Shown piece after piece: positions 1 through 64,000 of a stretch of DNA of 64,000 bases. How positions within the stretch are numbered: position 1 is the stretch's first letter; the number at the start of each line of letters is the position of its first letter. The position numbers and the translations under genes were made by a program. The stretch is from an uncultured Candidatus Peribacteria bacterium. GTDB lineage: Bacteria; Patescibacteriota; Gracilibacteria; Peribacterales; Peribacteraceae. The stretch is taken from assembly GCA_964533375.1 (NCBI GenBank), contig CAZHLW010000003.1, positions 17,823-81,822 of the forward strand, written 5' to 3'. Under the pieces are notes generated by a model. It searched no databases, had not been told where the DNA came from, and was given only the letters and a program-made list of their open reading frames with translations.

Positions 1-37
1 CTTGTGATGTGAGTCGTAAGGGCATATGGACAGGTTC

Positions 38-784
38 TTAGGCAAGCACTTCACAACCGTCGTCGGTCACGAGAATTGTATGCTCAAAGTGTGCCGCAAG
101 CGATCCGTCTTCGGTCACAAGCGTCCAGCCGTCACGGGTGGTGCGGATATCGTCGCAGCTGACAGACACAATCGGTTCAATGGCCACAACCGTCCATGCC
201 GGGAAGACCGGGCCGGTTCCTTTCTTGCCGAGGTTCGGAATATCGGGAATCTGGTGCAGTGTGCGGCCGAGTCCGTGGCCCGTGAGTGATCGCACAGGAT
301 GCAGTCCTTCCTTTTCGACCGACTCCTGAATGAGTGCGGAGATATCCCCCACCCGCACGCCGGGTTTCAGAAATGCCACGGCATCAGCCAGAGCATTTTG
401 TGTGACATGCAGCAGATGCTCAGCTTCTTTGCTGATGTTCCCGATGCCGACTGTGACGCAGGCATCGGTGTAGAGACCGTCGCAAATCACACCGCAGTCG
501 AGGGAGACAATATCGCCATCCTGCAGCATGCGGTCCCCCGGCATGCCGTGCACACACTCGTCGTTTACCGATGCACAGATAGTGAACGGATAGCCGCTGT
601 ATCCTTTGAATGCGGGCAGTCCCCCTTTCTCCAGAATGTACCTTTCGGCCATACTATCCAGCTCTATGGTCGTGATTCCTGCGACTGCTTCTTTGCGAAG
701 CATTGCAAGACATCCGCTCAAAATGCGCCCTGCCTTGCGGAAGGATGCGATTTCATCGGCGTTGAAGACCTGGATGGCTGACAT
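38..784 (-). CDS. map: Methionine aminopeptidase, type I
   Basis: 248-aa ORF with MetAP-I hallmarks (DIVSLDCGV...DGLYTDA, TGHGLG, EPIV, HFEHT). It sits last in the conserved secY-adk-map order. Confidence 0.9.
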   Translation of the reverse strand: MSAIQVFNADEIASFRKAGRILSGCLAMLRKEAVAGITTIELDSMAERYILEKGGLPAFKGYSGYPFTICASVNDECVHGMPGDRMLQDGDIVSLDCGVICDGLYTDACVTVGIGNISKEAEHLLHVTQNALADAVAFLKPGVRVGDISALIQESVEKEGLHPVRSLTGHGLGRTLHQIPDIPNLGKKGTGPVFPAWTVVAIEPIVSVSCDDIRTTRDGWTLVTEDGSLAAHFEHTILVTDDGCEVLA

Positions 785-802
785 GAAACGAGCTTATAGG
801 TT

Positions 803-1360
803 TCAGAGAGCAGCGACAATTCTTGCGTAGACTTCGTCCATTGTTCCCTCTCCATCTACATCGGCAACTTTCCCCTGTGCACGATACTCGTTGATAACGG
901 GTTCGGTCTTTTCGTGGAAGAGTCCCATGCGGCGGCGGATGAATTCGGGATTCGCGTCGTCGGCTCTCCCCTGCTCCAGTGCGCGCTGCTGCACGCGCTT
1001 GAGTGCCTCCTCTTCGTTCACGGCCAGCTGCACGCAGCGGAAATCGCGGCCAAGACTTTGCATCATGTCATCGAATGCGGTTTTTTGATCATTATCGCGG
1101 GGAATACCGTCAAAGAGTAATGGCTCCGAAAGCGGGTGACTGCTGACCGCCGTGCGGACCACTTCCATAATGATCTCAAACGGCACCAGGTGCCCGTGAT
1201 CAATGTATGATGCGACTTTGTGTCCGAGCTCCGTGTCGGTTGCGGCAATCTTTCTGAGTTCTCCGCCTGCTTCAAAAATGGTATAGCCCTTTTCGGCGGC
1301 CAATCGTTTGGCTTGAGTTCCTTTGCCAGAACCTTGAATTCCAAAGATGAGGAGATCCAT
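803..1360 (-). CDS. adk: Adenylate kinase (short-LID form)
   Basis: 185 aa with P-loop GIQGSGKGTQ. No Cys4 zinc LID. Positioned between secY and map. Confidence 0.9.
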   Translation of the reverse strand: MDLLIFGIQGSGKGTQAKRLAAEKGYTIFEAGGELRKIAATDTELGHKVASYIDHGHLVPFEIIMEVVRTAVSSHPLSEPLLFDGIPRDNDQKTAFDDMMQSLGRDFRCVQLAVNEEEALKRVQQRALEQGRADDANPEFIRRRMGLFHEKTEPVINEYRAQGKVADVDGEGTMDEVYARIVAAL

Positions 1361-1598
1361 GGGAGCGCAGAGAATAGCGAAGTTCCAGAGAAGTGCAATG
1401 TACGGTTTATCCCAATAGGTGCGTCATTGATGAAAAAGAGAATAAAGTCACATTTAACCTGCGAAAAGTACTTTTCTTCACTCTAGTAAGGAAAAGTAGA
1501 CAGCGCTGCCACCTCATAGGATGATATGACCAGTACAGGCGGCAACGCTTGTTTTCGATCAGCGAGAATCGGTCATTTACATATCGAGGGGAAATCAC

Positions 1599-2399
1599 AT
1601 GAAAAGGTATCTTTCTTGGGGGCTGGCCGTTGTGCTGTTATGGCTTACATGGAGACAGGCAGAATACGCCCGGCTGTATCTGGCGGCACAGAAAGACGGA
1701 TGGAAAGGGGAAACAGCAAAAAACGAATTGCTGCTTGCGTTCCCTGGAAAAGAAGAAGACCGCATTGCTTTCCTGCATCTGAAAATAGCGGTCGGGAAAA
1801 TGAATATAAAAAAACCGGACGAGGCGCTGTACCATTTGCACAATGCAAAATTGCTGTCGCCACGCTTCTACGGCTTCCACAGTGATGCAGTAGAAGCGGT
1901 ACATCTTTTAGGGCAACAAGGAAGAACGGAAGACGCACTACGAGAGTTCGAAGCGCTCTTTACGAAGGCAGAGGAGGCATGTGCTCATCCGCCGGACAAT
2001 CCAGACGAGCTGCTGAAAGAAATAGCTCCCCGGCTGCGACACAAGACTCCGTGGCGAACGAACTTTCGTCAGGTAGGCTACCAACTGCATCAGAACATAG
2101 GTCATGCCTTTGCGATCTTTTTGCTCAGGACGAAGAGAAAGGAATTCCGCGCTCCCGAGAGAGCACTGCAGATCGCAAAAGCAATGGCGGAACGAAATGA
2201 AGACAATGCGTTTTTTTGGGAGTTCTTGTCGTTTGTAGAGTATGAAAATGCTCATAACGACAAGGCCCTGCTTGCGCTCGATTACTGTGAAAATTTGCAT
2301 CCACAAATGAAGTTCGTACCGGATAGCAGATGGAAACAGATGCGGCAGGCGGTCCTGAATCGCGAAGAATTCCCCCTGCAATTTCGGCTCCTACGCTGA
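1599..2399 (+). CDS. Membrane-anchored TPR-like helical-repeat protein (hypothetical)
   Basis: 266 aa. N-terminal hydrophobic helix (WGLAVVLLWLTW) followed by TPR-like helical repeats. Opposite strand to the flanking r-protein cluster. Confidence 0.5.
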   Translation: MKRYLSWGLAVVLLWLTWRQAEYARLYLAAQKDGWKGETAKNELLLAFPGKEEDRIAFLHLKIAVGKMNIKKPDEALYHLHNAKLLSPRFYGFHSDAVEAVHLLGQQGRTEDALREFEALFTKAEEACAHPPDNPDELLKEIAPRLRHKTPWRTNFRQVGYQLHQNIGHAFAIFLLRTKRKEFRAPERALQIAKAMAERNEDNAFFWEFLSFVEYENAHNDKALLALDYCENLHPQMKFVPDSRWKQMRQAVLNREEFPLQFRLLR

Positions 2400-2404
2400 T
2401 CGAT

Positions 2405-2437
2405 TCCCTCGCCGGCCTTCCGGCGGGGGAATTTGTT
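2405..2437 (+). terminator. Rho-independent terminator candidate
   Basis: TCCCTCGCCGG-CCTT-CCGGCGGGGGA hairpin (one mismatch) followed by ATTTGTT, 6 nt after the stop at 2399. Confidence 0.55.
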
Positions 2438-2576
2438 ATAGGTAGATTAAAATGCCTTCAATCGCCAAATGATTGAGTTTTGTCATAGATAGTATACATT
2501 ATGTGTACAGCCTTTGGGCTCTTATACGTGATCTTTTCACCACCGGTTCAGGAAATCCTCTCACTCATAGGAACAA

Positions 2577-3290
2577 ATGATGAAATTTGTAAAAAGTCAG
2601 ATTGCCGCTCACCCGTACCTGTCGTTCGTCGCGCTTGTTGCAATCATCCTTTTTGTGAACCACATATTTACTTTTTTTATGGTGCGCTACTCGGTCAGGA
2701 TAAGTATGGCGCAGGTCCTGATGGATTGCGAACTTGGTAACAGTATGGACGCGGACGCACGGATCCAGTTGCAGTTTGATACAGCTCCACCCGGATCCAG
2801 AGTGCGCAAAATCCGCGATGCGCACATGCATGCAAAGCTTCGCAACTGGGAAACTGCGTACAAACTCTGGCAGGAAACGCTGAGTATGCCGACAGACAAG
2901 GAACGACAAGGAAAGTCCTTCCTGATTGAGTTGGGCGATACGTTTGCTCAGTACCACAAAACAGAGCACGCAATGGACGTCTTCGATGATTTATTAAGAC
3001 GATATCCCAACGACCCTGAGACCTGCGCGCATTATGCAATCTGGTTAAACAGATGGGGACACCCTAAAGAAGCGCTTGCATTGATGGAGATCATCATCAA
3101 AAGCGAGCCGAAAATACGCATCTTCGATGTGGTGCCGTACATACAGTACTTGCATCGCGCAGGGGAAAGCGACAGAGCTTTGGCGGTCGCCAAACAGGTG
3201 ATCGCCGAAAGTCCCGCGTACTGGGAAGATGAACTCGCTAAGATACGCATGGAAGTGGCATCGATCGAGAAAACAATCGCCAGAAAATAA
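2577..3290 (+). CDS. Membrane-anchored TPR-repeat protein (hypothetical)
   Basis: 237 aa. N-terminal TM helix (YLSFVALVAIILFVNHIFTFFMV), then clear TPR-like repeats (AQYHKTEHAMDVFDDLLRRYPNDPE..., HPKEALALMEIIIKSEP). Confidence 0.55.
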   Translation: MMKFVKSQIAAHPYLSFVALVAIILFVNHIFTFFMVRYSVRISMAQVLMDCELGNSMDADARIQLQFDTAPPGSRVRKIRDAHMHAKLRNWETAYKLWQETLSMPTDKERQGKSFLIELGDTFAQYHKTEHAMDVFDDLLRRYPNDPETCAHYAIWLNRWGHPKEALALMEIIIKSEPKIRIFDVVPYIQYLHRAGESDRALAVAKQVIAESPAYWEDELAKIRMEVASIEKTIARK

Positions 3291-3322
3291 TATCCCGCGT
3301 TTCCTGAACCAATGAAAGGATC

Positions 3323-3358
3323 AAAAAATCCCGTCTCCACTTGGACACGGGATTTTTT
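3323..3358. terminator. Bidirectional hairpin terminator candidate
   Basis: AAAAAATCCCGT-ctccacttggac-ACGGGATTTTTT, with an A-run and a T-run flanking the stem. It lies between convergent genes (2577-3290 plus; secY and the small ORF minus). Confidence 0.55.
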
Positions 3359-3377
3359 CAAGAGGCAAAAGGACACA

Positions 3378-3572
3378 TCAATACAAACTCACCATGTTGA
3401 TTCTGCAGGAGGCAGGCAGCTCATTTCCTACAACATCACAAACTCGCTGATGTTGCTGATTCGATAGACCGCAACATGCTCCATCGACTGCATCTGAAGA
3501 ACATTCTCTTCTCTCCACTGGCGCGAGAGGCTTTTCTTCAGAAGTCGCCTCAGGCTGATCAGGTGTAGACAT
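3378..3572 (-). CDS. Small 64-aa ORF overlapping the secY stop (uncertain)
   Basis: Its ATG shares one base with the secY TGA (TGATG). Five Cys residues, no recognisable family. It ends just before the hairpin at 3323-3358. Confidence 0.25.
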   Translation of the reverse strand: MSTPDQPEATSEEKPLAPVERRECSSDAVDGACCGLSNQQHQRVCDVVGNELPASCRINMVSLY

Positions 3573-4852
3573 CAGACCAGCTTCTCGTAATCGTGCGCAA
3601 GCATCTGTGCATTTACCTGACGGATAAGTTCCATCACCACACCAACCATGATGATGAGTCCGGAACCGGAGATGATCAGGTTCTGGGCATCGAGGTTGGA
3701 GAACTTTGTAAAGACAATCGGAATGATGGCAACAAGTCCGAGGAAAATACCGCCCCAGAGGTTTAAGTTGTTGCTGGTTTTTGCGAGCATATCCGCAGTC
3801 TGCTTGCCCGGACGCATACCCGGAACGAAGCCGCCGCGCTTCTGAATGCTTTCTGCAAGTTCCACCGGCTTGAAGGTGACCGACACGTAGAAGTACGTGA
3901 AGACCATCACGAGCAGGAAGTAGGCAATGATGTACGGGTAGCTCGGATTCTGTGCGTTGAAGTAGGTGTTGATACTACTGACGAGCCACTGGAAGCGCGG
4001 AGCCGTCTGCAGGAACTGCGCGAGAATGGCAGGAAGTGTGATGAGAGAAATTGCAAAGATGATTGGCACCATGCCCGCCTGGTTCAGGCGGATAGGAAGA
4101 CCTCCCTGCACGCCGCGGCCCGCACCCTGGTTTGCGTAGGTGATGGGAATCAGGCGGTGGGCATCAGTAAAGAGCACCACGGCAATGAGCATGGCCAGAG
4201 AGATGAGTGCGAAGAAAATGAACGCGCCCTGGTTGCCGGTTGTGCCGGCCAGGTACATCGCGCTGATCTGTGTCGGAATGTTTGCGACGATTCCCGCAAA
4301 GATGATGAGCGAAATACCGTTGCCGATTCCCTTCTCCGTAATCATTTCACCCAGCCACATCAGGAAGACGGAGCCACCTGTGACAAAGAGCATGGGAAGC
4401 AGAATGCCCGGGAACGAGAGATCGATGAGGTTGATGCCGCCGCGGCCAAGGAGAATGAGAAATCCGTAGCTCTGCAGGAAACACAGCGGGAAGCTGAGCC
4501 AGCGTGTGTAGCGGTTCATCACCTGCTGTCCCTGCTGACCTTCTTTGCTGAGTGCCTCGAGCTTCGGGAAAATAACAGCACAAAGCTGCATGATGATGGA
4601 CGCATTGATGTACGGCGAAAGTCCAAGGAGTGCTACTGAGAAGTTATCGACCGCACCTCCTGTAAGCGATGCAAAGACGCCAAGCAGTCCTCCGGTGTTC
4701 CTGCTTGCGAGGAACTGACTCAGTGCGATCGGATCTGTTCCGGGAATAGGAGTGTGTGCAAGGAGACGGTAGACGAAGAGCAGTCCGAGGGTAATCAGGA
4801 TGCGCTTGCGGAGGTCTTTGGTATGCCAGATCTGGTGAAGGTAGCGGAACAT
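3572..4852 (-). CDS. secY: Preprotein translocase subunit SecY
   Basis: 426 aa, about 10 hydrophobic segments, typical SecY sequence (LGLSPYINASIIMQL..., GGFVPGMRPGKQTA). Follows rplO. Confidence 0.95.
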   Translation of the reverse strand: MFRYLHQIWHTKDLRKRILITLGLLFVYRLLAHTPIPGTDPIALSQFLASRNTGGLLGVFASLTGGAVDNFSVALLGLSPYINASIIMQLCAVIFPKLEALSKEGQQGQQVMNRYTRWLSFPLCFLQSYGFLILLGRGGINLIDLSFPGILLPMLFVTGGSVFLMWLGEMITEKGIGNGISLIIFAGIVANIPTQISAMYLAGTTGNQGAFIFFALISLAMLIAVVLFTDAHRLIPITYANQGAGRGVQGGLPIRLNQAGMVPIIFAISLITLPAILAQFLQTAPRFQWLVSSINTYFNAQNPSYPYIIAYFLLVMVFTYFYVSVTFKPVELAESIQKRGGFVPGMRPGKQTADMLAKTSNNLNLWGGIFLGLVAIIPIVFTKFSNLDAQNLIISGSGLIIMVGVVMELIRQVNAQMLAHDYEKLV

Positions 4853-4931
4853 AGAAAAGCGATGAACGCTGATAAGAAAGACTCAGGCGGATGGAACGAT
4901 AGTCGACCGTTCTGTAGCCATTGTCAATGAA

Positions 4932-5375
4932 TTAAACGTGGATGAGCGTGACGGTGCCGCCTGACGCGGCGAGTGCGGCCTTGGCTGCCTTGGATGCTGC
5001 ATGCACCTGGATATCGAATTTCTTCGACACGGTGCCCTGTCCCAGAAGCTTCACCAGTCTGCCCTTGCGGACGAGGCGCTTCTTCAAAAGGTCTGCAAGT
5101 GTGTAGGTTCCGGCCTCAAGAGTCTTTTCGAGGGTTGCAAGGTTGATGACTTCGAACGTTTTGTGGTTGACCGCAGTAAATCCGGACAGCTTCGGCTGGC
5201 GGCGGATGAGCGGGACCTGACCTCCTTCAAAACCAAAGCGGCGGCCCTTTCCTGTGCGGGACTGCTGACCCTTGGTTCCGCGTCCACCGGTGGCACCACC
5301 TTTACCGCTTGTACCACGCGCAATGCGCTTGGTCTTTCTGCGGGAGCCGGAGGCTGGACGAATGGAGTGCAACAT
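4932..5375 (-). CDS. rplO: 50S ribosomal protein L15
   Basis: 147 aa with the Gly/Arg/Lys-rich N-terminus (GSRRKTKRIARGTSGKGGATGGRGTKGQ) typical of L15. Immediately upstream of secY. Confidence 0.9.
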   Translation of the reverse strand: MLHSIRPASGSRRKTKRIARGTSGKGGATGGRGTKGQQSRTGKGRRFGFEGGQVPLIRRQPKLSGFTAVNHKTFEVINLATLEKTLEAGTYTLADLLKKRLVRKGRLVKLLGQGTVSKKFDIQVHAASKAAKAALAASGGTVTLIHV

Positions 5376-5552
5376 GAGGCCGCGATAGTACTTGGACAGA
5401 CGTGGAAGTTCAAGGGGAATTGTGATGGGCTTCCGGCTTTCTGCTTTCAGCTTTTAGAGCTGTTTTGGATGTTTTCAGGTTCTTTTGATGTTTATAACCT
5501 TTGATGTCTTTTTATTGGCTAATATAAGCCAAAATAGTACCATAGACTGTAA

Positions 5553-5581
5553 TTGCTAATATTTAGTAAATATTGTATAAT
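5553..5581 (+). promoter_or_regulatory. Sigma-70-like promoter candidate for the 5602 gene
   Basis: TTGCTA (-35), 17-nt spacer, TATAAT (-10), about 20 nt upstream of the ATG at 5602. It lies in an AT-rich divergent spacer that also holds the palindrome TTGGCTAATATAAGCCAA. Confidence 0.35.
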
Positions 5582-5601
5582 AGTAATAAGAAAAAAACCC
5601 T

Positions 5602-6711
5602 ATGTTCAGCCATATTCTCGCATCGGTGATGGTTGCCTTCAGCCTGCTTCCACAGACGGTGCAACCGGCAACAGAGCTGAAAACAGATGCGGTCACCCGG
5701 GCGGAGGCGGCAACGGCACTGCTCCTGGCGCGCAACCCGAACGTCGCGGTCATCAAAAACACCGGACAATTTCCGGATATTAAAAAGAGCGACTGGTTCT
5801 CCCCCTACATGCTCGCTGCGGAGCGTTTCGGCATTGTGAAAGCGGATTCCTATAAGTTGCTGCGCCCGCATACACGCGTGAATCGCGCGGAATTTTTGAA
5901 GATGCTCGCCTTCACTTTTACGGTGCCGACCGGTTACACGCACACCTTTACCGATGTCCCGAAAGACGCATGGTACAGCGAGTATGTTGGTATCGTGCGT
6001 TCATTCAAGTTGCCGCTGCAGGACAGCGCCACACAGTTCGGTCCGGAAAAACCCGTCACTCATGAAGAAGCACTCCAGTCTATCCAGACATTTGTGCGCC
6101 TCTACGATCCAACTGCAAAAACAATTCTCGATGAACAGCAGATCGCCATCGATCAGTCGCAGAATAATTTGTTCATTTATAGCGTCATCTCCTCACGCAA
6201 AACAAAAGTCGTCTTCACCGCAGACAAACAGACAACCGCTCTTCAAAAGCCCGCCACTCCCCCGCCGTCCCTGCCGGAACTGCGCACGCAGATTATCACG
6301 CTCGTGAATGCGGAGCGTCTGCAGGCGGGATTGAAGCCCCTCATCTACAGCACGCAGCTGGAACAGTCCGCCCAGAAGTATGCGGACGACATGGCAACAA
6401 ACGGATTTTTCGGGCACGTGAGCCCAAGCGGCCAGACGCTCAAAGACCGCGTGGCGGCAACCGGCTACTATACGCAGTCGTACTCCGCGGATTGCCAGTG
6501 TATAAAAGGATTCTCGCTTGGGGAAAATCTGGGTCGCGGACAGAAGACTGCAGACGAAGTGATGGCGGACTGGATGAAATCCCAAACGCACCGCGCGGCC
6601 ATTCTCAGTCCGGACTATAGTGATATGGGTGTGGGGGTATCGTCCGGCATCTGGGTTGAGCACTTTGGAGGAACGTTACTGCCGGGACAGAAGATTGCGG
6701 GAGCGAAGTAA
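5602..6711 (+). CDS. Secreted SLH-domain protein with C-terminal CAP/SCP (YkwD-like) domain
   Basis: 369 aa with an N-terminal signal-like segment. SLH-like repeats are present (FPDIKKSDWFSPYM...VNRAEFLKMLAF; FTDVPKDAWYSEYV...). The C-terminus is CAP-like (LVNAERLQAGLKPL...FFGHVSPSG...GENLGRG...MKSQTHRAAILSPDYSDMGVGV). Confidence 0.75.
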   Translation: MFSHILASVMVAFSLLPQTVQPATELKTDAVTRAEAATALLLARNPNVAVIKNTGQFPDIKKSDWFSPYMLAAERFGIVKADSYKLLRPHTRVNRAEFLKMLAFTFTVPTGYTHTFTDVPKDAWYSEYVGIVRSFKLPLQDSATQFGPEKPVTHEEALQSIQTFVRLYDPTAKTILDEQQIAIDQSQNNLFIYSVISSRKTKVVFTADKQTTALQKPATPPPSLPELRTQIITLVNAERLQAGLKPLIYSTQLEQSAQKYADDMATNGFFGHVSPSGQTLKDRVAATGYYTQSYSADCQCIKGFSLGENLGRGQKTADEVMADWMKSQTHRAAILSPDYSDMGVGVSSGIWVEHFGGTLLPGQKIAGAK

Positions 6712-6712
6712 C

Positions 6713-7042
6713 TTATCCTGCTTTTGCAGGTTCAAATGCAGGATAGGGATGCATCTGAGTTTTTTTAAGCTCACTGAGTGCATTGTATTCCTGCTGTAAA
6801 ACAGAACCATCGTCATTTACATGCAGTCTTGTTCTGCCGTCTGCATTCTGCAACACAACAGTACGCACCGTGAAAGGCTGTGATGAGAGTAGCGCAGCAA
6901 TTCTTGTCGTCACCTCCTCACTATTTTCAAAAGTAACCTGCACCACGCCCTGCATCATACGAATGGTAATACCATCCACTCCTTCGAGTGCTGTACGTAC
7001 CTCTTCAAGAGTGGGAGCCGGTGCAATAATTGATTCTGCCAT
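6713..7042 (-). CDS. Hypothetical 109-aa protein in the position normally held by L30
   Basis: Same strand as rpsE and 47 nt downstream of it. No similarity to L30 that I can see and no recognisable motif. Confidence 0.45.
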   Translation of the reverse strand: MAESIIAPAPTLEEVRTALEGVDGITIRMMQGVVQVTFENSEEVTTRIAALLSSQPFTVRTVVLQNADGRTRLHVNDDGSVLQQEYNALSELKKTQMHPYPAFEPAKAG

Positions 7043-7089
7043 AGAAAAGAAGCTACGCCAGTTTCTCCTGAAATCAAGAGCATCGATCC

Positions 7090-7725
7090 TTACTCTGCCT
7101 TCTTCTCGTCCTTCTTCGGAGCCTTCTTTTCAACCAGGTTTCCCCCCTCAATCTGATCCTTGGACACGGTCTTGATCTGAGCGGCGGCAACATCGGCCTT
7201 CTCTACAGCGGGAGCGCTGTCATCCACCATACCAACGCGGAGGGCGCGGAGCTTTGCGAGGGCCTTGAAGGTTGCCTGTGCGTTCACGAGGGTGTTACCG
7301 GTGCCGAATCTCTTCGCAAGAACGTTACGGACACCTGCGTGATCGAAGATGACACGGAGCGCACCACCGGCGATGATTCCTGTTCCTTCGGATGCAGGCA
7401 TCAGGCGGAGCTTGGCTGCTTTGAATTTCACGTCGACGTTGTGCGGGATGGTGCCCTTGGTGAGCGGCACGCGGATCATCTTGCGCTTGGCGGCCTTCGT
7501 TGCTTTCTGCACAGCTGCCTGTACTTCGTTTGCCTTTCCTGTTCCGAGTCCGACTTTTCCTTTCTTGTTACCGACAACCACGATAGCGCGGAAGCGCATA
7601 CGGCGACCTCCTTTCACCACGCGTGTCACACGGTCGACGGAGAGGGTGCTTTCCGTGAATTCGGAAGGCTCACGCTGTCCGCGGTCGCGCTTGTTCTGCC
7701 TGTCTGGGGATGAAGTCTTGGCCAT
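7090..7725 (-). CDS. rpsE: 30S ribosomal protein S5 (with N- and C-terminal extensions)
   Basis: 211 aa. S5 core present (VDRVTRVVKGGRRMRFRAIVVVGN...GTGIIAGGALR). Lys-rich C-terminal tail (KKAPKKDEKKAE). Confidence 0.9.
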   Translation of the reverse strand: MAKTSSPDRQNKRDRGQREPSEFTESTLSVDRVTRVVKGGRRMRFRAIVVVGNKKGKVGLGTGKANEVQAAVQKATKAAKRKMIRVPLTKGTIPHNVDVKFKAAKLRLMPASEGTGIIAGGALRVIFDHAGVRNVLAKRFGTGNTLVNAQATFKALAKLRALRVGMVDDSAPAVEKADVAAAQIKTVSKDQIEGGNLVEKKAPKKDEKKAE

Positions 7726-7752
7726 GAAAAGAAAAGAGGATAGAGGGGGAGA

Positions 7753-8097
7753 TCAGAATTGGAGTCCGCCTTCACGGGCGCTGTCGGCAAGAGCCTTAAT
7801 GCGGCCGTGGTACTTGTAGGCGTTGCGGTCGAAGATGACAGTATTGATGCCGGCATCCTTGGCTTTTTTGGCAATGAGTGCACCGACTTTCTGTGCGCCT
7901 TCCACGGTCGGCTTTGCCTTTGCTTCTTTTGCGGAAGCAGAGCAGATGGTGCGGCCAGCTTCGTCATCAATCAGCTGAACGCTGAGGTTGGTGAGCGAGC
8001 GGTACACCGTCATGCGCGGACGGGCAGCACTGCCATCGATCTTCGCACGAATGCGGCGCTTGCGAGCGAGCCGGTCCTGAATCTTCTTGAGTAACAT
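7753..8097 (-). CDS. rplR: 50S ribosomal protein L18
   Basis: 114 aa (RKRRIRAKI...PRMTVYRSLTNLSVQLID...YHGRIKALADSAREGGL). Conserved gene order. Confidence 0.9.
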   Translation of the reverse strand: MLLKKIQDRLARKRRIRAKIDGSAARPRMTVYRSLTNLSVQLIDDEAGRTICSASAKEAKAKPTVEGAQKVGALIAKKAKDAGINTVIFDRNAYKYHGRIKALADSAREGGLQF

Positions 8098-8124
8098 GAG
8101 GAGAAAAAAGAGAGTCGAAAGTGA

Positions 8125-8679
8125 TTATCCACCCTTGGCGGTGGCAGCCTTACCAACCTTGCGGCGGACGTGTTCCGTGCTGTAGCGGATACCCTTGCCC
8201 TTATACGGCTCAGGCGGGCGCAGTTCGCGGATGCGGGCGGCAACCTGTCCTACAAGCTGCTTGTCTGCACCTTTGATGAAAAGAATATTCTTGTTGCGTT
8301 CGTCCTGCGTGATTTCAATCTCTGCAGGGATGTCGAAGTCGATCGGGTGGCTGTGACCAAGGTTCAGCACGAGTGTCTTTCCCTTGAGGGCAGCCTTGTA
8401 ACCGACACCGATAATTTCAAGCTGCTTCTGGTACCCCTCGGACACACCCTTCACCATGTTGGCGATGAGTGCGCGGGTAAGACCGTGGCGAGCTCTTGCG
8501 TCTTTCGTGTCATTCTTGCGTCCGACAATCACCGTGGATCCGTCGACGGTGACGGTGACTTCCGGCAGAAGGTCGTAGCGGAGTTCGCCCTTGGAGCCCT
8601 TCACATGGACTGCCGAGCCCTTCAGCTCGACGGTGACCCCGGAGGGAAGTGCCACTGATTTGTTACCGATACGAGACAT
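8125..8679 (-). CDS. rplF: 50S ribosomal protein L6
   Basis: 184 aa (MSRIGNKSVALPSGV...GVGYKA...KGKGIRY). Conserved gene order. Confidence 0.9.
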   Translation of the reverse strand: MSRIGNKSVALPSGVTVELKGSAVHVKGSKGELRYDLLPEVTVTVDGSTVIVGRKNDTKDARARHGLTRALIANMVKGVSEGYQKQLEIIGVGYKAALKGKTLVLNLGHSHPIDFDIPAEIEITQDERNKNILFIKGADKQLVGQVAARIRELRPPEPYKGKGIRYSTEHVRRKVGKAATAKGG

Positions 8680-8703
8680 TTATAGTGAGGTACGAAACAA
8701 TGT

Positions 8704-9090
8704 TTAAGCGATGGTACAGAGAACTTCTCCGCCGATATTGCGCTTGCGCGCTTCCTTGTCTGTCAGAAGACCTTCACTCGTGGTCAGGATGGCAAGACCG
8801 TAGCCGCGAAGAACGGGCTTCAGGTCCGCGGCACCGCTGTACAGACGACGGCCGGGCTTGCTGACGCGGGTAAGCATCAGCGTTTTTCCCGGGACAAAGG
8901 TAACGGTCAGATTCTGCTTGGGAGCCTCTCCGACTACTTCCACCTTCTCGAGCATGCCTTCACGCTGCAGAAGATTGCAGAGTTCCTGCTTCAGGCGGGA
9001 CCACGGGGCACTTGTCGATTTACGGTGTGCGGCCTGCGCATTGCGGATGCGGGTCAGGAGGTCGCCGATGGGGTCGTTGACGTAAGACAT
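8704..9090 (-). CDS. rpsH: 30S ribosomal protein S8
   Basis: 128 aa (DPIGDLLTRIRNAQ...GGEVLCTI). Conserved gene order. Confidence 0.9.
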   Translation of the reverse strand: MSYVNDPIGDLLTRIRNAQAAHRKSTSAPWSRLKQELCNLLQREGMLEKVEVVGEAPKQNLTVTFVPGKTLMLTRVSKPGRRLYSGAADLKPVLRGYGLAILTTSEGLLTDKEARKRNIGGEVLCTIA

Positions 9091-9104
9091 GGAGAGTAAG
9101 GGAT

Positions 9105-9329
9105 TTACCAGGAGGACTTGGTGAGGCCCGGGATTTCGCCGTTTGCAGCGAGTTCGCGGACACAGATACGGCAGGCACCGAAGAAACGGATGAATCCATG
9201 GCGGCGTCCGCAGAGTTTACAGCGGTTGTACACACGTGTCGGGAATACGGACTTCTTTCCCTCAGTCTTCGCTTTCAGGAAGACATCCATATTCTTTTTC
9301 TGCCGGTTGACGAGTGCGAGACGAGCCAT
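9105..9329 (-). CDS. rpsN: 30S ribosomal protein S14 (zinc-ribbon type)
   Basis: Internal ATG of the 9105..9494 ORF, giving 74 aa ([12 protein letters not shown]...[10 protein letters not shown]...CRICVRELA...W). CxxC...CxxC motif present. Lies between rplE and rpsH. Confidence 0.85.
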
Positions 9330-9372
9330 GAGTGCGGGGGATTGTCTAGAAGAGGAGGGAAGAAAGCAAGGA

Positions 9373-9933
9373 TTAATCGGCTTTGCGGTCAGGACGGAAA
9401 GGCATACCGATCTGCTTGAGGAGCGCTTTTCCGGCTTCATCGTTGCCGGCTGTCGTCGTAATCTGGATCTGGAGACCGAAGGTCTTCTGCACATCGAGTG
9501 CGGGGATTTCCGGGAAGACGGTGTGGTCCTTCAGTCCGATAGCGTAGTTACCGTGTCCGTCGAGCTTTGTCGGCAGTCCGCGGAAGTCGCGGATGCGGGG
9601 CAGGACGTAGCTGATCAGTCTGTCCAGGAATTCTTCCATCTTGCGGCCGCGGAGGGTGACCATGGCACCGACGATACGGCCTTTCGTGATTTTGAAGTTG
9701 GAGATGGACTTCTTGCTGGCGCGGAGCACCGGCTTCTGTCCGGTCATTTTCATGAGGGCCTCTTCAATGAGTTCCTGCATTTCTTTGCCTTCCATCTTTG
9801 AGCGGTTGATACCGACGTTCACGACCACCTGCTTGATTTTCGGGAGGGCGTGGACGTTGGTGATGCCGAGCTCTTTCTTGAGCGTGTCAGCAATCGGGCC
9901 GCGGAGCCGGTCATGGAGAGTTGCGTAAGCCAT
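9373..9933 (-). CDS. rplE: 50S ribosomal protein L5
   Basis: 186 aa ([12 protein letters not shown]...ISNFKI..., [16 protein letters not shown]). Conserved gene order. Confidence 0.9.
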
Positions 9934-9938
9934 AGGGA

Positions 9939-10424
9939 TTATCCGCCTTGTGCGCGGTGAGCGGCTGTAAAGGATGCACCGCCTGCATCATTGGTCTTTG
10001 TGCCGTCTGCTTTGGCACCTTCAGCGTCTGCTTTCTTCCAGAAGGCCTGCTTCTTCGGCAGTGCGTCTTTGGCGTCGGTCTTCTTGGGTTTCTCGGCAGA
10101 CTTGGTGGTTGCTTTGGTAATGACTTCTCCGCTTACTTTCGCGATGCGGGACTTCTTGCCCGTCTTCTCGTCGACCTTGTACCCGATGCGCGTGGGCTTC
10201 TTGGTCTTCGGATCGAGGATCATAACATTGCTGGCATGGATGCTTGCTTCGTACTGGATGCGCTGACCCGGAGCCTGCGTGGTTTTCTTGATGTGGCGGG
10301 TGCGCATGTTGATACCTTCGACCACAACGCGGTTCTTGGTCTCGAGCACGCGGGTAACGGTACCCTGCTTGCCCTTGTCTTTGCCGGTAATGACTGTGAC
10401 TACGTCACCGGTGTGGATCTTCAT
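9939..10424 (-). CDS. rplX: 50S ribosomal protein L24 (long Lys/Ala-rich C-terminal tail)
   Basis: 161 aa. KOW motif ([18 protein letters not shown]). About 55 extra C-terminal residues rich in K/A/T. Confidence 0.9.
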
Positions 10425-10789
10425 AGAACGTCTGGGGCCTGGGAGATAATTTTCTGGTAGCCCTTGGCACGCAGTTCGCGGGCGACGGGACCGAAGACAC
10501 GTGTTCCCTTCGGAACACCATCTTTCTGGATGATGACACAGGCGTTGTCGTCGAAGCGGACCCCGGAGCCATCTTTGCGGCGGGTCATCCCGCGCATGCG
10601 GACGACAACTGCGCGCTCCACTGCCTTCTTCTTGACCGTACCGCGGGGAGCGGCGTCTTTAATGGCAACAACGATCACATCTCCAATGCGGGCGTAGCGG
10701 CGGCGTGTTCCACCAAGGACACGGATGCACATCGCCTGCTTGGCGCCGCTGTTATCTGCCACGGTGAGGTAGGTCTGCTGCTGGATCAT
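10421..10789 (-). CDS. rplN: 50S ribosomal protein L14
   Basis: 122 aa ([17 protein letters not shown]...). 4-nt overlaps with both neighbours. Confidence 0.95.
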
Positions 10790-11121
10790 TGTGCGGAGGG
10801 TTCAGATGTGGAAGGTTCGGATTCGGTTTTGCGGGTCATTGCCTTTGCAACGTCTTTCTCAACAGCGATGTCTCCCACGCGGGGGACGCGCTTTAGGACT
10901 TCTTTCAGGAGGAAATGCTTGTTCTTCGAGAGCGGCTTGCATTCTTCAATCAGGACTTCGTCGCCGACTGCCACGTCTTTCATATTGTTTAAGTCCACCA
11001 GGAATTTCTTGCTGCGGCGGAAGCTCTTTTTGTAGAGCGGGTGGCTGACCTGGCGGTGGGTAGTCACCGTAATGGTGCCGGTCATTTTTGCCGATGTGAC
11101 AATTCCTTTCTTGGTGATCAT
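10786..11121 (-). CDS. rpsQ: 30S ribosomal protein S17
   Basis: 111 aa ([15 protein letters not shown]...HPLYKK...KKFLV). C-terminal extension present. Confidence 0.9.
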
Positions 11122-11414
11122 TTGGCGGTTGCGGGAGCGGACACTTTAGCCTTCTTGGCTGTCTTTTTCAATGCTGGAGCGGATTTGTCCGCCGTAGCCC
11201 CGTTGAGCGGGACGGAGGTGGACTTTTCGTTCTGGATGGTGAGCATGCGGGCCAGTTCCTTCTTTTCGCGAAGGAAGCGGGCGGTATCCTTTTCGGAACG
11301 CATGTGGACATTAATCTGCAACTTGGCGACAACAAGGCGCTTCTCGGCAATCTCCTTGCGGAGATCATCCGTCTGCATATTGCGAAGCTCGGTGGTTGTG
11401 AGGTGGGTTGCCAT
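11118..11414 (-). CDS. rpmC: 50S ribosomal protein L29 (extended)
   Basis: 98 aa (ELRNMQTDDLRKEIAEKRLVVAKLQINVHM), then an Ala/Lys-rich tail. Confidence 0.85.
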   Translation of the reverse strand: MATHLTTTELRNMQTDDLRKEIAEKRLVVAKLQINVHMRSEKDTARFLREKKELARMLTIQNEKSTSVPLNGATADKSAPALKKTAKKAKVSAPATAK

Positions 11415-11419
11415 GGGGA

Positions 11420-11878
11420 TTATGCAGCGAGAGAAGTGGTTGCCTTATCAGCGGAAGCGACAGGGAGCATGTTACTGATGATCTTCGTCTTGAGCGGGAG
11501 CTTGTGGCTGGCCAGGCGCAATGCCTCGCGGGCCTTTGCTTCCGGCAGACCATCCATTTCAAACACGACGGCGCCGCGCTTGAGGGTGATTGCAAAGTAT
11601 TCGAGTGATCCTTTTCCTGCTCCCATCGGCACTTCTGCTGCTTTCTTTGTCACAGCGGTGTGCGGGAAGATGCGGATCCAGATTTTACCTCCGCGCTGGA
11701 CGGAGTGCGTCATTGCCTTACGAGCGGCTTCAATCTGGCGTGCCGTGATTTCACCACTTTCGAGCACTTTGAGACCAATGGAACCAAAAGCGAGGGTTGC
11801 GCCACGCGTGGCCTTGCCTCCGACGGCACCGCGGTTTCTGTGTGGCTTCCGATATTTGAGCTTCTTGGGTTCTAACAT
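11420..11878 (-). CDS. rplP: 50S ribosomal protein L16
   Basis: 152 aa (MLEPKKLKYRKPHRNR...GKIWIRIFP...). Conserved gene order. Confidence 0.9.
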   Translation of the reverse strand: MLEPKKLKYRKPHRNRGAVGGKATRGATLAFGSIGLKVLESGEITARQIEAARKAMTHSVQRGGKIWIRIFPHTAVTKKAAEVPMGAGKGSLEYFAITLKRGAVVFEMDGLPEAKAREALRLASHKLPLKTKIISNMLPVASADKATTSLAA

Positions 11879-11880
11879 GG

Positions 11881-12549
11881 TTACTTGGTGGGAGCGATGG
11901 AATCAGTCTGAGCCTGCTGGATGTTCTTAAACACCATTCCTTTGTAGACCCATACCTTGATGCCGATGGTGCCAAATTTCGTGATGGCGTGGCGGCGTGC
12001 GAACTGGATGTTCGCGCGGAGAGTCTGCAAGGGGATGTTGCCTTCTTTGAAGAGTTCATTGCGGGCAATTTCCGCACCATTCAGGCGTCCGGCAACGAGC
12101 ACTTTCACACCGAGTGCACCGGACTGCATTGCTTTTTCCATCGCCATTTTGGCGGCACGGCGGTACGGCATGCGGCGGGTGATCTGTCCCTGGATGTTTT
12201 CTGCAATGGAGACAGCGTCTGTATCCGGAGCACGCAGTTCCTGGATAACAACTTCGAAGTTGCCGCCGAAACGCTTTTCCAGATCCTTCTTCAGGTCTTC
12301 AATAGCAGCGCCCTGCTTGCCGATAATCACACCGGGCTTGCTGGATTCGATGGTGACAGATGTGCGCTTACTGCGCTCAATACCAATGGAACTGATACCT
12401 GCATCCTTCAGCTTCCCCATGATATACCGCTTAATCAGCTGATCCTGCAGGAACAAATCACGGTACTTTTTGCCGCGTGCGAACCAGACGGATGCCCATG
12501 TGTGGGTGATTCCGATTCGGAAGCCGTTGGGATTAACTTTCTGACCCAT
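11881..12549 (-). CDS. rpsC: 30S ribosomal protein S3
   Basis: 222 aa (MGQKVNPNGFRIGI...). KH and S3-C regions recognisable. Confidence 0.95.
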   Translation of the reverse strand: MGQKVNPNGFRIGITHTWASVWFARGKKYRDLFLQDQLIKRYIMGKLKDAGISSIGIERSKRTSVTIESSKPGVIIGKQGAAIEDLKKDLEKRFGGNFEVVIQELRAPDTDAVSIAENIQGQITRRMPYRRAAKMAMEKAMQSGALGVKVLVAGRLNGAEIARNELFKEGNIPLQTLRANIQFARRHAITKFGTIGIKVWVYKGMVFKNIQQAQTDSIAPTK

Positions 12550-12565
12550 AAGAGTGATAAGTGAG

Positions 12566-12597
12566 GGGAGCTTGCCCTGAGCGGCAGCGAAGGGTTA
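12566..12597. repeat. Spacer motif copy 1 (GGGAGCTTGCCCTGAGCGGCAGCGAAGGGTTA)
   Basis: Fills most of the rplV-rpsC spacer. On the sense (minus) strand it starts at the TAA stop of rplV. Near-identical copy at 14393-14424. Confidence 0.7.
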
Positions 12598-13143
12598 GGA
12601 CTGGGAGGAAGCAGAATTATCAGAAACTTTCTTCTCTGCCTGTACTTCGCTTGTCGCGGTTGCGGGCTGAGAGGAGCTGACATCTTTTACAGGAGTTTTT
12701 GCAGCTTGTGAAGCTGTTTTCTTCTGAGTTGCAGTAGGCTTCTCTCCCTGAGCCTGTCGAACGGGTTTGGTAGCAGCCTTTGTCTCTTTCTTTGCCTGAG
12801 CCTCCGCATGAACACCGTCTGAAATGCCGAGAGCGACGGAAATGTGGCTCATGAACTTGTTCATCATACGCATGCGGCCTCTCGCCATCGGCACACCGCG
12901 CTGGTAGGCCATTCCCTGGTTGACGATGATGGTTTTGATCATGAGGTTTCCCTTGCGCTGCTTGTCGTTATGCTCAGCGTTGGCAACAGCCGACTTTACG
13001 AGCGTTTCGACCAGACGGGCGCCTTTCTTGTTCGTCTTTGCAAGAGCAGTCAGTGCCTCATCCACGCGCATGCCGCGCACCATCATGGCAATGATGTTTG
13101 CTTTCTTCGGAGCGATGCGGGCGGAGCGGAGATAGGCTTTCAT
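12595..13143 (-). CDS. rplV: 50S ribosomal protein L22 (long C-terminal tail)
   Basis: 182 aa. L22 core (ARIAPKKANIIAMMVRGMRVDEAL...) plus about 70 residues of A/K/T/S-rich tail. Confidence 0.9.
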   Translation of the reverse strand: MKAYLRSARIAPKKANIIAMMVRGMRVDEALTALAKTNKKGARLVETLVKSAVANAEHNDKQRKGNLMIKTIIVNQGMAYQRGVPMARGRMRMMNKFMSHISVALGISDGVHAEAQAKKETKAATKPVRQAQGEKPTATQKKTASQAAKTPVKDVSSSQPATATSEVQAEKKVSDNSASSQS

Positions 13144-13154
13144 GGGATGAGGGG

Positions 13155-13198
13155 GATCGGCGATCAGAGATCAGAGATCGGGAGTGGAATTATTTCTT
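13155..13198. repeat. Heptamer array plus core (GATCGGC GATCAGA GATCAGA GATCGGG ... GTGGAATTATTTCTT)
   Basis: Four 7-nt repeats fill the rpsS-rplV spacer. The reverse complement of the adjacent core (AAGAAATAATTCCAC) contains the last codons and TAA stop of rpsS. Confidence 0.7.
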
Positions 13199-13480
13199 GG
13201 CGGGAGCGGGAGCGGCGGCCATCTTGCCTCCGTGGCCCTTAAACTTCGTGGTCCAGGCAAACTCACCGAGTTTGTGACCGACCATCTGTTCCGTGACATA
13301 CACAGGCAGGAATTCTTTTCCGTTGTGGACAGCGAAGGTGAAGCCAACGAATTCAGGCGGGATGTCGCAGTCACGGGCCCAGGTCTTGATGATCTTCTTT
13401 TCACCCTTGGCTATCTGTGCGTTGACCTTTCCGAGCAGGCGTTCGTTGATGTGTGGGCCTTTCTTGAGGGAGCGGGACAT
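13190..13480 (-). CDS. rpsS: 30S ribosomal protein S19
   Basis: 96 aa ([16 protein letters not shown]...GHKLGEFA.T). Conserved gene order. Confidence 0.95.
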
Positions 13481-13484
13481 CTTA

Positions 13485-13540
13485 GGTGATAGGAAGTAGG
13501 AAGTAGGAGTAGGGAGATTCAGAGGGGATTATTTCTTCTT
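13485..13540. repeat. Heptamer array plus core-like end (GGTGATA GGAAGTA GGAAGTA GGAGTA GGG ... GGGGATTATTTCTTCTT)
   Basis: 7-nt periodic repeats fill the rplB-rpsS spacer. On the minus strand rplB ends AAGAAGAAATAATCCCC, the same design as at 13184-13198. Confidence 0.6.
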
Positions 13541-14377
13541 GTTCTTCTTCACGCGGCGGCGAACGATCATATTGCTGCTCTTGAGCTTGCGCTTGCGGGT
13601 CTTCACACCGAGGGCCTTCTTTCCCCACTTCGTCTTGGGGGCCTTGAGACCGACCGGGTTGTGGCCTTCTCCTCCTCCGTGCGGGTGATCGACGGCGTTC
13701 ATGGACTTACCAAGCACATGCGGACGGATACCGCGCCAGCGCATACGTCCCGCCTTTCCCCAGCTGATAAGGCTGTGTTCGGGGTTGGAGACGATACCGA
13801 TGGTAGCGCTGCATTCCTTCTGGACTTTGCGCATTTCACTCGAAGGCAGTTCGATGAGGGCATACGGGCCGTCGAAACCGACGAGCGTTGCGGATGTTCC
13901 TGCGGAGCGGACAATCTGTCCACCCTGACCCGGGCGCATTTCAACGTTAAAGACCTTATAACCAACCGGGATGTACTGGAGCTGCATGCGGTTTCCTGTC
14001 TTCACCTTCGTGCGCTCTCCGGCAACAATGCTATCACCCACTTTCAGAGTCTGTGGAGCAAGGACGTAGCGCTTTTCACCATCGGCATAGTGCACGAGGG
14101 CAATATAGGAGGTGCGGTTTGGATCGTATTCGAGGGACATGATGGTTCCCGGAACACCTGCTTTGTCGATCTGGCGGAAGTCGATATCGCGCAGCAGTTT
14201 CTTGTGTCCTCCACCGCGGCGGCGGATGGCAATGCGGCCGGAGCCGTCGCGTCCGTTAATGCGGCGCTTTCCCTTCGTCAGTCCCTTCTCGGGACGCTTT
14301 TTCGTAAGCTCAGAGAAGTCTGCGACGGTGTAAGCGCGCCTGGCAGAGGTCGTTGGTTTGAGCTTCTTGAGCGGCAT
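13529..14377 (-). CDS. rplB: 50S ribosomal protein L2
   Basis: 282 aa (...GRDGSGRIAIRRRGGGHKK..., VDHPHGGGEG). Conserved gene order. Confidence 0.95.
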   Translation of the reverse strand: MPLKKLKPTTSARRAYTVADFSELTKKRPEKGLTKGKRRINGRDGSGRIAIRRRGGGHKKLLRDIDFRQIDKAGVPGTIMSLEYDPNRTSYIALVHYADGEKRYVLAPQTLKVGDSIVAGERTKVKTGNRMQLQYIPVGYKVFNVEMRPGQGGQIVRSAGTSATLVGFDGPYALIELPSSEMRKVQKECSATIGIVSNPEHSLISWGKAGRMRWRGIRPHVLGKSMNAVDHPHGGGEGHNPVGLKAPKTKWGKKALGVKTRKRKLKSSNMIVRRRVKKNKKK

Positions 14378-14392
14378 GAGAGTAAAGGGGAG

Positions 14393-14424
14393 AGGGACTT
14401 GCCCTGAGCGGAGTCGAAGGGTTA
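14393..14424. repeat. Spacer motif copy 2 (AGGGACTTGCCCTGAGCGGAGTCGAAGGGTTA)
   Basis: In the rplW-rplB spacer, again starting at the TAA stop of the upstream gene on the sense strand. Differs at only a few positions from 12566-12597. Confidence 0.7.
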
Positions 14425-14721
14425 GGAGGCTTTGAACTTAGAGAAATCGAGAGCAGAACTCTTCTCGGTGAGGGTGACCATCATTTTCTTTGATGGGTGG
14501 CGCTTCGTCATCACGCGTCCGGCGCCGAGGTTGCGGGTCTTTGTGGTAGTGCGCATGACACGGATACTTGCGACATCAACCTGGTAGAACTTTGTAAGAG
14601 CGGTTTTGACATCGATCTTCGTCGCACCATTCTGGACTCTGAGCGTGTAGCTGCGTCCGGCCTTCTGGCGTTCTGCCTTTTCTGTGACGATGGGACCGAG
14701 GATGATGCGGGAGATATCCAT
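14422..14721 (-). CDS. rplW: 50S ribosomal protein L23
   Basis: 99 aa (ILGPIVTEKA...YTLRV...ATKIDVKTALTKFY). Conserved gene order. Confidence 0.9.
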   Translation of the reverse strand: MDISRIILGPIVTEKAERQKAGRSYTLRVQNGATKIDVKTALTKFYQVDVASIRVMRTTTKTRNLGAGRVMTKRHPSKKMMVTLTEKSSALDFSKFKAS

Positions 14722-14730
14722 GGGAGGGGG

Positions 14731-15474
14731 TTAGGATTTCTTGGTAGAAGTCTTCTTTGCAGCGGTTTTCTTCGCTGCTTTCACTTTCGGTTCGGACTTG
14801 AGCTTCGCAACCGGAGCGCGCTTTGTGGTGTTTGCGACGTGCTCCTTCTTTCCAAACAGCTTGTCTGCTTCATCGATTGCATCCACCAGGAAGACGATGC
14901 TCTTTGCGTTCAGCACTTCCTCTGCGTTCAGGTACGCTGCGCGCACGGTTTCGGTGCGGGCAATATTGCGTGCGGAGAGCTGCAGGGACTTATGTTCGGA
15001 CGGGCTGACAATCAGAATATTGCGGCCGTACGAAACGGGCAATTTCTTGAGCAGATCCGCCAATGTCTTGGTTTTGATGGTTTCAGGGAAGCTGTCCACT
15101 GCAACAATAGCACCCTTGTTTGCCATCACGCTCAGACAGCTGCGGAGCGCTGCATGGCGCATTTTCTTCGGCATGTCTTTCGTCCAGTTGCGGTCGTTTC
15201 TGGGACCGAAGTTCTTTCCACCTCCGCGCATGAGAGAGTTTCTAATAGCACCGTGGCGTGCGCCTCCGGTGTGCTTCTGGGGCTTGATTTTGCGGGTGGA
15301 ACCCTGGACTTCGCTCTGCGTCTTCACGTGGGCCGGGGACTGGCGGCGGTTTGCCTGCTGCATCACCACAGCCTGGTGCATGAGACCCCAGTTTGCATCG
15401 GCTCCGAAGAGCGAGGCTGGGAGGTCCATGGATTTCACCTTGGAGCCGGTGGCGGAGAAAACATCAATAGTCAT
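14731..15474 (-). CDS. rplD: 50S ribosomal protein L4 (Lys-rich tail)
   Basis: 247 aa (...KPQKHTGGARHGAIRNSLMRGGGKNFGP...). C-terminal KVKAAKKTAAKKTSTKKS tail. Confidence 0.9.
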   Translation of the reverse strand: MTIDVFSATGSKVKSMDLPASLFGADANWGLMHQAVVMQQANRRQSPAHVKTQSEVQGSTRKIKPQKHTGGARHGAIRNSLMRGGGKNFGPRNDRNWTKDMPKKMRHAALRSCLSVMANKGAIVAVDSFPETIKTKTLADLLKKLPVSYGRNILIVSPSEHKSLQLSARNIARTETVRAAYLNAEEVLNAKSIVFLVDAIDEADKLFGKKEHVANTTKRAPVAKLKSEPKVKAAKKTAAKKTSTKKS

Positions 15475-15479
15475 AAGGA

Positions 15480-16082
15480 TTACTTGGATTGCTCAAGAGT
15501 AAGGAACACATGGGAACCATTCGGGCCCGGAACCGGACCTTTGATGGCAATCAGATTCTTTTTGAGGTCATTGATGACAACCGGACGATGCTTGATGGTG
15601 ATCTTATCCAGTCCCATGTGCCCGGCCATGCGCTTTCCTTTGAAGATACGTCCCGGCCAGGTACGCATACCGATGGAACCCGGTTCGCGCTTGAAGTGGG
15701 AGCCATGGGAGCCCGGACCTCCGTGGAAGCCGTGGCGCTTCATAACACCGGCAAAACCCTTTCCTTTGCTGATTCCTTCAACGCTGACCATGGAATCGGT
15801 CGGCATCACTTCCACAGTAAGGTTCTTGCCTGCTTCCATACCATCCAGGGATTCAACCTGGAATTCCTTCTGCAGGGCGTAACGGGTGTGTTCAGCGCCC
15901 TTGCGGGACTTCCACTGCTTGGCACCGATTCCAAGGACAACGGCATCATAACCGTCCTTTTCCTTTGTTTTGGTGCGAACAACGGTGTTCGGCTGAATTT
16001 CGAGATACGTGACGGGGACAGCCTCGCCCGTGGGCAAGAATGCTCGTGACATACCGATCTTTTTGGCGATGAGACCAATCAT
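15480..16082 (-). CDS. rplC: 50S ribosomal protein L3
   Basis: 200 aa (MIGLIAKKIGMSRAF...GKGFAGVMKRHGFHGGPGSHGS). First gene of the cluster in this window. Confidence 0.95.
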   Translation of the reverse strand: MIGLIAKKIGMSRAFLPTGEAVPVTYLEIQPNTVVRTKTKEKDGYDAVVLGIGAKQWKSRKGAEHTRYALQKEFQVESLDGMEAGKNLTVEVMPTDSMVSVEGISKGKGFAGVMKRHGFHGGPGSHGSHFKREPGSIGMRTWPGRIFKGKRMAGHMGLDKITIKHRPVVINDLKKNLIAIKGPVPGPNGSHVFLTLEQSK

Positions 16083-16272
16083 AGGAGTGCTTGGAGGTTC
16101 CTCTGGGCTGCTTGTTTAGTGCTTTAGGGGCGACGTAAAGGCGGCCTCGAACGTAAGCGAGGAGAAAGTGCGGGGAGTTTAGAAACCTTTCTCTGCGGAG
16201 TCAAATGTATTTTGCAGCTTTCTGCGGGAATCAGCGGAGTTTTGGAGGGGGCCCTATAAAAGAAGTGGCAAA

Positions 16273-17127
16273 GTGCCTACACTCGCTGCCATGACCCTGC
16301 TTGCAAGAACTCTTGCCCGTTTTCCGCTGATGGCGCGTCTGCAAGCCAAAAAACACGCACGGATTGATGCGTATCTGAAGCTCCATCTGCTGGAGAACCC
16401 GACGTACGATGATCCCAAACGCCTGAATCGCTTCGAGTTCCAGGCCTATTCCCAAAGCGGTGAAGACGGCATTATCGCAGAAATTTTCCGGCGCATCGGT
16501 GTAAAAAACCGTGTGTTTGTGGAATGCGGAGTTGGTGACGGCTACGAATGTAACTCCCTGTATTTGCTGATGCAGGGATGGACCGGTGTTTGGATAGAAG
16601 GCAATCCCCGCTTCTGCCGTACCATTCGCCGCGCGCACGCGGACAGCATCAGCGACAAAAAATTGATACTAAAGGAAGTGATGATAACGCCGGACACTGT
16701 TGATGATCTTCTGATGCAATCGGGTATTGATGATGAACCGGATCTGCTCTCGATTGATACCGATGGCAATGATTACTGGCTCTGGAAGAGCGTCCAGCAC
16801 AAGCAGCCGAGAGTGGTGGTGATTGAATACAATGCGCTGCACCGGCCTCCTGTGGAGTGGATCATGAAAGAAAATCCGGCGCACACCTGGACGCGCGACA
16901 CGTACTACGGTGCGAGTCTGTCGTCTCTGGAAAAACTGGGACAGGAAAAAGGCTACACGCTGGTCGGGTGTAACTTCAGCGGCGGCAACGCGTTTTTTGT
17001 GCGCAGTGATCTGGTGAGTGACAAGTTTGTGATGGCTGATGCCACGTACCACTACGAACCGCTGCGTCTGTTTCTGCTGCGGCCTGCGGGTGCGTTTCCT
17101 ATACGATTGACGGAGCAGCGCTCATGA
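16273..17127 (+). CDS. Class I methyltransferase-like protein (FkbM-like), function uncertain
   Basis: 284 aa (YSQSGEDGIIAEIF...VFVECGVGDGYECNS...LLSIDTDGNDYWLW). The family call is from memory of similar O-antigen-cluster proteins. The ORF-track start is GTG; an ATG lies 18 nt downstream. Confidence 0.4.
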   Translation: MPTLAAMTLLARTLARFPLMARLQAKKHARIDAYLKLHLLENPTYDDPKRLNRFEFQAYSQSGEDGIIAEIFRRIGVKNRVFVECGVGDGYECNSLYLLMQGWTGVWIEGNPRFCRTIRRAHADSISDKKLILKEVMITPDTVDDLLMQSGIDDEPDLLSIDTDGNDYWLWKSVQHKQPRVVVIEYNALHRPPVEWIMKENPAHTWTRDTYYGASLSSLEKLGQEKGYTLVGCNFSGGNAFFVRSDLVSDKFVMADATYHYEPLRLFLLRPAGAFPIRLTEQRS

Positions 17128-17873
17128 AAACGGTGATGATCCTGCTGCGGCGTCTGCACTGGTTTTGGGTGACTGTTCTGTATGAGCTGAGTCTCGTACT
17201 CCAGTATCCTGTGATGACAGCATGGTATCTCTGGGTGCGCACAAGCGACGGCCGTGTGCATTTTTCGATTGGCGACAGTCACGCACTTTTTAGCTTCGCA
17301 CGCATCCGTCATATCATTCGTTTGCCTATTGGACCTGTAACCATGCACCGTATTGGACGGGACGGACTTCAGGCATTTCCCCTCTTCCGGACGCACTCTT
17401 TCTTCTGGCCACAGCGGACACTACAAAAAGGGGACACAGTGTTTTTTTCGTTTGGAGAAATTGATTGCCGGTGCCACATCAACAAACAGATTGAGAGCGG
17501 ACGCACGGAAGAAGACGTCATCAGCAGTCTTGCAACTGCGTACGTACAGGCCATCGTGCAGGAACGACACGACGGTGTAACCTTTGCGCTGATGAGCGTG
17601 ACGCCGCCCGCACGCGCGGCGGATCTGCAGGATTTCCGTATTTTCCAGCCGCAGGGATCGGACGAAGAGCGATCGCGCTACACACGTCTTTTGAATGAAG
17701 CATTGCAGAGGCAGGCGATGCAGCATCATCTTCTGTACGTTGATACCTACAGCCACTACAAAGATGCAGACGGTATGCTGCGCTATCCCCTGTCCGACGG
17801 GAAAACGCACATCAGTGATCCAGATGGAATGCGGCAACTAGTCCATCACTCTCTCGGTGATGATGGAGTGTGA
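17124..17873 (+). CDS. Hypothetical protein, possibly SGNH/GDSL-type hydrolase
   Basis: 249 aa. 4-nt overlap with the upstream gene. GDS-like block (FSIGDSHA) and a later FSFGEIDCR block. Weak assignment. Confidence 0.3.
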   Translation: MKTVMILLRRLHWFWVTVLYELSLVLQYPVMTAWYLWVRTSDGRVHFSIGDSHALFSFARIRHIIRLPIGPVTMHRIGRDGLQAFPLFRTHSFFWPQRTLQKGDTVFFSFGEIDCRCHINKQIESGRTEEDVISSLATAYVQAIVQERHDGVTFALMSVTPPARAADLQDFRIFQPQGSDEERSRYTRLLNEALQRQAMQHHLLYVDTYSHYKDADGMLRYPLSDGKTHISDPDGMRQLVHHSLGDDGV

Positions 17874-18982
17874 TGCTGCGTGACAGCAGTTTCCAAAAAT
17901 GCCAGTGCATCGCGGGCGGTTGTTTCCCATGAAAACTGCGAGGCAAACGTGCGGGCCGCCTCCCCCATTGTCTTGCGCTGGTCGGGGTTTTGCAGGAGAG
18001 AGTTGATGCGCGCAGCGAGTGCATGCGTATCGCCATGTGAAACAAGATAACCCGTCTCGCCATCGCGCACCGATTCACGCAGACCCGGCGAATCACTCGC
18101 GACAGTCGGCACACAGCAGGCTCCGGCCTCGGTGACCGCAAGTCCCCATCCTTCATTGGAGGAAGTCTGCACCGCCACCCACGATTCCTGCAGCAGTTTT
18201 TTCTTGCCCGCTTCATCCATGTACCCGCAAAAATCCACCGCGTGAGTGATGCCAAGCGCCGCTGCAAGTGCACGCAATTGCATTTCCGCATCCCCTCTTC
18301 CGACAATTCTTAAACGTAATTCCGGAAATTGCGGAAGTACTTCCTTCACAGCCTGCAGGATGTGATCAATGTGTTTGTAGCGCTTGAGGCGCCCGATGTA
18401 GATGAGGCTCGGGTACGGCGTTTTAGCAACGGCAGGATCGGCTTCAAATAAATCAGGCGGTAAGCCGGCGTATGTGACATTGATTTTTTCAGGAGCGATC
18501 CCGCGGCTCCGCAGATCGCCCGCGGTACTCTGTGAATTCACCCAAAAGTGCGACTTTCGGTACACGGAGGGGATCATTTTTTCGTAGGCGATCCACGCGA
18601 GTCCGGCAGGCAGAGACAGTTCCTCAAAAATAGTGCGCCCGAAGAGGTGCGGAATCATCACTGCAACAGGCGCAGAGCGCACGGTAAGCGGCAGCAGACA
18701 CGGTACTTTGCTGATGTACTCCAGAATGACATCATACTTTTTTGCATGCATGCGGCGTATTTTGAGTGGCGCCCACCAGTGAAACACGTATTCCGACGGC
18801 CCGCGGATGAAACGGATACCATCAATGTTTTCCTCGCTGATGCTCCCCGGAAATCCCGCACAGAGCACATCGACTTCGTGCCCCCATTGCACCCAGTATT
18901 TCCCGGTCTGGTACACAATCTGTTCGAGTCCGCCGGCCTGCGGATGCAGACTATCCCGATGATTCACAACCAGAATGCGCAT
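17846..18982 (-). CDS. Glycosyltransferase, GT-B fold (GT4-like)
   Basis: 378 aa. MRILVVNH...GGLE N-terminus and the E-x7-E region (EGWGLAVTEAGACCVPTVASDSPGLRESV..GETGYLV). Confidence 0.8.
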   Translation of the reverse strand: MRILVVNHRDSLHPQAGGLEQIVYQTGKYWVQWGHEVDVLCAGFPGSISEENIDGIRFIRGPSEYVFHWWAPLKIRRMHAKKYDVILEYISKVPCLLPLTVRSAPVAVMIPHLFGRTIFEELSLPAGLAWIAYEKMIPSVYRKSHFWVNSQSTAGDLRSRGIAPEKINVTYAGLPPDLFEADPAVAKTPYPSLIYIGRLKRYKHIDHILQAVKEVLPQFPELRLRIVGRGDAEMQLRALAAALGITHAVDFCGYMDEAGKKKLLQESWVAVQTSSNEGWGLAVTEAGACCVPTVASDSPGLRESVRDGETGYLVSHGDTHALAARINSLLQNPDQRKTMGEAARTFASQFSWETTARDALAFLETAVTQHHTPSSPRE

Positions 18983-19033
18983 GAGGAAACTGACTATAGC
19001 AGCTGTACGCGGAAGGCAGAGAGGCGATAGAGT

Positions 19034-19870
19034 GTGGATATGGTCTTGTCACAGACAGTTCTCATTACCGGAGCCAACGCGGGCATTGGATACAAGACCG
19101 CGGAACTGTTTGCAGTGCGCGGCTGGCGGGTGATTGCGTGTACTCGAAAAGGAAGCGGCTATCCGGTGCACACAAATATAGAAGGCATGGTGATGGATAT
19201 GAACGACCACGCGTCTATTGATGCCTGCCTGCAGGCGCTCTCAGAAAAAGGAAAGATGCCGACGGTTCTTGTGCAGAACGCGGGATTTGGATTGCAACTG
19301 CCGTTTGTGTCGATGACAGACAGTGATGTGAAAACAATGTTCCAGACAAATGTTCTTGGTGTGATGCACCTCGCACAGGAATGGCTGAAACGACGGGATG
19401 CAAAAACACCAGGTGTGATGATGACGGTTGGGTCATTGGCCGGACAAGTGGGTCTGCTGTACTTCAATGTCTACTGCTCCACAAAACATGCTGTTCGCGG
19501 CTGGAGCGAAGCACTCTGGCAGGAGCTCACACCACACAATATTGCCGTGAAGTTGATTGAGCCGCTTAACCGTGTGGAGACGGATTTTTTCCGTGCAGCA
19601 AACAAGCAGGAAGAAGATCATCCGATTCCGGAAAACGACAGAGCCCGCTATGAAGCGTATCAGGCAGAGAGGGCACACATGATGCGCACCGCATTGAGCG
19701 CCACCGATGTGGCAGAGACCATTTTCAGAGCAGCCACCGACGGCAGAAAGAAACTCTACTACCCCGTCTCCAAGGGAATTGCCACGCGCGCACTGTACGT
19801 CGTCCATCGCATTGCACCATCTCTGGTGAACCGTTTACTTGGCCTCGTGATCTACAGTCGTCTGAAGTGA
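19034..19870 (+). CDS. Short-chain dehydrogenase/reductase (SDR)
   Basis: 278 aa with TGANAGIG (TGxxxGxG) and YCSTK (YxxxK). Confidence 0.8.
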   Translation: MDMVLSQTVLITGANAGIGYKTAELFAVRGWRVIACTRKGSGYPVHTNIEGMVMDMNDHASIDACLQALSEKGKMPTVLVQNAGFGLQLPFVSMTDSDVKTMFQTNVLGVMHLAQEWLKRRDAKTPGVMMTVGSLAGQVGLLYFNVYCSTKHAVRGWSEALWQELTPHNIAVKLIEPLNRVETDFFRAANKQEEDHPIPENDRARYEAYQAERAHMMRTALSATDVAETIFRAATDGRKKLYYPVSKGIATRALYVVHRIAPSLVNRLLGLVIYSRLK

Positions 19871-20785
19871 TGCAGACCGCAGGACATACACAAGTGATGC
19901 TGCGCGACGCGGACGGAGAAGACCGTACAGAACATCGATGATGCCAAGAAGAGCGCCGCGCAGGGCAGGCCCTTTGAGCAGACGTTCGTAGTAGAGGCCC
20001 ATGTAGAGCGGATCAAGATAGAGAGGCCGAATGGATGCCACGCGAAAGCCATGCAGCTCGGCAAGTCGTGTAAGCGTCTCAGGACGGAAATGCCACAAAT
20101 GACGCGGCACATCGTATATGTTGTAAAAGCGCATCAGCGGTCCGCCAATATTGGGCACGGCAATGATGGCAGAGCCGCCGACTTTCAGAAGCCGGTGAAT
20201 CTGATCGATAGTTCCATGCAGATCGTGCATGTGTTCGAGGACGTGCCAGAGGGTAATAGCATCGAATGATGCAGACGGAAGCTGAGCGAGTACTGCAGCA
20301 TCCAGACAGGAAATATCCTGCGACTCGCAATGCGCCCGCATTTTGGCGTTCTGCTCTGTAGCAGTCACGTTCCAGCCTTTCTGTTGCATCATCAGCGGAA
20401 ATTCACCGCTCCCGCAGCCAATATCGAGCAGGTGACCGGTAGACAGATGTGATGCTTGTTCGACCAGCCTGCGTTTCCCGGGAAGACGCACCCATGTCCG
20501 CGCGCGCTGCACAAGATGCATGCATCCGCGCTGCGTGATGTCGTGGGGAATGTACGCATCTGTGTCGTAATATCTGCCGATGTCCTTTTCCTGCGGCACA
20601 TCCTGTGTGAAAAGAAAACTGCAGGATGTACAGCGGAGAATCGTGAATGTTTCCTTTGATACGAGATCATCGCGACAGGTGAATGCCGTCTCAAACTTTG
20701 ACGCACCGCACAGCGGACAAGCGGTGTAGTGAAGAACGTCGGATGGAGGAACTGTCATAAAAAAAGTATAGCAAGAGAGGTACAC
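19835..20785 (-). CDS. Class I SAM-dependent methyltransferase with N-terminal zinc ribbon
   Basis: 316 aa. CPLCG...CTSCSF ribbon and motif I LLDIGCGSGEF. The true start may be the internal MTVPP at about 20758. Confidence 0.75.
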   Translation of the reverse strand: MYLSCYTFFMTVPPSDVLHYTACPLCGASKFETAFTCRDDLVSKETFTILRCTSCSFLFTQDVPQEKDIGRYYDTDAYIPHDITQRGCMHLVQRARTWVRLPGKRRLVEQASHLSTGHLLDIGCGSGEFPLMMQQKGWNVTATEQNAKMRAHCESQDISCLDAAVLAQLPSASFDAITLWHVLEHMHDLHGTIDQIHRLLKVGGSAIIAVPNIGGPLMRFYNIYDVPRHLWHFRPETLTRLAELHGFRVASIRPLYLDPLYMGLYYERLLKGPALRGALLGIIDVLYGLLRPRRAASLVYVLRSASLQTTVDHEAK

Positions 20786-20793
20786 TCACGCTG

Positions 20794-21669
20794 ATGAGTC
20801 CAAACGAAGCAACCTGCATCCTCTGCAAAGGCGAACCTGCAACATTCCTCTATTGTGATGATTTTCTGACAAACGGCGGCGCGTACAGACTGGTCCGCTG
20901 CAACGACTGCGGTTTTGTATGGACAATCGATGCGCCGGATAGCGAAGGAATTGGCCGATTCTACGACTCTTCCTACGAGGAACGCATTCATCCTCCTTTT
21001 GCACTGCATTTTCTCCGCCAGTTGCGACTGCGCCTACAGTCCAACAGCCGGGCGCGGATGATTCAAAAGAAGAGAGGTGATGCAGGACGTGTTCTGGATA
21101 TCGGCTGCGGGAACGGTAATTTTTTACTCGCGATGAAACGGCGTGGATGGGCTACTGTAGGCGTCGAGCCGTCTGCGATCAGACGAAAGGAATTGGAAAG
21201 CGCGGGCATTACGATGTGTGATGCAAAGAGTTGGCATAGTCTTCCGGATGCATCCGTTGACGTGATTACCCTCTGGCATTCACTGGAACATCTGCATGGA
21301 TTACCCGAAGCGGTTACGCAGATTGCAAGAATTCTGAAACCCGGAGGACATTGCATTGTTGCCGTTCCCAATGCCGGATCGCCGCAGGCACAGCGCGACG
21401 GAGCACGGTGGTTCGGGTACGACGTCCCGCGCCATTTATGGCACTTCACGCCAAAGACGCTGACGACACTGCTAGGTCAGCATCAACTGAAAGTAGAGGC
21501 AATACGCCCTATGCGACTCGATCCGCTCATTATGAAAGCATTCATTTCCGTACTGCAGCAGCGCAGAGACTGGTTGCCGGCAATCATCAGCAGTGCGTTT
21601 GCTGATGCACTCTTCGTGCGCACAGCCGATGCCGCGCCGTGCATGCTGTGCATTGTACAAAAGAGATGA
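20794..21669 (+). CDS. Class I SAM-dependent methyltransferase with N-terminal zinc ribbon (paralog of 19835-20785)
   Basis: 291 aa. CILCKG...CNDCGF ribbon and motif I VLDIGCGNGNF. Shares ITLWHSLEHL and VPRHLWHF blocks with the divergent neighbour. Confidence 0.75.
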   Translation: MSPNEATCILCKGEPATFLYCDDFLTNGGAYRLVRCNDCGFVWTIDAPDSEGIGRFYDSSYEERIHPPFALHFLRQLRLRLQSNSRARMIQKKRGDAGRVLDIGCGNGNFLLAMKRRGWATVGVEPSAIRRKELESAGITMCDAKSWHSLPDASVDVITLWHSLEHLHGLPEAVTQIARILKPGGHCIVAVPNAGSPQAQRDGARWFGYDVPRHLWHFTPKTLTTLLGQHQLKVEAIRPMRLDPLIMKAFISVLQQRRDWLPAIISSAFADALFVRTADAAPCMLCIVQKR

Positions 21670-22292
21670 GTACACTGCTTTTGATGATCCGTCGTTTCCT
21701 GTTTCGGCTCTTCCCGCCTGTCGTATCGCTGATAGGCCGTTTGTACATGCGCCTCTGCGGATGCAGCGTACCGGGAAATGCAAAAATCTACGGACTGCCG
21801 CGCCTGCTTCGAATGGAAGGAAAGCTCCGCATCGGCAACAATGTCTTTCTGTGTTCCATGCCATCGGTCAGTCCATCGGGGCAGGAATTCAGCCGCTGTT
21901 CTTTTTCCGCAGACAGGGGCGCCAGTATTGATATTGGTGACGACACATCGATTGTGGGGTCCGCCATTCACGCGAGCAGCAGTGTGACTCTTGGCAAACG
22001 CGTGATGATTGCGCCGGGCTGCAGAATTGTTGATACGGATTTCCATGCGGTCGATGCTGTGCCGCATGTGCATCACGCTGACACCAATCCGCAGCCGATT
22101 CGTATTGAAGATGATGTGTGGCTGTGTACGCAGGTGATGGTGTGTAAAGGTGTGCGGATAGGACACGGCAGTGTGATTGGCGCCAAGAGCCTGGTGACAT
22201 CCGATATTCCGCCAATGGTGCTGGCAGGCGGTATTCCGGCAAAAGTCATCCGCCCGCTGGCAGTAGGTGATCATCCTTCCGCTTCCGTATGA
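21666..22292 (+). CDS. Hexapeptide-repeat (LbH) O-acetyltransferase
   Basis: Internal ATG that overlaps the upstream stop (ATGA). Hexapeptide repeats present (IGDDTSIVGSAIHASSSVTLGKRVMIAPGCRI..., IEDDVWLCTQVMVCKGVRIGHGSVIGAKSLV). Confidence 0.75.
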   Translation: MSTLLLMIRRFLFRLFPPVVSLIGRLYMRLCGCSVPGNAKIYGLPRLLRMEGKLRIGNNVFLCSMPSVSPSGQEFSRCSFSADRGASIDIGDDTSIVGSAIHASSSVTLGKRVMIAPGCRIVDTDFHAVDAVPHVHHADTNPQPIRIEDDVWLCTQVMVCKGVRIGHGSVIGAKSLVTSDIPPMVLAGGIPAKVIRPLAVGDHPSASV

Positions 22293-23413
22293 AGAGCCCG
22301 CGCGCCCGGTGCATTGCGTTCTACCTGCCGGCGTTTTATCCCTTCCCGGAAAATGATACGTGGTGGGGAAAAGGATTCACCGAGTGGTGGCTTGTGCGTG
22401 AAAGACAGCCGCTTTTTAAGACTCACCAACAACCGCGTGTGCCGGATGAAAACCTCGGGTACTACAACACGCTGGATGCAGATACGCGCAGGAAGCAGGC
22501 ACAGATGGCAAAAGACTGTGGCATAGAAGCATTCTGCTACTGGCACATGTGGTTTGGGCACGGCAAACAATTGCTCCACGAAACTGTAAAAGAAGTGATG
22601 CAATCCGGTGAGCCGCACATGCCGTTTTGTCTGGCGTGGGCGAATCAGACCTGGACACGCAGGTGGGCCAGAACGGGAACAATCAGTAAAACGCTGATGG
22701 AACAAACCTATCCTGGCGATGATGATATTCGTGCGCACTTTGCAACCGTCCTCCCGATGTTTCAGGACCCGCGTTACCTTCGCATGCATAATCAGCCGCT
22801 CTTTATTCTGTATAAACCGTTTGCGGTACCGGATCTGGAAAGATTCATAGCACTCTGGAACACACTCGCACGCGATGCAGGAATACCTGGCATTTTCTTT
22901 TTGGGAATGATTGCACCGCATGAAAAATCGCCGACAGTTCTGGGACTCCACGGTTTCATTCGCCATCAGCCTGCCACGGATTTGATGCGCTACGGACAAT
23001 CCGTGATGAAAAAAACACTGCGAGGAAATGTCATGCCGCTCCTGCGCTTCCTTCGCGGTGCCCTGCGCCGCCCGCAGGTGTTTGATCACGGCACTATCGT
23101 ACAGTCGGCGATGACAGCAACACTGGAACAGAATGAATATCTGCAAGTCCTAACCAACTGGGACGACACGCCGCGACAGGGGAAAAACGGCACAATCTTT
23201 CAGGGAAGTACGCCGGACCATTTGCAATCGGTGATGCTGCACGCAGTCAAAGAATTGCAGTCACGCCCGCAGGAAGAACGCCTGCTCTTCCTGAAATCCT
23301 GGAACGAGTGGGGCGAGGGAAATTACATCGAACCCGACACGCAGACAAAAAACGGCTATCTGGATGCCGTACGCGCAGTGTTACGCGGTGATGATACGTC
23401 TACTTCTTCCTGA
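22289..23413 (+). CDS. WbsX-like glycan-biosynthesis protein (GH99-like/WbsX family)
   Basis: 374 aa. N-terminal AFYLPAFYPFPENDTWWGKGFTEWW signature remembered from WbsX-type proteins. ATGA overlap with the upstream gene. Confidence 0.6.
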   Translation: MKSPRARCIAFYLPAFYPFPENDTWWGKGFTEWWLVRERQPLFKTHQQPRVPDENLGYYNTLDADTRRKQAQMAKDCGIEAFCYWHMWFGHGKQLLHETVKEVMQSGEPHMPFCLAWANQTWTRRWARTGTISKTLMEQTYPGDDDIRAHFATVLPMFQDPRYLRMHNQPLFILYKPFAVPDLERFIALWNTLARDAGIPGIFFLGMIAPHEKSPTVLGLHGFIRHQPATDLMRYGQSVMKKTLRGNVMPLLRFLRGALRRPQVFDHGTIVQSAMTATLEQNEYLQVLTNWDDTPRQGKNGTIFQGSTPDHLQSVMLHAVKELQSRPQEERLLFLKSWNEWGEGNYIEPDTQTKNGYLDAVRAVLRGDDTSTSS

Positions 23414-23819
23414 GGTTTTGGATCTTGAGAACAATCCACCGAAGGACGCACACCACAATGTACATCCACAATCCCGAAAAGAGCAGCCCGATAATTCCTA
23501 CAAGCCCGCTTTCCAGAAGACCATACAGCAAACGAAAGGCGATGATGGTCGGCCACACGGCCACAATCATGAACATCTGTAACCACACCGGCGTCTGGCA
23601 TCCCATGCTGCCATCAAGGGCGCAGACCAGCGTGAAATAGAGCACAACTGCGGCAAGGAGTGTGAGGAGGAGAGTGGTGCCGATGGTCCAGGGGGTGGGA
23701 CGGAAGAAGGTGCGGAAGAACATAAGGAGATTGTAAGGAAAATGCGACCATATACAAAATGCCACCGGACTCTCAATGAAGAGAGTCACGGTGGCGGTTT
23801 TTGGTGATCTTCTGATCAC
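23400..23819 (-). CDS. Small integral membrane protein (hypothetical)
   Basis: 139-aa ORF with 3-4 hydrophobic helices. The likely start is further in (MFFRTFF...). No family recognised. Confidence 0.4.
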   Translation of the reverse strand: MIRRSPKTATVTLFIESPVAFCIWSHFPYNLLMFFRTFFRPTPWTIGTTLLLTLLAAVVLYFTLVCALDGSMGCQTPVWLQMFMIVAVWPTIIAFRLLYGLLESGLVGIIGLLFSGLWMYIVVCVLRWIVLKIQNLRKK

Positions 23820-23911
23820 ATCACTGGTTTACGCAATAAGTCGAGACGCTTCGGTTGTTTAAAATGATACACCAGAATGGTGATCAAACCGTTTGCGCCT
23901 TCTTGTCGCTG

Positions 23912-24085
23912 CTAGTCACCGTTCGGGGCGAACCCAGCAGCACCCAGGCCGGCGGTCGTGCCGTCTTCAGCTCGATTGGCTTCATTGCCAGCCTTCGTTG
24001 GCGGACCGGCGAGAGCGCCACCGTTGAAACCATTGGGGCCATTACCGTTCGTGTCGTTCGTCGCGTCGTTCTTTCGGACATTCAT
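23912..24085 (-). CDS. 57-aa Gly/Asn/Ala-rich small ORF (below the ORF-track cutoff; uncertain)
   Basis: Hand translation: MNVRKNDATNDTNGNGPNGFNGGALAGPPTKAGNEANRAEDGTTAGLGAAGFAPNGD. GGGAG lies 10 nt upstream of the ATG. It sits 92 nt upstream of the membrane-protein ORF on the same strand. Confidence 0.25.
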   Translation of the reverse strand: MNVRKNDATNDTNGNGPNGFNGGALAGPPTKAGNEANRAEDGTTAGLGAAGFAPNGD

Positions 24086-24227
24086 GATTGAAAAACTCCC
24101 AAACCAAAAAGATGTGAACCGTGCACCCCCGTCCGTAAAATGGACAAAAAGGGTGCGTTACCGCGTTTGTACGACTTTTCGCGTTGCAACAAATTGCTTG
24201 CGGCCGCTAAGCGTTTGCATACAACAA

Positions 24228-24272
24228 GTCGTAGCATCCTATGCACCAGGCAGATACGCAGGATGCTACGAC
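24228..24272. other. Perfect 13-bp inverted repeat (hairpin)
   Basis: GTCGTAGCATCCT-19 nt-AGGATGCTACGAC, in a roughly 750-nt stretch with no convincing CDS. A copy of the AAAAAAGAAGAATCATTAC core follows at 24284-24302. Confidence 0.6.
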
Positions 24273-24570
24273 AGATTGTAAGCAAAAAAGAAGAATCATT
24301 ACGTAAACCGATGCTTCCAAAAGATCACCAAGTGCATCCTTGCGGATGCTTGGGGAGATTCTAGAACGACTGAAGAGGGAGTCAACAGATCCTGACATGC
24401 ACCTATTCCAGCTCTTTGATGTCTTAAAACGGCAAAGAAAAGCCATGAATATGCTGTACCGCTACAGAAGAATAGTATTTATTGAATATATTTTTTATAC
24501 AGCAAGCAGAAGAAAGCGTAAGAGGGACAGACGCTATGCGTCACAGTTTTATCATTCCCCCACTCTTCCT

Positions 24571-24984
24571 ATGAAAACCCGTACAGCTCTTACTATCGGC
24601 GTTATCGGCACGGCAGGTGCTGCGGCTACGTATTTGTATAACCGCCCGAAATTGCGGAAGGAAATGATGAAGGCGGATTCCGCGCAGGAAGCGGCAGCGC
24701 TCTTTACAGAGCAGATTGAAAAAGATGCAGCGGATGTTGCAAAAAGTATGAAGAAGAAAGCCATGCACAACTGGCTGATGGATGAACTGCGCAGCAGCGG
24801 CAAGGCTATCAAGAAGCGCATCACAAAGGTGAAGTCCCATGCAAAGGCAGACGTGAAAGCGGTGAAGCGCGAAGGCAAAGCAATGCTCAGCGAGATGAAA
24901 CAGGAGAAGGCGCATGTGGAGCGCAAACTTCGCGAGACTGCAAAGAAGTCCGCAGAGGCGGTTGCGGAGAAGGCAACAGCGTAA
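24571..24984 (+). CDS. Small membrane-anchored coiled-coil protein (YtxH-like, tentative)
   Basis: Internal ATG of the 24340..24984 ORF, giving 137 aa. N-terminal helix (ALTIGVIGTAGAAATYLY), then a K/E/A-rich helical region. Confidence 0.45.
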   Translation: MKTRTALTIGVIGTAGAAATYLYNRPKLRKEMMKADSAQEAAALFTEQIEKDAADVAKSMKKKAMHNWLMDELRSSGKAIKKRITKVKSHAKADVKAVKREGKAMLSEMKQEKAHVERKLRETAKKSAEAVAEKATA

Positions 24985-24997
24985 TCCCCTGCTGTGA

Positions 24998-25038
24998 AAG
25001 ACCCGGAGGCGCCGTATCGGTCAGCCCCCGGGCTTTTT
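24998..25038. terminator. Hairpin terminator candidate between convergent genes
   Basis: ACCCGG...CCGGGC stem followed by TTTTT on the plus strand, between the stop at 24984 (+) and the stop at 25054 (-). Confidence 0.4.
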
Positions 25039-25053
25039 AAATACTAAGAAATA

Positions 25054-26316
25054 TTAATCGCAGATGTAGCGGTTGTTTGAGTCGTAGTAACAATCGTCGT
25101 CGTCATTGTAGTCGTCGTCACAGCGGTAGCGGCCATTGTTGTCGTAGTAGCAGTAGTAGTCGTTGTAGTTGTCATCATCGCACTGGTAGCGGCCGCGGTT
25201 GTCGTAGTAACAATTGCTGTCCTGGTAGCGGTCATCGCCGCTGCAGCGGTAACGGCCGTTGGTGTCGTAGTAGCAGCCGCTGGAGTTATCCGCAGTGCCA
25301 CAGACACGGCGTCCGTCGGAGTCGTAGACACAGTCTCCGTCGTCATCGTCATAACGATCGTCGCAGCGGTAGCGGTTATTGGAATCGTAATAACAATCCT
25401 CATCGTCATTGTCATCACAGATATAACGTCCGCTGTTGTTGTAATAACAATCGTTGTCATTGTCGCAGCGATAGCGGTTATTGCTGTCGTAATAGCAGTC
25501 ATTATCGTCATCATCATCACACACATACCGACCGTTGCTGTTGTAGTAACAATCGTCATCGGTGTTGTCGCAGTGGTAGCGGCCGCGGTTATCGTAGTAA
25601 CAGGTGTCGTTGTTCTGGTAGTAGGTGTCGTAGTTATAATCCTCGTAGTCGTCGCAGTAGTAGTTGTTGCGGAGATCGTAGTAGCAGTGGCGGTTGCTGC
25701 CGCCGTTCACGATATCGTCGTAGGACTGGGAGGAACGGCTGCGGTCATTGGCATCCAGGCGGTAGACAATGTCTGCCAGTTCGCCGCGGGTGACTGCATC
25801 GTCGACATCGTTAATGCTTGTCGGGATGGCATTGCGGTCAGCAAGGGCGCGGACGTAGGTATCGGACCAGCGGCCGGTGCTGGTGTAGCGGGCGTCCAGG
25901 TCGAAGGCCATGGCAAGAACCTTGGCTACTTCTTCAAAGGTAACCTCGCGGTCGGGACCGAAGCTGCGGCTGCCGTAGCCGGTCATGTATCCCCTGTCGT
26001 ACACGTACTCGATGTACGGTGCGTACCAGGCGTTTTCGTCGGTGTCATAGAAAGGAAGGGAGACAGAGTCATATCTGCTGACACGTCCGTTCTCGATCAG
26101 CGTGACGACTTTTGCGAATTCCGCGCGGTTCAGGTGGTTCCGCTCTCCGAATGATCCGTTGTCGTATCCGGTCATGAATCCCTCGTCCTGTACGTAGTCG
26201 ATAGGGTCGTTATTCCGGTAGTTGGCCGATGTATAGGTCTTTGCAACGGCAGGAGTCGACGATGCGACAACCGCGACGGTCACAACTGCGCTGATGAGAG
26301 AACGGGAGGTGAACAT
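25054..26316 (-). CDS. SLH-domain surface protein with 11 C-terminal 'CYYD.NGRY.C + acidic linker' repeats
   Basis: Internal ATG giving 420 aa. Signal-like N-terminus (MFTSRSLISAVVTVAVVASSTPAVA). SLH-like repeats present (FGERNHLNRAEFAKVV; FYDTDENAWYAPYIEYVYDRGYMTGY...VTFEEVAKVLAMAF; AVTRGELADIVYRL). Residues 211-420 form the repeat region. Confidence 0.8.
   Translation of the reverse strand: MFTSRSLISAVVTVAVVASSTPAVAKTYTSANYRNNDPIDYVQDEGFMTGYDNGSFGERNHLNRAEFAKVVTLIENGRVSRYDSVSLPFYDTDENAWYAPYIEYVYDRGYMTGYGSRSFGPDREVTFEEVAKVLAMAFDLDARYTSTGRWSDTYVRALADRNAIPTSINDVDDAVTRGELADIVYRLDANDRSRSSQSYDDIVNGGSNRHCYYDLRNNYYCDDYEDYNYDTYYQNNDTCYYDNRGRYHCDNTDDDCYYNSNGRYVCDDDDDNDCYYDSNNRYRCDNDNDCYYNNSGRYICDDNDDEDCYYDSNNRYRCDDRYDDDDGDCVYDSDGRRVCGTADNSSGCYYDTNGRYRCSGDDRYQDSNCYYDNRGRYQCDDDNYNDYYCYYDNNGRYRCDDDYNDDDDCYYDSNNRYICD
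25057..25686 (-). repeat. Coding tandem repeat: 11 units of C-Y-Y-[DN]-x-x-[GN]-R-Y-x-C followed by a 5-17-residue Asp/Asn/Tyr-rich linker
   Basis: Counted directly in the translation: 22 Cys, always paired at C-x9-C spacing. Unit length varies from about 16 to 28 aa. Confidence 0.85.
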
Positions 26317-26348
26317 AGGAATGGAGGTAATGAAGTACCCTATACTGC

Positions 26349-26380
26349 CAGAAAAGGCGGATCTTGGGAACCCGCCTTCG
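26349..26380 (-). terminator. Hairpin (possible attenuating terminator) after the DsbA-like gene
   Basis: Minus-strand AAGGCGG-gttcccaagat-CCGCCTT followed by TTCTGG, lying between 26402 and the start at 26316. Confidence 0.4.
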
Positions 26381-26401
26381 AGAAACAGTCCTTTTAGGCG
26401 G

Positions 26402-27169
26402 TTATTTGAGGAGATTATCAAAAACCTTCTTGAAAGACGCGAAGTCCTGCGCACCCTGAATCAGGGCTGTTTTGCCATCCGGTCCAAGCACCCAGAAAGA
26501 CGGCACACCACCGACTCCCCCGTCACTTGCGGCCTTCATATCCTCTTCAATCTGCGGGATAGTGGCCCCGGTATCAATGCAGTAGTACATCGCTTCGGTG
26601 TCGATGCCGTTCAGCGACTGGAAAGCGGCATAGACATCGTCCGCAGTCAGCTCGTCACCGTCTTTGGTGGCAGCGAAGAATTTCTTCTGAAGCTGGAGTG
26701 CGTAGCCTTCCGACTGCTCTCTGCTGCATTCAATAGCCTGAGCTGCAACGGATGCTGCTGCATGGAAACTTAAGGGCAAGTTGCGGAACACGAAGCGAAC
26801 TTTGCCGGGTGTAATGTAACGCTTCTGGATAGTGGGCAGTGTTTTCAAAGCAAACTGCGTGCAGAACGGACACGCATAGTCGATAAATTCCACAACAGTG
26901 ATGGGCGCGTCAGCATCACCAAGTGTGTAGCCGTTTGCAGGAAGAGCAGGCGTGTAGTCCCCTACTTTCTGATACGGCGTATTAATAGTCGCTTTTGGCG
27001 TCGTGGAGCCATTTGTACGAGTCGTAGCCTGCGTCTGGCGGCCTTCACGATGGGTGTTTACCAGAGTGCGGCGGGACACACGCTCTGTGCCCTTGATGGT
27101 GTAGGCAGAAGCGAGAGCGGGCTGGAGTGCAAATGTCAGAGTCAGTGCGGAGAGAAAGAGTTTGTGCAT
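26402..27169 (-). CDS. Secreted DsbA-like thiol:disulfide oxidoreductase (thioredoxin fold)
   Basis: Internal ATG giving 255 aa. Signal peptide (MHKLFLSALTLTFALQPALASA) and a CPFC active site in VVEFIDYACPFCTQF. Confidence 0.8.
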   Translation of the reverse strand: MHKLFLSALTLTFALQPALASAYTIKGTERVSRRTLVNTHREGRQTQATTRTNGSTTPKATINTPYQKVGDYTPALPANGYTLGDADAPITVVEFIDYACPFCTQFALKTLPTIQKRYITPGKVRFVFRNLPLSFHAAASVAAQAIECSREQSEGYALQLQKKFFAATKDGDELTADDVYAAFQSLNGIDTEAMYYCIDTGATIPQIEEDMKAASDGGVGGVPSFWVLGPDGKTALIQGAQDFASFKKVFDNLLK

Positions 27170-27225
27170 AGATAATAAGGGGTAGGTCTTGATGGTAGAG
27201 GGAGCGGAAGCTGGGAGCAAGAATT

Positions 27226-27360
27226 GCCTCACCCCCGACCCCTCTCCATACCCCAACCGCACGCCGCTGGAGAGGGGAGCAGTTTTTCATTCTATAAAGA
27301 AAGCCAGTTCCCCTCTCCCGTTGGAATCCAGGCGGCAGGGAGAGGGGCTAGGGGTGAGGC
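27226..27360. repeat. Nested inverted repeats (G/C-rich GGAGAGGGG / CCCCTCTCC arms)
   Basis: Outer arms are GCCTCACCCCCGACCCCTCTCC (27226-27247) and GGGAGAGGGGCTAGGGGTGAGGC (27338-27360). Inner arms are GGAGAGGGGA (about 27269-27278) and TCCCCTCTCC (27309-27318). It lies in the divergent spacer between the DsbA-like gene and lysS. Confidence 0.75.
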
Positions 27361-27406
27361 AGAAACCTAGCTTCAAACGCCAACTCTTTTTCCCTATACT
27401 CCGCCC

Positions 27407-29539
27407 ATGGATTCCTTCCGACAGAAAAAGGCCGACGCAATCCGCGCAAAGGGCGGGCAGCCGTATGCTGCAAAATTTAACCGGACGCATACATTGAGCG
27501 AAGGGCGTGATGCCGCAGAGGATACGGCGATGACCGTCTGTGGCCGTGTCATGCTGATGCGCGATATGGGAAAGATGGCGTTTCTCACGCTTCAGGACCA
27601 TACCGGGCGCTTGCAGCTGGTCTTCAAAGCGGATGATCTCGGCGCGGATATATATAAGGAAGCAATGAACCTGATCGACCTGGGCGATATTGTGGGTGTG
27701 AGCGGCAAGCGCTTTGCCACACAGAAAGGCGAACCGAGTGTGATGGTGGAAAACTGGCAGATGCTGAGCAAGGCTCTCCGCCAGCCGCCGGAAAAGTGGC
27801 ACGGCATTGCCGATCAGGAAACTGCCTGGCGTCAGCGGTATCTGGACATGACCAGTAATCGTGAGACGTTTGACCGGTTCCAGTTTAGGTCGAACTTTAT
27901 CCAGCGCCTTCGTAAGTTTTACTGGGACGAAGGATTTACCGAAGTCGAAACACCGGTGCTGGTGAATGCTGCGTCCGGCGCACTGGCGACTCCGTTTCAG
28001 ACGCACCACATGGCCTACGACAGCGATATGTTCCTGCGTATTGCCCCGGAAACCTTTCTGAAGGAATGTCTGGTGGGAGGGTTCGATAAGGTGTTTGAAT
28101 TGGGGCGGGTGTTCCGCAATGAAGGGCTGGACCCAAGTCACCTGCAGGACTTCACGATGGTCGAGCACTACGCTTCCTACTGGGACTACGTCGCAAACAT
28201 GGATTTTGCGGAGAAGATGATTCCGACTATTTTGATGGATCTGCTCGGGACGACAAAAGTGAAGATTCCGGACCGCGATGGCAATCTGGTGGAAGTCGAC
28301 TTCAAGGCCGGCTGGCCACGCCTGAGTATCCGGGATGTCATCAAGCAATCCTGCGGGATTGATTTCGAAGAGCACAATTCAGCTTCAGCCCTGAGGGAAG
28401 CCATAAAGTCGAAGGGCATCAAGCTGGATGTGAATGTGGAAGCTCTTGGTCGCGGCAACCTGATTGATCAGCTCTACAAGAAAGTCAGCCGCCCGTCCCT
28501 CATCCAGCCGACCTTCATCATGAAGCATCCGCTGGATTTGTCTCCGCTTGCCCGCAGAAACGACGAAAACCCGAACATCACCGACCGCTTCCAGCTGGTT
28601 GTGGGTGGATGGGAAATCATCAACGCCTACAGCGAACTGGTTGATCCAGTCGATCAGGCCCAGCGCTTTGAGGAGCAGGCAAAGGCAAATGCCGGTGGTG
28701 ATAGCGATGCGCACAGAAAAGATGATGAGTATGTAACAGCTCTCGAATACGGATGTCCTCCGTGTTCCGGCTTTGGCATGGGAATCGACCGCATTGTGGC
28801 ACTTCTCACACAGCAGACCAATTTGCGCGATGTGGTTCTTTTCCCGTTGATGAAACCCGATGTAAGTGATCAGCGATCAGAGATCAGGGATCAGGATACA
28901 AAAAAGAAAAATTCCACCCCCGATTACCGATTACCGATTACCGATCACCCGTTGTTATTACAACATGCAGAATACGGCCACCTTCTGGAAGGCGCCCACG
29001 GGCTCATCGAAGCACACGCCGATATGACCAAGGCCCACCTGATTGCAACGGGTGCTGCTATGGAAGCGCTCGCAAAAAAGTTTGGTGGCGATCCACAGAC
29101 CTGGAAAGTGGCAGGCATGCTCCATGATTTGGACTGGGATCAGTTGAACAAAGATTTTGCACAACACTGTGGTGACACATTGGAACACCTCCTCTCGACT
29201 ATCAAAGCTCCGCAAGAATTACTGGCAGACATCCGTGCTCACTACGCAGATAAATATGGTGAGGACTATCCGCTCGATACCATGCTCCGCAAATGTTTGT
29301 ACTGTGTGGATGAACTGACAGGCTTCATTATTGCGGTCACAAAGGTTCGCCCCAGCAAACAGATAGCCGATGTGGAAGTGAGCAGCGTAAAAAAGAAACT
29401 GAAAGACAAGGCGTTTGCGGCTCAGGTTAGCCGTGAACAGATCAGCAGCTGCGAGAGGATCATTCCTATGCCGCTGGATGAATTCATTGCAATAACATTG
29501 GATGCTATGAAGAATGTTGCAGCTGAATTAGGTCTTTAA
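27407..29539 (+). CDS. lysS: Lysyl-tRNA synthetase (class II) fused to a C-terminal HD-domain hydrolase
   Basis: 710 aa. Residues 1-485 are a complete class II LysRS (OB fold, motifs 1-3, ending VVLFPLMKPD). Residues 486-515 are a linker. Residues 516-710 carry H...HD (HLIATGAAM...GMLHDLDWD), typical of the HD superfamily. Confidence 0.85.
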   Translation: MDSFRQKKADAIRAKGGQPYAAKFNRTHTLSEGRDAAEDTAMTVCGRVMLMRDMGKMAFLTLQDHTGRLQLVFKADDLGADIYKEAMNLIDLGDIVGVSGKRFATQKGEPSVMVENWQMLSKALRQPPEKWHGIADQETAWRQRYLDMTSNRETFDRFQFRSNFIQRLRKFYWDEGFTEVETPVLVNAASGALATPFQTHHMAYDSDMFLRIAPETFLKECLVGGFDKVFELGRVFRNEGLDPSHLQDFTMVEHYASYWDYVANMDFAEKMIPTILMDLLGTTKVKIPDRDGNLVEVDFKAGWPRLSIRDVIKQSCGIDFEEHNSASALREAIKSKGIKLDVNVEALGRGNLIDQLYKKVSRPSLIQPTFIMKHPLDLSPLARRNDENPNITDRFQLVVGGWEIINAYSELVDPVDQAQRFEEQAKANAGGDSDAHRKDDEYVTALEYGCPPCSGFGMGIDRIVALLTQQTNLRDVVLFPLMKPDVSDQRSEIRDQDTKKKNSTPDYRLPITDHPLLLQHAEYGHLLEGAHGLIEAHADMTKAHLIATGAAMEALAKKFGGDPQTWKVAGMLHDLDWDQLNKDFAQHCGDTLEHLLSTIKAPQELLADIRAHYADKYGEDYPLDTMLRKCLYCVDELTGFIIAVTKVRPSKQIADVEVSSVKKKLKDKAFAAQVSREQISSCERIIPMPLDEFIAITLDAMKNVAAELGL
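28866..28950. repeat. Heptamer-palindrome element inside the lysS ORF (encodes the LysRS-HD linker)
   Basis: Left arm is GTGATCAGC GATCAGA GATCAGG GATCAGG. The core is AAAAAAGAAAAATTCCACCCC. The right arm is CGATTAC x3 plus CGATCAC. The arms are partly complementary. The element is read in frame as VSDQRSEIRDQDTKKKNSTPDYRLPITDHP. Confidence 0.75.
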
Positions 29540-29541
29540 TG

Positions 29542-29575
29542 CGACTTGCCCGCCGTAGCCCAAAGGGCAAAGTCG
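29542..29575 (+). other. Hairpin downstream of lysS-HD (CGACTTGCCC...GGGCAAAGTCG)
   Basis: 9-10 bp stem with one bulge and no U-run. Its left arm matches the GACTTGCCC of the r-protein spacer motif. Confidence 0.35.
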
Positions 29576-29621
29576 GGTGAAAGGGGTGGCACAGGAACTC
29601 GGCCTCTGATATCACTGGCCT

Positions 29622-30884
29622 GTGATGCATTTTCTCGCACGCAGGCACCGCTCACAAACGTATCAGCGTTTTATAGAAAGAATAAAACGTCTGCTGGGAC
29701 CGGGGCTTTTTTACACGATCAAGAACGGACCACGGCAGGCATTTGCGATGATGTACCGCCGGAAGCGTCAAAAGATCCGCCGGAAGGCGACGGGAAATGC
29801 GGACTTCATTCTGGTGATTGATCAACAGGTGCCTTCTGCTGACCGCAGCTCCGGGGAATGCAGAATGGATGCACTGTTGAGACTTTTGGCGGAAACAGGA
29901 AAGGACGTGTTTTTTCTTGGCGAAGATACGGCGCGGAAACCCGCCGAGGATTCACTCCGTGCGGCAGGTATCCACGTACTTCATGAATCCGTAAAAGGGT
30001 ATCTGAAACATGCAGGGAAACTGTATGGAACGGTGATTTTCAGCAGGGCGCACATAGCGGAGCAGTACATGGACGCAGTTGAACGGTATGCACCGCAGGC
30101 AGCCATCGTGTTTGATACGGTCGATCTGCACCATGTGCGCATGAAGCGCGCAGCGGAGGTGAAAAAAAGCGATGCGCTCCTGCAAGATGCGCGGAAGATG
30201 GAGAAAATTGAGTTGTCTCTTGCAGCGCGTGCGGATTGCACTCTTGTCGTGAGTGAGGCGGAGAAGCGGTATCTGCAGGAACGTCTGGCGGATGCGCATA
30301 TTTGTGTTCTCTCGAATATCAGCAGTGATCCGGTCAGACCGCATATGGCGCCGGAGCGCAGGCACATGCTCTTTGTGGGAAATTTTTATCATGACCCGAA
30401 CGAGGATGGTATCCGCTGGTTTGTGACTGATGTGTTGCCGCTTATCTGCAAACAACTACCGGATGCAGTATTGGATATTGTGGGATACGGCAGTGATGTG
30501 TTTGTGAAAGACCTGGCTGGCGATGGAATAAGAGTGCATGGACATCAGCCCTTCCTGAAGCCATTTTTTGAGAGTGCACGCGTTTCGGTCGCACCGCTGC
30601 GGTACGGTGCCGGCGTGAAAGGAAAAATATCGATGTCCATGAGCGAAGGCGTTCCGTGTGTCACAACATCTACAGGTGCGGAGGGCATGGATTTAAAAAA
30701 TAATGAGACAGTGCTGATTGCAGATACGCCGGAAGCCTTTGCGGCAGCCGTACTCCGTTTGTATTCCGACGATACACTGTGGATAAAGATTGCGACTTTT
30801 GCCCAGCAGCAAGGGCTGCATCTTTTTTCCAAAGAAAAAGCGCGCCATGCGGTGGAAGAGATGTTTGCTATGATCCGCTCATGA
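29622..30884 (+). CDS. Glycosyltransferase, GT-B fold (GT1/GT4-like C-terminal domain)
   Basis: 420 aa. The track start is GTG, with an ATG one codon later. C-terminal LFVGNFYH.PNEDG...SVAPLRYGAGVKGKI..SMSEGVPCVTTSTGAEGM. Confidence 0.7.
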   Translation: MMHFLARRHRSQTYQRFIERIKRLLGPGLFYTIKNGPRQAFAMMYRRKRQKIRRKATGNADFILVIDQQVPSADRSSGECRMDALLRLLAETGKDVFFLGEDTARKPAEDSLRAAGIHVLHESVKGYLKHAGKLYGTVIFSRAHIAEQYMDAVERYAPQAAIVFDTVDLHHVRMKRAAEVKKSDALLQDARKMEKIELSLAARADCTLVVSEAEKRYLQERLADAHICVLSNISSDPVRPHMAPERRHMLFVGNFYHDPNEDGIRWFVTDVLPLICKQLPDAVLDIVGYGSDVFVKDLAGDGIRVHGHQPFLKPFFESARVSVAPLRYGAGVKGKISMSMSEGVPCVTTSTGAEGMDLKNNETVLIADTPEAFAAAVLRLYSDDTLWIKIATFAQQQGLHLFSKEKARHAVEEMFAMIRS

Positions 30885-31741
30885 AGAGCCCTGGAATCAG
30901 CATCGTCATCTGCACGCATAACCCGACAGAAACCTTTGAGCAGGCGCTTGCGAGTGTGGACAGATTGGAGAACCGGGACCAGACCGAAATTCTGGTGATT
31001 GAAAACGCGTGTCATGCCGCATCAAAAGAAAAGATACATATACTTTTGAAAGACCGGCCGTGGATACGGTTGATTGAGGAACCGACGCTCGGGCTGTCTG
31101 TTGCGCGAAACCGCGGTCTACGCGAAGCGCGGGCACCGGTTGTCGGATTTATCGATGACGATGCGGAACTATCGCCACAATGGGGACATGTGATACTTGA
31201 TACGTTTGCCAGACACCCCGAAGCGGGTGCGGTGGGAGGAAAAGTGGTTCTGGAGTATCTGTCGCCTCCACCGGCTTTTTTGACGGATCTGCACCGGTTG
31301 TACCTTGGATGGTTCGATTGCGGACCGGAGGAAAAAATTCTGTCATTTCCCGACTGTCCGCGCGGCTGCAATATGGCATTCCGCACAGAAGCACTGTCTG
31401 CTGTCGACAGCTTTTCGCCGTGGCTGGGAAAAATCGGCGACAGTCTGGCGTGCTTCGAGGAAATTGATCTCTGCCAGCGCCTGATGCAAGCCGGATGGAT
31501 CAGTCTGTACCAACCCGATGCAGTGGTAACACATCTGATTGAAGCATTCCGCTATCAGCCGGACTGGTTTGTACAAAGAACCTACGAACAGGGGAAATCC
31601 GTGCGGATTTTTGAGCGCCTTGCGGGTTCCTTCTTCCCGTCACCCGCATCTCTGCGGCGCCTGTGTAGTAGCGGCCGACTCGAACGGCTCTTCGCACGCG
31701 GTTACCTGGCGGGGTGCAGGGCAAAATTGCACACGAGATAG
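30881..31741 (+). CDS. Glycosyltransferase family 2
   Basis: Internal ATG overlapping the upstream stop (ATGA), giving 287 aa. ISIVICTHN...LVIENAC...GFIDDDA (DxD). Confidence 0.75.
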   Translation: MKSPGISIVICTHNPTETFEQALASVDRLENRDQTEILVIENACHAASKEKIHILLKDRPWIRLIEEPTLGLSVARNRGLREARAPVVGFIDDDAELSPQWGHVILDTFARHPEAGAVGGKVVLEYLSPPPAFLTDLHRLYLGWFDCGPEEKILSFPDCPRGCNMAFRTEALSAVDSFSPWLGKIGDSLACFEEIDLCQRLMQAGWISLYQPDAVVTHLIEAFRYQPDWFVQRTYEQGKSVRIFERLAGSFFPSPASLRRLCSSGRLERLFARGYLAGCRAKLHTR

Positions 31742-31788
31742 CTGCTGTTTTCATTGGCAGGCCATGTGCTATTCTTCGCCTCCTGCCT

Positions 31789-34191
31789 ATGGATCGCTTC
31801 TGGTTCTCCGTCATCCGGCCCTGTCTGTCCTTTATCGGGGCGCGTGTAATTGCGGAAATCGGGACAGGGAAAGGAGACACTGCCGTTCTTGCGGCGGATT
31901 TCTGCAGGGAACACGGTGCACGCTTTCATACTATTGATACGGCTCCGGCGTTGGATGTGCGTGTTTTTGAGGAAACCCATGCCCCGTACATCACCTGTTA
32001 CCGCGGACGCAGTCTGGATATTTTGCCACACATTCCAACCTACGATGCCATCCTGATAGATGGCGATCACAACTGGTACAGCGTGTTCCATGAACTGGAG
32101 CTTGTCGAACGCCGGCGGCGCGAAACCGATGTGCAGTGCATGGTCTTTCTGCATGATACCGGCTGGCCATATGGACGGCGGGACCTGTACTACGACATCA
32201 CTCTCATCCCGGAAGAATTCCGGCAGGAATCGGAAGTAGCGGGTATCGATCCCGCAACGGATACGCTCTCGCCTGTCGGTTTCAATGCAAGACTGCGGCA
32301 TGCGAAAAAGGCAGGTGGCGACCGGAACGGCGTCCTGACGGCGGTAGAGGATTTTCTGCGCTCTCATCTCGACTGGCAGATTGTGACCGTACCGGGTTTC
32401 TTCGGCCTGAGCATTCTGATCCCCCAGCCGCTTTTAGATGCCTATCCGGATTTTTTGCGGTTTTTGGAACTGATCGTTCCCTCAGAAGAAATGGAGGAAC
32501 ATCTGAAAGAAATCGAGGCAGATAGAATCGTCCATCTTGCGCTATCGCAATCGGTACGGAAAACGAACGATGCCTTGCTGACACAGCTGGAAGAAAAAAA
32601 TATACACATCCGGGAACTGTCAGAGGCAAAAAAAACAGACCCTGCGGAAGAACAGGCAATTGCACAATTGAGGCATATGGAAAGCACGCTGAGCTGGAAA
32701 ATAACGGCACCTCTGCGTATTGCCGGGGCACTACTGCGACGGGATCTGTCTGTCTATAGCGACATGTGGGTACGGATGGGCAGGCCGTTTCCGCGAACCA
32801 TGCGTTTCCTCCGGCACAGACTGCTGGGTGCATTTTTGCCTGCAACGGTTGTAAGTATCCCGCAGCAGATGGTATCGGACACGGCGGTCATTGTCGTTTG
32901 TCCGGAGACGGCTATGTATCTTCCGGATACGCTCGACAGCCTGCTCAATCAGAGCCGGCGCCCCGCGGATATCCTGGTTGTCCGGACAAGTGACGTGCGG
33001 GACGATGTGACGGGCGTCCTGCTTCCCTATCTGGATAAAGGAGTCCGTTTTCTGCAGAGCGGATTTACGACGGCGCTTGCCGCAGCACGTGCCGGAATCA
33101 GCGCGACTACCAGCGGTTTCATCGTGTTTATGGAGAGCGGCGATCTGCTGCACCGCGATTTTGTGGAGTGCAACGAGCTGCTGCTTCTGGAGAATCCCTC
33201 GACAGGTATTGCTATGAGCGATGTCCGTCTCTTTGGCGCACAGAGGGGCTACAGACGCGCACCGGATACCGCAGATACCCATGCACCGCTGTCCATGGAA
33301 AGCCGCCCGCGAAACGGCATCATGATCCGGCGGGAAGCGCTGGAGCAGGCGCGGGGCTGGCCCATGGATCAAAAACAATCGGTCTGGAACGAAATACTGC
33401 AACTGGGATTTCGCGTGCAGCGTAGTATGGGTCTGTACCTGAAACGGGCGACTGCTACAGATATTTTCGCCGACAGCGCGCCGCACAATGCTCTTCTACC
33501 CGCAACGCTCTGTTTGTCTTTAAGCGGACGCAGCTGGGCCTGGCCACTCACAAGCTCCTTTCTGGAAACTCAAACCTATCCCCACGCACTCATCCATCTG
33601 GTGATTGTGGATACGGCGGATGATGCCGCGTTTTCCGCAGTCGTCCGGCGTTGGCTCTCGAGTTGCGACTACCGCAGCGTGACGTATAAAACACTGCGGA
33701 CAGGGCAGAAGGGGCTGGCGGATCTGCCACGTGAAACTGTTGCAAAAGACGTGAGCATTGCCTGTTCCGCTATCTACAATACCTTCGCGCGCACGATCGA
33801 TACACCTCTCGTCTTCACATTGGAGGACGATGTCATTCCACCGCAGGATGCATTCGTGCATTTAAGCACACTGATGACTGGCGACGTGTTGTCTGCTTCC
33901 GCGCTTTACTGGCACCGCGACAAAAAGCAGCCCGTCTGCTGGATCTGGGATCGCGGCGGTCCGGCGTTCCCGGAAAAAGGACACGGCGTGCAGGAGATTG
34001 GCGGAACGGGATTCGGGTGTCTGGCCATCCGCGGAGATGTTTTCCGTAGTACTGTTTTCCAGAGCGGACAGCCGTTTGGAAATTACGATCATAATTTCTT
34101 CGCTCTTCATACGCTCAAAGATTCCAGAACAGCCGTGATCGACTGGGACTGCGTGTGCCGCCATTACCAATCCCCCGACGTATGGTTCTAA
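31789..34191 (+). CDS. Multidomain enzyme: N-terminal class I methyltransferase-like domain, coiled coil, two GT2-like domains
   Basis: About 800 aa from the ATG at 31789; the track ORF starts at a GTG at 31714. Segments: VIAEIGTGKGDT...AILIDGDHNWYSV...FLHDTGWPY; then the coiled coil EEMEEHLKEIEADR...LEEKNIHIRELSEAKK; then AVIVVCPE...LLNQSRRPADILVV and LCLSLSGR...THLVIVDTADD. Confidence 0.6.
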   Translation: MDRFWFSVIRPCLSFIGARVIAEIGTGKGDTAVLAADFCREHGARFHTIDTAPALDVRVFEETHAPYITCYRGRSLDILPHIPTYDAILIDGDHNWYSVFHELELVERRRRETDVQCMVFLHDTGWPYGRRDLYYDITLIPEEFRQESEVAGIDPATDTLSPVGFNARLRHAKKAGGDRNGVLTAVEDFLRSHLDWQIVTVPGFFGLSILIPQPLLDAYPDFLRFLELIVPSEEMEEHLKEIEADRIVHLALSQSVRKTNDALLTQLEEKNIHIRELSEAKKTDPAEEQAIAQLRHMESTLSWKITAPLRIAGALLRRDLSVYSDMWVRMGRPFPRTMRFLRHRLLGAFLPATVVSIPQQMVSDTAVIVVCPETAMYLPDTLDSLLNQSRRPADILVVRTSDVRDDVTGVLLPYLDKGVRFLQSGFTTALAAARAGISATTSGFIVFMESGDLLHRDFVECNELLLLENPSTGIAMSDVRLFGAQRGYRRAPDTADTHAPLSMESRPRNGIMIRREALEQARGWPMDQKQSVWNEILQLGFRVQRSMGLYLKRATATDIFADSAPHNALLPATLCLSLSGRSWAWPLTSSFLETQTYPHALIHLVIVDTADDAAFSAVVRRWLSSCDYRSVTYKTLRTGQKGLADLPRETVAKDVSIACSAIYNTFARTIDTPLVFTLEDDVIPPQDAFVHLSTLMTGDVLSASALYWHRDKKQPVCWIWDRGGPAFPEKGHGVQEIGGTGFGCLAIRGDVFRSTVFQSGQPFGNYDHNFFALHTLKDSRTAVIDWDCVCRHYQSPDVWF

Positions 34192-35084
34192 ATGATGATC
34201 ACCGGCCGCGCATTCTGCTGATTGTGGATATTCCGAATTGGGCTTTCCACACACTGGCACGCGCCATCCAGTCGGGACTCGCCCACCGCTTCCGGTGCGA
34301 TATCATGATCGGATCGCAACTTGCCGCTTTTGACGAAACTGACTACGACCTGATTCATGTGTTCTTTGAAATGGAGCGCAACCATCTGCCATATGTCCAT
34401 GGAAAGACACGCATTCTGAAGAGTGTCTACAGCCATTACTGGCAGCAGTGGGGTATGAGCGTGGCGGATTTTTACAAGACACATCTGCGTGAGGCGCATG
34501 CCGTCTGCGTCCCGAGTGCCTTGCTTGCCGACGCTCTCCGGGAACTGCCGGTACCGGTTTCCATTGCACCCGAAGGAGTGGATACATCGTTCTTTACGCC
34601 CGCTGGGATAAAACGCGAAGGGCCACTGGTAGTCGGCTGGGCGGGACATCCGAACCGGTCCATCAAACGCCTCGAATGGATGAAGGCAGCTACGGACGAC
34701 CTCTGCGAATTACGGCTGACAAACGGGCTGCTGTCACCGGAGGAAATGCGTGAATTTTACAGAAGCGTGGACATCATTGCCTGCAGTTCGATTGCGGAAG
34801 GTGCGCCGCGCCCTCTTATGGAAGGCATGTCGTGCGGACTCTTCCCGCTCAGCTTCGATGTGGGGATTGCAGGGGAACTTATCAACGGAAACCGCAACGG
34901 CTACCTGGTGCAGAACAACACTATTGAAGGACTGCGGAGCGCCGTGGAATGGTGTGTGGAGCATCCGGACAAAATCCGCGATACCGCTTTCCTGAACAGA
35001 AACATCGCAATCGCGCGGCGCGACTGGCGCGTGACGCTCCCTGCACAGGAGCACATTTACGATACTATACTGGCAACGCGGTAG
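34182..35084 (+). CDS. Glycosyltransferase, GT-B fold (GT4-like)
   Basis: Internal ATG giving about 300 aa (RILLIVDIPNWAF...VVGWAGHPN...IACSSIAEGAPRPLMEGMSCG.FPL). Confidence 0.6.
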   Translation: MVLNDDHRPRILLIVDIPNWAFHTLARAIQSGLAHRFRCDIMIGSQLAAFDETDYDLIHVFFEMERNHLPYVHGKTRILKSVYSHYWQQWGMSVADFYKTHLREAHAVCVPSALLADALRELPVPVSIAPEGVDTSFFTPAGIKREGPLVVGWAGHPNRSIKRLEWMKAATDDLCELRLTNGLLSPEEMREFYRSVDIIACSSIAEGAPRPLMEGMSCGLFPLSFDVGIAGELINGNRNGYLVQNNTIEGLRSAVEWCVEHPDKIRDTAFLNRNIAIARRDWRVTLPAQEHIYDTILATR

Positions 35085-35772
35085 CGGGAGCCGCCATTCT
35101 GCCGTGGTTCATGTGCACAATACGGTCGGTAAATCTGCCAAGCTCATCAAAATCATGACTGACGAGTACCGCTGTTTTTCCCTGTGCTCTGAGCGCACGC
35201 AAATGCTCTTTGCACTTTTCCTGGAAATCCGCATCGCCGACAGCAAGAATTTCATCGAACAGATACAGATCACGATCGACTTGTGCCGCAGCCGCAAACG
35301 CCAGGCGCAGACGCATACCGGTGCTGTAGCATTTGAGCGGTAAGTCGAGCGCGGATTCTATACCTGCAAAGTTGATGATACGATCGGTCATCGCACGGAT
35401 CTCCTTTCGTGAATAGCCCTGCAGCAAGCCATGAAGATAGATATTTTCTTCCGCTCTGCGTTCCGGATGAAACCCGATCCCCAGTTCAAAAAAACAGGAG
35501 AGTGATCCGTGAAGGCTGACAGTTCCGGTATCCGGACGGAGGAGTCCTCCCAGAATGCGCAGCATCGTGGTTTTTCCGGACCCGTTGGGACCGTACATTC
35601 CCACCCACTCGCCGCGCCGGACGGACAGTGATGACGGAAAAAGCGCATTCACTGTGGTTGTTTTGCGCTGCAGACGCCACTTGAGCAACCGGTCCTGCAG
35701 AAGCACAGACGAAATCATCGACCGTTCATAGGTTTTGGAAACGCCGTCGGCTGCAAGCACAATATCGTTCAT
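35065..35772 (-). CDS. ABC transporter ATP-binding protein (Wzt/TagH-type polysaccharide exporter)
   Basis: 235 aa. Walker A GPNGSGKTT, signature YSTGMRLRL, Walker B LYLFDE. No C-terminal glycan-binding extension. Confidence 0.85.
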   Translation of the reverse strand: MNDIVLAADGVSKTYERSMISSVLLQDRLLKWRLQRKTTTVNALFPSSLSVRRGEWVGMYGPNGSGKTTMLRILGGLLRPDTGTVSLHGSLSCFFELGIGFHPERRAEENIYLHGLLQGYSRKEIRAMTDRIINFAGIESALDLPLKCYSTGMRLRLAFAAAAQVDRDLYLFDEILAVGDADFQEKCKEHLRALRAQGKTAVLVSHDFDELGRFTDRIVHMNHGRMAAPATALPV

Positions 35773-36614
35773 CAGTATTCTTCAATGAAATGAGGACTCC
35801 TGCGCAGGTAAATCCAGACGCCAAAGCCAAAAATTAACAGACAGACTGCGGTAAATCCTGCCGCATGGACAATGCTTGGCATGCCCTGTGTCGCCGGATA
35901 CAGAAACACCCGGTGCGCATCGTGCATCAGAATCGACATCGGCTGGAAATGGACAACCGCATCGAATGCATCACGCACGGATGAAATACCCGGATCGCCC
36001 AGACGTGATAGAAAAGCCTGACCGATGGGCTGATGCACATTGTACGCATAGGTAATGGGTGTCAGCCAGAAGAGAATCTGCGTGGCAATCCCCCACAGAT
36101 GATGAATATCGCGGTAGCGCAGACAGTACGCACACAGAATCATACCGACGCCCAGGGAGAGCAGTGTCATCTGCAACAGGAGCAAGGGAATGTACCATTG
36201 CGCCCAGCTCCAGCTGAACCCGGTAAAAAACTGGAAGAGGAAAAAAATCAAAAGATGTGTCAGAAAAATAATCAGATTCGTCCATCCGACCATAAACACA
36301 AGCAGCAGACGTGGAAAAACCATCTGCTGGATAATGGCGGCCTTCTCTTCCAGCATCGACATACAGGCGTTCGTGGTGACTACGAAATGCTCCCAGACGA
36401 TTATTCCCAGAAACAAATAGAACGGATACTCCGGAATGGAATGCTGGAGATACGGACCGATGGCGTAGAGAATAACCAGGAATTTCGCGACCGGACCGAT
36501 GAGCGACCAGAAATACCCGAGTACGGACCCGCGGTACTTCAACACAAAATCCGACCAGCCGACCGCGGCAATGACGGCAAGTGAATGACGGAATGTGAAA
36601 CGTTGTCCGGACAT
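35772..36614 (-). CDS. ABC-2 type transporter permease (Wzm/TagG-type)
   Basis: 280 aa with six hydrophobic segments (KYRGSVLGYFWSLIGP). 1-nt TGATG overlap with the ATPase gene. Confidence 0.8.
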   Translation of the reverse strand: MSGQRFTFRHSLAVIAAVGWSDFVLKYRGSVLGYFWSLIGPVAKFLVILYAIGPYLQHSIPEYPFYLFLGIIVWEHFVVTTNACMSMLEEKAAIIQQMVFPRLLLVFMVGWTNLIIFLTHLLIFFLFQFFTGFSWSWAQWYIPLLLLQMTLLSLGVGMILCAYCLRYRDIHHLWGIATQILFWLTPITYAYNVHQPIGQAFLSRLGDPGISSVRDAFDAVVHFQPMSILMHDAHRVFLYPATQGMPSIVHAAGFTAVCLLIFGFGVWIYLRRSPHFIEEY

Positions 36615-36640
36615 GACTGTATGCTAGCATACCCGCCGAC

Positions 36641-38218
36641 ATGATTGCTTCTTTCCGAGCTTCTTCACCGATGGCCATTGCAGTATTGGGTTCTTTTCTG
36701 ATGGGGATCGCGGCAACCGGTCTGCTCTTTGCAGCGTATCCGTACGGACTCATTGCCCCGGATACGTTTGATTATCTAAAGATGGGACAAAGTCTGTTCC
36801 AGGGAACAGTACCCATGATGGAACAGGCCAGAGGCCCGCTGCTGCCGCTGGCGCTGGCGCTGGCAACGCACACATCGAACCCCGGTGCGGTTATACTGTG
36901 GATGAACGGCATCCTTTTTGCTTTCTGTCTGGCAAGCATCGCATGGATGTGCACGTTCCTGTTCCGGAGAGCGCGCTCTGTGTGGCTGTTCACCGGTCTG
37001 CTGCTGCTCGTAGAAATCCTCATCAATCAGCCATTCATCTATATCTCCTTTGCACTGAACGATGCGCCGGCGGCATTCCTGCTGTGCGCAGGAACCATCC
37101 TGGCAGTCACAGGATGGTACAAACATCTGTCTGCCGCACTGCTGCTTGGTTTTCTTTGTCTGGGTCTGTCGGAAGCCTTCCGTCCCATGATGCTTGTTCC
37201 TTTTTTCTGGGGACTTGCGTGGGTATGGATGTGGCTGCAGCGCAAGCACGCACAGCTCCTCCTGGCAGGCTGTCTGATTGCCCTGTTGCTCCCGATGGGG
37301 ATATGGCATGTCCGCAATGCGGTTATCTACGGAAAAGTGCGATCGAATCCTTTTATTGCCTTTCATCTGATGACCCATGCCGTTGAACTCTGGTCAGAGG
37401 ATGACCGGATTTTTGATGATCCTGTCATAAACACCGCATTCCATACCGCCCTGCGGACAAAAACCCTGCCGGAAGAATACAAGGGTCCTGATTTCTTTTA
37501 TGTCACCATGGAACCATATCGCACCGTGTTTCTGTTTATGAGTTCACAAATGCCGCTTGTGCAAACCCATGGCTGGCAACCTGATGTCATCAGCCTGAAT
37601 ACCTACAGAGAAGAGTTCGCTGCACTGATCATGCGTATTGATCTCCAGACATTCCGCAGGCATCCCGTGAAATATATGTCGGCTGCCTGGCGAAAATACC
37701 AGGAACTCTATAATAATTTTCTGCCCCGCAATTATTTCCAGAGTTTCATGGCAAAGGATAGCAAAACCACCTATGCACGGCAGTCTGCTGCTGATGAAAT
37801 ACCCGTATCCCTCAGAAAAAAATTCCTTCCTGCTGCAGAATGGCAATCATCCGCGCTATCGGATACGGCAGCTTCTTTTCTCTTTGCCCTGTCTCTTCCA
37901 CTGCATATCCGACCGTTTCTTTTCACAGCGGCATCGGGATATTTCCTTGCAGTCCACCTATGTACCGTAGCGGCTCTGGCACTCTTTGTTTCAAAACGAT
38001 TACGGCAGGCTCTGGAACTGGATACCGATACTCACCGTTTTGCCTGGATACTGATGACGGTGTTTTTCCTCACAGCTTTCCTGCATTTTGCTGCCACTGC
38101 ATTTCTGACAGTTCTACAGGATGTCCGCTACAGCAGCCCGGGCGTGATCCCCTGCCAGCTGATACTCTTCCTTGCTGCCAGTCTGCTTTTGCAGCATCTG
38201 TCTTTCCGCAAGAAATAA
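36641..38218 (+). CDS. Polytopic membrane protein, GT-C-fold (ArnT/PMT-like) glycosyltransferase candidate, paralog 1
   Basis: 525 aa with more than 10 hydrophobic segments. The first loop carries an Asp motif (YPYGLIAPDTFDYLKMG). A large soluble loop follows, and C-terminal helices complete the protein. Confidence 0.45.
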   Translation: MIASFRASSPMAIAVLGSFLMGIAATGLLFAAYPYGLIAPDTFDYLKMGQSLFQGTVPMMEQARGPLLPLALALATHTSNPGAVILWMNGILFAFCLASIAWMCTFLFRRARSVWLFTGLLLLVEILINQPFIYISFALNDAPAAFLLCAGTILAVTGWYKHLSAALLLGFLCLGLSEAFRPMMLVPFFWGLAWVWMWLQRKHAQLLLAGCLIALLLPMGIWHVRNAVIYGKVRSNPFIAFHLMTHAVELWSEDDRIFDDPVINTAFHTALRTKTLPEEYKGPDFFYVTMEPYRTVFLFMSSQMPLVQTHGWQPDVISLNTYREEFAALIMRIDLQTFRRHPVKYMSAAWRKYQELYNNFLPRNYFQSFMAKDSKTTYARQSAADEIPVSLRKKFLPAAEWQSSALSDTAASFLFALSLPLHIRPFLFTAASGYFLAVHLCTVAALALFVSKRLRQALELDTDTHRFAWILMTVFFLTAFLHFAATAFLTVLQDVRYSSPGVIPCQLILFLAASLLLQHLSFRKK

Positions 38219-38251
38219 TATCGTTATGAAAAAACTGGTATCCTGCGCGCC

Positions 38252-39853
38252 ATGACATCCGTACGTTTACAACTGACACCTGTTGTTCTCGCCGTGGCGG
38301 CGTCTTTCGCGCTTGGCATACTGGCAACACTCTTGTTGTGGATTGCCTATCCGTACGGACTCATCACTCCGGACAGTTACGATTATCTGCGGGCGGGAGA
38401 GACCATGCTGCACCCCACTGCCGCCCTCTACGACAAATCACGGGGACCGCTCCTCCCGCTATTGCTGGCTCTTCTGACCCATACCCCGTTTCCCGGTGCG
38501 CTTTTGTTGTGGATAAACGGCATTCTTTTTTCCCTGGCAATAGCGGCGGCGGCATGGACGGGCACTCTGGTGTTTAAGAAAGCGGAGGCAGGCTTTCTGT
38601 TGGCATTTATTCTGCTTGCTACCGAACTTCTTTTGAACCAGCCGTTTTTTTATGCCGCCTTTGCTCTGACAGACGGACCTGCTGCCTATCTGCTCTTTGC
38701 GGGAACACTTCTTGCAACGGGAGGATGGTGGCAGAAATCGAAGGCAGCGCTGATTGGAGGATTTCTATGCCTGGGACTATCGGAAGCATTCCGACCGATG
38801 CTTTTGATTGCAGCCCTGTGGGGATGTGCCGGTATAGGAATGTGGCTGTATTGCAATAAACGCGGAGTGCAAAAAAGTATTCTAGCCCTCTGTCTGGCAG
38901 TCCTACTGCTTCCTATTGGGATATGGAACATCCGCAATGCCATTGTCTACAAAAACACGGAGCCTTCGCTGATGGGAGCACACTTACTGTCGCATGCAGC
39001 AACTCTTTGGACAGACGATGAAAAAGTGATCGACGATCCTGTTGCAAACAGCATTCTGCTGGCAAAAAGATGGAGTACCGATTTGCCGCCGCCGTACGAC
39101 GGACCGCGTGTGTTTGGATTATTGCCCCATCCGTCTGACTCCGCCGTCAGATTTTTTGCCTCACAAACACCGACGTACAAAGCCGAAGGATGGCAACCTG
39201 CGCGTATTCCGGCAGAAATATATAGGCAAGAAACACTCATCCTGCTGCTCCCCGTCTCAATCCATACAATCATACGACACCCTTTTGGATATGCACGTCA
39301 GGTTTTGATCGGGTATGCAGAACTCTATGACCGCCATAAAAATGAGGATTATCTGCAGAGCTTCCTGACAGCAAAAGCGAAAGAGACCTACGACCGTCTG
39401 TGGCAAATACAGATTATTCCCGAAAGTCTCAAAGAGACATTCCTGAAACGGGAACGATCCGATCCGCTGAGGACGGCAGCGTTTGCGAGCAGCATCCTGT
39501 GGTCTCTTGCTCTGCCCATCCAATGGCCGGAGGTGATGCGACAGCTCTTTCTTCCCTTTATTCTGCTTGTTCACGCCTGCGGATTACTTGGATGCATGTT
39601 GGCCTTCTCTCCGGTAATGAGGAAGCATCTTGGTGTGCAGGAACGGACTGGAAAAATATTCGCCGTCCTAATGGCAACGTTGTTTTTCACCACAGCGATC
39701 CCCGCGCTCTTCGTCGCATCCATTACACGTATGCTGGAAACACGGTACGCCGCTCCGGGGATGATGCCGTCTCATTTTCTCCTGCTCCTTGCAGCGGGAA
39801 TGCTGCTGTCAAAAATCACGGACAACTGGAAGAACCGGAGTAGTACAAAATAA
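38252..39853 (+). CDS. Polytopic membrane protein, GT-C-fold glycosyltransferase candidate, paralog 2
   Basis: 533 aa, colinear with 36641-38218 (YPYGLITPDSYDYLRAG, RGPLLPLLLAL, LNQPFFYAAFALTDGPAAYLL, GFLCLGLSEAFRPM). Confidence 0.45.
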   Translation: MTSVRLQLTPVVLAVAASFALGILATLLLWIAYPYGLITPDSYDYLRAGETMLHPTAALYDKSRGPLLPLLLALLTHTPFPGALLLWINGILFSLAIAAAAWTGTLVFKKAEAGFLLAFILLATELLLNQPFFYAAFALTDGPAAYLLFAGTLLATGGWWQKSKAALIGGFLCLGLSEAFRPMLLIAALWGCAGIGMWLYCNKRGVQKSILALCLAVLLLPIGIWNIRNAIVYKNTEPSLMGAHLLSHAATLWTDDEKVIDDPVANSILLAKRWSTDLPPPYDGPRVFGLLPHPSDSAVRFFASQTPTYKAEGWQPARIPAEIYRQETLILLLPVSIHTIIRHPFGYARQVLIGYAELYDRHKNEDYLQSFLTAKAKETYDRLWQIQIIPESLKETFLKRERSDPLRTAAFASSILWSLALPIQWPEVMRQLFLPFILLVHACGLLGCMLAFSPVMRKHLGVQERTGKIFAVLMATLFFTTAIPALFVASITRMLETRYAAPGMMPSHFLLLLAAGMLLSKITDNWKNRSSTK

Positions 39854-39860
39854 TAGTGTT

Positions 39861-42773
39861 TTAGACAACCCGGCGGCGGCGCATCCACGCATATCCCGCA
39901 GCCGCACCCGCAGCCATGATGGCTAATGTTGCCGGGCCCGACGCCGTGTTCTCGGGCGGCAGTCCGGTTGTCGGATCGATGACTGTTCCCGTGCCGGATG
40001 TAGCAGACGGCGTTCCGGTTGTCTGTCCCGGCTGGAACGGCAGTTCGATGACGGTGCCGGGAAGGACAGATGGAGATGCGTGCGCAAAGCGGCAAAGTGC
40101 CGTACAGGTCGAACCGGGCTGGCCGTTTTGGGAACCTTCATCACAGAGTTCGAGCGGTGTGTCGACCACGCCGTCACCGCAGCGTCCGAGCGAACAATCG
40201 GGGCGGCACTCCACATTCGGCTGCCAGAGATTTTTAGAACCGTTGTCGCACTCTTCACCGGCATCAATCCGTCCGTTTCCGCAGGCATTGAAGACGACAA
40301 TCGTCGCAGATGATGTTGATGATTCAGTATCTTCACCCGTACCAGACGACACTGACGACATAACTACAGAGAAGGGTACGGATGACCTGCCGGTCACCGG
40401 AACACTGGAAGACTGCCCGATACAACGGAGACACGGCGTCACAGTGTCTGTCACACACACGGCATTCTGCGTTGCGCAGAAATCACTGCCGCCATCTGCA
40501 CATTCGTTCCCTGTGCACATGCCGGTCAGGAACGGCTGGGAGCTGCGTGACGACCGGCTGCTGTTATTCAGCAGATATTTACAGGAGGGGGAGCAGGCAA
40601 AGCGGTTACCCTGATCTTTGAACTGCGGCTCACATTCTTCCCCGCGTTCCGGCTGCAATACGCCATCGCCGCAGAATCCTCCGTTTTGTGTGCAGGTACG
40701 GGAGCAGAGACTGTTTGGCATTCCATTTCTGTTGCCGTTATCACATTCTTCCGATCCTTCGCGCCGTCCGTTGCCGCAGACCGGAACAAATCCGGTGGAT
40801 GAAGACAGCGATACCTCGCTCTCTGCACTGCTGCGCGAGGATGAGCGGCTCGATACGACGCTGGAACTGGACCGGCTGCTACTGGAAGAACTCCTGGAGG
40901 ACGACACAGAGGATACGCGTGAGGAAGAAACGGACGAACGCCTGCTACTACTGACCGACGAAATCCTGGAAGAAGAAACGGAGGAGCGGGAGGAGGATCT
41001 GCCTGAAGAGACGGACGATGCGCGGGAGGAAGAGACCGAAGAGGACCGTAGAGATGAAGATCTATTCGATGATTGTGACGATGCAGAAGACGAGCGGGAG
41101 GAAGTGGAGGAAGACCTGGATGATGACACAGACGATGATAATGATGATTGCGATGAAGACACTGAGGACCTGCTGGAGGACACTGAAGAATGACTGCTTT
41201 GCGAAGAAGACCGCGATGAAGAGACGGAAGAGGCAGATGAGCGAGAGGAAGTGCTGCTCAGGCTGTGTGACGAACCGGATGACACGCTGGAAGAAGACCG
41301 GCTGGAGGATAATGACGATGAGCGTGATGAAGAGACGGAGGATGATCGTGAAGAAGAATGCGAAGAAGTGCTGCTTGCGGAGGAACGGGAGCTGGAACCG
41401 GTCGGACACAGATGTTGTTCCAGCAGTTCTTCAAACGTACAGGGCGTACAGGAGCTGCCATCCGGGAATTCGCTGATCGTGAGGAAATCCTTGCAGGACT
41501 GCGTGCACATCATGTCCTGCGGATCGGTACAGGAAATACAGATATCACGCCGGACACAATCGAGACAGGTATGACCCGCTGTCACACAGGAATCTTCAGG
41601 AGTACTGGCGTTTGACTGGGAATTGCCGGAAGACGCAGCACTGCTTCTGCTGCTGCTTACGCGTGATGACGACCGTGCGGATGATGCGCTGCTTGGCCTG
41701 GATCCGTTGCTGCCGGTACTACCGGTACTGCCTGTTGATCCTGTGCTTCCTGTTGTTCCGGTATCTCCGCCATCCCCTCCCGGATCCCCGCCGGGACCGC
41801 CAGGTCCGCCCGGACCGGAATCAATACCACTCGGTCCTCCGGCTGGAGTGCCGGCTGTTGCATTCCCTGCGGTTGCGTTGGTAGAAAGGGTCCCCGAAGG
41901 GATACCGGCAACGACGCCGGAAGGGGTACCCGCAGGAATACCGGTACCACCACCGCCGCCGGATCTACAAATCGAGTCCGCTTCACCCATACTTTCACTG
42001 CAAGCATAACTCCCCTCATAGTAGCCACGGGGTGAGCATCCCGCTGTTTCCGGATCACATGCGCACTTGGGATCGGTGTTGCCGGGTTCGCATGTCGCAC
42101 AGTTCTGGAAAAGACCGGTACCACATTGCGTGGGAAAGCCATCATCACTGGGATTTCCTTCACAGAAGACACATGCAAGTTTGCCGCACGTTTCCCCGGG
42201 ACTCCGGTACGAAAAATCATGACGGGAATTTGCGCTGTTTGCACAGGTCGGACAGACATCTTCACAACATTGCACGCCGGCCGGACGTGAACATTCACAG
42301 AAAAATCCTCCCGTATCGGCATCGGTACAGGTAAGGCCGGCTTTACACGTTGTCCCCATGGGCATTCCTGAATTGTTCGGACCTCTGAAACAACAGGTGA
42401 AATTACATTTATCGCCTAATTTACCCGGTTGTATGATGCCGGCTTCATCTACCACACACGTAGGGGTATCGGGATCGCAGAAGTTTGTGACAATACACGC
42501 ACCCGCCTGGCAGGTTCCAGCCTGCCCGTTCACATTACATTGTGCATTATTGTTTCTCCGGCATATGCCCGCACCACAGGGATTCGTCGGACCCATATAG
42601 GTATACTCGGGTGGACAGTTGCACTGGTTGTCTATGGGCGATGTCGTACAAACCGTCGTGGGATTTGCCGTAATAATGGCCGTTACCGGCGTCTCTTTCT
42701 GCTGCAACCGCACCGTCACAAAAACCGTGAGTGCAACAAGCGGCAGGAGAATGAAAAGAAAGCGACGATCCAC
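39861..42773 (-). CDS. Giant Cys-rich/Ser-rich modular surface protein, paralog A
   Basis: 970 aa. In order: N-terminal hydrophobic segment, Cys-dense head, Gly/Pro/Thr and Ser-rich spacers, two pairs of CGNG..E..EECDNG / CGDG...E.C repeats, and the C-terminal PPENTASGPATLAIMAAGAAAGYAWMRRRRVV. Confidence 0.8.
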   Translation of the reverse strand: MDRRFLFILLPLVALTVFVTVRLQQKETPVTAIITANPTTVCTTSPIDNQCNCPPEYTYMGPTNPCGAGICRRNNNAQCNVNGQAGTCQAGACIVTNFCDPDTPTCVVDEAGIIQPGKLGDKCNFTCCFRGPNNSGMPMGTTCKAGLTCTDADTGGFFCECSRPAGVQCCEDVCPTCANSANSRHDFSYRSPGETCGKLACVFCEGNPSDDGFPTQCGTGLFQNCATCEPGNTDPKCACDPETAGCSPRGYYEGSYACSESMGEADSICRSGGGGGTGIPAGTPSGVVAGIPSGTLSTNATAGNATAGTPAGGPSGIDSGPGGPGGPGGDPGGDGGDTGTTGSTGSTGSTGSTGSNGSRPSSASSARSSSRVSSSRSSAASSGNSQSNASTPEDSCVTAGHTCLDCVRRDICISCTDPQDMMCTQSCKDFLTISEFPDGSSCTPCTFEELLEQHLCPTGSSSRSSASSTSSHSSSRSSSVSSSRSSSLSSSRSSSSVSSGSSHSLSSTSSRSSASSVSSSRSSSQSSHSSVSSSRSSVSSSQSSLSSSVSSSRSSSTSSRSSSASSQSSNRSSSLRSSSVSSSRASSVSSGRSSSRSSVSSSRISSVSSSRRSSVSSSRVSSVSSSRSSSSSSRSSSSVVSSRSSSRSSAESEVSLSSSTGFVPVCGNGRREGSEECDNGNRNGMPNSLCSRTCTQNGGFCGDGVLQPERGEECEPQFKDQGNRFACSPSCKYLLNNSSRSSRSSQPFLTGMCTGNECADGGSDFCATQNAVCVTDTVTPCLRCIGQSSSVPVTGRSSVPFSVVMSSVSSGTGEDTESSTSSATIVVFNACGNGRIDAGEECDNGSKNLWQPNVECRPDCSLGRCGDGVVDTPLELCDEGSQNGQPGSTCTALCRFAHASPSVLPGTVIELPFQPGQTTGTPSATSGTGTVIDPTTGLPPENTASGPATLAIMAAGAAAGYAWMRRRRVV
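40794..41399 (-). repeat. Ser-rich low-complexity coding tract of paralog A (residues 459-660)
   Basis: About 200 aa of irregular (S3-5-[RVLQT])n. It is mirrored on the plus strand by spurious Asp/Glu-rich ORFs. Confidence 0.85.
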
Positions 42774-42788
42774 GGCAGGAAGTGTAGC

Positions 42789-45700
42789 TTAGAATTTCTT
42801 CCGTCGCATCCACGCAAAGCCCGCTGCAGCTCCTGCAGCCATAATGGCAATGGTGGCGGGACCCGACGCCGTGTTTTCAGGCGGATCGAGCATATCTGCC
42901 GGGATGACATCGACTGTTCCGGTCACCTGTCCCTCCAGAGGATTGTCCGGAGCCGGAGTGAACGGCAGTTCAATTACCGTTGCGGGCAGGACCGACGCAT
43001 CAGACGGCCTGCGGCATAGAGACGTACAGAGCGATCCCAACAATCCGTTTTGTGATCCCAGATCACACAGTTCCAGCGGCGTATCCACTACACCATCCCC
43101 GCAGCGGCCGAATGTGCAGTCCGGACGGCAGAATGCATTGGCACGGACGGAGTTCAGTACGCCATCATCACACTGTTCACCGGGATCGAAGCGCCCGTTG
43201 CCGCAATTGGCCGCGGCAATGAAAACGGCGGAAGAAGCGGATGAAGATCGGCCTGCAAAACTCCGGGAGGATACATTGAAGGATGACGGCCTGAAGGGGG
43301 GTTTAGACGGATCATTGGGAACACAGAGGATGCAGGGAACCGCAGCGTCCTGCACACACGTGGCATCCTGCGCACCGCAGAATTCTGATCCCCCAAGGCT
43401 GCATTCGATGCCGGAACAGATGCCCGGATCTTCCTCGACAACCAAAACCGGGGCAGATGAACGCTGAGAGGAATAGATGTACCGACAACTCTGCGAGCAG
43501 GCGAGCGGCGCATTGTTGGACACAAGCGAGGGTTCGCAATCCTCCCCCAAACGGGCCTGCACAATGCCATCGCCGCATGATGCACGCGTGAAACGGCAGG
43601 CAGTACTGCACAGACTGTTTCTGCCGCCATTCAGGGCGCCGTCATCACATTCTTCGATTCCTTCGCGGCGGTTATTGCCGCAGGTGCTGGTGCGCAAAGA
43701 GGAAGAATGCCCGGAAATAAGGCGGCAGGTATTCGGGTTACAGTTGGAAGCGGGATCTGTCAGGTTGGGTTCGCAGTTTTCCCCGATGAGCGATTCGATG
43801 ATGCCATCACCGCATTCCCCTCCTTCAATTCTGCAGCTGCCGTTACAGCCGTCATCGTTCCGGGTGTTGCCGTCGTCACATTCTTCGCTGCATTCGCGGG
43901 TGCCATTTCCACAAATGTTCATGCAGGAATTTGGGGAAGAAGACGAGTCTGATGCAGGAAACTCAGAACAGCTGATACAGGGCAAATCGCCAATCGCCGT
44001 ACAGAAAGGACGATTCACAGAAGCGCAGAATGCCTGTGCTGCAGGATTGTCGCAGGCAGCGGGATCGCAAAGATTGGACAGACCGGATGACGTACTTCCT
44101 GCAGAGCCGTTGCTGCCGTTTGATCCGCTGGAACCATTTGATCCGGTACTTCCGGTAGATCCATTCGAAGCACCCGAGCCGTTGCTGCCGTTTGATCCGG
44201 CCGAAGAAAGGTTCTGCGTACAAACCTGACAATTACTAAAACCGCAACCCTGCAACGGTCCGCCACAGAAGAGGCCGACGCAGCAGTAGCCAAAAGTTGC
44301 CGACGACACAGAAGACAGGCTGGACGAAGAGCTGGCAGATGATGTGCTGCTTTGGGAGGATATTGATGATGATTGAGACGAGGACTGACTACTGCTCTGG
44401 GAAGATGATTGTGATGATGACACGGACGAAGAGCTGGCGGATGACCTGCTGCTCTGGGAGGAAGAGCGGGACGAAGAAACGGACGATGAAAAACGCGAAG
44501 AGACCGATGATGCGCTACTGCTTTGTGATGACGCCGATGATACGGAAGAGAAGCTACCGGACGATACAGAGGAAGATGAACTGGAAGAAACCGATGAAGA
44601 GCGTGATGCTGAAGAATTGCTGCTTCCTCCGGACGATGATCCTCCGCTGCTGGGACAGGCTGCAGGCTCATTCAAAACCTGCTGCACGGTGCAGGGAGTA
44701 CACGCCGCTCCATCCGGATAGCGGTTGGTGACAATAATATTCGTACAGGATTGTGTGCAGGGATCATTCGGTCCGGCATTGGGGCAAGACACACACGTCT
44801 GTCTGGTTGTACAGTCCGCACAGGCACGGCCGGGTGCTGTACAGTTGATAGAGGATTGTGATGAACTTTGGGATGATACGGACGATGCGGATGATGCAGA
44901 TGACGAACGGGAAGATTGTGAAGAAACCGAGGAAGAGCTGCGGGACGAACTTCTGGAGCTGCTGGCAGATGAACGCGAACTTTGGGATGATGCTGAAGAC
45001 GCACTGCTTGCGCACGGACAGACCGGCACTTGCGTATAGCCGTTTCCCGCTCCACTGCAGGCATCAAAATAATTCACCGTCGCATAATCCTTGCCGGAAT
45101 CCGCGGTCAGTGTCATGGTGTTCGTACCGCCTCCGTCGCAACAGCCGGGGCCTGACCACGTGGTTGTAAATTTTACCTTTCCGCAGCTATCCGCAAAATT
45201 ACAGTCTGTGCTCTCGGTGGTACTGCAGGATCCTGCTGCCAGAAGATCTGCGGATGTTTTCCCCAGAGAGAGATTGATGCTTGTGGCGACCGCGGTGTTC
45301 TGATGAAACGCATTGCCTCCTCCGCCCGCACACGTACAACTCAAAAGCGGTTGTCCCGCAGTACAGACTCCCGATTTACACTGACTTTCCGTTTTGTTCT
45401 GACAGTTATAAGTGCTGCAGGGTGTGTTTTCAGTAACTGCCGGATGCGTGCAGGAACCGCCGGAGCAAATATCATTGGTGCAGGGATTATTGTCATTACA
45501 GTTTGTAGCCTGGTTTTGGGTGGTGCATTGTCCGGAAGACGGTAGCTGTTGGCAGTTACGCGGGAACGTACATCTGCCACCCGAACAAATGTAATCCGCA
45601 GGGCAATCTGCACTGGTGCCACAGGTATGTACCATGGGAAGTTCCGCAATTGCCACACACCGGACAGCAGCCGACACCCCTTTCCAGCAGCCGGGAAAGG

Positions 45701-46181
45701 GATCATAACAAGTGGGAAACCATTCGTATCCAGGATCAATCATCGTATTCGCCCATCCGTTTGTTGCACCGTTCCCCACCTGATTATCACAAATACCGGC
45801 GCAAGATTTTGGAGGGTGTGATGCATTGCATTGCGAATTGGGTCCTCCCAAATCAGTCATTTCTGCTTTATCGAACACCAATCCATATCCCGACGGGCAT
45901 TCAAAATTGTAGGATTCTGTTCCATCCACCGTACATTGTGTACCCGGCGGGCAGTTACAAATATGGGTATACGACCATACCGGCTTTGTGCACCACCCTG
46001 ACGGACTTTGATTGGTGACGGCCTGAGCAGTGAGACTCTTCCCGACGTTCTGCGTCTTTCCGTAGAAAGCCACACACACAAAAAACATCAGAACTCCGGT
46101 TATGAGGAAGCCGTTTTGCCTAGAAGAGAGCAATGCCATGCAAGGCACAATCGTACCGGACCGCTTTGGAAAAAACGACAT
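42789..46181 (-). CDS. Giant Cys-rich/Ser-rich modular surface protein, paralog B
   Basis: 1130 aa with the same plan as paralog A and three pairs of CGNG/CGDG repeats. The C-terminus is PPENTASGPATIAIMAAGAAAGFAWMRRKKF. The start may be the internal MALLSS. Confidence 0.8.
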   Translation of the reverse strand: MSFFPKRSGTIVPCMALLSSRQNGFLITGVLMFFVCVAFYGKTQNVGKSLTAQAVTNQSPSGWCTKPVWSYTHICNCPPGTQCTVDGTESYNFECPSGYGLVFDKAEMTDLGGPNSQCNASHPPKSCAGICDNQVGNGATNGWANTMIDPGYEWFPTCYDPFPGCWKGVSAAVRCVAIAELPMVHTCGTSADCPADYICSGGRCTFPRNCQQLPSSGQCTTQNQATNCNDNNPCTNDICSGGSCTHPAVTENTPCSTYNCQNKTESQCKSGVCTAGQPLLSCTCAGGGGNAFHQNTAVATSINLSLGKTSADLLAAGSCSTTESTDCNFADSCGKVKFTTTWSGPGCCDGGGTNTMTLTADSGKDYATVNYFDACSGAGNGYTQVPVCPCASSASSASSQSSRSSASSSRSSSRSSSSVSSQSSRSSSASSASSVSSQSSSQSSINCTAPGRACADCTTRQTCVSCPNAGPNDPCTQSCTNIIVTNRYPDGAACTPCTVQQVLNEPAACPSSGGSSSGGSSNSSASRSSSVSSSSSSSVSSGSFSSVSSASSQSSSASSVSSRFSSSVSSSRSSSQSSRSSASSSSVSSSQSSSQSSSQSSSQSSSISSQSSTSSASSSSSLSSVSSATFGYCCVGLFCGGPLQGCGFSNCQVCTQNLSSAGSNGSNGSGASNGSTGSTGSNGSSGSNGSNGSAGSTSSGLSNLCDPAACDNPAAQAFCASVNRPFCTAIGDLPCISCSEFPASDSSSSPNSCMNICGNGTRECSEECDDGNTRNDDGCNGSCRIEGGECGDGIIESLIGENCEPNLTDPASNCNPNTCRLISGHSSSLRTSTCGNNRREGIEECDDGALNGGRNSLCSTACRFTRASCGDGIVQARLGEDCEPSLVSNNAPLACSQSCRYIYSSQRSSAPVLVVEEDPGICSGIECSLGGSEFCGAQDATCVQDAAVPCILCVPNDPSKPPFRPSSFNVSSRSFAGRSSSASSAVFIAAANCGNGRFDPGEQCDDGVLNSVRANAFCRPDCTFGRCGDGVVDTPLELCDLGSQNGLLGSLCTSLCRRPSDASVLPATVIELPFTPAPDNPLEGQVTGTVDVIPADMLDPPENTASGPATIAIMAAGAAAGFAWMRRKKF
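44295..44654 (-). repeat. Main Ser-rich tract of paralog B (residues 510-629)
   Basis: Seen directly in the translation. Confidence 0.85.
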
Positions 46182-46187
46182 TTTCTC

Positions 46188-49100
46188 TTAGCGGCGACGG
46201 CGTCTCCATGCATAGCCCGCCGCCGCACCCGCCGCCATAATCACCAGCGTTGCGGGACCTGTGGCTGTTGTTGCCGGTGGCTGTGTTGTGCTTCCGGTAG
46301 TGATATCGAAGGAGCCGGTCACCTGGCCCTGCAGAGCGGTATTTCCATTTGTCGGCATGAACGGCAGATCAATCACCATTGCGGGAAGGACTGTAGTATC
46401 CGATACACGGCGGCAGAGCGTGGTGCAGGAAGAAATCTCCAATCCGTTTTGCGAGCCATCGTCACACGTTTCAAGCGGCGTATCCACAATACCGTCGCCG
46501 CAGCGGCCGAAGGTACAGTCCGGACGGCAGAATGCATTCGGGCGCATGCTATTGATGAGCCCTTCATCACACTGTTCTCCCGGATCAAAGCGACCGTTAC
46601 CACAGTTTGTGTTGGCAATCGGAGCAGCAGACGAAGCGGATGATGATTTCTTCGAGGAAGCTGCAGAGGTAAATCTCAAACGGGCATCCGGTCTGAAAGT
46701 GGATATACCCGGATCGTTGGGAACGCAGAGGATACAGGGAAGCGCAGCATCCCCTACACAGGAAGCATCCTGTAACCCGCAGAATTCCGAGCCTCCGAGC
46801 GCACATTCGGTGCCGGAGCACATGCCGGGAAGATCATTGGTTGCCACAAGAGATGCCGATGATTGCTGTGGCGAATAGAGGAAATGACACTGGGCGTCGC
46901 ACGCAAATGGCGCGTTTTTGGACACAAGCGACGGCTCACAATCTTCTCCAAACCGCTTTTGCACAACATTGTCCCCGCACGCTGCACGCGTGAAACGGCA
47001 GGCAGTACTGCACATACTGTTCCTGCCGCCATTGAGCGGACCGTCGTCACATTCTTCCGTGCCTTCGCGGCGGTTATTGCCGCAAATAATCGAGCGGAGA
47101 GAGGAGTGCGATGAAGGATTGAGACGGCAGGTTTGTGCATGACAGTCCGAGGACGGATCGGTCAGAGCCGGCTCACAGGTTTCCCCAAGCAGGGATTCGA
47201 TGATGCCATCACCGCATTCCCCTCCTTCAATGAGGCAACTGCCGTTGCAGCCGTCATTGTTTTTGGTATTACCGTCATCACATTCTTCAGCGCATTCGCG
47301 GGTGCCGTTGCCGCAAATATGCAGGCAGGAATTTTTGGAAGAGGATGATGGAGGAGTGCCGGAACAGCTGATACAGGGCAGATCATTGATGGGTGTACAG
47401 AACGGGCGATCCACAGAAACACAGAATGCCTGTGCTTCGGGATTCTCGCAGGCAGCGGGATCGCAGTTATTCACGAAGATATCTGTAGAGCTGACGGATG
47501 ATCCGCCAGAACTGGTAGAACTTCTTGAACTGCTTGATGCCGATGATGCACTCGATGCACTGGAATTGCTGTTACTTGCCGAGGAACTGGAAGGCTGCGG
47601 ACACAGCTGGCAGCTCTGTAGGGTACAGCCATAGAGCGGACCACCGCAGAAGGGTCCGATACAGCAGTAACCGCCGGCGGATGAGCTGGAGGATGAACTG
47701 CTCGAACGTGATGAAGACTGGGATGAGCCGGAGGATGCCGAAGAACTACTGTTGGAAGACGACTGGGATGAGCTGCTTGCTGATGAGCCCGAAGAAACAG
47801 ATGACTGCGAGGAGGAAGACCGTGAAGAGGTTGATGAGGCGGAAGAGGCAGACGAACTGCTGGATGACAGCGATGATCTGGATGATGAATATGATGAAGC
47901 GGAGGAACTCCGGGACGATGCGCTGCTGGCAGAAGACACCGACGAGGAGCCCGAAGACTGGGAAGAGGTTGATGATGAAGAAGAAGCGGAAGACTGACTG
48001 CTTCCTCCGGACGATGAGCTCGCACTGCCGGGACAAAGCGGTGCCTCATTCAGAACCTGATTGACCGTACAGGGAACGCAGGATGCTCCATCGGGGAAAC
48101 GGCTTGTTGTAATGAAATTCACACAAGATAATGTGCAGGCATCATGCGGGCCGGCATTGGGGCAGGTTACACAAATATTTCTGGTCGTACAGTCCGCACA
48201 TGCATGACCACGGGTTGTACATCGCACAGAAGATGATGAGCTCCGGGAGGAAGCCGATGATTGCGAAGACGTGGACGATACGGATGATGAGCTTGAAGAC
48301 GACTGCGAAGAAACTGATGAGGAACTTCTGCTGGATGATGCGCTGCTTCGTGAAGACGGCGAACTTTGTGAAGAAGCAGATGACGAACTTCCTCCGCACG
48401 GACAGACCGGAATCTGTTTGTTGCCGGTACCTTGTCCGTTACAGGCATCGTGAAAATCAAGTGTGGCATAATTTTGTCCTGGGTCCGCTGTCAGGATCAT
48501 GGTAGTAGATCCGCCTCCGTCGCAGCACCCCGGACCGGACCAGGTATTTGTGTATTCCACTTTGCCGCAGCTATCCGCAAAGTTACAACTGGTGCTGTCG
48601 TTATTGGTGCAGGATCCTGCAGCCAGAAGAGATGCCGGACGGTTAAAAGAAAGATCCACAAGAGACGCGATATTGTTCATGCGGGTGAAATCTCCGGCTG
48701 CCACGAAGCAGCTGCAATCCTGTCTCTTTTTGCAGGATCCCGTATAGCATTTCTGTTTATTACAATCGTTAGCGGGAAGTGTGTCACAAAGATCAGATCC
48801 ATCCGGCACATCCTGCAGCTGACATGTTCCGCCGATACATTTATTCGGACGACAACTATTGCCTGATGCCGGACAATCAGAATCGACGCTGCATGCCTGT
48901 GCGGGAAGAGGGCAACTGATGGTAGCTGTCAGATTATTGGTATCGCAGTGCGTACTTGTTAAACACCCGTATGCCGACATGCCATATTGTGGAACTATGA
49001 CGCCGTCTCCCACATAGCCAAACACATTCTGATTGCCATTCCATGAATAGCCGGGATGAACGATACATTGTTTTGCCGCTATACACGCAGGGGCTAATTC

Positions 49101-49439
49101 CCCATTAGCGCATCCCATGTTTACAATCTGATTATTGGCACAGGCATCGGAAGATGGACCGAAGGTGATGCTCGTGTAAGGGGAGCCACCTGATCCCCCG
49201 CAATAAATACCATACGGTCCGCCACTGCCTATATTGCTATAGGTACATGTTCCACCCGCCTGACAGTTGCAAATCACATAGTTACCATTGAAATAACAGG
49301 AACCGGGTCCACTCACTAACTGCGCACCCAGTTGTGCCTGCTGCAATCCATGAAAAACAATTGCCCAGATGCTCATCAGCGAAAACAGTGTAACTGCAAT
49401 AATTCCGCGATGTTGAAGGAAGGAAAACATCTCAACCAC
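46188..49439 (-). CDS. Giant Cys-rich/Ser-rich modular surface protein, paralog C
   Basis: 1083 aa. The C-terminus is PPATTATGPATLVIMAAGAAAGYAWRRRRR. Only 6 nt separate it from paralog B. Confidence 0.8.
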   Translation of the reverse strand: MVEMFSFLQHRGIIAVTLFSLMSIWAIVFHGLQQAQLGAQLVSGPGSCYFNGNYVICNCQAGGTCTYSNIGSGGPYGIYCGGSGGSPYTSITFGPSSDACANNQIVNMGCANGELAPACIAAKQCIVHPGYSWNGNQNVFGYVGDGVIVPQYGMSAYGCLTSTHCDTNNLTATISCPLPAQACSVDSDCPASGNSCRPNKCIGGTCQLQDVPDGSDLCDTLPANDCNKQKCYTGSCKKRQDCSCFVAAGDFTRMNNIASLVDLSFNRPASLLAAGSCTNNDSTSCNFADSCGKVEYTNTWSGPGCCDGGGSTTMILTADPGQNYATLDFHDACNGQGTGNKQIPVCPCGGSSSSASSQSSPSSRSSASSSRSSSSVSSQSSSSSSSVSSTSSQSSASSRSSSSSVRCTTRGHACADCTTRNICVTCPNAGPHDACTLSCVNFITTSRFPDGASCVPCTVNQVLNEAPLCPGSASSSSGGSSQSSASSSSSTSSQSSGSSSVSSASSASSRSSSASSYSSSRSSLSSSSSSASSASSTSSRSSSSQSSVSSGSSASSSSQSSSNSSSSASSGSSQSSSRSSSSSSSSSAGGYCCIGPFCGGPLYGCTLQSCQLCPQPSSSSASNSNSSASSASSASSSSRSSTSSGGSSVSSTDIFVNNCDPAACENPEAQAFCVSVDRPFCTPINDLPCISCSGTPPSSSSKNSCLHICGNGTRECAEECDDGNTKNNDGCNGSCLIEGGECGDGIIESLLGETCEPALTDPSSDCHAQTCRLNPSSHSSLRSIICGNNRREGTEECDDGPLNGGRNSMCSTACRFTRAACGDNVVQKRFGEDCEPSLVSKNAPFACDAQCHFLYSPQQSSASLVATNDLPGMCSGTECALGGSEFCGLQDASCVGDAALPCILCVPNDPGISTFRPDARLRFTSAASSKKSSSASSAAPIANTNCGNGRFDPGEQCDEGLINSMRPNAFCRPDCTFGRCGDGIVDTPLETCDDGSQNGLEISSCTTLCRRVSDTTVLPAMVIDLPFMPTNGNTALQGQVTGSFDITTGSTTQPPATTATGPATLVIMAAGAAAGYAWRRRRR
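47673..48029 (-). repeat. Main Ser-rich tract of paralog C (residues 471-589)
   Basis: Seen directly in the translation. Confidence 0.85.
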
Positions 49440-49496
49440 ATCATAGCTAAAAAACAGAGAGTCCTGTTTTTTTCTTTCAGCTTACCTTGACGAAAA

Positions 49497-52400
49497 TCAT
49501 GCTTTTATGCGGCGACGCCTCCACGCATATCCGGCAGCCGCGCCAGCCGCCATGATGGCAATGGTCGCAGGACCGGATGCCGTGTTTTCCGGAGGTGGAC
49601 CATTTTCACCCGGAATGACATCGATAATACCGGTTGTATCAGTCGGAATATCGGTGACCGGCGTAAACGGTAATTCGATGACCGTTGCAGGAAGGACGGT
49701 ATCGGGATCATTGCTGAAGCGGCAGAGAACGGTACAGGTGGAACCGAGTAATCCATTGTGCGATCCCAGATCACACAGTTCCAGCGGCGTATCCACTACA
49801 CCATCACCGCAGCGGCCGAACGTGCAGTCCGGGCGGCAGAACGCATTCGGTCTGTCGGTGTTCCGGGCACCTTCATCGCACTGTTCACCGGCATCAAAGA
49901 AGCCGTTTCCGCAGTTAGGACGCAACACAAAGAGCGCAGAAGAGACAGAAGATGCAAGCGAACTGCGGGATGAACGCGAGGAGCGTGGCACAAAGTTCGG
50001 TCTGAACGGCGGCTTGGACGGATCATTGGGAACGCAGAGAATACAGGGAGCTGCAGCATCTGCCACACAGGACGCATCCTGCGCACCGCAGAATTCCGAT
50101 CCCCCCAGACCACATTCATTACCCCCACAGATAGTATCCACAAGCAGCGGCGTCGATGATGACCGTGAGGATGACGACATTGATCCGTAGATGTAACGGC
50201 AACGGGGAGAACAGGCGAGCGGGGCATTTTTGGACACAAGCGAGGGTTCGCAATCCTCTCCGAAACGGGCCTGCACAATGCCGTCGCCGCATGATGCACG
50301 CGTGAAGCGGCAGGCGGTACTGCACAGACTGTTTCTGCCGCCGTTCAAGGAACCATCATCACATTCTTCTGTTCCTTCACGCCGGTTGTTGCCACAGATT
50401 GCAATGCGCAGGGATGAGCTGGCACCGCCTTTCAGGCGGCAGGTGACGTCATCACAATCCGATGATGGATCGGTGAGGTTGGGTTCGCAGTTTTCGCCGA
50501 TGAGCGATTCGATGATGCCGTCGCCGCATTCCCCTCCCTCAATGTAACAGCTGCCGTTGCAGCCGTCGTTATTCCGGGTGTTGCCGTCATCACATTCTTC
50601 AGCGCATTCACGAGAGCCGTTGCCGCAGATGTGGAGGCAGGAGTTGATGGAGGAAGACTGGCTCGAGCTGGAAAATGCGGATGATGGTGAAGCTGCAGAG
50701 GATGTGACTGCCGTACAGATAATACAAGGTAAAGCGCTGATGGGAGTACAGATCGGGCGATTGACTGATGCACAGAAGGCAAGGGCAGCAGGGTTTTGAC
50801 AGGCGAAGGGATCGCAGAGGTTCGATATCCCGGATGAGGTGCTTCCTGCAGAGCCATTGCTTCCGCCCGATCCATTCGATCCATTGGAACCGTTGCTGCC
50901 ATTGGACCCAGTAGAGCCAGCAGAATTGGCAGACGACTGCTGCGTGCAGATCTGGCAGTTTGAAAGCGTGCAGCCGACAATAGGTCCGCCGCAGATGGGG
51001 CCGATGCAGCAGTACCCTGCACCGACAGATGACGACGAAGAGCGGCTGGAAGAGTTCAGTGATGAAGAGGATTGTGACGATGTTGATGAAGCTGAAGAAG
51101 ATTGGCTACTGCTCTGTGATGATGATTGCGAGGAGGACTGTGATGACTGACTGCTGCTTTGGGAAGAAGCAGATATTGAGGAAGAACGGGATGATAGTGA
51201 TGAAGAAGAAAATGAGCGGCTACTGCTCAGTGATGATGATTGCGAGGAAGAGCGGGAAGAGGATTGTGACGACGCACTGCCGGAAGAGACAGATGATGAA
51301 CGTGAGGATGCGGACGAAGACCGTGACGATGCCGAAGAATTACTACTTCCCCCGGATGACGATCCCCCACTGCTGGGACAGGCTGCAGGCTCATTTAAAA
51401 CCTGTTGCACCGTGCAGGGAATACAGGCCGCACCGTCGGGGTAGCGGTTGGTGACAATAATATTCGTACAGGATTGTGTGCAGGGATCATTCGGTCCGGC
51501 ATTGGGACAGTTCAGACAGATTTGTCTGGTTGTACAATCGCTGCACGAACGTCCGGCCGGTGTACACCTGAAGGAAGATTGTGATGAGCTCTGGGATGAG
51601 GATATGGATGATGTAGAGGAGATGCTTGATGAGGAGCGGGATGAGACAGACGAAGAGGAAGCGGAGCTGCGTGAAGAGCTTCTGGAGGAGACGCTGCTGG
51701 AGGAGCGTGAACTCTGGGAGGATCGGGAGGAAGCGCTGCTGGTACAGGGACAGACCGGTACTTGGGTATAGCCGTTTCCTGCTCCGCTGCAGGCATCGAA
51801 ATAATTCACAGTGGCGTAATCTTTCCCGGCATCCGCAGTCAGTGTCATGGTGTTGGTGCCGCCTCCGTCGCAACAGCCGGGACCCGACCAGGTGGTGGTA
51901 AATTTCACTTTTCCGCAGCTGTCCGCAAAATTGCAGTCCGTGCTCTCGGTGGTACTACACGATCCTGCCGCCAGAAGATCTGCGGTTGGCTTGCCAAGAG
52001 AAAGATTAATACTGGTTGCGAGCGTCCTGCTTGGGTTAAAGGCATTGCCGCCTCCACCTGCACACGTACAACTCAAAAGCGGCTGCCCCGCAGTGCAGAC
52101 TCCCGATTTACACTGACTCTCCGTTTTGTTCTGGCAGTTATACGTACTGCAGGGCGTATTTTCTGCAACTGAAGGATGTGTGCATATTCCACCGGAACAA
52201 ATATCATCGGTGCAGACATTGTTATCATTACAGTTGAGGTTTGTCTGACATTGCGAAGAAGACGCACTGGAAGAAGAAGCTGCCGGCACCGGTTGACAGG
52301 TGGAATACGAGGGGCCCATGGGCGAATTATTCTGTATGCATTTGGACGGATATGGCCTATCCGGCAGAGATCCTCCCTGATAACAATCACTGTCCGATCC

Positions 52401-52955
52401 ACATTGTTCGCCATCGGGTATAAATGAATATGGTCCGTTTGCACCATTGGAACACTGTCTTTTGGCAATATTGCCTGTGCAAATCAGTGTGTGCGACGGA
52501 TCACCTGTCCATTGTTGATAGGCACCATTCCAGCCATTGGGCTGCCAGCCTCCATTGGAAAAAGTAAATGCAGGAGTATCGACATCACAAGGAAGGAATG
52601 TGAGCTTCTCAGCGGTATTCACACTCCCCCAATATCCATGACTGGCTGCATAGGCATACTCATCCTGGCTACCATAACGGGTGCAGGTCAGGGGTTCGGA
52701 TCCTACGCTGCAATAGTATTTCCACCGCGGATTTCCTCCGCATTCGTTAATACACTTCATATCATCTTTCCCTGCACCAATAACATTCATAGATGTCGGT
52801 GCTCCATTGCCACACTGGGGAACATCAATGACAGCTGCTACAAGACGAACGTGTTGTTCTTTGTTTTGAGGCAAAAAGACAAAAAGAAGAACTGCAAAAA
52901 GCGGAAGTAGTAAACCAAGGGTGATGCCATTTTTTTTCCAAAAATAGAACAACAT
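49497..52955 (-). CDS. Giant Cys-rich/Ser-rich modular surface protein, paralog D
   Basis: 1152 aa. The C-terminus is PPENTASGPATIAIMAAGAAAGYAWRRRRIKA. Long blocks are near-identical to paralog B. Confidence 0.8.
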   Translation of the reverse strand: MLFYFWKKNGITLGLLLPLFAVLLFVFLPQNKEQHVRLVAAVIDVPQCGNGAPTSMNVIGAGKDDMKCINECGGNPRWKYYCSVGSEPLTCTRYGSQDEYAYAASHGYWGSVNTAEKLTFLPCDVDTPAFTFSNGGWQPNGWNGAYQQWTGDPSHTLICTGNIAKRQCSNGANGPYSFIPDGEQCGSDSDCYQGGSLPDRPYPSKCIQNNSPMGPSYSTCQPVPAASSSSASSSQCQTNLNCNDNNVCTDDICSGGICTHPSVAENTPCSTYNCQNKTESQCKSGVCTAGQPLLSCTCAGGGGNAFNPSRTLATSINLSLGKPTADLLAAGSCSTTESTDCNFADSCGKVKFTTTWSGPGCCDGGGTNTMTLTADAGKDYATVNYFDACSGAGNGYTQVPVCPCTSSASSRSSQSSRSSSSVSSRSSSRSSASSSSVSSRSSSSISSTSSISSSQSSSQSSFRCTPAGRSCSDCTTRQICLNCPNAGPNDPCTQSCTNIIVTNRYPDGAACIPCTVQQVLNEPAACPSSGGSSSGGSSNSSASSRSSSASSRSSSVSSGSASSQSSSRSSSQSSSLSSSRSFSSSSLSSRSSSISASSQSSSQSSQSSSQSSSQSSSQSSSASSTSSQSSSSLNSSSRSSSSSVGAGYCCIGPICGGPIVGCTLSNCQICTQQSSANSAGSTGSNGSNGSNGSNGSGGSNGSAGSTSSGISNLCDPFACQNPAALAFCASVNRPICTPISALPCIICTAVTSSAASPSSAFSSSSQSSSINSCLHICGNGSRECAEECDDGNTRNNDGCNGSCYIEGGECGDGIIESLIGENCEPNLTDPSSDCDDVTCRLKGGASSSLRIAICGNNRREGTEECDDGSLNGGRNSLCSTACRFTRASCGDGIVQARFGEDCEPSLVSKNAPLACSPRCRYIYGSMSSSSRSSSTPLLVDTICGGNECGLGGSEFCGAQDASCVADAAAPCILCVPNDPSKPPFRPNFVPRSSRSSRSSLASSVSSALFVLRPNCGNGFFDAGEQCDEGARNTDRPNAFCRPDCTFGRCGDGVVDTPLELCDLGSHNGLLGSTCTVLCRFSNDPDTVLPATVIELPFTPVTDIPTDTTGIIDVIPGENGPPPENTASGPATIAIMAAGAAAGYAWRRRRIKA
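51021..51374 (-). repeat. Main Ser-rich tract of paralog D (residues 528-645)
   Basis: Seen directly in the translation. Confidence 0.85.
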
Positions 52956-52995
52956 TCTGCATCCATCCTACGTATGCCGATACAAAAAGAAAATG

Positions 52996-55900
52996 TTATC
53001 TCCTGCGCCGCATCCATGCATAGCCTGCCGCTGCACCCATCGCCATGATGGCAATCGTTGCAGGACCGGATGCCGTCGTAGCCGGCGGCTTCGTACCGCT
53101 GACCCCTTGTCCAACCGCTGTGGACCCGTCAACAGATCCTGGCTGGTCATCGAATGTGAGCGACGGTGTGAACGGCAGCTCAATCACACTGGCCGGGAGA
53201 ACGCCGGACGTAGTGCCATTCTGACAGAAGGCATTGCAGGAAGATGTGAGCAATCCGTTTTGCGAACCGTCGTCGCAGGTTTCGAGCGGTGTATCAATCA
53301 CCGTGTCACCGCAACGCGCAAATGTGCAGTCAGGACGGCAGAACGCATTGGGCTTCAGGGAGTTTTCCAGCCCATCATCACATTCTTCGCCGCTTCCCAA
53401 TTCCCCGTTTCCGCAGCCGGCCATTGCCACAAACAACGGAGTGGACGATGCAGAAGACGAGGATGATGTCTTGAACGATGCTTGTGTCGATGAGTTGAAA
53501 ACCAGCGTCGTATCCGGCCTGAAAGGGGGCTTGCTCGGGTCGTTCGGAATACAGAGGATGCAGGGAAGAGCGGCATCATCAATACAAGATGCATCCTGCG
53601 CGCCGCAGAATTCAGCACCTCCCAGGCTGCATTCCTGGCCGGAGCAGATGTTGGGGATGTCGTCGGGAACGAGGGTGGGTGTGGAAGAATCTGCAAAGTA
53701 GCGATAGTGACAATTGTTATCGCATGCCAGAGGCGCAAACTCGGATATGAGAGACGGTTCACAGTCTTCTTTCAGCAGAGATTCAACAACACCGTTTCCG
53801 CAGGAACCCTGAGTACGACGGCAGGAGGTATTGCAGATGCTGTTTGGGCCGCCATTCAAGGAACCGTCATCGCATTCTTCTGTTCCTTCGCGGCGGTTAT
53901 TGCCGCAAACGGGAAGCGGACTGACAGAGGAATTGGAGGAAGGATTGAGACGGCAGGTATTCGGATTGCAGTCAGAAGAAGGATCAGTCAGAACCGGTTC
54001 ACAGGTTTCCCCGATGAGCGATTCGATAATGCCGTCTCCACATTCCCCTCCTTCTACGAAGCAGCCGCCGTTGCAGCCGTCGTTGTTTCTGGTATTGCCG
54101 TCGTCACATTCTTCAGTGCATTCGCGGGTGCCGTTGCCGCAGATATGGAGGCAGGAATTCACCGACGATGTACCGCCACCCTGAGATGAAGCCGATGAAG
54201 ATGCGGGATCACAGCTGCCGTCATAACATGCTTCTCCTTGCGGACAGTCGTTGTCATCATCACAGTCATCAGGACTACAGGTGCCATTTGTGCACATTTC
54301 TCCTTCGGGACAATCGTTGTTGTCGTTGCATCCATCCAGACAGACAAGACACGGGAGGTTTAACGTGGGTACGCAGACTGGGCGGCCGAGCGCGTTGCAG
54401 AAGTTCTGAGCAGCGGGATTATTGCAGACGAGAGGATCGCAGATGTTATTGGGAGTAGAGGAGCTGCTTGCAGAGCTGCGGGAACTACTGGAAGACGATG
54501 ACACCGTACACGCCTGACAGCTGTCATGGGCACAACCCATCACCGGACCGCCGCAGAATGGACCGATGCAGCAGAAGCCGGGATTTTCGGGTTCACATGT
54601 TCCATTGTCCGTACACTGCTGGCCGGCGGGACAATCGTTATCGCTGTCGCAATCGTCAACACACGCACCATCTTCACACTGCTGATTTGCCGGACAATCG
54701 TTATCAGTCTGACAACTGTCGGTGCACTGGTGATCTTCGCACACCTGGCCCTCCGGGCAATCCGTGTCTCTGTTGCAGCTGTTGGGCTGGCTCACGGATG
54801 ATCCGGCCGATCCGGTGGAACCGGCACTGCTGTTACTTTGCGTACTGCCATTGCTGCCGTTCGATCCGGTGGAACCGCCTGAATTATTGGATCCGCCGGA
54901 GCTGTTACTGCTCCCGGAATGATTCGAGCCGCCGGAAGAACCGGAACTATTGGACCTGCTGCTGCCTGCAGATGACGCAGGACAGACATTGCTGCATCCA
55001 TTTGGACCGCAACTCGGGCAAGTGGGATCATTGCCGCAGCAGAACGGACTGCCAAGAAAACAACTGTATGCAACGTTTGGCAGGAAACAGCTGGAGGTAT
55101 TCGATCCGGTGGAACCGCTACTCGCTGTGGATCCGGCAGACGCATTGCTTGCAGTGCTGTTATTTCCTCCGGAGGAGGCACTGTTTGCCGCAGCGCAGGC
55201 TGCAGCCTGCGTCTGACTTTCCTGCGGGGTACACGGGGTGCAGGCACTTCTGTCCGGGAATTCATGAGGAGTGGGTGATCCGTCCAAGCGGTTAAATCCG
55301 CACACCGCCCCACCCTGACCATTGATTCTGCTGCTACACCAGCCGACAGCGAAGTTCGGACAGTTCGGACCCATCGGCCAGCACTCGGAGTTATTACAGA
55401 TACAGGCCTGTGTCTGCTGACAGTCATTGCAGCGGAACCCGGGATCGGGACAGGCCGCAGCTGATGATTGGGAGGAGGACCGTGACGCACCGGACGATGT
55501 GCTGGAAGCACACAGTGGAGGTTCATTCAGCAGCTCTGTCACCGAACAAAGTGAGCAAGTATCGCCATTTCCGTCTTCAAAGTTATACACCTGTCTGCAC
55601 GTCATCGATCCTGTGGACGGACAAAAATTCGGCCGGTTGGGATCCTGCACAATCATACAAGGCTGACCTGCCGGGCAAACGTAACACGTGCATTCGAGAG
55701 TGACACTCACCAAATGACAATCGTTGCAGCTCTCGCCCTCAGGTGTACAGGCAACCGATGATTGCTGTTGTGATGTTCCCGCTGATGATGATTGCCCCTG
55801 TGATTGTTGTGAGGATGATTGCCTGGATGATGACCTCGCGCTGGATGCCGAACTGCTCTGGCCAGCTGAACTTTGAGCCGATGAACTCTGTGCAGCCTGT

Positions 55901-56487
55901 GATGATGACTGCTGGCCTGCAGATGATTGCGCTGCAGACGAACTGGCAGGGTTTCCGGCAGAGGAAGCCTGACCCTGGCTGGAGGTAGGATTATTATTTG
56001 TACCGGCGGAGCTGCCGCCTCCGGGATTCGAAAAAGCCTGGCCCGCAGACGAGGACGATGTCGGTTCACAGCAGCAATCCGCTCTGCCGGGACACGCACC
56101 CCATCCGGCAGGACAGCCATTCGCTGCTGGATATGCACACGCACCTCCACCTCCGCCCGACGGAGCACACGTCCCGTTCGTACACTGCGACCCATTGCCG
56201 CAAAACTGCGACGCAGGTGAAATGCCTCCGCCTGGCATTTGCCAACAGCATGATCCGCCACACGATCCTCCATCTGCGGACGGGGCGGGATTTCCCTGTC
56301 CGTCGGTCGGACACCAGGGGAGCCCCGGGCTGCCACAACCGCCTGTCTGGGCCGTCAGTGTCTGCTGTTTTTGAAACTGCCGCACCGTTATGACGGATAC
56401 AACAGCAACGCCCAGTACCAGCAGAAGAAGGAAAGGTCTCTTCACAAGGCTGCAGTGTAGCGAAAAAAGAACGCACGCACGATTCAC
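52996..56487 (-). CDS. Giant Cys-rich/Ser-rich modular surface protein, paralog E
   Basis: 1163 aa. It carries extra D-x-D-C-P-x-G-x-x-C repeats. The C-terminus is PPATTASGPATIAIMAMGAAAGYAWMRRRR. Confidence 0.8.
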   Translation of the reverse strand: MNRACVLFSLHCSLVKRPFLLLLVLGVAVVSVITVRQFQKQQTLTAQTGGCGSPGLPWCPTDGQGNPAPSADGGSCGGSCCWQMPGGGISPASQFCGNGSQCTNGTCAPSGGGGGACAYPAANGCPAGWGACPGRADCCCEPTSSSSAGQAFSNPGGGSSAGTNNNPTSSQGQASSAGNPASSSAAQSSAGQQSSSQAAQSSSAQSSAGQSSSASSARSSSRQSSSQQSQGQSSSAGTSQQQSSVACTPEGESCNDCHLVSVTLECTCYVCPAGQPCMIVQDPNRPNFCPSTGSMTCRQVYNFEDGNGDTCSLCSVTELLNEPPLCASSTSSGASRSSSQSSAAACPDPGFRCNDCQQTQACICNNSECWPMGPNCPNFAVGWCSSRINGQGGAVCGFNRLDGSPTPHEFPDRSACTPCTPQESQTQAAACAAANSASSGGNNSTASNASAGSTASSGSTGSNTSSCFLPNVAYSCFLGSPFCCGNDPTCPSCGPNGCSNVCPASSAGSSRSNSSGSSGGSNHSGSSNSSGGSNNSGGSTGSNGSNGSTQSNSSAGSTGSAGSSVSQPNSCNRDTDCPEGQVCEDHQCTDSCQTDNDCPANQQCEDGACVDDCDSDNDCPAGQQCTDNGTCEPENPGFCCIGPFCGGPVMGCAHDSCQACTVSSSSSSSRSSASSSSTPNNICDPLVCNNPAAQNFCNALGRPVCVPTLNLPCLVCLDGCNDNNDCPEGEMCTNGTCSPDDCDDDNDCPQGEACYDGSCDPASSSASSQGGGTSSVNSCLHICGNGTRECTEECDDGNTRNNDGCNGGCFVEGGECGDGIIESLIGETCEPVLTDPSSDCNPNTCRLNPSSNSSVSPLPVCGNNRREGTEECDDGSLNGGPNSICNTSCRRTQGSCGNGVVESLLKEDCEPSLISEFAPLACDNNCHYRYFADSSTPTLVPDDIPNICSGQECSLGGAEFCGAQDASCIDDAALPCILCIPNDPSKPPFRPDTTLVFNSSTQASFKTSSSSSASSTPLFVAMAGCGNGELGSGEECDDGLENSLKPNAFCRPDCTFARCGDTVIDTPLETCDDGSQNGLLTSSCNAFCQNGTTSGVLPASVIELPFTPSLTFDDQPGSVDGSTAVGQGVSGTKPPATTASGPATIAIMAMGAAAGYAWMRRRR
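55753..56058 (-). repeat. Ser/Gln/Ala-rich tract of paralog E (residues 144-245)
   Basis: Seen directly in the translation. A second Ser/Gly/Asn tract lies at about 54784-54975. Confidence 0.8.
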
Positions 56488-56531
56488 TAGGCTTTAGGGC
56501 ACCTATCTGTCGCTGACAAATCGGAAAAATA

Positions 56532-57938
56532 TCATGCAATCTCTATCTCTTCCTCTTTTGCCGGCATGTACACCTCACACTCGGGCTTCATGCGCTTGAT
56601 GCGTTCAGCAAACGGCAGCATCTGCTCTTCTTCTCCGTGCACGAGAATAACATTCCGGAGCCCCTCAATCTGCCGTACGTACGCATCGAGTTCATCCATG
56701 CCTGCGTGGCCGGAATACGCGTCGATGTACTGGATTTCCGCTTTTTTGCGATACGTCTGATCGAAGATTTTCACTTCAGTAATGGCAGGATCCACAATGC
56801 GCGCACCGAGCGTGTCTTTGGCCATGAAGCCGACAGCCAGCACGGTGTTCTTCGGATCTTCAATCTCATTTTTCAGGTGATGGCGGATGCGTCCCGCTTC
56901 ACACATACCGGAGCCCGCCATGATGATAAACGGCCCCGGACGTCCGTTGAGCGCCTTGCTCTCTTCAGCATCTTCCGTGTAGCGAACCAGCGAAAACTGG
57001 AATGGGTTATGCGCACGGGACAGGAACTGATCAAACATCTGCTGGTCGTAACATTCCGGATGCTTCATGAACACGTCTGTTACCTTTGATGCGAGCGGGG
57101 AATCGATGATGATGGGAATCGGCGGCATCTCGTTTGCGTCGTGCAGCAGATGGAGGTCGTACACCAGCTGCTGTGTGCGTTCGAGCGAGAATGCGGGGAT
57201 GATCAGTTTTCCCCCGCGGGCTGCGGTTTTGGCTACCACTTCCTTCAGGCGATCCTTGGCCGTCGCCAGGTCTTCGTGGTTTCTGTTACCGTAGGTCGAT
57301 TCACAAATCAGCAGTTCAATGTTCGACGGCATGCTGGCCGGATCGCGGATAATCGGCAGCGTATTGCGTCCCACATCACCCGAAAAAGCGATGTGGCGGG
57401 TCTGGCCGTTTTCTTCAATATCGATCAGCACCATCGCAGCCCCCAGCACGTGTCCGGCATCAATGAACTGGACTTTCACCCCCGGCACCACCTGGAACCA
57501 CTGTCCGTAGTTCTCGCCCTGGAAAATCTCCATACAATCCATTGCATCCTGCTGGGTATAGAGCGGTCCGTCGCACGCCATCATGGATTTAGACAGATGT
57601 TTGCAGTGGAATTCTTCGTCTTTCTCCTGAATGTAGCCGCCGTCGGCAAGCATCACTGCAGCCAGATCTTTCGTCGCATAGGTGCAGTACACGGGTTTGC
57701 GGAATCCTTTTTTCCAAAGGAGCGGAATACGTCCGACGTGGTCCATATGCGCGTGGCTCAGGACAAGTGCGTCGATGTCTGTGGCGGGATTAAAATCAAA
57801 CGTCGCGTTCTTCACCGATGATTCTTCGCGGTGACCCTGAAACAGCCCGCAATCGAGGAGGATTCTGTAGCCGTTCACCTGCAGTTCGTGGCAAGTCCCT
57901 GTAACTTCGCGCGCAGCGCCATGTGTGATGATCTTCAT
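56532..57938 (-). CDS. Metallo-beta-lactamase / beta-CASP family ribonuclease
   Basis: 468 aa. HAHMDHVG (HxHxDH), beta-CASP insert, and a C-terminal RMMBL-like region (SGHAG...LVHGEE). Confidence 0.8.
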   Translation of the reverse strand: MKIITHGAAREVTGTCHELQVNGYRILLDCGLFQGHREESSVKNATFDFNPATDIDALVLSHAHMDHVGRIPLLWKKGFRKPVYCTYATKDLAAVMLADGGYIQEKDEEFHCKHLSKSMMACDGPLYTQQDAMDCMEIFQGENYGQWFQVVPGVKVQFIDAGHVLGAAMVLIDIEENGQTRHIAFSGDVGRNTLPIIRDPASMPSNIELLICESTYGNRNHEDLATAKDRLKEVVAKTAARGGKLIIPAFSLERTQQLVYDLHLLHDANEMPPIPIIIDSPLASKVTDVFMKHPECYDQQMFDQFLSRAHNPFQFSLVRYTEDAEESKALNGRPGPFIIMAGSGMCEAGRIRHHLKNEIEDPKNTVLAVGFMAKDTLGARIVDPAITEVKIFDQTYRKKAEIQYIDAYSGHAGMDELDAYVRQIEGLRNVILVHGEEEQMLPFAERIKRMKPECEVYMPAKEEEIEIA

Positions 57939-57950
57939 GGACGCATCATA

Positions 57951-58050
57951 ATTGAAAATTGAGAATTGAGAATTGAAAATTAAATTGCATTTTGTGAAGA
58001 CAGTAAAAAAGAATCATTCCACCATTATCCATTTTTCATTTTCAATTCTG
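57951..58050. repeat. Heptamer-palindrome element (ATTGAAA ATTGAGA ATTGAGA ATTGAAA ... core ... complementary arm)
   Basis: The left arm has 7-nt periodicity. The core AAAAAAGAATCATTCCACC lies at 58005-58023. The right arm ATTTTTCATTTTCAATTCTG is complementary to AGAATTGAAAAT of the left arm (12 bp). Confidence 0.75.
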
Positions 58051-58054
58051 CTGA

Positions 58055-58783
58055 TCACAGACCGACCGACTGAAGCAGCGCGGTTTTTTCCGTATCTGTC
58101 AGCGGCCGCAGCTTTCCCGGTTTTAGGTGCGGATCGGAAAGCGTCATAATGCGGATACGCGTGAGCTGATCGACCGGTGATCCCACTTTCTGCGACATAC
58201 GGCGGATCTGCCGGTAGCGGCCTTCGGTCAGTGTGATGGAGAATTTATTCGGGGCAAGCCGTTTGATTTCCGCAGGCTTGGTCTTGCTTCCATCAATCAT
58301 AATCCCCTCCTCCAGTTTCTTGAGTGCCCCGTTTTTGATTTCATTCGCGACAGTCACTTCGTACTCTTTCTCGTGATCGAACTTCGGGTGCGTGAGGCGA
58401 AAGGCCAGTACCCCGTCGTTTGTAAGCAGCAGCAATCCCCCGCTGTCTTTGTCCAGTCTGCCGACCGGCACAATCAATCCTTTCAGATGCTCGGGAAGCA
58501 GATCTTTGATTGTCTGCTGTCCGGCAATCGTCGCGTTCGTAGTCTCGATGCCGACGGGTTTATTGATAACGTAATACAGCATCTCCGCACGCTCGCTCAT
58601 TACCTTGCCATCCACTTCAATCGTATCGACTTCCGGATCAGCCTTCTGCCCCAGCGTCGCAACCTTTCCATTCACCTTCACAAGCCCAGCCGTGATGTAT
58701 TCCTCAGACTTCCGCCTGGATGCGATCCCTCTGGCCGATAAAATCTTCTGTAAACGCTCTAACATACACACAGTATAAAGCAT
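58055..58783 (-). CDS. Pseudouridine synthase, RsuA/RluB family, with S4 domain
   Basis: 242 aa. S4-like RLQKILSARGIASRRKSEEYI..G.VKVNGK and catalytic VGRLDKDSGGLLLLTNDG. The start may be the internal MLERLQ. Confidence 0.85.
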   Translation of the reverse strand: MLYTVCMLERLQKILSARGIASRRKSEEYITAGLVKVNGKVATLGQKADPEVDTIEVDGKVMSERAEMLYYVINKPVGIETTNATIAGQQTIKDLLPEHLKGLIVPVGRLDKDSGGLLLLTNDGVLAFRLTHPKFDHEKEYEVTVANEIKNGALKKLEEGIMIDGSKTKPAEIKRLAPNKFSITLTEGRYRQIRRMSQKVGSPVDQLTRIRIMTLSDPHLKPGKLRPLTDTEKTALLQSVGL

Positions 58784-58813
58784 CCTTTAAAAGCAAACCG
58801 CCTATCCAAGCCT

Positions 58814-58851
58814 CCCCATAACCGATAACCGGTAACCCATAACCCGTTACG
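58814..58851. repeat. Heptamer array (CCCCATAACC GATAACC GGTAACC CATAACC CGTTAC), direct repeat of 59730-59762
   Basis: It overlaps the stop codon of the SLH gene (58847-58849). About 30 of 32 nt are identical to the right arm of the element at 59663-59763. Confidence 0.75.
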
Positions 58852-59611
58852 CATGCTTCGTAATCCCCTCCCTCACCCGCACCTTCGTCCATTCGTAGAT
58901 AATCTTCGCAACCTCCGCACGGTTGATGTTGTCGTTCGGGCGGAAGAGTCCTGTCTCAATCCCCTTGCTGTCTTTGTCTCCGGACACGATGCCGCGTGTG
59001 TACGCGTAGGCAATGTCGGCTTCAAGGCGATGACCCTGCGTATCGCGGAAGTTTGAAAAGAGCGGGGGAACCACTTCACCGAACACATCATTGAGCACGG
59101 CAATCACTTCCGCGCGGCTTGCTTTGCGGTCGATGGAAATTTTTGTGTCCTGCAGAATACGCAGCTTCATCTGTTCACCACACGATACAAACTCCTGTGC
59201 CCAGTGGCCTATTGCCTGACTGTGGGTGGGCGGTACCAATCCGCAGGTGGCGGTATCAATCTGCGATGCCTTGAACGCCATCTTCAAAAGCTCTGCAACA
59301 GTCACGGCATTGGCAGGACCGAACTTTCCAAGCGGCCGGCCGTTTGCATCCTTGTAGCCGGACACCACTCCCCACCCGCTCACTGTTGCAACATACGGGC
59401 TGAACCAATCCCCTTCCGCCACATCGTTGAAAGAATTGCCGGACAGATTATCGAGCGTCGTGAAGAGATCGCTGAAATCGGCGGCATGCGATGTCTGCCA
59501 GCTGACCAGCTCCGCTTTCAGGCTGTCGATTTGGTCCAGAAATGCATGCACTGCAGACACAAGGCCAAACGCAACAATGATGCCGGTCAGGGGGATAGCG
59601 AAGCGGCGCAT
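58847..59611 (-). CDS. Secreted SLH-domain protein
   Basis: 254 aa. Signal-like N-terminus, then SLH repeats (FNDVAEGDWFSPYVATVSGWGVVSGYKD...VTVAELLKMAF; FRDTQGHRLEADIAYAYTRGIVSG...INRAEVAKIIY). Confidence 0.75.
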   Translation of the reverse strand: MRRFAIPLTGIIVAFGLVSAVHAFLDQIDSLKAELVSWQTSHAADFSDLFTTLDNLSGNSFNDVAEGDWFSPYVATVSGWGVVSGYKDANGRPLGKFGPANAVTVAELLKMAFKASQIDTATCGLVPPTHSQAIGHWAQEFVSCGEQMKLRILQDTKISIDRKASRAEVIAVLNDVFGEVVPPLFSNFRDTQGHRLEADIAYAYTRGIVSGDKDSKGIETGLFRPNDNINRAEVAKIIYEWTKVRVREGITKHA

Positions 59612-59662
59612 CTAGGCTGTTATCATACTCGCCCTGTTTCTTTTCTCAATGACTTCATTCTT

Positions 59663-59763
59663 CCGGTTATGGGTAATGAGTTATGGGTTATGGGATCATT
59701 GAAAAAAGCATCAACAAAAAATATTCCACCCCCCATAACTCATAACCGGTAACCCATAACCAC
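59663..59763. repeat. Heptamer-palindrome element (GGTTATG GGTAATG AGTTATG GGTTATG ... core ... CATAACT CATAACC GGTAACC CATAACC)
   Basis: The arms are inverse-complementary heptamer arrays. The core ACAAAAAATATTCCACCCCCC lies at about 59714-59734. Confidence 0.75.
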
Positions 59764-59782
59764 ATCGTCCTCAAGATGCGAT

Positions 59783-60757
59783 TTATTTGGTCGCGACGAC
59801 GGCAACATTGGCCTGCATACCCATCAGCTCCTCGTCTTCCACCGGTTTCACATCTGCAAAGCCTGCTTCTTTCAATTGCGCTTCGATAACATCCATATTG
59901 CCCACATTCAAAAAATTATTAGCATCGGTCACTCCCATATCGTATTTGTTTCCTTTTTCATCAAAAAACATCCGTCCGAAGGCAAAATAGTAAATGCCGT
60001 TTTTATCCTTGTAATAGCGTTCGCCATTATTTCCTTCCGTATAAAAGCCTTCTGGAGCCGATGGATCGGGATGCTTCGCATCGGCCATGTACTGATAAAA
60101 GGACTCTCCTGTTTTGGTATTTTTTGTCAGCGTTCTCACTGCACCATCTCTTTCACACTCTTCCTCTTCCATACCAAGATCTTCCCGCGCTTTGGCCAGT
60201 TCCTCCTTGTTGATTTTGTTCTCATCCACCTTCCAGCTGCGCCACCCGAGTACCAACTTCCCACCTTTCGGCAGAAGATCATACATGGCTTTCAGTGTCT
60301 GCCGCCTGTCGTGGTCATTTTGGAAAATGAAGGACTGACCCAAAACAGTAATCAGTTTATAGGTTTCTTTCTCCTTCTGTCCGATATCTGCCATATCACC
60401 GACTCTGAATTTTACTTTTTCTCTGATGGCTCCCCCAAGCGCATCAACCTTGGCTTCTGCCTGCCTGATCAACACATCTGCACGATCCATAGCAGTAATC
60501 GGCACCTTGTCATTGAGGAGATTACTCATCACCATCGCATGTTCACCCGTACCGACAGCGACATCCAAAATGCCCTCTCCCTCTTCAAACTGCAATTGTC
60601 CGTCAAGTGCACCCGCTGCCCTCAGTGCCAGTTCCCCCTCGCGTTGATACAACTCCTCCGGCGTCAGACCATTGGCATAGCCACGTTCCATAGCGACCGT
60701 TTTCGGGTACAGCAATGTGTTGTAGTGATCCGAACTGTGGCGTACTTCTTCGCTCAT
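59783..60757 (-). CDS. Class I SAM-dependent methyltransferase with extended C-terminal region
   Basis: 324 aa. Motif I ILDVAVGTGEH. 4-nt overlap with the upstream histidine-kinase gene. Confidence 0.7.
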   Translation of the reverse strand: MSEEVRHSSDHYNTLLYPKTVAMERGYANGLTPEELYQREGELALRAAGALDGQLQFEEGEGILDVAVGTGEHAMVMSNLLNDKVPITAMDRADVLIRQAEAKVDALGGAIREKVKFRVGDMADIGQKEKETYKLITVLGQSFIFQNDHDRRQTLKAMYDLLPKGGKLVLGWRSWKVDENKINKEELAKAREDLGMEEEECERDGAVRTLTKNTKTGESFYQYMADAKHPDPSAPEGFYTEGNNGERYYKDKNGIYYFAFGRMFFDEKGNKYDMGVTDANNFLNVGNMDVIEAQLKEAGFADVKPVEDEELMGMQANVAVVATK

Positions 60758-62445
60758 AGATGCGTAAGCGGAACACTATAGGTAAAGATACTTCCCTTCC
60801 CGGGAGTCGATGCAACCGTAATATCCCCCTTCTGCAGTTTCATAAAGTTCCGCGCGATATAGAGTCCGAGTCCGGTACTTGCTGCAGAATCCGTGTTCGA
60901 ACCTTTCACTCCCGCGCGGTCGAAGAGCTTGTCGATAATATCCTGCGTCATGCCTTCGCCGGTGTCCGATACATCGATGTAACCGAAGTGTTCATCCTTG
61001 CGAAGCGTGATGGTAATGCCGCCGGTCTTCGTGTGTTTGATGGCATTGCTGATGGAGTTGGTCACGGCTTCTGCCATCTTCTCTTTGTCCGCCAGAACGG
61101 TGATGGTTTTATCGTCTTTCACAGTAAGGGAAAGTCCCGCTTTTTCGAGGGCGATGCGGTAATCGCGCAGCGCACGATCCGCAATCTCGGAGAGGGAAAC
61201 AGCTGCCACCGCAACGTCGATCACACCGCGGTCGATACGGGAGACGTTCAGGATATCGTTGATGAGATCGCCGTTCTGGATCGCGACGTCTTTCAGACTG
61301 TTGAGCGGTTCTTTGAGCGATTCATCAAAGGTGCCATAGTCGCCATCAAGCATCGACTCAATCGTCCAGCGCATGGCGGTGACCGGGGCGCGGAGCTGGT
61401 GCGATACAAAAGAGGTGATGTCCTGGAGCGTTTTATTCTTCGCAGAAAGCGCGATGGTCAGGCGCTGATTCTTCAGGCTCATCATGCCGAGCGCAATGAC
61501 CATGCCCAGTGTCAGAAGCGTGAGGACGCCGCCGGCAATGCTGATGCGGAAGATCACACTTCGCAGCGGCTGATACGCCTCGCTTTCCGGCTGGCCCGCC
61601 ACAATCGTCCAGTCGTAACCACCCACACTGATCGGCTGGAAGGTTGCCAGCATATCGGCCTGCATGAAAGGATCGCGGTACGACTCCATCGAGAGTGTCG
61701 ATGCCTGCCTGATGGGCGTGATGTCTTTGTAGAAATCGTACAGCTGATCCGTGGATGCCAGGTGCGGGTGCGCAACCACCATGCCATGCTGATCGACCAC
61801 GTACACATAGCCTGATTTCCCCAGGTGAATATTCTGCAGCCAGCGGACAATTTCTTCCGTGCGATATTCCAGCACGAGGGTGCCCAGCACCGCACCGCTT
61901 CCCTCACTCATCACCGGCACGGCTATGGCGACTGCCGGGGACTTTGCGCCTTCGTAGGGCACATAGACACCGGACACATACGGCTTCCAGTCCTTCGAGA
62001 GTTCTTTGTACCACTCAGTGTCTGTGTGATCTTTTCCATATGATCCCGGTACCGCCGGATAGTCGCTCCAGAGTAATCCGCCGCTGTTGGTCATGAAGGC
62101 GCGCTGAATGTGCGGGTACGCCAGCACCAGCGCCTTCAGGCGGATATTCATCGTGAGGGCATCCTGTGTTTTTGCAGCTTCGGTTGTGCCGGGCACAGAG
62201 GCAACGGCGTGCCCCAGGCGAACCATCTGCGTAATGTCATCAGTGAGGAGCTGCGAGACGTTTGCCGCAGCAGACAGGTTGGTGGATTCCACCAGAACTT
62301 TCACCGACGACGACGCAATCTGCAGCGCGTAAATGCTGAGGAGCACAATAGGAAGAAGTGCTGCAAAAAACGGCAGCGCCCACCGCAGCGCGTGGACGAG
62401 CGGATGAGTAGTTTGCACACTGTTTGTCTGTGTATCTGCTGACAT
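60754..62445 (-). CDS. Sensor histidine kinase with extracytoplasmic Cache-like domain
   Basis: 563 aa. Two TM helices flank a roughly 250-aa Cache-like region (GYVYVVDQHGMVVAHP). H-box SFVSHQLRAPVTAM, N-box NAIKHT, G-boxes DTGEGM and GLGLYIARNF. Confidence 0.85.
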   Translation of the reverse strand: MSADTQTNSVQTTHPLVHALRWALPFFAALLPIVLLSIYALQIASSSVKVLVESTNLSAAANVSQLLTDDITQMVRLGHAVASVPGTTEAAKTQDALTMNIRLKALVLAYPHIQRAFMTNSGGLLWSDYPAVPGSYGKDHTDTEWYKELSKDWKPYVSGVYVPYEGAKSPAVAIAVPVMSEGSGAVLGTLVLEYRTEEIVRWLQNIHLGKSGYVYVVDQHGMVVAHPHLASTDQLYDFYKDITPIRQASTLSMESYRDPFMQADMLATFQPISVGGYDWTIVAGQPESEAYQPLRSVIFRISIAGGVLTLLTLGMVIALGMMSLKNQRLTIALSAKNKTLQDITSFVSHQLRAPVTAMRWTIESMLDGDYGTFDESLKEPLNSLKDVAIQNGDLINDILNVSRIDRGVIDVAVAAVSLSEIADRALRDYRIALEKAGLSLTVKDDKTITVLADKEKMAEAVTNSISNAIKHTKTGGITITLRKDEHFGYIDVSDTGEGMTQDIIDKLFDRAGVKGSNTDSAASTGLGLYIARNFMKLQKGDITVASTPGKGSIFTYSVPLTHL

Positions 62446-62520
62446 AGAACTATCAGGATATTATACCATTTTTTACAGATACGCGGAAGCAGTTACTGGC
62501 GCACCGTTTGAGCCTGCGAT

Positions 62521-63915
62521 ATGCTTTCGTCCATGCGACAGAAAAAGGCGCAGAAACTTGCGCTCCTCAAGACGACTGTTGTGCTGTGTATTGTGGCAAC
62601 CGCTGCATGTCTTTCGGCGATTCTCTTCGGTCCGCTGGTCTTTGGCGACCTCACGTCCATCCCATCCAACAGCAATAGCGGCTCCGGCCAGGGGAGTACA
62701 ATGTCGATAGGCAGTGCACAGGGAGGCAGTAAGGTGACGGGCCAGACGCAGACAGATATTGTGGGTAATGTATCGGGGGATTGTATCCTGCATATCAGCC
62801 AGTGTCCGGATAATGAGCCTAATTGTCTGAATAGTGCGCTCTTTATCCGCGGCCTCTGCAGCGATGTCCGCTGTAGTGATTCAAAAAATATCTGCACCCC
62901 CGTCTCCAATCCGGGACCATCAGGGGATGGCAGATCCTCTGCAGGACAAACATCGGGCACGAACCATTCAGACGCATCATCACGCACAAACGAACAGAGC
63001 GGAAATAGTGGTCAGGGCTCACCGCTGACCATTGCTCCGTCGGCTCTGACCGACAGGCAGCCGCTTGGCTGTTACGACAATGACGGCAAATGGACAACTG
63101 ACCGCTCCGCCTGTGCCGAAAACCAGTCACCGTTTTTGCAGGAGCAGACAGCCGACAGAACGGACAATAGCGGGACGAGCGGCAACAGTGGGAATGGGAC
63201 AGTATCCTCCCGCGGTACGCGCCCGGTTTTTGAGAATCAGAGTTCACTGGAAACACGACCAGCCATCACTACTCCGGAGGCAACTGTCCGCACCACTATC
63301 GAAGCTGACCGTGAGGACCCGACTCTGCAGCAGGCCTTCCGGGAAATGTTCGACACAGCACCGGAGCCCGCAGACCGTGCCGGAGAACTTTTGCAAACCG
63401 CTACAAACGCTCTTGAGCGTCTCCAGCAACTTCGCGCGCGCCCGCTCTCTGCTGCCGCAGCCGCCAGCGTGGACGATTCCTACAACTGGATTTCCATCCT
63501 CCTGAGCGATCTGGCCACGCATAACCAGACCGACGAGGAGATCGAAACAAAAGCCGTTCTCCTGAAGGAGCGCCTGGAGCAAACAACCAAGAGCATTTCC
63601 TCTCTCCCCACCCCGGAGCCGCGTCCGTCGGGGGTATTGGCCGCTCTCGACTCGCTCTTTTTAAGGCTCCCGGTCGTCTTTGCCTTCATGCAGGAGGAAA
63701 AAGTGCCGCTCCATATGAATGCAGTCAACACCTATCAGTCTGCCTACACGCTCTACACATCCACCCGCACCGCCTGCATAGAAACCGCGTCCCGGTGTGC
63801 GGAACTTGCTAATGTCATTGCAAAGTTAGAAACCCTGCGCACGGAAATCTCGCTGATTCTGCAAGAAGCGGGGAAGACGGATTTGCAGGAGCGGATTGAT
63901 GAGATGCTACGGTAA
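62521..63915 (+). CDS. Membrane-anchored/secreted hypothetical protein
   Basis: 464 aa. In order: N-terminal TM helix, Ser/Gly/Asn/Thr-rich low-complexity region with a few Cys, and a C-terminal helical region. No family recognised. Confidence 0.5.
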   Translation: MLSSMRQKKAQKLALLKTTVVLCIVATAACLSAILFGPLVFGDLTSIPSNSNSGSGQGSTMSIGSAQGGSKVTGQTQTDIVGNVSGDCILHISQCPDNEPNCLNSALFIRGLCSDVRCSDSKNICTPVSNPGPSGDGRSSAGQTSGTNHSDASSRTNEQSGNSGQGSPLTIAPSALTDRQPLGCYDNDGKWTTDRSACAENQSPFLQEQTADRTDNSGTSGNSGNGTVSSRGTRPVFENQSSLETRPAITTPEATVRTTIEADREDPTLQQAFREMFDTAPEPADRAGELLQTATNALERLQQLRARPLSAAAAASVDDSYNWISILLSDLATHNQTDEEIETKAVLLKERLEQTTKSISSLPTPEPRPSGVLAALDSLFLRLPVVFAFMQEEKVPLHMNAVNTYQSAYTLYTSTRTACIETASRCAELANVIAKLETLRTEISLILQEAGKTDLQERIDEMLR

Positions 63916-64000
63916 AGTGGGCATCTTTTTCTTATCCACCCTGCTTGTATGAATATCAGCAGTGTTTATCCCAAATCTTTTTATAAGGGCTTCTACGAAT

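Follow-up and report, generated by a model that had tools for sequence, protein, structure and literature searches.

The gene at positions 25054-26316 on the minus strand of the window (the whole 64,000-nucleotide stretch of DNA that was analysed) encodes a 420-amino-acid secreted SLH protein with a C-terminal array of eleven cysteine-bracketed hairpin units. The question it raises is what such an array does at the surface of its host, a bacterium of the candidate phylum Peribacteria (Peregrinibacteria/CPR). The gene was delimited from the open reading frame with its translation and from homologues, with the ATG at 26316 and the stop codon, counted in, at 25054-25056. Thirteen homologues (P0001-P0013) share 41-73% identity with the window protein and have their start and architecture in common with it. 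The ATG was preferred over an upstream GTG at 26454 because all homologues begin at the equivalent M-x-x-x-R-S signal peptide. This Sec-type signal peptide (residues 1-25, 26242-26316, minus strand; MFTSRSLISAVVTVAVVASSTPAVA, with K as the next residue), read from the sequence, runs from a basic residue through a hydrophobic stretch to A-x-A, a layout kept in all homologues, and would be expected to be cleaved.

The N-terminal half of the mature protein is a three-repeat SLH wall-binding module (residues ~30-190, 25747-26229, minus strand). It matched Pfam PF00395 with 61 bits (cut-off 20.8) in two stretches, the NCBIfam match was confined to this SLH-like part, and a PDB sequence search aligned it with the SLH domains of Sap, SpaA and SbsB. 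The AlphaFold2 (AF2) model, with pLDDT 60-87 in this part, predicts that the three repeats form the pseudo-trimeric three-prong fold, and Foldseek matched it to the crystal structures of SpaA-SLH and of the Sap SLH domains at TM 0.68-0.75 and E 1e-6 to 1e-4 (among them TM 0.73 at E 1e-6). The motif NRAE (residues 63-66) is aligned to TRAE of Sap, while TFEE and TRGE occupy the equivalent sites in repeats 2 and 3, and no family member departs from R64, E66, T176 and R177. TRAE-type motifs bind the ligand in the SLH domains of SpaA and Sap. The module would bind the protein non-covalently to a wall glycopolymer. The sequence-only reading, which left the strand unnamed, had proposed SLH-type anchoring repeats and display of the array outside the cell; the matches given here and the combination of anchor and signal peptide bear out both. 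The layout of a signal peptide followed by three SLH repeats as a pseudo-trimeric wall-binding module with a TRAE-type motif is that of Bacillus anthracis Sap and Paenibacillus alvei SpaA. However, the passenger here is a 210-residue string of Cys-bracketed 11-residue hairpins instead of a crystallisation domain or an enzyme, and the host is a CPR bacterium. The expected partner of SLH anchoring is a pyruvylated secondary cell-wall polymer made with the pyruvyl transferase CsaB, and no CsaB (PS_pyruv_trans) was matched among the 25 window ORFs scanned. The gene is located in an island of glycosyltransferase, methyltransferase and ABC-2 exporter genes.

A short Ser/Arg/Asp-rich spacer (residues 191-210, 25687-25746, minus strand), visible in the translation, of low pLDDT and partly conserved (SRSY-D motif), leads into the array (residues 211-419, 25060-25686, minus strand). 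The array was defined from its units, codons, a shuffle test, structure prediction and the homologue consensus. It holds all 22 Cys residues of the protein as 11 C-x9-C units, namely CYYDLRNNYYC, CYYDNRGRYHC, CYYNSNGRYVC, CYYDSNNRYRC, CYYNNSGRYIC and CYYDSNNRYRC (units 1-6) and CVYDSDGRRVC, CYYDTNGRYRC, CYYDNRGRYQC, CYYDNNGRYRC and CYYDSNNRYIC (units 7-11), with the consensus CYYDSN[G/N]RY[I/R/V]C. The units are joined by D/N-rich linkers of 5-17 residues, and 192 of the 210 tail residues are D, Y, N, C, R, G or S. Overlapping counting gave 13 C-x9-C spacings in the tail, compared to a mean of 2.1 and a maximum of 8 in 100,000 shuffles of the same residues. The unit number, the strict Cys spacing, the Cys count, the linker lengths and the narrow composition noted earlier were all recovered by exact counting. 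Across the array the other strand also has long ORFs, e.g. 25077-25793 (plus strand); they are without support and were regarded as composition artefacts.

The mean nucleotide identity of the units is 68%, TGT and TGC are each used 11 times, and 171 synonymous codon differences separate them; selection on the units acts at the protein level. Tandem Repeats Finder detected an internal two-unit duplication of 102 nt covering units 3-4 and 5-6 (25360-25556, minus strand; period 102, 1.9 copies, 82% matches), and the blocks defined from the protein share 76% nucleotide identity. P0001 lacks one of units 3-6 in this stretch. Unit 7, by its sequence a variant (GDCVYDSDGRRVCG, 25297-25338, minus strand), is found nearly unchanged in P0001 and, twice each, in P0002, P0003 and P0005. 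Its position is conserved across orthologues, and the units are therefore not interchangeable copies.

Across the family of 14 proteins about 125 units keep C1, Y2, Y3, D4, [G/N]7, R8, Y9 and C11, and Cys residues outside the units occur only in homologues with extra CLIPPER (DUF11) domains or extra linker Cys. A survey of repeat-number variation, proposed with the sequence-only reading, showed that homologues from independent assemblies have 5-11 units (5, 6, 7, 8, 10 or 11) with linkers of 5 to 23 residues. The repeat is rare. Searched exhaustively with the profile, 1.84 billion cluster representatives yielded no more than 16 proteins at E<=0.001, and roughly half of these belong to the Peribacteria family. 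Among the loci found in GTDB species representatives with the full-length family alignment as query, only two Peribacteria MAGs carry the repeat. The repeat-profile scan of metagenome contigs gave two loci, one of them already known, and that of viral contigs no relatives. A phmmer search with the tail alone recovered P0001-P0013; a word-indexed search with the tail returned nothing, which reflects the failure of word indexing on low-complexity sequence and is not a sign of absence. The repeat had no match in Pfam, NCBIfam or the PDB, where the sole hit of its profile was melanotransferrin at E 0.68. A hit of the tail to prolidase in the PDB (E 0.009, a single 39-residue stretch) was judged a chance match. 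No description of this repeat was found in the literature on disulfide-hairpin repeats, Tyr-rich repeats and Peribacteria SLH proteins, and a paper on a diatom Tyr-rich protein proved unrelated. By these sequence comparisons the repeat matches no described family and is restricted to a single small lineage. The earlier statement that no domain family has this repeat thus stands for family membership; at the level of the motif it does not, as the YYD-x-N-G-R-Y core resembles hairpin repeats that lack Cys (see below). Two other identities were set aside: a RiPP or Kex2-type peptide precursor, since the linkers have no processing sites and an SLH anchor is present, and a true S-layer lattice protein, since there is no folded crystallisation domain.

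Structure prediction, likewise suggested earlier for a few units, gave one beta-hairpin for each Cys pair. AF2 drew every unit as a 3+3-residue hairpin (strands of 3-4 residues) in both the full-length and the 3-unit model, with no helices in the tail and no packing between units, although confidence was low (pLDDT <50 for the tail of the full-length model, mean pLDDT 65 for the 3-unit model). The conserved positions are consistent with such a hairpin. Of 127 units, 125 have D or N at position 4, and position 7 is G in 64 and N in 58; G and N favour the left-handed turn position of beta-turns. D4-S5-N6-[G/N]7 would form the turn, cross-strand contacts would come from D4/R8 and from Y2, Y3 and Y9, and C1 and C11 would lie opposite each other at the open end, where a disulfide could staple the hairpin. 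The Tyr conservation can be explained by hairpin stability alone. Each unit is probably closed by its own disulfide bond, giving the eleven intra-repeat disulfides that the sequence-only reading had thought possible. The array as a whole would resemble beads on a string, eleven autonomous 11-residue beta-hairpins joined by flexible, highly hydrophilic linkers that are polyanionic in the window lineage. The twin Cx9C (CHCH) proteins found in the intermembrane space of mitochondria share only the C-x9-C spacing with these units; their two motifs occupy paired alpha-helices, an antiparallel helix-turn-helix with two inter-helix disulfides, unlike the predicted beta-hairpins with one intra-unit pair. 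Since no helices are predicted in the tail, this identity was rejected and the shared spacing taken as coincidence.

Directly upstream on the same strand lies a gene (26402-27169, minus strand) for an exported DsbA-like thiol:disulfide oxidoreductase of 255 amino acids with a CPFC active site (Pfam Thioredoxin_4 83 bits, DSBA 56 bits) and an N-terminal signal-like sequence, MHKLFLSALTLTFALQPALASA. An orthologue (42-71% identity) immediately precedes the hairpin gene in L001-L007 and L055, and none does so at the fetched loci with SLH-only proteins. The adjacency holds in the window and in each of the six further genomes that carry the repeat (eight fetched loci). The oxidoreductase gene stays next to the hairpin gene even where genes have been inserted between it and lysS. 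The lysS gene and the ribosomal-protein operon are syntenic as well, and part of the adjacency could stem from synteny that is general in the class. The oxidoreductase gene and the hairpin gene are 85 nt apart, and this gap has a 5-bp GC stem and, after it, a T-run, so that co-transcription is not assured. Because the DsbA-like neighbour is conserved, intra-unit disulfides are plausible, and it is most likely this oxidoreductase that would introduce them after export.

Taken with the architecture, the reading that we consider somewhat better than an even bet is that of a Sec-exported, SLH-tethered string of disulfide-stapled autonomous hairpins serving as a tough surface tether or coat. The product would be extended, covalently stabilised, protease-resistant and strongly hydrated, projecting from the wall. 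Relatives hint at its use: P0004 and P0006-P0013 combine PF01345 (CLIPPER/DUF11) domains with hairpin strings, and CLIPPER domains, which carry isopeptide bonds, build the stalks of fibrillar adhesins (bioRxiv 10.1101/2025.04.25.650565). Since these relatives interleave hairpin strings with stalk domains, the array itself most likely serves the envelope as a tough spacer or for presentation. CLIPPER/DUF11 is absent from the window protein (Pfam), and the two kinds of module are alike as tandem, covalently stabilised parts of an elongated surface protein, whereas the putative bond here is a disulfide in an 11-residue unit instead of an isopeptide in an Ig-like fold of ~110 residues. By architecture and this analogy a coat or adhesin role suggests itself, with spacing or presentation as the most likely contribution of the array and attachment as a possible one. 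Peribacteria are reported to have Cys-rich extracellular proteins with a presumed part in attachment, along with S-layer genes and a single disulfide-bond-formation protein (PMC4736985).

A more far-reaching version, which we hold to be improbable though worth stating, is that the unit is an autonomously folding single-disulfide mini-domain invented in Peribacteria and served by the adjacent DsbA-like protein as a dedicated oxidase, the array being a redox-sensitive, Tyr-presenting tether with which a putative episymbiont attaches to partner cells or surfaces. If this were true, hardly any tandem folding module known from bacterial surface proteins would be smaller than the 11-residue unit, and reduction would unstaple the hairpins and so change the reach and stickiness of the coat.

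The composition of the tail invites another explanation, in which poly-Asp in the linkers, with Tyr assisting, captures Ca2+, Mg2+ or metal ions or seeds mineral at the cell surface and the hairpins are mere spacers. The window tail indeed has 56 Asp and 2 Glu against 20 Arg (charge about -38 at pH 7, pI 4.05), its linkers are 51% Asp, and the close homologues P0001, P0004, P0006 and P0007 are equally acidic. Across the homologues, however, the Asp fraction of the linkers falls from 0.65 to 0.01 (0.22 in P0003, 0.10 in P0008 and 0.01-0.02 in P0010 and P0013) and Asn, Ser and Thr take over, while the hairpin consensus is nearly invariant. Because linker acidity varies and the hairpin does not, the hairpin and not the charge is the conserved element. 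The net charges of hairpins and linkers are moreover inversely related (r = -0.88, n = 14, not corrected for phylogeny), which points to internal charge balancing and away from a free polyanion. Cation or mineral binding, an idea of the sequence-only reading, is thus not the conserved function of the family and is unlikely to explain the array; high-capacity cation binding may be a property of the D-rich window lineage.

To the same slight degree the tail might be a compact binding domain, the hairpins packing into one or two closed beta-flower-like barrels of 4-6 petals each, or into another solenoid or fibre, related to beta-flower, MORN-variant or cell-wall-binding hairpin repeats. The closest parallels to the units, in motif only, are Cys-less repeats: those of the beta-flower families (PF21784, PF21785 and PF21786, clan CL0395), the EAGR box (PF16713) and WG_beta_rep (PF14903) share with the units short hairpins, an aromatic-aromatic-Asp-x-x-Gly-basic-aromatic core, a [DNEQ]xxG tip and a period of about 17-20 residues. 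In the beta-flowers described by Durairaj et al. 2023 (PMC10584680) the strands are short, the tips span four residues with a [DNEQ]xxG motif and the connecting loops measure ~9 residues; the D-S-N-G tip and the mean linker of ~9 residues come close to this. A 3-unit profile aligned by hhalign to P0030, a Pfam Bflower_2 (PF21785) member (49.9 bits), with 84% probability (E 7.5e-6, 41 columns, matching period), on a short motif of biased composition; the repeat profile matched the EAGR-box proteins P0026 and P0031 (E 4.6e-6 and 4.7e-4), to which hhalign gave only 19% probability. The Y-(Y/F)-D-x-x-G-(R/K) hairpin motif also occurs in YD (RHS) repeats (PF05593) and in the choline/cell-wall-binding repeats (CW_binding_1, PF01473) of clostridial-toxin CROPs, and one weak PDB match of the tail (E 0.59), likewise put down to chance, falls in the C-terminal region of TcsL, which is rich in repeats. 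Yet none of the Pfam models for beta-flower, EAGR, WG, YD and CW-binding repeats matched the window protein at E<=10. YD and CW-binding repeats pack into shells or solenoids and have no Cys. Compared to beta-flowers, EAGR and WG repeats, the units are each bracketed by Cys and joined by D/N-only linkers of variable length; no closed 4-, 5- or 6-fold barrel with a hydrophobic channel, as in beta-flowers, is predicted, and AF2, in low-confidence models, packs no units together. Free variation of unit number and linker length, the absence of hydrophobic residues from the linkers, and runs of only 2-3 hairpins between Ig-like domains in P0009, P0011 and P0012 speak against packing, and the last is incompatible with a closed barrel. 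Foldseek matched the tail to RhsP and to the shafts of adenovirus, reovirus and tail fibres, in each case with E>1 and probability <0.15, and these non-significant hits were discarded. On an 8-residue motif, homology with the beta-flower, EAGR and WG repeats cannot be told apart from convergence.

The Cys pairs could also be functional thiols instead of structural disulfides. The array would then be a metallothionein-like surface metal-thiolate binder or a redox buffer outside the cell, and the DsbA-like protein would reduce or isomerise it. The tail of 210 residues contains 22 Cys. As CPR bacteria generally are, the host is likely an anaerobe and has no respiratory chain that could re-oxidise DsbA. 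Only one disulfide-formation protein has been reported for Peribacteria (PMC4736985). Against free thiols, the strict C-x9-C across a predicted hairpin is classic cross-strand disulfide geometry, the spacing differs from CxC/CxxC clusters of metallothioneins and from zinc-ribbon knuckles, the family has no conserved His or extra Cys ligands, and the adjacent gene encodes a protein of DsbA/Thioredoxin_4 fold that bears a CPFC site and a signal peptide, all of which makes this explanation quite implausible. That the array is an assembly artefact or a non-coding low-complexity tract, a concern raised earlier and prompted by the extreme composition and the spurious opposite-strand ORFs, is practically out of the question, since the units differ at 32% of nucleotides with mixed codons and many synonymous changes, homologues of the same architecture come from independent NCBI MAG, JGI, ENA and Logan assemblies, P0001 lies on 8 contigs and P0008 comes from two sources.

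The tether or coat reading concerns a group of organisms, the CPR bacteria including Peribacteria, that are uncultivated and probably symbiotic and whose envelopes are almost unknown. With 11 residues and one disulfide the unit is a very small, clearly bounded and experimentally tractable module. If the hairpin does not fold alone, the array would simply join the low-complexity, lineage-specific tails of other SLH proteins. If it does, it would add to the forms of covalent stabilisation in surface fibrils (isopeptide, thioester, disulfide) and would be a natural minimal scaffold for peptide engineering.

The hairpin gene (25054-26316, minus strand) encodes a protein of 420 aa when read from the ATG at 26316. 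A GTG at 26454 would be a possible upstream extension of the ORF; in all homologues the start corresponds to the ATG at 26316 and leads into the same M-x-x-x-R-S-hydrophobic-A-x-A signal peptide. The signal peptide (residues 1-25) is followed by an SLH region (residues ~30-190), a short spacer and eleven C-x9-C units, which run from residue 211 to the penultimate residue. All 22 Cys residues fall within these units, the linkers measure 5-17 residues (51 % Asp), and D, Y, N, C, R, G and S account for 192 of the 210 tail residues. Counted with overlaps, the tail has 13 C-x9-C spacings; 100,000 shuffles gave 2.1 on average and never more than 8. Translation and counts agreed with the sequence-only reading of an SLH protein with 11 C-x9-C units, in which just the strand was missing. 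The wall-anchoring repeats proposed in that reading were also recovered, both by Pfam (SLH) and by Foldseek, which placed the N-terminal part on the crystal structures of SpaA-SLH and Sap SLH (TMt ~0.73, E 1e-6).

A full-length search revealed 13 clear relatives (E 1e-160 to 5e-59), and those with a name or organism title are all Candidatus Peribacteria. The survey of repeat number in related genomes that had been proposed earlier found variation: behind the signal peptide and SLH triplet that all 13 relatives have, the number of hairpin units ranges from 5 to 11. The consensus over about 125 units is C1 Y2 Y3 D4 S5 N6 [G/N]7 R8 Y9 [I/R/V]10 C11, with C1 and C11 invariant and Y2, Y3, D4 and Y9 present in 84-91 % of units. 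Position-specific units, namely the first unit and the NYNYDTYY motif that follows it, the variant GDCVYDSDGRRVCG and the CYYDSxNNY[IV]C at the end, are kept at equivalent places in orthologues, indicating that the array is neither homogenised nor rapidly turning over. Units are still gained and lost; the relative P0001 is without one unit and the window array contains a two-unit duplication. In nine relatives the hairpin runs are interrupted by PF01345 domains (one to three) and sometimes by PF11614. PF01345, formerly DUF11, now bears the name CLIPPER and denotes a CnaA-like stalk domain that has an isopeptide bond and occurs in fibrillar adhesins (bioRxiv 10.1101/2025.04.25.650565).

The repeat is confirmed, undescribed and very rare. 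Pfam and NCBIfam searches with the window protein returned SLH alone, even at E<=10, and neither the tail nor a three-unit profile had a credible match in PDB sequence searches. Three-unit segments were compiled into a clean 30-row alignment, which in an exhaustive search of 1.84 billion cluster representatives matched just 16 proteins at E<=0.001. About half of these belong to the Peribacteria family. Others are metagenomic proteins with different C-x9-C hairpin repeats (P0022, P0024, P0025, P0027, P0028 and P0032), and the remainder are Cys-less GYYDxNGRW or YDSxGRY repeat proteins matching Pfam EAGR_box or Bflower_2. Among GTDB species-representative genomes the full-length family alignment found 49 loci, two of which, both in Peribacteria MAGs, have the repeat. 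The repeat profile found two loci in one metagenome scan and none in a viral scan.

The C-x9-C proteins outside the family are unrelated small secreted proteins whose tandem units also have a D-x-x-G tip. P0022, on a Tara Oceans contig, carries CYWDEYDNYIC about 15 times with Ser/Thr linkers; further examples are C[IV]VDSFGKxxC and CYINEKGEQIC, the latter separated by linkers that contain KR and recall Kex2-processed repeat precursors. Stapled hairpins may have several independent origins.

With AlphaFold2 and the family alignment, the SLH region was predicted at pLDDT 60-87 and each of the 11 units as an unpacked 3+3-residue hairpin with a five-residue turn (pLDDT <50). The proposed prediction of a short fragment likewise yielded one hairpin per unit: three units with the 30-row alignment gave the same three hairpins at a mean pLDDT of 65. 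Foldseek with the tail returned nothing significant. Judging from the register, C1 would lie opposite C11 at the open end of the hairpin, with the turn closed by D4 and R8. G/N at position 7 would suit a left-handed position in a type I + G1-bulge or I' turn. The disulfide would share one face with Y3 and Y9, and Y2 and residue 10 would lie on the other.

The tail might alternatively form a packed domain like the beta-flower, in which each petal is a short hairpin tipped by [DNEQ]xxG and the connecting loops measure ~9 residues (PMC10584680). The 30-row alignment matched the beta-flower member P0030 by hhalign with 84 % probability (E 7.5e-6, 41 columns, period matching), compared to 19 % for the EAGR-box protein P0026. 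This alignment and the petal anatomy indicate that the unit core resembles a known hairpin-repeat class. However, HMM and barrel tests did not place the repeat in the beta-flower family and the AlphaFold2 units are unpacked, making such a domain unlikely. The earlier statement that no domain family has this repeat holds for HMM and PDB matches and needs qualifying for the core motif. New features are the Cys staple, linkers made of D/N only and a unit number that varies freely, while the carrier is of an otherwise ordinary kind, an SLH-anchored repetitive surface protein.

Cation or mineral binding had been suggested from the Asp density, and the tail charge of about -38 would suit a polyanionic cation binder. 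Across homologues, however, the linker Asp fraction falls from 0.65 (P0006) to 0.01 (P0010), with Asn/Ser/Thr in its place, while local GC changes just from 0.54 to 0.48. The poly-Asp character is lineage-specific; cation binding therefore cannot be the conserved role, although it may be a property of the window lineage. As an explanation of the tail it is doubtful. Net charges of hairpins and linkers co-vary (r = -0.88, n = 14, uncorrected for phylogeny): basic hairpins (R at positions 8 and 10) pair with poly-Asp linkers, neutral ones (I/V at 10, N/Q at 8) with Asn/Ser/Thr linkers. That the Cys pairs act as functional thiols or bind metal is considered quite improbable.

The array is a real coding repeat under selection. 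The eleven 33-nt units share on average 68 % DNA identity, use TGT and TGC 11 times each for Cys, and differ by 171 synonymous versus 199 non-synonymous codon changes. Tandem Repeats Finder detected just two signals, a diverged duplication of two units (102 nt, 82 %) and a period of 60 nt (75 %). Homologues of the same architecture come from independent NCBI MAG, JGI, ENA and Logan assemblies. With such diverged units and independent homologues, the low-complexity assembly artefact considered in the sequence-only reading is for practical purposes excluded. Long plus-strand ORFs over the array are unsupported and a consequence of codon composition.

Directly upstream, across an 85-nt gap, lies a minus-strand gene (26402-27169) for an exported DsbA-like protein of 255 aa with a CPFC site (Pfam Thioredoxin_4 83 bits, DSBA 56 bits). 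In all eight fetched repeat loci, from six other genomes, an orthologue (42-71 % identity) is the next gene upstream of the hairpin gene, in a region that is syntenic anyway. It was absent from the flanks of fetched SLH-only loci. The pair is intact despite insertions between it and lysS of an RNB ribonuclease gene (locus L003) or three other genes (locus L005). A single disulfide-formation protein was reported for published Peribacteria genomes (PMC4736985). The gap (26317-26401, minus) contains inverted repeats CCGCC...GGCGG...CCGCC followed by TTTTCT, which can pair into either of two 5-bp GC stems, of which the second resembles a terminator, so co-transcription is not assured. No GGAGG-type ribosome-binding site was seen before the hairpin-gene ATG.

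The hairpin gene is located within a cell-envelope glycan island (~16000-36600) of glycosyltransferases (GT4, 17846-18982; WbsX-type, 22289-23413; GT1, 29622-30884 and 34155-35084; GT2, 30779-31741), a methyltransferase+GT2 fusion (31714-34191), SAM methyltransferases (19835-20785 and 20794-21669), an SDR (19034-19870) and an ABC-2 exporter pair (35065-36614). These genes would fit a role in wall-glycopolymer synthesis, but the window ORFs that were scanned included no CsaB pyruvyl transferase. Convergent with the hairpin gene, 24571-24984 (plus) encodes a ~137-aa Lys/Ala/Glu-rich protein with one N-terminal hydrophobic segment, and loci L001-L004 have a gene of 133-148 aa without Pfam matches at the same position. 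Lysyl-tRNA synthetase (27407-29539, plus; 710 aa) has a Pfam class II core ending at residue 482 and a ~225-aa C-terminal extension without Pfam match, whose length is kept in homologous loci (716-723 aa). Five tandem large ORFs (39861-56487, minus; 970, 1130, 1083, 1152 and 1163 aa) appear paralogous from common motifs such as CG(A/T)(A/T)AFELYVC, and two of three scanned had sub-threshold matches to DUF4215, a Myxococcus Cys-rich repeat. They resemble the large extracellular proteins, rich in cysteine, that have been reported from Peribacteria (PMC4736985).

The family has conserved export and anchoring through SLH, a mini-hairpin that can be closed covalently, flexible hydrophilic linkers and the association with the DsbA-like gene; in relatives, hairpins also alternate with stalk domains of the isopeptide type. 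The simplest mechanism, favoured with modest confidence, is that a wall-tethered string of disulfide-stapled hairpins would form a tough, hydrated, protease-resistant tether or coat, which may be adhesive. Confidence in the structural description is high, and much higher than in the role. Low-complexity lineage-specific surface tails are common and the role of this one is putative, which limits its significance to moderate; the unit is small enough for direct synthetic-peptide tests and belongs to a poorly understood group of organisms.

Follow-up and report, generated by a model that had tools for sequence, protein, structure and literature searches.

Two tandem ArnT/PMT-like GT-C membrane proteins of Candidatus Peribacteria between polysaccharide export genes and serine-rich giant proteins: a possible role in decorating an exported glycopolymer

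Introduction

What is the task of two adjacent genes for polytopic membrane proteins when on one side they have genes for polysaccharide synthesis and export, and on the other a row of genes for giant serine-rich proteins? The question is raised by a window of 64,000 nt, the whole stretch of DNA analysed here, from an uncultured Candidatus Peribacteria bacterium of the CPR. Bacteria of this radiation are uncultured episymbionts about whose surface biochemistry almost nothing is known, though passages of PMC4736985 note the heavy investment of published Peribacteria genomes in surface sugars and in large Cys-rich exported proteins. The host of the present locus also has SLH-domain proteins.

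The original prediction was that the two membrane proteins, M1 and M2, resemble glycosyltransferases of the ArnT/PMT type, and that they may belong to a system dedicated to glycosylating the giants beside them. The first of these proposals has gained support from the predicted fold, from alignment to ArnT, from weak PMT_2 matches within the family and from a position in the first loop that is always acidic. The second is not established, as the adjacency is found only in close relatives and fusions of M proteins to other enzymes point to glycan.

The cluster and its neighbours

The cluster begins after the gene for LysRS with a GT4 gene, the stop codon of which is overlapped by the ATG of the GT2 gene that follows (Table 1). 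The 3′ ends of the second GT4 gene and of wzt overlap by 20 nt, and the Wzm-like permease gene is divergent from M1 with a gap of 26 nt. M1 and M2 are separated by 33 nt and are 40% identical. The coordinates bear out the earlier description of tandem paralogs of 525 and 533 aa whose second member ends close to giant A, since the two stop codons lie 7 nt apart in convergent orientation. A scan of 35-43 kb for promoters and terminators was uninformative.

Table 1. Positions in the window of the genes discussed, and the evidence on which each description is based
Feature	Position	Strand	Evidence
DsbA/thioredoxin-like protein	26402-27262	-	Pfam Thioredoxin_4, DSBA
GT4-type glycosyltransferase	29622-30884	+	Pfam Glyco_trans_1_4, E 1.4e-23
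GT2 glycosyltransferase	about 30881-31741	+	Pfam Glycos_transf_2, E 3.9e-16
Methyltransferase-GT fusion, 825 aa	31714-34191	+	Pfam Methyltransf_24 and GT2
GT4-type (GT-B) glycosyltransferase	34155-35084	+	Pfam Glycos_transf_1, Glyco_trans_1_4
Wzt-like ABC ATPase, 235 aa	35065-35772	-	Pfam ABC_tran
Wzm-like ABC-2 exporter permease	35772-36614	-	Pfam ABC2_membrane, E 6.7e-9
M1, GT-C-like polytopic membrane protein, 525 aa	36641-38218	+	Fold model, hhalign, family conservation
M2, tandem paralog of M1, 533 aa	38252-39853	+	Alignment to M1, exhaustive search (entry P0003)
Giant A, 970 aa	39861-42773	-	Translation, composition, TIGR02232
Giants B-E (1130, 1083, 1152, 1163 aa), paralogs of A	42789-56487 (42789-46181, 46188-49439, 49497-52955, 52996-56487)	-	Same plan as A

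Pfam and NCBIfam agree with the upstream ABC-2 exporter pair and the GT4-like and GT2 enzymes that had been proposed. The permease, which is 50-75% identical in relatives, has an E of 1e-15 to the NCBIfam galactan Wzm/RfbD model and falls far short of its curated cut-off; the ATPase comes closest in NCBIfam to galactan Wzt/RfbE (3.9e-43) and teichoic acid TagH, likewise without reaching any curated cut-off. The ATPase is without a C-terminal carbohydrate-binding extension. These matches place the pair in the polysaccharide ABC exporter class and do not assign it to a specific equivalog. The second GT4 enzyme has 47-49% identity to its counterparts in relatives, and the best NCBIfam matches of the GT2 enzyme, AglG and HpsE, are below cut-offs. 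The expected fusion of a methyltransferase to two GT2 domains proved right for Methyltransf_24 and for the one GT2 domain after it; in place of a second GT2 there is an unclassified C-terminal part of about 230 aa that has no Pfam match and that a relative encodes as a gene of its own (L003, 6066-6833). The only matches of the whole fusion in the PDB are weak and generic GT2 ones.

Neither a polyprenyl-phosphate sugar synthase nor a donor flippase is encoded in the tightly packed cluster of 29.6-39.9 kb, keeping in mind that both may lie elsewhere in the genome. The cluster also has no rml genes and no initiating phosphoglycosyltransferase, and there is no Wzy_C protein among the window ORFs scanned.

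Ser makes up 16-23% of the five giants and Cys 6.6-9.6%. Giant A has an N-terminal signal or anchor followed by Cys-rich modules, a Ser tract, myxo-type disulfide repeats (TIGR02232) and a C-terminal tail that is sorting-signal-like; compared with known sorting signals, the tails of the giants give only generic matches to the TM-plus-Arg part of PEP-CTERM, GVDTG, NPXTG and JDVT. That the giants carry long Ser tracts is correct: these are at 449-666 in A (218 aa, 63% Ser), 503-638 in B (61%), 461-661 in C (55%) and 519-655 in D (60%), with those of E being shorter and 37-48% Ser. Proteins of this kind have a precedent, as large Cys-rich extracellular proteins were described from Ca. Peribacter riflensis, and the passages concerned (PMC4736985) give for them the same size class, a signal peptide, about 7% Cys, weak similarity to the Myxococcus cysteine-rich repeat, clustering and strain variation, all in common with the giants. 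Ser tracts, a C-terminal sorting-type tail and neighbouring GT-C genes are not mentioned in the searched passages of that paper. The DsbA/thioredoxin-like gene, syntenic in relatives, likely serves disulfide formation in Cys-rich secreted proteins. Elsewhere in the window an ORF of 461 aa at 14497-15882, opposite the ribosomal protein operon, was discarded as a gene on account of its low-complexity, non-protein-like translation.

A rare family with a GT-C fold

Neither M1 nor M2 matches any Pfam or NCBIfam family at E<=0.1, so that the profile searches suggested for them were unrewarding at the level of curated families, and a sequence search of the PDB with both proteins and with family profiles was empty. 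An exhaustive HMMER search provided the set on which what follows is based, an alignment of 51 members. Clustered at 50% identity, the M family, which is both rare and unannotated, comes to about 90 clusters in a set of 1.8 billion proteins. M genes in tandem or fused to each other are met again elsewhere in the family (P0008, P0013, P0027, P0028, L041 and L043).

With an alignment of three sequences AF2 gave a model of M1 with a pLDDT of only 42; the 51-member alignment was needed for a confident one (pLDDT 91.8, pTM 0.92). The top Foldseek matches of this model are almost all GT-C_A enzymes, namely ArnT (5f15/5ezm), Pmt4, ALG9, STT3, Pmt1/2, EmbB and DPY19, with probabilities of 0.84-1.0 and E-values that are weak (1e-2 to 1e-1, none <=1e-3). 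The part that superposes on these solved enzymes is the N-terminal module of about 7 TM helices, and the alignments to Pmt extend over 277-285 columns at an rmsd of 6-8 Å. Profile comparison succeeded where the curated families had not: hhalign of the 51-member profile to an alignment of E. coli ArnT, the only profile-profile comparison tested, gave a probability of 88.9% and E 2.4e-6 over 176 columns. There D41, position 61 and D141 of M fall on D31, D47 and D135 of ArnT. Weak, sub-threshold PMT_2 matches are found for three of the 51 members and for P0038, and the JGI label of an ortholog (P0002) is ‘ArnT-like glycosyltransferase’.

The first loop of both paralogs reads AYPYGLI(A/T)PD(T/S)(F/Y)DYL. 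The importance attached to its Asp residues holds for the first of them: column 41 is acidic in 51 of 51 members (D in 33, E in 18) and is followed by T42 in 46. It does not hold for D44, which is not conserved across the 51 and where G, S or T is commonest. Other residues are the family's own, R496 and H341-P342 being invariant. M2 retains all of the family-conserved residues (D41, D at 61, R64, E125, D141 and R496 in M1 numbering). That acidic residues which align with ArnT are kept in both paralogs argues for catalysis of the usual GT-C type, and D41 is the candidate catalytic residue of the family.

For the M proteins 10 TM helices are predicted, and both termini inside. Between TM7 and TM8 (about residues 231-423) is an external, all-helical soluble domain of about 190 aa without counterpart in solved GT-C enzymes; three TM helices follow it, and after the last of them the model has only a tail of 4 residues. 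In the short loops predicted to be cytoplasmic, 11 of 29 residues are K or R, versus three of 69 in the external ones. Some family members are fused at their C-terminus to PEP- or SAM-dependent enzymes of the cytoplasm, so the C-terminus should be inside, and with 10 TM helices loop 1 is then outside. The placing of the Asp loop beyond the membrane that had been anticipated is therefore also what is predicted from the K/R counts and the fusions, and D41 is in the first external loop of the model. The fold, the profile alignment to ArnT and a universally acidic, external position 41 together support the GT-C-like designation, and that M1 and M2 are GT-C-fold glycosyltransferases is very probable. 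Assignment as an O-antigen ligase or polymerase (Wzy_C, GT-C_B) was considered and rejected, with no such Pfam match and no fold of the WaaL/RodA type among the top matches.

Neighbourhoods in relatives

Conservation of the adjacency between M and giants had been put forward as a test of their connection, and the outcome is divided. It is kept in close relatives with LysRS identity of 80% or more, at L001, L002/L008 and L003/L009. A search of GTDB genomes with an M alignment returned no relative, which reflects over-strict patterns and not absence, since L008, from a GTDB MAG, carries M. The adjacency does not hold at any of the more distant Peribacteria loci that were examined; in L006 a giant is one gene away from M. 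Two loci (L010 and L020) have the order GT-Wzt-Wzm-giant without M, the giant being exactly where M is in the window, and in three others (L011, L017 and L021) the surroundings of the giants contain neither M nor GT or ABC genes. An M gene was present in none of 26 metagenome loci recovered with the C-terminus of the giants, though those genomes could have M at another place; very Ser-rich giants are among those 26.

Viewed from the side of M, there are five arrangements in which it accompanies an ABC-2 exporter, GT genes or both: the window clade, L006, L007, L041 and L046. Two of these, L007 and L041, are Wzm/Wzt-GT clusters with neither giants nor any Ser-tract protein, and in L041 two M genes are interleaved with GT and MT genes; in L046 M overlaps the ABC pair. 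Elsewhere M is fused to a polysaccharide pyruvyltransferase (PS_pyruv_trans, P0010) or to an FkbM methyltransferase (P0014), and such fusions speak for a glycan context over a protein one. A different setting is that of L042. Here the stop codon of M overlaps the start of a gene for a GT2 of 241 aa whose best NCBIfam matches are polyprenyl- or dolichyl-phosphate hexose synthases (AglJ at 1e-32, Dol-P-hexose transferase at 1e-28, PpgS, PgfS and ArnC), and M also adjoins the gene for a secreted protein of 300 aa with a poly-Ser tract. In L004 and L005, M is alone in housekeeping neighbourhoods. On gene order, M is tied more firmly to sugar-polymer export genes than to giants.

What M1 and M2 may act on

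That M is linked so strongly and recurrently to GT and ABC genes favours a role in a glycan pathway. The tentatively favoured reading, which taken whole and with its glycan acceptor falls somewhat short of an even chance, is that M1 and M2 are rare ArnT/PMT-like GT-C_A enzymes that decorate an exported glycopolymer of the cell surface. The GT4 and GT2 enzymes would build the polymer in the cytoplasm on a polyprenyl carrier, the methyltransferase-GT fusion would probably cap it with a methyl group, and Wzm/Wzt would export it. Outside the membrane M1 and M2, possibly as a dimer, would then add sugar from a polyprenyl-phosphate donor, a step of post-export decoration or extension. The giants, on this view, would lie with the cluster in one variable cell-surface island without being an obligate substrate. 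What the computational analysis provides is the class of fold, an acidic residue conserved in an external first loop, the N-in/C-in topology and the recurrent coupling to ABC-2 and GT genes. The lipid-linked donor, the glycan acceptor and the dimer are inferred.

As M adjoins giants in the window clade, loosely in L006, and a poly-Ser protein in L042, a protein acceptor is plausible, and since GT-ABC clusters lie beside giants without M in L010 and L020 the polymer itself could be connected to giants. O-glycosylation of the giants by one route or another is nevertheless on the unlikely side. Its most ambitious form is a surface-protein O-glycosylation of the Peribacteria's own, in which the M1/M2 pair would put single sugars or the Wzm/Wzt-exported, methyl-capped polymer on the poly-Ser stalks, of 100-200 residues, of giant Cys-rich adhesin-like proteins, so that the stalks would be mucin-like and serve attachment to host cells, and this is rather unlikely.

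The version in which M1 and M2 transfer single sugars from polyprenyl-phosphate donors to the poly-Ser stalks of the giants, and perhaps to other secreted Ser-rich proteins, is attractive for the two GT-C paralogs that adjoin five proteins that are anchored at their C-terminus and have long tracts of Ser, an arrangement which the close relatives share and to which L006 comes near. Pairing of M in L042 with a donor-synthase-like GT2 next to a poly-Ser protein fits well, as do the presence of the protein O-mannosyltransferases Pmt1/2/4 among the best structural matches, the about eight genes labelled ‘dolichol-phosphate mannosyltransferase’ that Peribacteria carry according to passages of PMC4736985, and the direct precedent of the Streptococcus mutans pgf cluster (PMC12041528). 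Yet the confinement of the adjacency to close relatives, the 26 giant loci without M, the giant in the place of M in L010 and L020 and the presence of M without a Ser-tract protein in L007 and L041 all count against it, even allowing that M or giants could lie elsewhere in those genomes, and it does not readily account for the fusions to pyruvyl- and FkbM methyl-transferases. It is unlikely as it stands.

Quite unlikely too is that M1 and M2 serve another acceptor, by ligating polymer to peptidoglycan or lipid or by modifying lipid as ArnT does, or that they are inert scaffolds with a GT-C fold. ArnT, a lipid-modifying enzyme, is the closest single match by structure and by profile, lone M genes occur in housekeeping neighbourhoods, the window cluster has no donor-synthesis genes, and both the invariant R496 and H341-P342 and the helical external domain set M apart. 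Against this are the strength and recurrence of the linkage to GT and ABC genes and, for inertness, the acidic residues that align with ArnT and are kept in both paralogs. Very improbable is en bloc transfer of a Wzm/Wzt-exported, methyl-capped polymer from polyprenyl-diphosphate to Ser of the giants with M1/M2 as oligosaccharyl:protein transferase, for which the parts list of the Geobacillus stearothermophilus slg cluster (PMC2943079) is a match and which would cover in a single model the association of M with ABC and GT genes and the GT-ABC clusters beside giants in the window clade, L010 and L020, but M has no Wzy_C domain, unlike WsaB, PglL and PilO (PMC2943079), its closest relatives ArnT and PMT use single sugars linked to a monophosphate, L010 and L020 have the same GT-ABC-giant arrangement without M, and the GT2 partner in L042 resembles a synthase of monosaccharide donors.

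Whichever acceptor M1 and M2 have, decoration of exported glycopolymer being the favoured choice, the choice between wall polymer and poly-Ser stalks decides how a host-contacting surface is built. Either one follows a known type of pathway, and so the advance is incremental and not conceptual. It consists of a newly defined and previously unannotated GT-C family, with a confident model, a candidate catalytic residue in D41 and a distinctive external helical domain, that can enter family databases.

Comparison with known systems

With the ArnT (CAZy GT83) and PMT_2-PMT group M has the N-terminal 7-TM module in common, and M1 and M2 do not reach the curated thresholds of PMT_2 (PF13231) or PMT (PF02366). 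Where ArnT has a C-terminal periplasmic domain, M has instead the helical insert between TM7 and TM8 and a C-terminus inside. The context also differs, as that of ArnT is the arn operon and lipid A whereas the M locus is without arn genes and has Wzm/Wzt, GT4/GT2 and giants as neighbours. Loop 1 of PMT (GT39) has Asp-Glu and that of M has D/E and then T. PMT has 11 TM helices and its C-terminus outside, compared to 10 and inside for M. Both have an external domain after TM7, a resemblance only, since that of PMT is a beta-trefoil MIR and that of M is all-helical with no MIR match.

For the favoured decoration of a glycopolymer, a GT-C enzyme that decorates an ABC-exported glycan is a precedent (PMC11127046), and PMC9574508 and PMC8035078 provide others. 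According to these three sources, the mycobacterial Emb/Aft enzymes of arabinogalactan assembly (alongside Wzm/Wzt), the streptococcal GacL/SccN-type enzymes and the Klebsiella/Citrobacter GT-C enzymes for O-antigen side chains act on ABC-exported glycans. In such three-component glycan decoration the GT-C enzyme is encoded with genes for glycan synthesis and ABC export, and works after export with a polyprenyl-phosphate sugar as donor; M is accompanied by GT genes, ABC-exporter genes or both in its five arrangements. The synthase and flippase of these systems are absent from the window cluster, and M has an external helical domain of its own and no sequence relationship to GtrC, GT136, GacL or Emb/Aft.

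The slg clusters of G. stearothermophilus and Paenibacillus alvei share with the window wzm/wzt, a methyltransferase-GT fusion, further GTs, a polytopic transferase and an adjacent surface-protein gene (PMC2943079). The architecture of the 825-aa fusion resembles that of WsaE (PMC2943079), and the transferase WsaB/WsfB has Wzy_C in contrast to the ArnT/PMT-like M (PMC2943079).

In S. mutans the genes of two GT-C enzymes, PgfM1 and PgfM2, share the pgf cluster with those of the Ser/Thr-rich adhesins that the two enzymes glycosylate. The system as a whole (PgfS, PgfE, PgfM1 and PgfM2) transfers sugar on the outer side of the membrane and has undecaprenyl-phosphate sugars as donors; in streptococci, disordered regions rich in Ser/Thr are glucosylated by GtrB/PgtC2 (PMC12041528). 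The Pgf and PgtC2 enzymes are of the YfhO family, to which M has no match. Pgf has a synthase and an epimerase while the window cluster has no PgfS/GtrB-like synthase and no epimerase, and conversely Wzm/Wzt and polymer-building GTs are present in the window cluster and not in Pgf. The likeness is in two GT-C paralogs beside C-terminally anchored surface proteins with Ser/Thr-rich regions. For O-glycosylation, in place of the actinobacterial O-mannosylation and Firmicutes serine-rich repeat adhesins invoked originally, S. mutans Pgf (PMC12041528) and Geobacillus slg (PMC2943079) are the better precedents.

A membrane protein family with a predicted GT-C-like fold

The tandem paralogous membrane proteins M1 and M2 are, from modeling and remote sequence similarity, very probably ArnT/PMT-type GT-C glycosyltransferases acting outside the membrane. 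Searched by profile against known families, neither matched any Pfam or NCBIfam model directly, nor any PDB sequence. Word-indexed searching yielded just one homolog (P0002, 47% identity, named 'ArnT-like glycosyltransferase' by JGI), and HMMER, run exhaustively over 1.84 billion representatives, gave only 91 matches at E<=1e-3, which marks the family as rare. From an alignment of 51 full-length members, AlphaFold2 confidently modeled (pLDDT 91.8, pTM 0.92) TM1, a first loop with short helices, TM2-TM7, an all-helical soluble domain at about residues 231-423 and three more TM helices. Top Foldseek matches in the PDB were almost exclusively GT-C_A glycosyltransferases (ArnT 5f15/5ezm, Pmt4, ALG9, STT3, Pmt1-Pmt2, EmbB and DPY19) at probabilities of 0.84-1.0; E-values are weak, only 1e-2 to 1e-1, and global TM-scores are about 0.3 because superposition is limited to the N-terminal ~280 residues. 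Sub-threshold PMT_2 matches occur in three of the 51 members and in the family protein P0038.

Alignment by hhalign of the family profile with that of E. coli ArnT (probability 88.9%, E 2.4e-6, 176 columns; M 40-229 against ArnT 27-224) pairs M1 D41 with D31 of the ArnT PDET motif, position 61 with D47 and D141 with D135. Columns 41 (D or E) and 141 are acidic in all members, and column 125 in 49. The GT-C likeness seen in the original prediction is supported by predicted fold, alignment, conservation and predicted topology; its first-loop Asp motif holds at column 41, while D44 is not conserved. The predicted topology puts that loop outside the membrane. Short loops predicted as cytoplasmic carry 11 K/R in 29 residues versus 3 in 69 for external ones, and the C-terminus must be cytoplasmic because in other lineages it is fused to a PEP-dependent pyruvyltransferase (PS_pyruv_trans; P0010, L006 10001-12607) or a SAM-dependent FkbM methyltransferase (P0014, L007 10001-12223); with ten TM helices, the D41 loop and the helical domain would therefore lie outside.

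Membership of GT83 or GT39 was rejected, as M1 and M2 fail the sequence thresholds and differ in domain plan. The M family itself, without Pfam or NCBIfam model, is new here; it is marked by an external helical domain, inserted behind TM7, and by invariant residues of its own, R496 (across the 51 members) and H341-P342. Tandem or fused pairs recur, including head-to-tail double proteins of about 1035-1135 aa (P0008, P0013, P0027 and P0028), and so do fusions to glycan-modifying enzymes. The tandem M1-M2 pair and the M-M fusions elsewhere suggest action as a dimer, like Pmt1-Pmt2 or EmbA-EmbB.

Organization of the gene block

The host is a Candidatus Peribacteria genome (Peregrinibacteria, CPR), with a LysRS 69-85% identical to those of six Peribacteria MAGs in GTDB. 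Downstream of LysRS the genes are tightly packed, and a beta-CASP nuclease gene follows the giants. The original description of gene layout and Ser tracts is accurate, down to the 7 nt (39854-39860) between the stops of M2 and giant A. The divergent wzm and M1 start codons are 26 nt apart (36615-36640), and the convergent GT4 and wzt genes share 20 nt (35065-35084); since the packing is so extreme, promoters and terminators must sit within coding sequence. What had been read as a methyltransferase-GT2-GT2 fusion has just one Pfam-detectable GT2 domain. Its last ~230 aa (33400-34191), without Pfam match, contain an EDD motif, are kept at 44-51% identity, stand as a separate gene in L003 (6066-6833) and may be an unrecognised GT-A-like domain.

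The 710-aa LysRS has a ~200-aa C-terminal extension after its class II core that is kept in every Peribacteria relative retrieved (full-length identity 69-87%) and missing in the Gracilibacteria match, which aligned to residues 5-484 only. Upstream, with SLH, DsbA and LysRS genes in between, is a second sugar-related group.

Features of the window
Feature	Position	Strand	Remarks
SLH-domain protein	5602-6711
Second sugar-related group	16273-23413		unknown 284-aa protein, GDSL-like esterase, GT4, SDR, two class I methyltransferases, WbsX-family protein (E 1e-114)
SLH-domain protein	25054-26454	-
DsbA-like oxidoreductase	26402-27262	-
LysRS	27407-29539
GT4	29622-30884
GT2	about 30881-31741
825-aa fusion	31714-34191		Methyltransf_24, GT2, unclassified C-terminus
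GT4	34155-35084
Wzt-like ATPase	35065-35772	-
Wzm-like ABC-2 permease	35772-36614	-
M1	36641-38218		membrane paralog
M2	38252-39853		membrane paralog
Five giants	between 39861 and 56487	-	convergent to M2
Giant C-termini with tail	39864-39980, 42792-42900, 46191-46300, 49500-49610, 52999-53100	-
SLH-domain protein	58847-59611
464-aa secreted protein	62521-63915	+

A variable island

Comparison of window 27407-57938 with the related loci L007, L010, L011, L012, L013 and L020 shows that the stretch from LysRS to beta-CASP/RluB, which here holds the GT-ABC-M-giant block, is a hypervariable surface island. Its content in Peribacteria runs from nothing (L012 and L013, with no GT, ABC, M or giant genes at the locus) through GT-ABC only, GT-ABC-M and GT-ABC-giants to the full 27-kb block of the window, which fits a published remark that strain variation concentrates in large surface proteins. 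The adjacency of GT-C and giant genes is kept in L001, L002/L008 and L003/L009, where the order GT-Wzt-Wzm-M-giants is repeated (M 36-47% and LysRS 80-87% identical to the window's), but in none of the more distant Peribacteria loci examined. L007 (LysRS 76%) has GT-Wzt-Wzm-M::FkbM, then a 283-aa unknown, an epimerase and a methyltransferase, and no giant at the locus despite the same LysRS, beta-CASP, RluB, SLH and kinase backbone. In L010 (78%) and L020 (76%) a giant directly follows GT-Wzt-Wzm without M; in L011, L017 and L021 giants adjoin RluB/beta-CASP with GT, ABC and M genes absent. Among 26 metagenome loci that the giants' C-terminus retrieved, nine of them spanning 12-21 kb and several with giants of 26-33% Ser, none has an M gene within the stretch covered. 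M and giants are separable, bearing in mind that, since the contigs are mostly fragments, a gene missing at one locus may still be encoded elsewhere in that genome, which limits all inferences from context.

L006 has GT-Wzt-Wzm, beta-CASP, M::pyruvyltransferase, RluB and then a giant. In L041 two M genes are interleaved with GT and methyltransferase genes beside Wzt and Wzm 68% and 61% identical to the window's, and no Ser-tract protein was found at the locus. M overlaps a co-directional ABC-2 pair in L046. In L042 its stop overlaps the start of a 241-aa GT2 whose best matches are polyprenyl/dolichyl-phosphate hexose synthases, and on its other side is a secreted 300-aa protein with a poly-Ser tract. 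An M-M fusion lies near a small GT2, a radical SAM gene and an HTTM gene in L045, and M stands alone amid housekeeping genes in L004 and L005.

A 283/284-aa protein, not present in the window, is convergent directly after M in L004 (11531-12385, -) and L007 (12205-13056, -). The copies are 57% identical in otherwise unrelated contexts, and the adjoining M proteins are only about 26-29% identical to M1. The protein matches no family confidently (its only family signal is a faint GT2, E 0.16) and could be a partner of M.

Giants and other secreted proteins

Giants of this class were already described in Peribacteria (PMC4736985). The five here are 16-23% Ser and 6.6-9.6% Cys, with Ser contents of 63% in residues 449-666 of giant A and 55-61% in tracts of 136-201 aa in B, C and D. 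All five have myxo-type disulfide repeats (TIGR02232/DUF4215) and a common tripartite C-terminal tail, PPxN(T/A)x(S/T)GP, ~17 hydrophobic residues (ATIAIMAAGAAAGYAW) and RRRR, that also occurs in L001, L006 and L010. The tail looks like a sorting signal and may be an undescribed CPR sorting motif; known models match it only generically via the TM-plus-Arg part (PEP-CTERM 14-19 bits, GVDTG, NPXTG, JDVT), and neither a sortase nor an exosortase was noticed in the window.

The C-terminal half of the SLH protein adjoining the DsbA-like gene has ~12 irregular CYYDxxNRYxCDDDD-type repeats with an extremely high content of Cys, Asp, Tyr and Asn; L001, L008 and L009 have this gene pair in synteny. The secreted 464-aa protein, whose N-terminal parts are rich in Ser/Gly/Asn and contain Cys and whose C-terminal half is helical, is kept beside histidine kinase and SLH genes in relatives (L007 20512-22143; L019 16545-18119).

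Possible acceptors and known systems

Five different arrangements link M to ABC-2 exporters and/or GT genes, and three link it to Ser-tract proteins. The most likely reading, tentative as a whole three-step pathway and judged a little short of even, is decoration of an exported glycopolymer: the cytoplasmic GT4/GT2 enzymes, together with the methyltransferase-GT fusion, would build a polyprenyl-linked, probably methyl-capped polymer, Wzm/Wzt would export it, and M1/M2 would add sugar on the outer face from a polyprenyl-phosphate donor. That M is elsewhere fused to a CsaB-type pyruvyltransferase draws attention, given the several SLH-domain proteins of this organism. Since such domains bind pyruvylated secondary cell-wall polymers, the exported polymer may serve as the SLH ligand.

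Direct O-glycosylation of the giants by M1/M2, as originally proposed, is unlikely, even with a precedent that the proposal did not cite, the S. mutans pgf cluster, in which two GT-C enzymes are encoded beside the Ser/Thr-rich adhesins that they glycosylate; disordered Ser/Thr-rich regions are also glucosylated by GtrB/PgtC2 (PMC12041528). Another acceptor, or a non-catalytic role, is quite unlikely. Transfer of the polymer en bloc onto the giants, for which the likewise uncited Geobacillus slg cluster (Wzm/Wzt, the methyltransferase-GT fusion WsaE and a transferase adjoining an S-layer gene; PMC2943079) is a precedent, is most improbable: the O-oligosaccharyltransferases known so far are proteins of the Wzy_C type, and the enzymes related to M take single sugars from their donors.

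Systems with GT-C enzymes encoded next to Wzm/Wzt clusters, and others with them next to Ser-rich adhesins, were known already. In the preferred reading, decoration of the exported polymer, M1/M2 would act as do the GT-C enzymes that, as PMC11127046, PMC9574508 and PMC8035078 describe, decorate or extend the ABC-exported Klebsiella/Citrobacter O antigens, streptococcal rhamnose polysaccharides and mycobacterial arabinogalactan.

Follow-up and report, generated by a model that had tools for sequence, protein, structure and literature searches.

Clusters of large, Cys-rich extracellular proteins have been reported in Candidatus Peribacter riflensis, where they bear signal sequences, contain 5–11% Cys, vary between strains and show weak similarity to the Myxococcus cysteine-rich repeat and to pappalysins; a role in attachment was proposed (Anantharaman et al, 2016, PeerJ 4:e1607, PMC4736985). 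The repeat itself (CGNGxxExxEECDDGN...C; TIGR02232/DUF4215) occurs in proteins of the Myxococcota and others, and singly in pappalysin-1 and -2. In TraA of Myxococcus xanthus, a polymorphic head binds identical heads on sibling cells; it is borne by a Cys-rich stalk, and the protein carries a C-terminal sorting tag (PMC3325183). The Gram-positive SRRPs (Fap1, GspB, SraP) are C-terminally anchored adhesins in which long, heavily O-glycosylated Ser-rich regions flank the binding region.

The locus described here lies in a 64,000-nucleotide stretch of DNA (the window) from a groundwater Candidatus Peribacteria (CPR) bacterium. The guess of a small genome in an earlier note, made from the sequence alone, agrees with the ~1.24 Mb genomes of its nearest relatives, also Candidatus Peribacteria. 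The class is that of Ca. Peribacter riflensis, and we liken the two sets as a protein class, not gene by gene: the riflensis cluster holds 14 genes for 580–2236 aa (PMC4736985), whereas ours holds five for 970–1163 aa. Since this protein class was already described in Peribacteria in 2016, the novelty implied by the earlier note was overstated. The 2016 account, however, consists of a table and a paragraph, has no module map, selection or synteny analysis, and mentions neither Ser-rich spacers nor a conserved C-terminal tail (PMC4736985). New here are a family-exclusive tail, a map of modules and selection, the conserved synteny of the array with a Wzm/Wzt glycan cluster and with a membrane protein that is possibly GT-C-like, and the finding that a relative's orthologs have truncated public gene calls.

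The array comprises five co-oriented, intact ORFs on the minus strand: paralogs A (39861..42773, 970 aa), B (42789..46181, 1130 aa), C (46188..49439, 1083 aa), D (49497..52955, 1152 aa), which served as reference for the module map, and E (52996..56487, 1163 aa, 9.6% Cys). They are separated by 15, 6, 57 and 40 nt. Coordinates, strand, lengths and gaps were identical to those first noted, and the overall description of the array given then was right in nearly all details. Across the five proteins, Cys accounts for 6.6–9.6% of residues (64–112 per protein) and Ser for 16.4–22.7%.

Low-complexity Ser-rich regions, which here give rise to long antisense ORFs, and the fragmentation of the orthologs in a relative's public gene calls could suggest an artefact of assembly or annotation, in which repeats had collapsed or expanded the gene number or low-complexity sequence had held pseudogenes open. 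Identical DNA between any two paralogs never exceeds 65 nt, which argues against a collapsed repeat, and the Ser-rich spacers draw on all six Ser codons and are not built of tandem DNA repeats. Over the alignable part of B and D, dN/dS is 0.01–0.28, far below 1, with dS from 0.5 to saturation, so these genes are not chance reading frames. Full-length syntenic arrays also occur in several independent MAGs and in one closed genome, CP082927.1, in which four genes (1172, 1224, 1160 and at least 913 aa), as against five here, stand behind the same HK/SLH/RluB/beta-CASP flank. Scant shared DNA, purifying selection and the array in CP082927.1 together effectively refute an artefact, to which we assign a negligible probability. 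The five genes are real and under selection, and are best explained as old tandem duplicates of a cell-surface protein family specific to Peribacteria/Peregrinibacteria.

Alignment recovered the beads-on-a-string plan proposed earlier in all five paralogs: an N-terminal hydrophobic segment, a Cys-dense head, Ser-rich spacers, CGNG/CGDG repeat pairs, a VLPxxVIELPF segment and a transmembrane (TM) helix with an Arg tail. The list of small Cys modules in the earlier note could be refined by paralog. CTTR occurs in all five (34–88% identity to D), whereas GYCC and CDPxxC are found in B–E and LLAAGSC in B, C and D only; a 72-aa disintegrin/Dicty_CTDC-like knot is common to B and D. Beyond these shared modules the heads are unalignable. 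Paralog A combines its own 244-aa head (32 Cys) with a Gly/Ser/Thr-rich region, a CTTR-like module, a 209-aa spacer (66% Ser), two repeat pairs, VLPGTVIELPF and the tail. B joins its own head to the knot and to all four modules just named (LLAAGSC, CTTR, GYCC and CDPxxC), with three repeat pairs and the tail below them. C likewise has its own head, and E contains additional Cys modules, DUF7107-like units among them.

Conservation increases toward the membrane, as anticipated from variable distal heads on a conserved membrane-proximal stalk and now quantified over 28 family members: every one of them has the stalk and the tail, the mid modules occur only in the nearest genomes (L001 and L003), and the heads are paralog-specific. 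The stalk of D (49710..50639, minus strand; residues ~773–1082) comprises three CGNG/CGDG (TIGR02232/DUF4215) pairs and an ECxLGG module; as first counted, B–E have three pairs and A two, lacking pair 1. Profile searches bore out the assignment to the Myxococcus cysteine-rich repeat, with TIGR02232 scoring 21.6–50.5 bits in all five paralogs (curated cutoff 20.8) and Pfam DUF4215 reaching 22–26 bits in B–E, slightly below its cutoff of 27; DUF4215 matches were found in 25 of the 28 members. The stalk profile also matched one repeat in the solved structures of PAPP-A2 and PAPP-A (residues about 864–937; E 1.6e-6 to 1.6e-5). Compared with other TIGR02232/DUF4215 proteins, the array proteins arrange the repeats in fixed CGNG/CGDG pairs in a short, conserved membrane-proximal stalk, add Ser-rich spacers, lineage-specific Cys modules and a non-MYXO-CTERM tail, and have no protease domain. 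Searches of the 28 members revealed no catalytic domain, in keeping with the catalytic motif reported missing at the outset.

All five proteins end in a conserved [ST]GPAT-IAIMAAGAAAGYAW-RRRR. In D (49500..49700, minus strand), VLPATVIELPF is followed by a variable linker and the tail PPENTASGPAT-IAIMAAGAAAGYAW-RRRR, and the other four genes encode equivalent tails at their 3′ ends. The GP and GA..G positions are invariant across the 28 proteins, and all 35 tail-bearing ORFs encode DUF4215-type proteins. The C-terminus had been described as a TM helix plus Arg residues, which holds, but it is more than that: by its sequence the tail is strongly conserved, tripartite and family-exclusive. The same tripartite order (short motif, TM helix, C-terminal Arg cluster) characterizes the PEP-CTERM/exosortase, PGF-CTERM/archaeosortase and LPXTG/sortase systems, and an [ST]-G dipeptide precedes the helix here as in LPXTG signals. 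The signature, however, is [ST]GP[AEG]x rather than PEP, PGF or LPXTG, the helix itself (GAAAGYAW) is unusually conserved, and the tail is confined to one protein family. In isolation, the tail scored 19.2 bits on PEP_CTERM (the tail of C lying above the cutoff of 16), 22 bits on JDVT-CTERM (below the cutoff of 27) and 18.3 bits on MYXO-CTERM (below the cutoff of 20); no catalogued sorting-signal model appears to fit it. The window encodes no sorting enzyme, and in the sister species no exosortase is annotated and only two sortase A homologs are. The tail could simply be a conserved TM anchor.

The sequences support the architecture of anchored extracytoplasmic proteins, from which we infer surface exposure, glycosylation, sorting and binding. 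The N-terminal hydrophobic signal would carry each protein across the membrane by the Sec route; at ~20 residues it is long and might be an uncleaved anchor. A DsbA-like gene in the window and a DsbB annotated in the sister species suggest that the cysteines would be oxidised outside the cytoplasm. The [ST]GP[AEG]x motif, the GAAAGYAW helix with its GxxxG-like pattern and the RRRR cluster would then anchor the protein with the Arg residues in the cytoplasm or, alternatively, mark it for cleavage and transfer by a putative sorting enzyme. Above the tail, disulfide-stapled TIGR02232/DUF4215 pairs, where conservation is highest, would form a rigid stalk, followed by small Cys modules between Ser spacers that are probably extended, mucin-like linkers, possibly O-glycosylated. 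A paralog-specific, Cys-knotted head would form the tip and confer binding specificity. We consider it probable, though far from assured, that these are membrane-anchored stalk-and-head proteins for contact with or adhesion to other cells or surfaces, the most likely role in an organism thought to be host-dependent, with the different heads supplying a repertoire of specificities. The envelope genes around the array agree with this: the window also encodes DsbA-like and SLH proteins, glycosyltransferases, Wzm/Wzt and SecY.

The heads themselves are rare. That of D (52284..52835, minus strand; residues 41–224, 12 Cys) had no match in the 27 other family members and, among 1.84 billion representative proteins, is common only to four uncharacterised ones (P0127, P0128, P0131 and P0146). 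Against the same representatives the heads gave only 45 weak matches, mostly to a short Cys-knot repeat, and a metagenome scan for them returned none. Structure prediction yielded a poor head model (pLDDT 45.5) that matched no fold at E ≤ 0.001; its sole part at pLDDT 70–85 was the all-beta LLAAGSC module (51744..52016, minus strand; residues 314–404 of D, 8 Cys).

No known adhesin or lectin domain was recognised in any head in domain searches of the 28 members. This would also suit a structural, non-adhesive coat, a mucin-like brush, hydrated and probably glycosylated, whose task is to protect or space the envelope and in which head differences reflect drift or evasion of phages or predators rather than ligand specificity. 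Each paralog indeed carries about 206–229 residues of Ser-rich spacer (66–71% Ser), and heavy investment in surface polymers is described for the sister species (PMC4736985). The array also adjoins a glycan-assembly cluster that includes a possibly GT-C-like membrane protein as well as a Wzt-like ABC ATPase (35065–35772) and a Wzm-like ABC-2 permease (35772–36614), the latter two on the minus strand and syntenic in L002 and L003 at 67–70% identity. Between the permease gene and the array, two polytopic membrane proteins (36641..39853, plus strand; 525 and 533 aa), paralogs with 40% mutual identity and possibly GT-C-type glycosyltransferases, converge on paralog A across a 7-nt gap. In L002 and L003 a homolog keeps its synteny with the array, which is lacking in L004, and an association with the array seems plausible. 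Against a mere coat, LLAAGSC is 97–98% identical between D and B at dS ~0.8 (dN/dS 0.01–0.02), and such strong purifying selection on a shared head-proximal module argues for specific structure and function over filler. Several non-homologous heads are moreover retained in intact paralogs, with orthologs kept across genomes: that of B in CP082927.1 R3 (41%) and L003 (58%), and that of E at 56–62% identity. SLH domains, found in two neighbouring genes, and other lattice-forming domains are missing from all five array proteins, which leaves the S-layer-like role once suggested unsupported. We therefore regard a coat as unlikely.

For the adhesive reading, SRRPs offer a parallel in their Ser-rich regions and anchoring, with clear differences. 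Their SxSx dipeptide repeats contrast with irregular Ser runs in the array proteins, which are dominated by Cys-rich modules and have no LPXTG motif. SRRPs are glycosylated in the cytoplasm by GtfA/B and exported by accessory SecA2/Y2, whereas the only SecY encoded in the window is canonical (339.7 bits against the SecY model, below cutoff on the SecY2 models).

The array proteins diverge fast, orthologs being 56–59% identical as against 78–91% for flanking genes; E, the positional ortholog of CP082927.1 R1, shares 56% overall and 62% in the head. Rapid head divergence relative to flanks recalls TraA (PMC3325183) and homotypic self or kin recognition, and so does the architecture, which runs from a signal peptide and a variable distal head through a Cys-rich repeat stalk, one proposed as rigid in TraA, to a tripartite tag with an Arg cluster. 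The likeness is one of working principle: TraA, located on a diderm outer membrane, has a PA14 head, TIGR04201 repeats and a MYXO-CTERM tag whose invariant Cys is processed by myxosortase, none of which is found in the array. TraA is also a single polymorphic locus rather than a five-head array, no TraB/OmpA-like partner was found, and Peribacteria have no known social behaviour, which makes such recognition quite improbable.

The array consists of five consecutive minus-strand ORFs whose lengths exactly match those reported in the earlier note: paralogs A (39861–42773, 970 aa), B (42789–46181, 1130 aa), C (46188–49439, 1083 aa), D (49497–52955, 1152 aa) and E (52996–56487, 1163 aa), separated by intergenic gaps of 15, 6, 57 and 40 nt. 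Each protein contains 64–112 cysteines (6.6–9.6%) and 191–236 serines (16–23%). A five-way alignment of A–E bore out the beads-on-a-string plan proposed earlier. A basic N-terminus with a hydrophobic segment leads into a Cys-dense head, which is connected to the stalk by Cys-free Ser-rich spacers and small shared Cys modules; every paralog has 206–229 residues of such spacer. As had been claimed, the stalk of A carries two CGNG.../CGDG... repeat pairs and that of B–E three, and a VLPxxVIxLPF segment is invariant across the five proteins.

We computed dN/dS between B and D in 60-codon windows. The first ~170–200 residues are unalignable, and from there to the C-terminus dN/dS is 0.01–0.28, with dS ranging from 0.5 up to saturation. 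In the LLAAGSC module, B and D retain 97–98% protein identity at a dS of ~0.8, indicating strong purifying selection on old duplicates rather than recent conversion. No two paralogs share more than 65 nt of uninterrupted identical DNA; together with a dS of at least 0.5 throughout, this rules out recent gene conversion or cassette shuffling within the array. The Ser spacers are not built of slippage-prone DNA repeats either, as TRF returned only one weak 36-nt array and all six serine codons are used. The low dN/dS, the short maximum identity and the non-repetitive spacers make assembly collapse or expansion very unlikely, and an assembly or annotation artefact is effectively excluded as an explanation of the array. 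A single PHROG match to a 'tail fiber protein' (E = 1e-9), covering residues 312–581 of paralog A (window 40900–41840), lies entirely within a Gly/Ser/Thr low-complexity stretch; it was judged compositional, and a phage origin was rejected.

The Myxococcus-type cysteine-rich repeat suspected from sequence inspection was recovered in all five paralogs: TIGR02232 (myxo_disulf_rpt) scored 21.6, 39.7, 50.5, 33.5 and 31.6 bits in A–E, respectively, above the cutoff of 20.8. In the Pfam scan, DUF4215 fell just under its cutoff of 27 in B–E (22.1–25.9 bits) and gave no match in A. Among 28 full-length family members from the window and its relatives, 25 matched DUF4215 at E ≤ 1e-3 (best E 1.5e-146), and across the set Pfam and NCBIfam recognized nothing other than TIGR02232/DUF4215 and the small Cys motifs DUF7107 and Dicty_CTDC. 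The stalk profile matched a single repeat of pappalysins of known structure (8sl1, E = 1.6e-6; 8a7d, 7y5n and 7ufg, E about 1e-5), in agreement with the TIGR02232 assignment. TraA of Myxococcus, whose repeats belong to TIGR04201 rather than TIGR02232, is an architectural analogue only. Were A–E TraA-like homotypic recognition receptors, its defining features should be found in them, and none is: PA14 and TIGR04201 had no match in the Pfam/NCBIfam scans of A–E and the 28 members, and the C-termini do not qualify as MYXO-CTERM.

A search with the D stalk retrieved 779 proteins, the best of which were annotated in Candidatus Peribacteria/Peregrinibacteria as DUF4215 or 'cysteine-rich repeat protein'. 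Scanning the GTDB species representatives yielded 13 loci, 12 of them in Peribacteria or Peregrinibacteria MAGs; many are tandem arrays of 3–5 genes encoding proteins of about 1000–1900 aa with 6–12% Cys and a tail as in A–E. The closed 1.24-Mb genome CP082927.1 (L001) shares the flank of the window, comprising a Cache histidine kinase, an SLH protein, an RluB-like synthase and a beta-CASP RNase, at 78–91% aa identity. Behind this flank, an array of four genes (R1–R4; 1172, 1224, 1160 and at least 913 aa) extends up to the end of the fetched locus, compared with five genes in the window. E is the ortholog of R1 (56%), B is nearest to R3 (59%), and the best blastp matches of D and A are R2 and R4, respectively. 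The array proteins have diverged far faster than the flanking genes. A 464-aa secreted-looking protein (62521–63915, plus strand), with an N-terminal half rich in Ser/Gly/Thr, shares 43% identity with its positional ortholog in CP082927.1 against 78–91% for its neighbours, marking it as another fast-evolving envelope protein.

The public annotation of CP082927.1 truncates these genes. R1 (L001 8201–11719) is called as 572 aa instead of its full length of 1172 aa and R3 (L001 15431–18913) as 438 aa instead of 1160 aa, and short antisense ORFs are called within the Ser-rich regions of the array. The truncated calls explain the short database matches and an empty word-indexed search with the D head; they also leave the family under-represented in protein databases, so its apparent absence there is not to be trusted.

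A module-by-protein map over the 28 full-length members resolved three tiers of conservation. Pairs 1, 2 and 3 and the VLP/tail segment were found in 28/28 members at 36–91% identity to D, and the ECxLGG module, located among the pairs and the VLP/tail segment, in 19/28. The CTTR, GYCC, CDPxxC and LLAAGSC modules occur mainly in the nearest genomes (the window, L001 and the related locus L003), CDPxxC being present in a further relative, L005, too. The heads form the paralog-specific tier: head D was matched by none of the 27 other members, and orthologs of heads B and E share 41–58% and 56–62% identity, respectively. A non-adhesive glycoprotein coat is disfavoured as a role for the array proteins, since head-proximal modules are under very strong constraint and individual heads are kept as orthologs across genomes. 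As candidates for binding specificity, the paralog-specific heads would instead supply a repertoire of contact specificities.

For the heads themselves, Pfam and NCBIfam scans of A–E and the 28 members recognized nothing but small Cys motifs and DUF4215. Head D found no match among 5.8 billion proteins in the word-indexed search, a weak negative given that the database lacks the relative's full-length genes. An exhaustive HMMER search with D residues 41–404 against 1.84 billion representatives produced 45 weak matches, most of which fall on a short knot (query 190–256) akin to disintegrin/Dicty_CTDC repeats. This search also delineated the D head (52284–52835, minus strand) as a rare Cys-rich domain of ~180 aa with the pattern QC[IV][NE]EC.G.[ND]PRW...DSDCY...RPYPS.C, common to four uncharacterised proteins (P0127, P0128, P0131 and P0146). 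These four are otherwise unrelated, P0131 carrying an HExxH motif elsewhere and P0146 LVIVD repeats. The LLAAGSC module matched only paralog C of the window and one distant Ser-rich/DUF4215 protein among the 1.84 billion representatives, and a metagenome contig scan returned knot matches and nothing further. The AF2 model of D residues 41–404 was poor (pLDDT 45.5), with the exception of the all-beta LLAAGSC module (pLDDT 70–85), and Foldseek with this low-confidence model found no match at E ≤ 0.001.

The C-terminal tail of A–E, aligned as ...PPxxTA[ST]GPAT[IL]xIMAxGAAAG[YF]AW[MR]RR[RK], has the consensus PPxxx[ST]GPAxLAxMAAGAAAGYAWMRRRR over 28 proteins that are otherwise 25–69% identical. 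Three elements are invariant in 28/28 tails: GP, a Pro lying seven residues before the motif (P1121 in D), and GA..G, which falls about eight residues beyond GP in the hydrophobic segment; the GAAAG stretch shows a GxxxG-type small-residue pattern. The motif preceding the TM helix is [ST]GP[AEG][ASTV] in 28/28 proteins and PEP in 0/28, and positions −4 to −2 are variable (NTA, TTA, PDT, LQQ, LNQ and others). With PEP_CTERM (TIGR02595, cutoff 16), the isolated 30-aa tail of C scored 19.2 bits and the 68-aa tail of D 15.7, the match covering mainly the TM helix and Arg cluster; on full proteins, Pfam PEP-CTERM was below cutoff (E 0.015–0.027). The myxosortase substrates MYXO-CTERM and JDVT-CTERM are defined by an invariant Cys in the signature motif (10.1101/2023.06.07.544157). 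Both were ruled out by the absence of Cys from the last ~70 residues of all of A–E and by scores of 17.4–18.3 bits (cutoff 20) and 17.7–22 bits (cutoff 27), respectively. An LPXTG (or LAXTG/NPQTN) sortase signal was likewise rejected, as only [ST]G is kept and TIGR01167 scored 13.7 bits against a cutoff of 15.9.

Having neither PEP, nor an invariant Cys, nor LPXTG, the tail carries the signature of no catalogued sorting signal, and it is exclusive to the family: of the ORFs in the window and in the fetched Peregrinibacteria loci, 35 end in this tail, and every one encodes a DUF4215-type Cys-rich protein. The tail may be cleaved, or it may act as a permanent and specifically recognized TM anchor. 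On a reading that we rate as rather unlikely, it would be a new C-terminal sorting signal that is particular to Peregrinibacteria and serves DUF4215 stalk proteins alone. Scanned ORFs of the 64-kb window contained no sortase, exosortase, CPBP or rhomboid domain, no archaeosortase was found in the window, and the TLxTC motif was absent from the seven unassigned or SLH ORFs checked there. The annotation table of the sister species Ca. Peribacter riflensis has no 'exosortase' or 'archaeosortase' entry and lists two ~400-aa sortase A homologs, one of which adjoins a pappalysin-like protein. Given these homologs, a sortase with relaxed specificity may process the tail; such an enzyme might be found among the atypical sortase homologs of 400 aa in this lineage. 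The conserved stalk and tail are suited to family-wide detection, antibodies and profile searches for such a sorting enzyme.

Adjacent to A, two polytopic membrane proteins of 525 and 533 aa are encoded in tandem on the plus strand (36641–38218 and 38252–39853); they are 40% identical and share an invariant YPxGxIxPD...RxP motif. The pair is convergent on A, with the stop codon of the second gene 7 nt from A's end. A homolog (36–38% identity) holds the same post-array position in the related loci L002 and L003, followed by Wzm/Wzt (67–70% identity). L003 also encodes a homolog of a methyltransferase-GT2 fusion, and L004 has an array without homologs of the membrane proteins, Wzm/Wzt or the fusion. 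Neither protein had a Pfam, NCBIfam or PDB sequence match, and their only outside homolog, P0122, bears the JGI name 'ArnT-like glycosyltransferase'. An AF2 model was of low confidence (pLDDT 42.4), and its best four Foldseek matches were the GT-C oligosaccharyltransferases PglB and STT3, all non-significant (E 0.14–0.79, TM about 0.25–0.29). The pair may represent GT-C glycosyltransferases. A glycan-assembly cluster at 29622–36614 contains GT1/GT4 genes, the 825-aa methyltransferase-GT2 fusion (31714–34191) and Wzm/Wzt (35065–36614), a layout that we take to resemble ABC-transporter-dependent pathways for polysaccharides or S-layer glycans in which a methylating enzyme terminates the chain. 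In an attractive scenario, the GT-C-like pair may O-glycosylate the Ser spacers with a glycan that the adjacent GT/methyltransferase genes assemble and Wzm/Wzt export. Such glycosylation would parallel the O-glycosylation of Geobacillus S-layer proteins. The reading as a whole, in which a tail signal, the GT-C pair and the glycan cluster together form a self-contained island for a host-contact glycoprotein repertoire in a CPR bacterium, seems to us rather unlikely.

Three differences rule out A–E as SRRP adhesins. SRRPs have SxSx dipeptide repeats, whereas A–E contain irregular Ser runs with weak lag 3–4 autocorrelation; SRRPs are accompanied by an accessory SecA2/SecY2 and GtfA/B locus, whereas the window encodes a single SecY, of the canonical type (339.7 bits with the SecY model, cutoff 253.6, and below cutoff on SecY2 models); and SRRPs carry an LPXTG anchor, a motif that A–E lack. 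The canonical SecY, a DsbA-like protein (26402–27262) and two SLH proteins encoded in the window fit oxidative folding and a monoderm-type envelope. The earlier suggestion that the paralogs themselves might be S-layer-like found no support, as Pfam detected an SLH domain in 0/5; SLH domains sit in the neighbours at 25054–26454 and 58847–59611. The former, a 466-aa protein on the minus strand, carries in its C-terminal half the acidic Cys/Tyr repeat 'CYYDxxGRYxCDDDD' in ~14 copies and gave no family match beyond SLH.

The observed architecture, selection and distribution of A–E are best accounted for by a family of stalk-and-head surface proteins specific to the lineage, its members being anchored, mucin-like and rich in disulfides; we infer that they are surface-exposed, glycosylated, sorted and engaged in binding. 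In Ca. P. riflensis, twenty Cys-rich proteins have been described, 14 in one cluster and most with signal peptides, and a role in attachment was proposed; variation between strains, by short insertions/deletions, centred on twelve proteins, of which seven were very large (Anantharaman et al. 2016, PMC4736985). With the basic phenomenon on record since 2016, our result is incremental; new here are the map of modules and selection, the tail exclusive to the family, the synteny with a putative GT-C and Wzm/Wzt cluster, and the flaw in public gene calls. To our knowledge, what has been learned of how CPR/Patescibacteria recognize and hold other cells largely concerns type IV pili in cultivated Saccharibacteria. 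The array is genuine and unusual and bears on such contact, and a Peribacteria genome of ~1.2 Mb gives a large share to these proteins, here 16.6 kb or about 1.3%. Elsewhere in the window, the longest ORFs at 14497–15882 and 9118–9801 (both plus strand), Cys/His/Arg-rich and without a family match, look spurious and are probably antisense to minus-strand S10/spc-operon ribosomal-protein genes.
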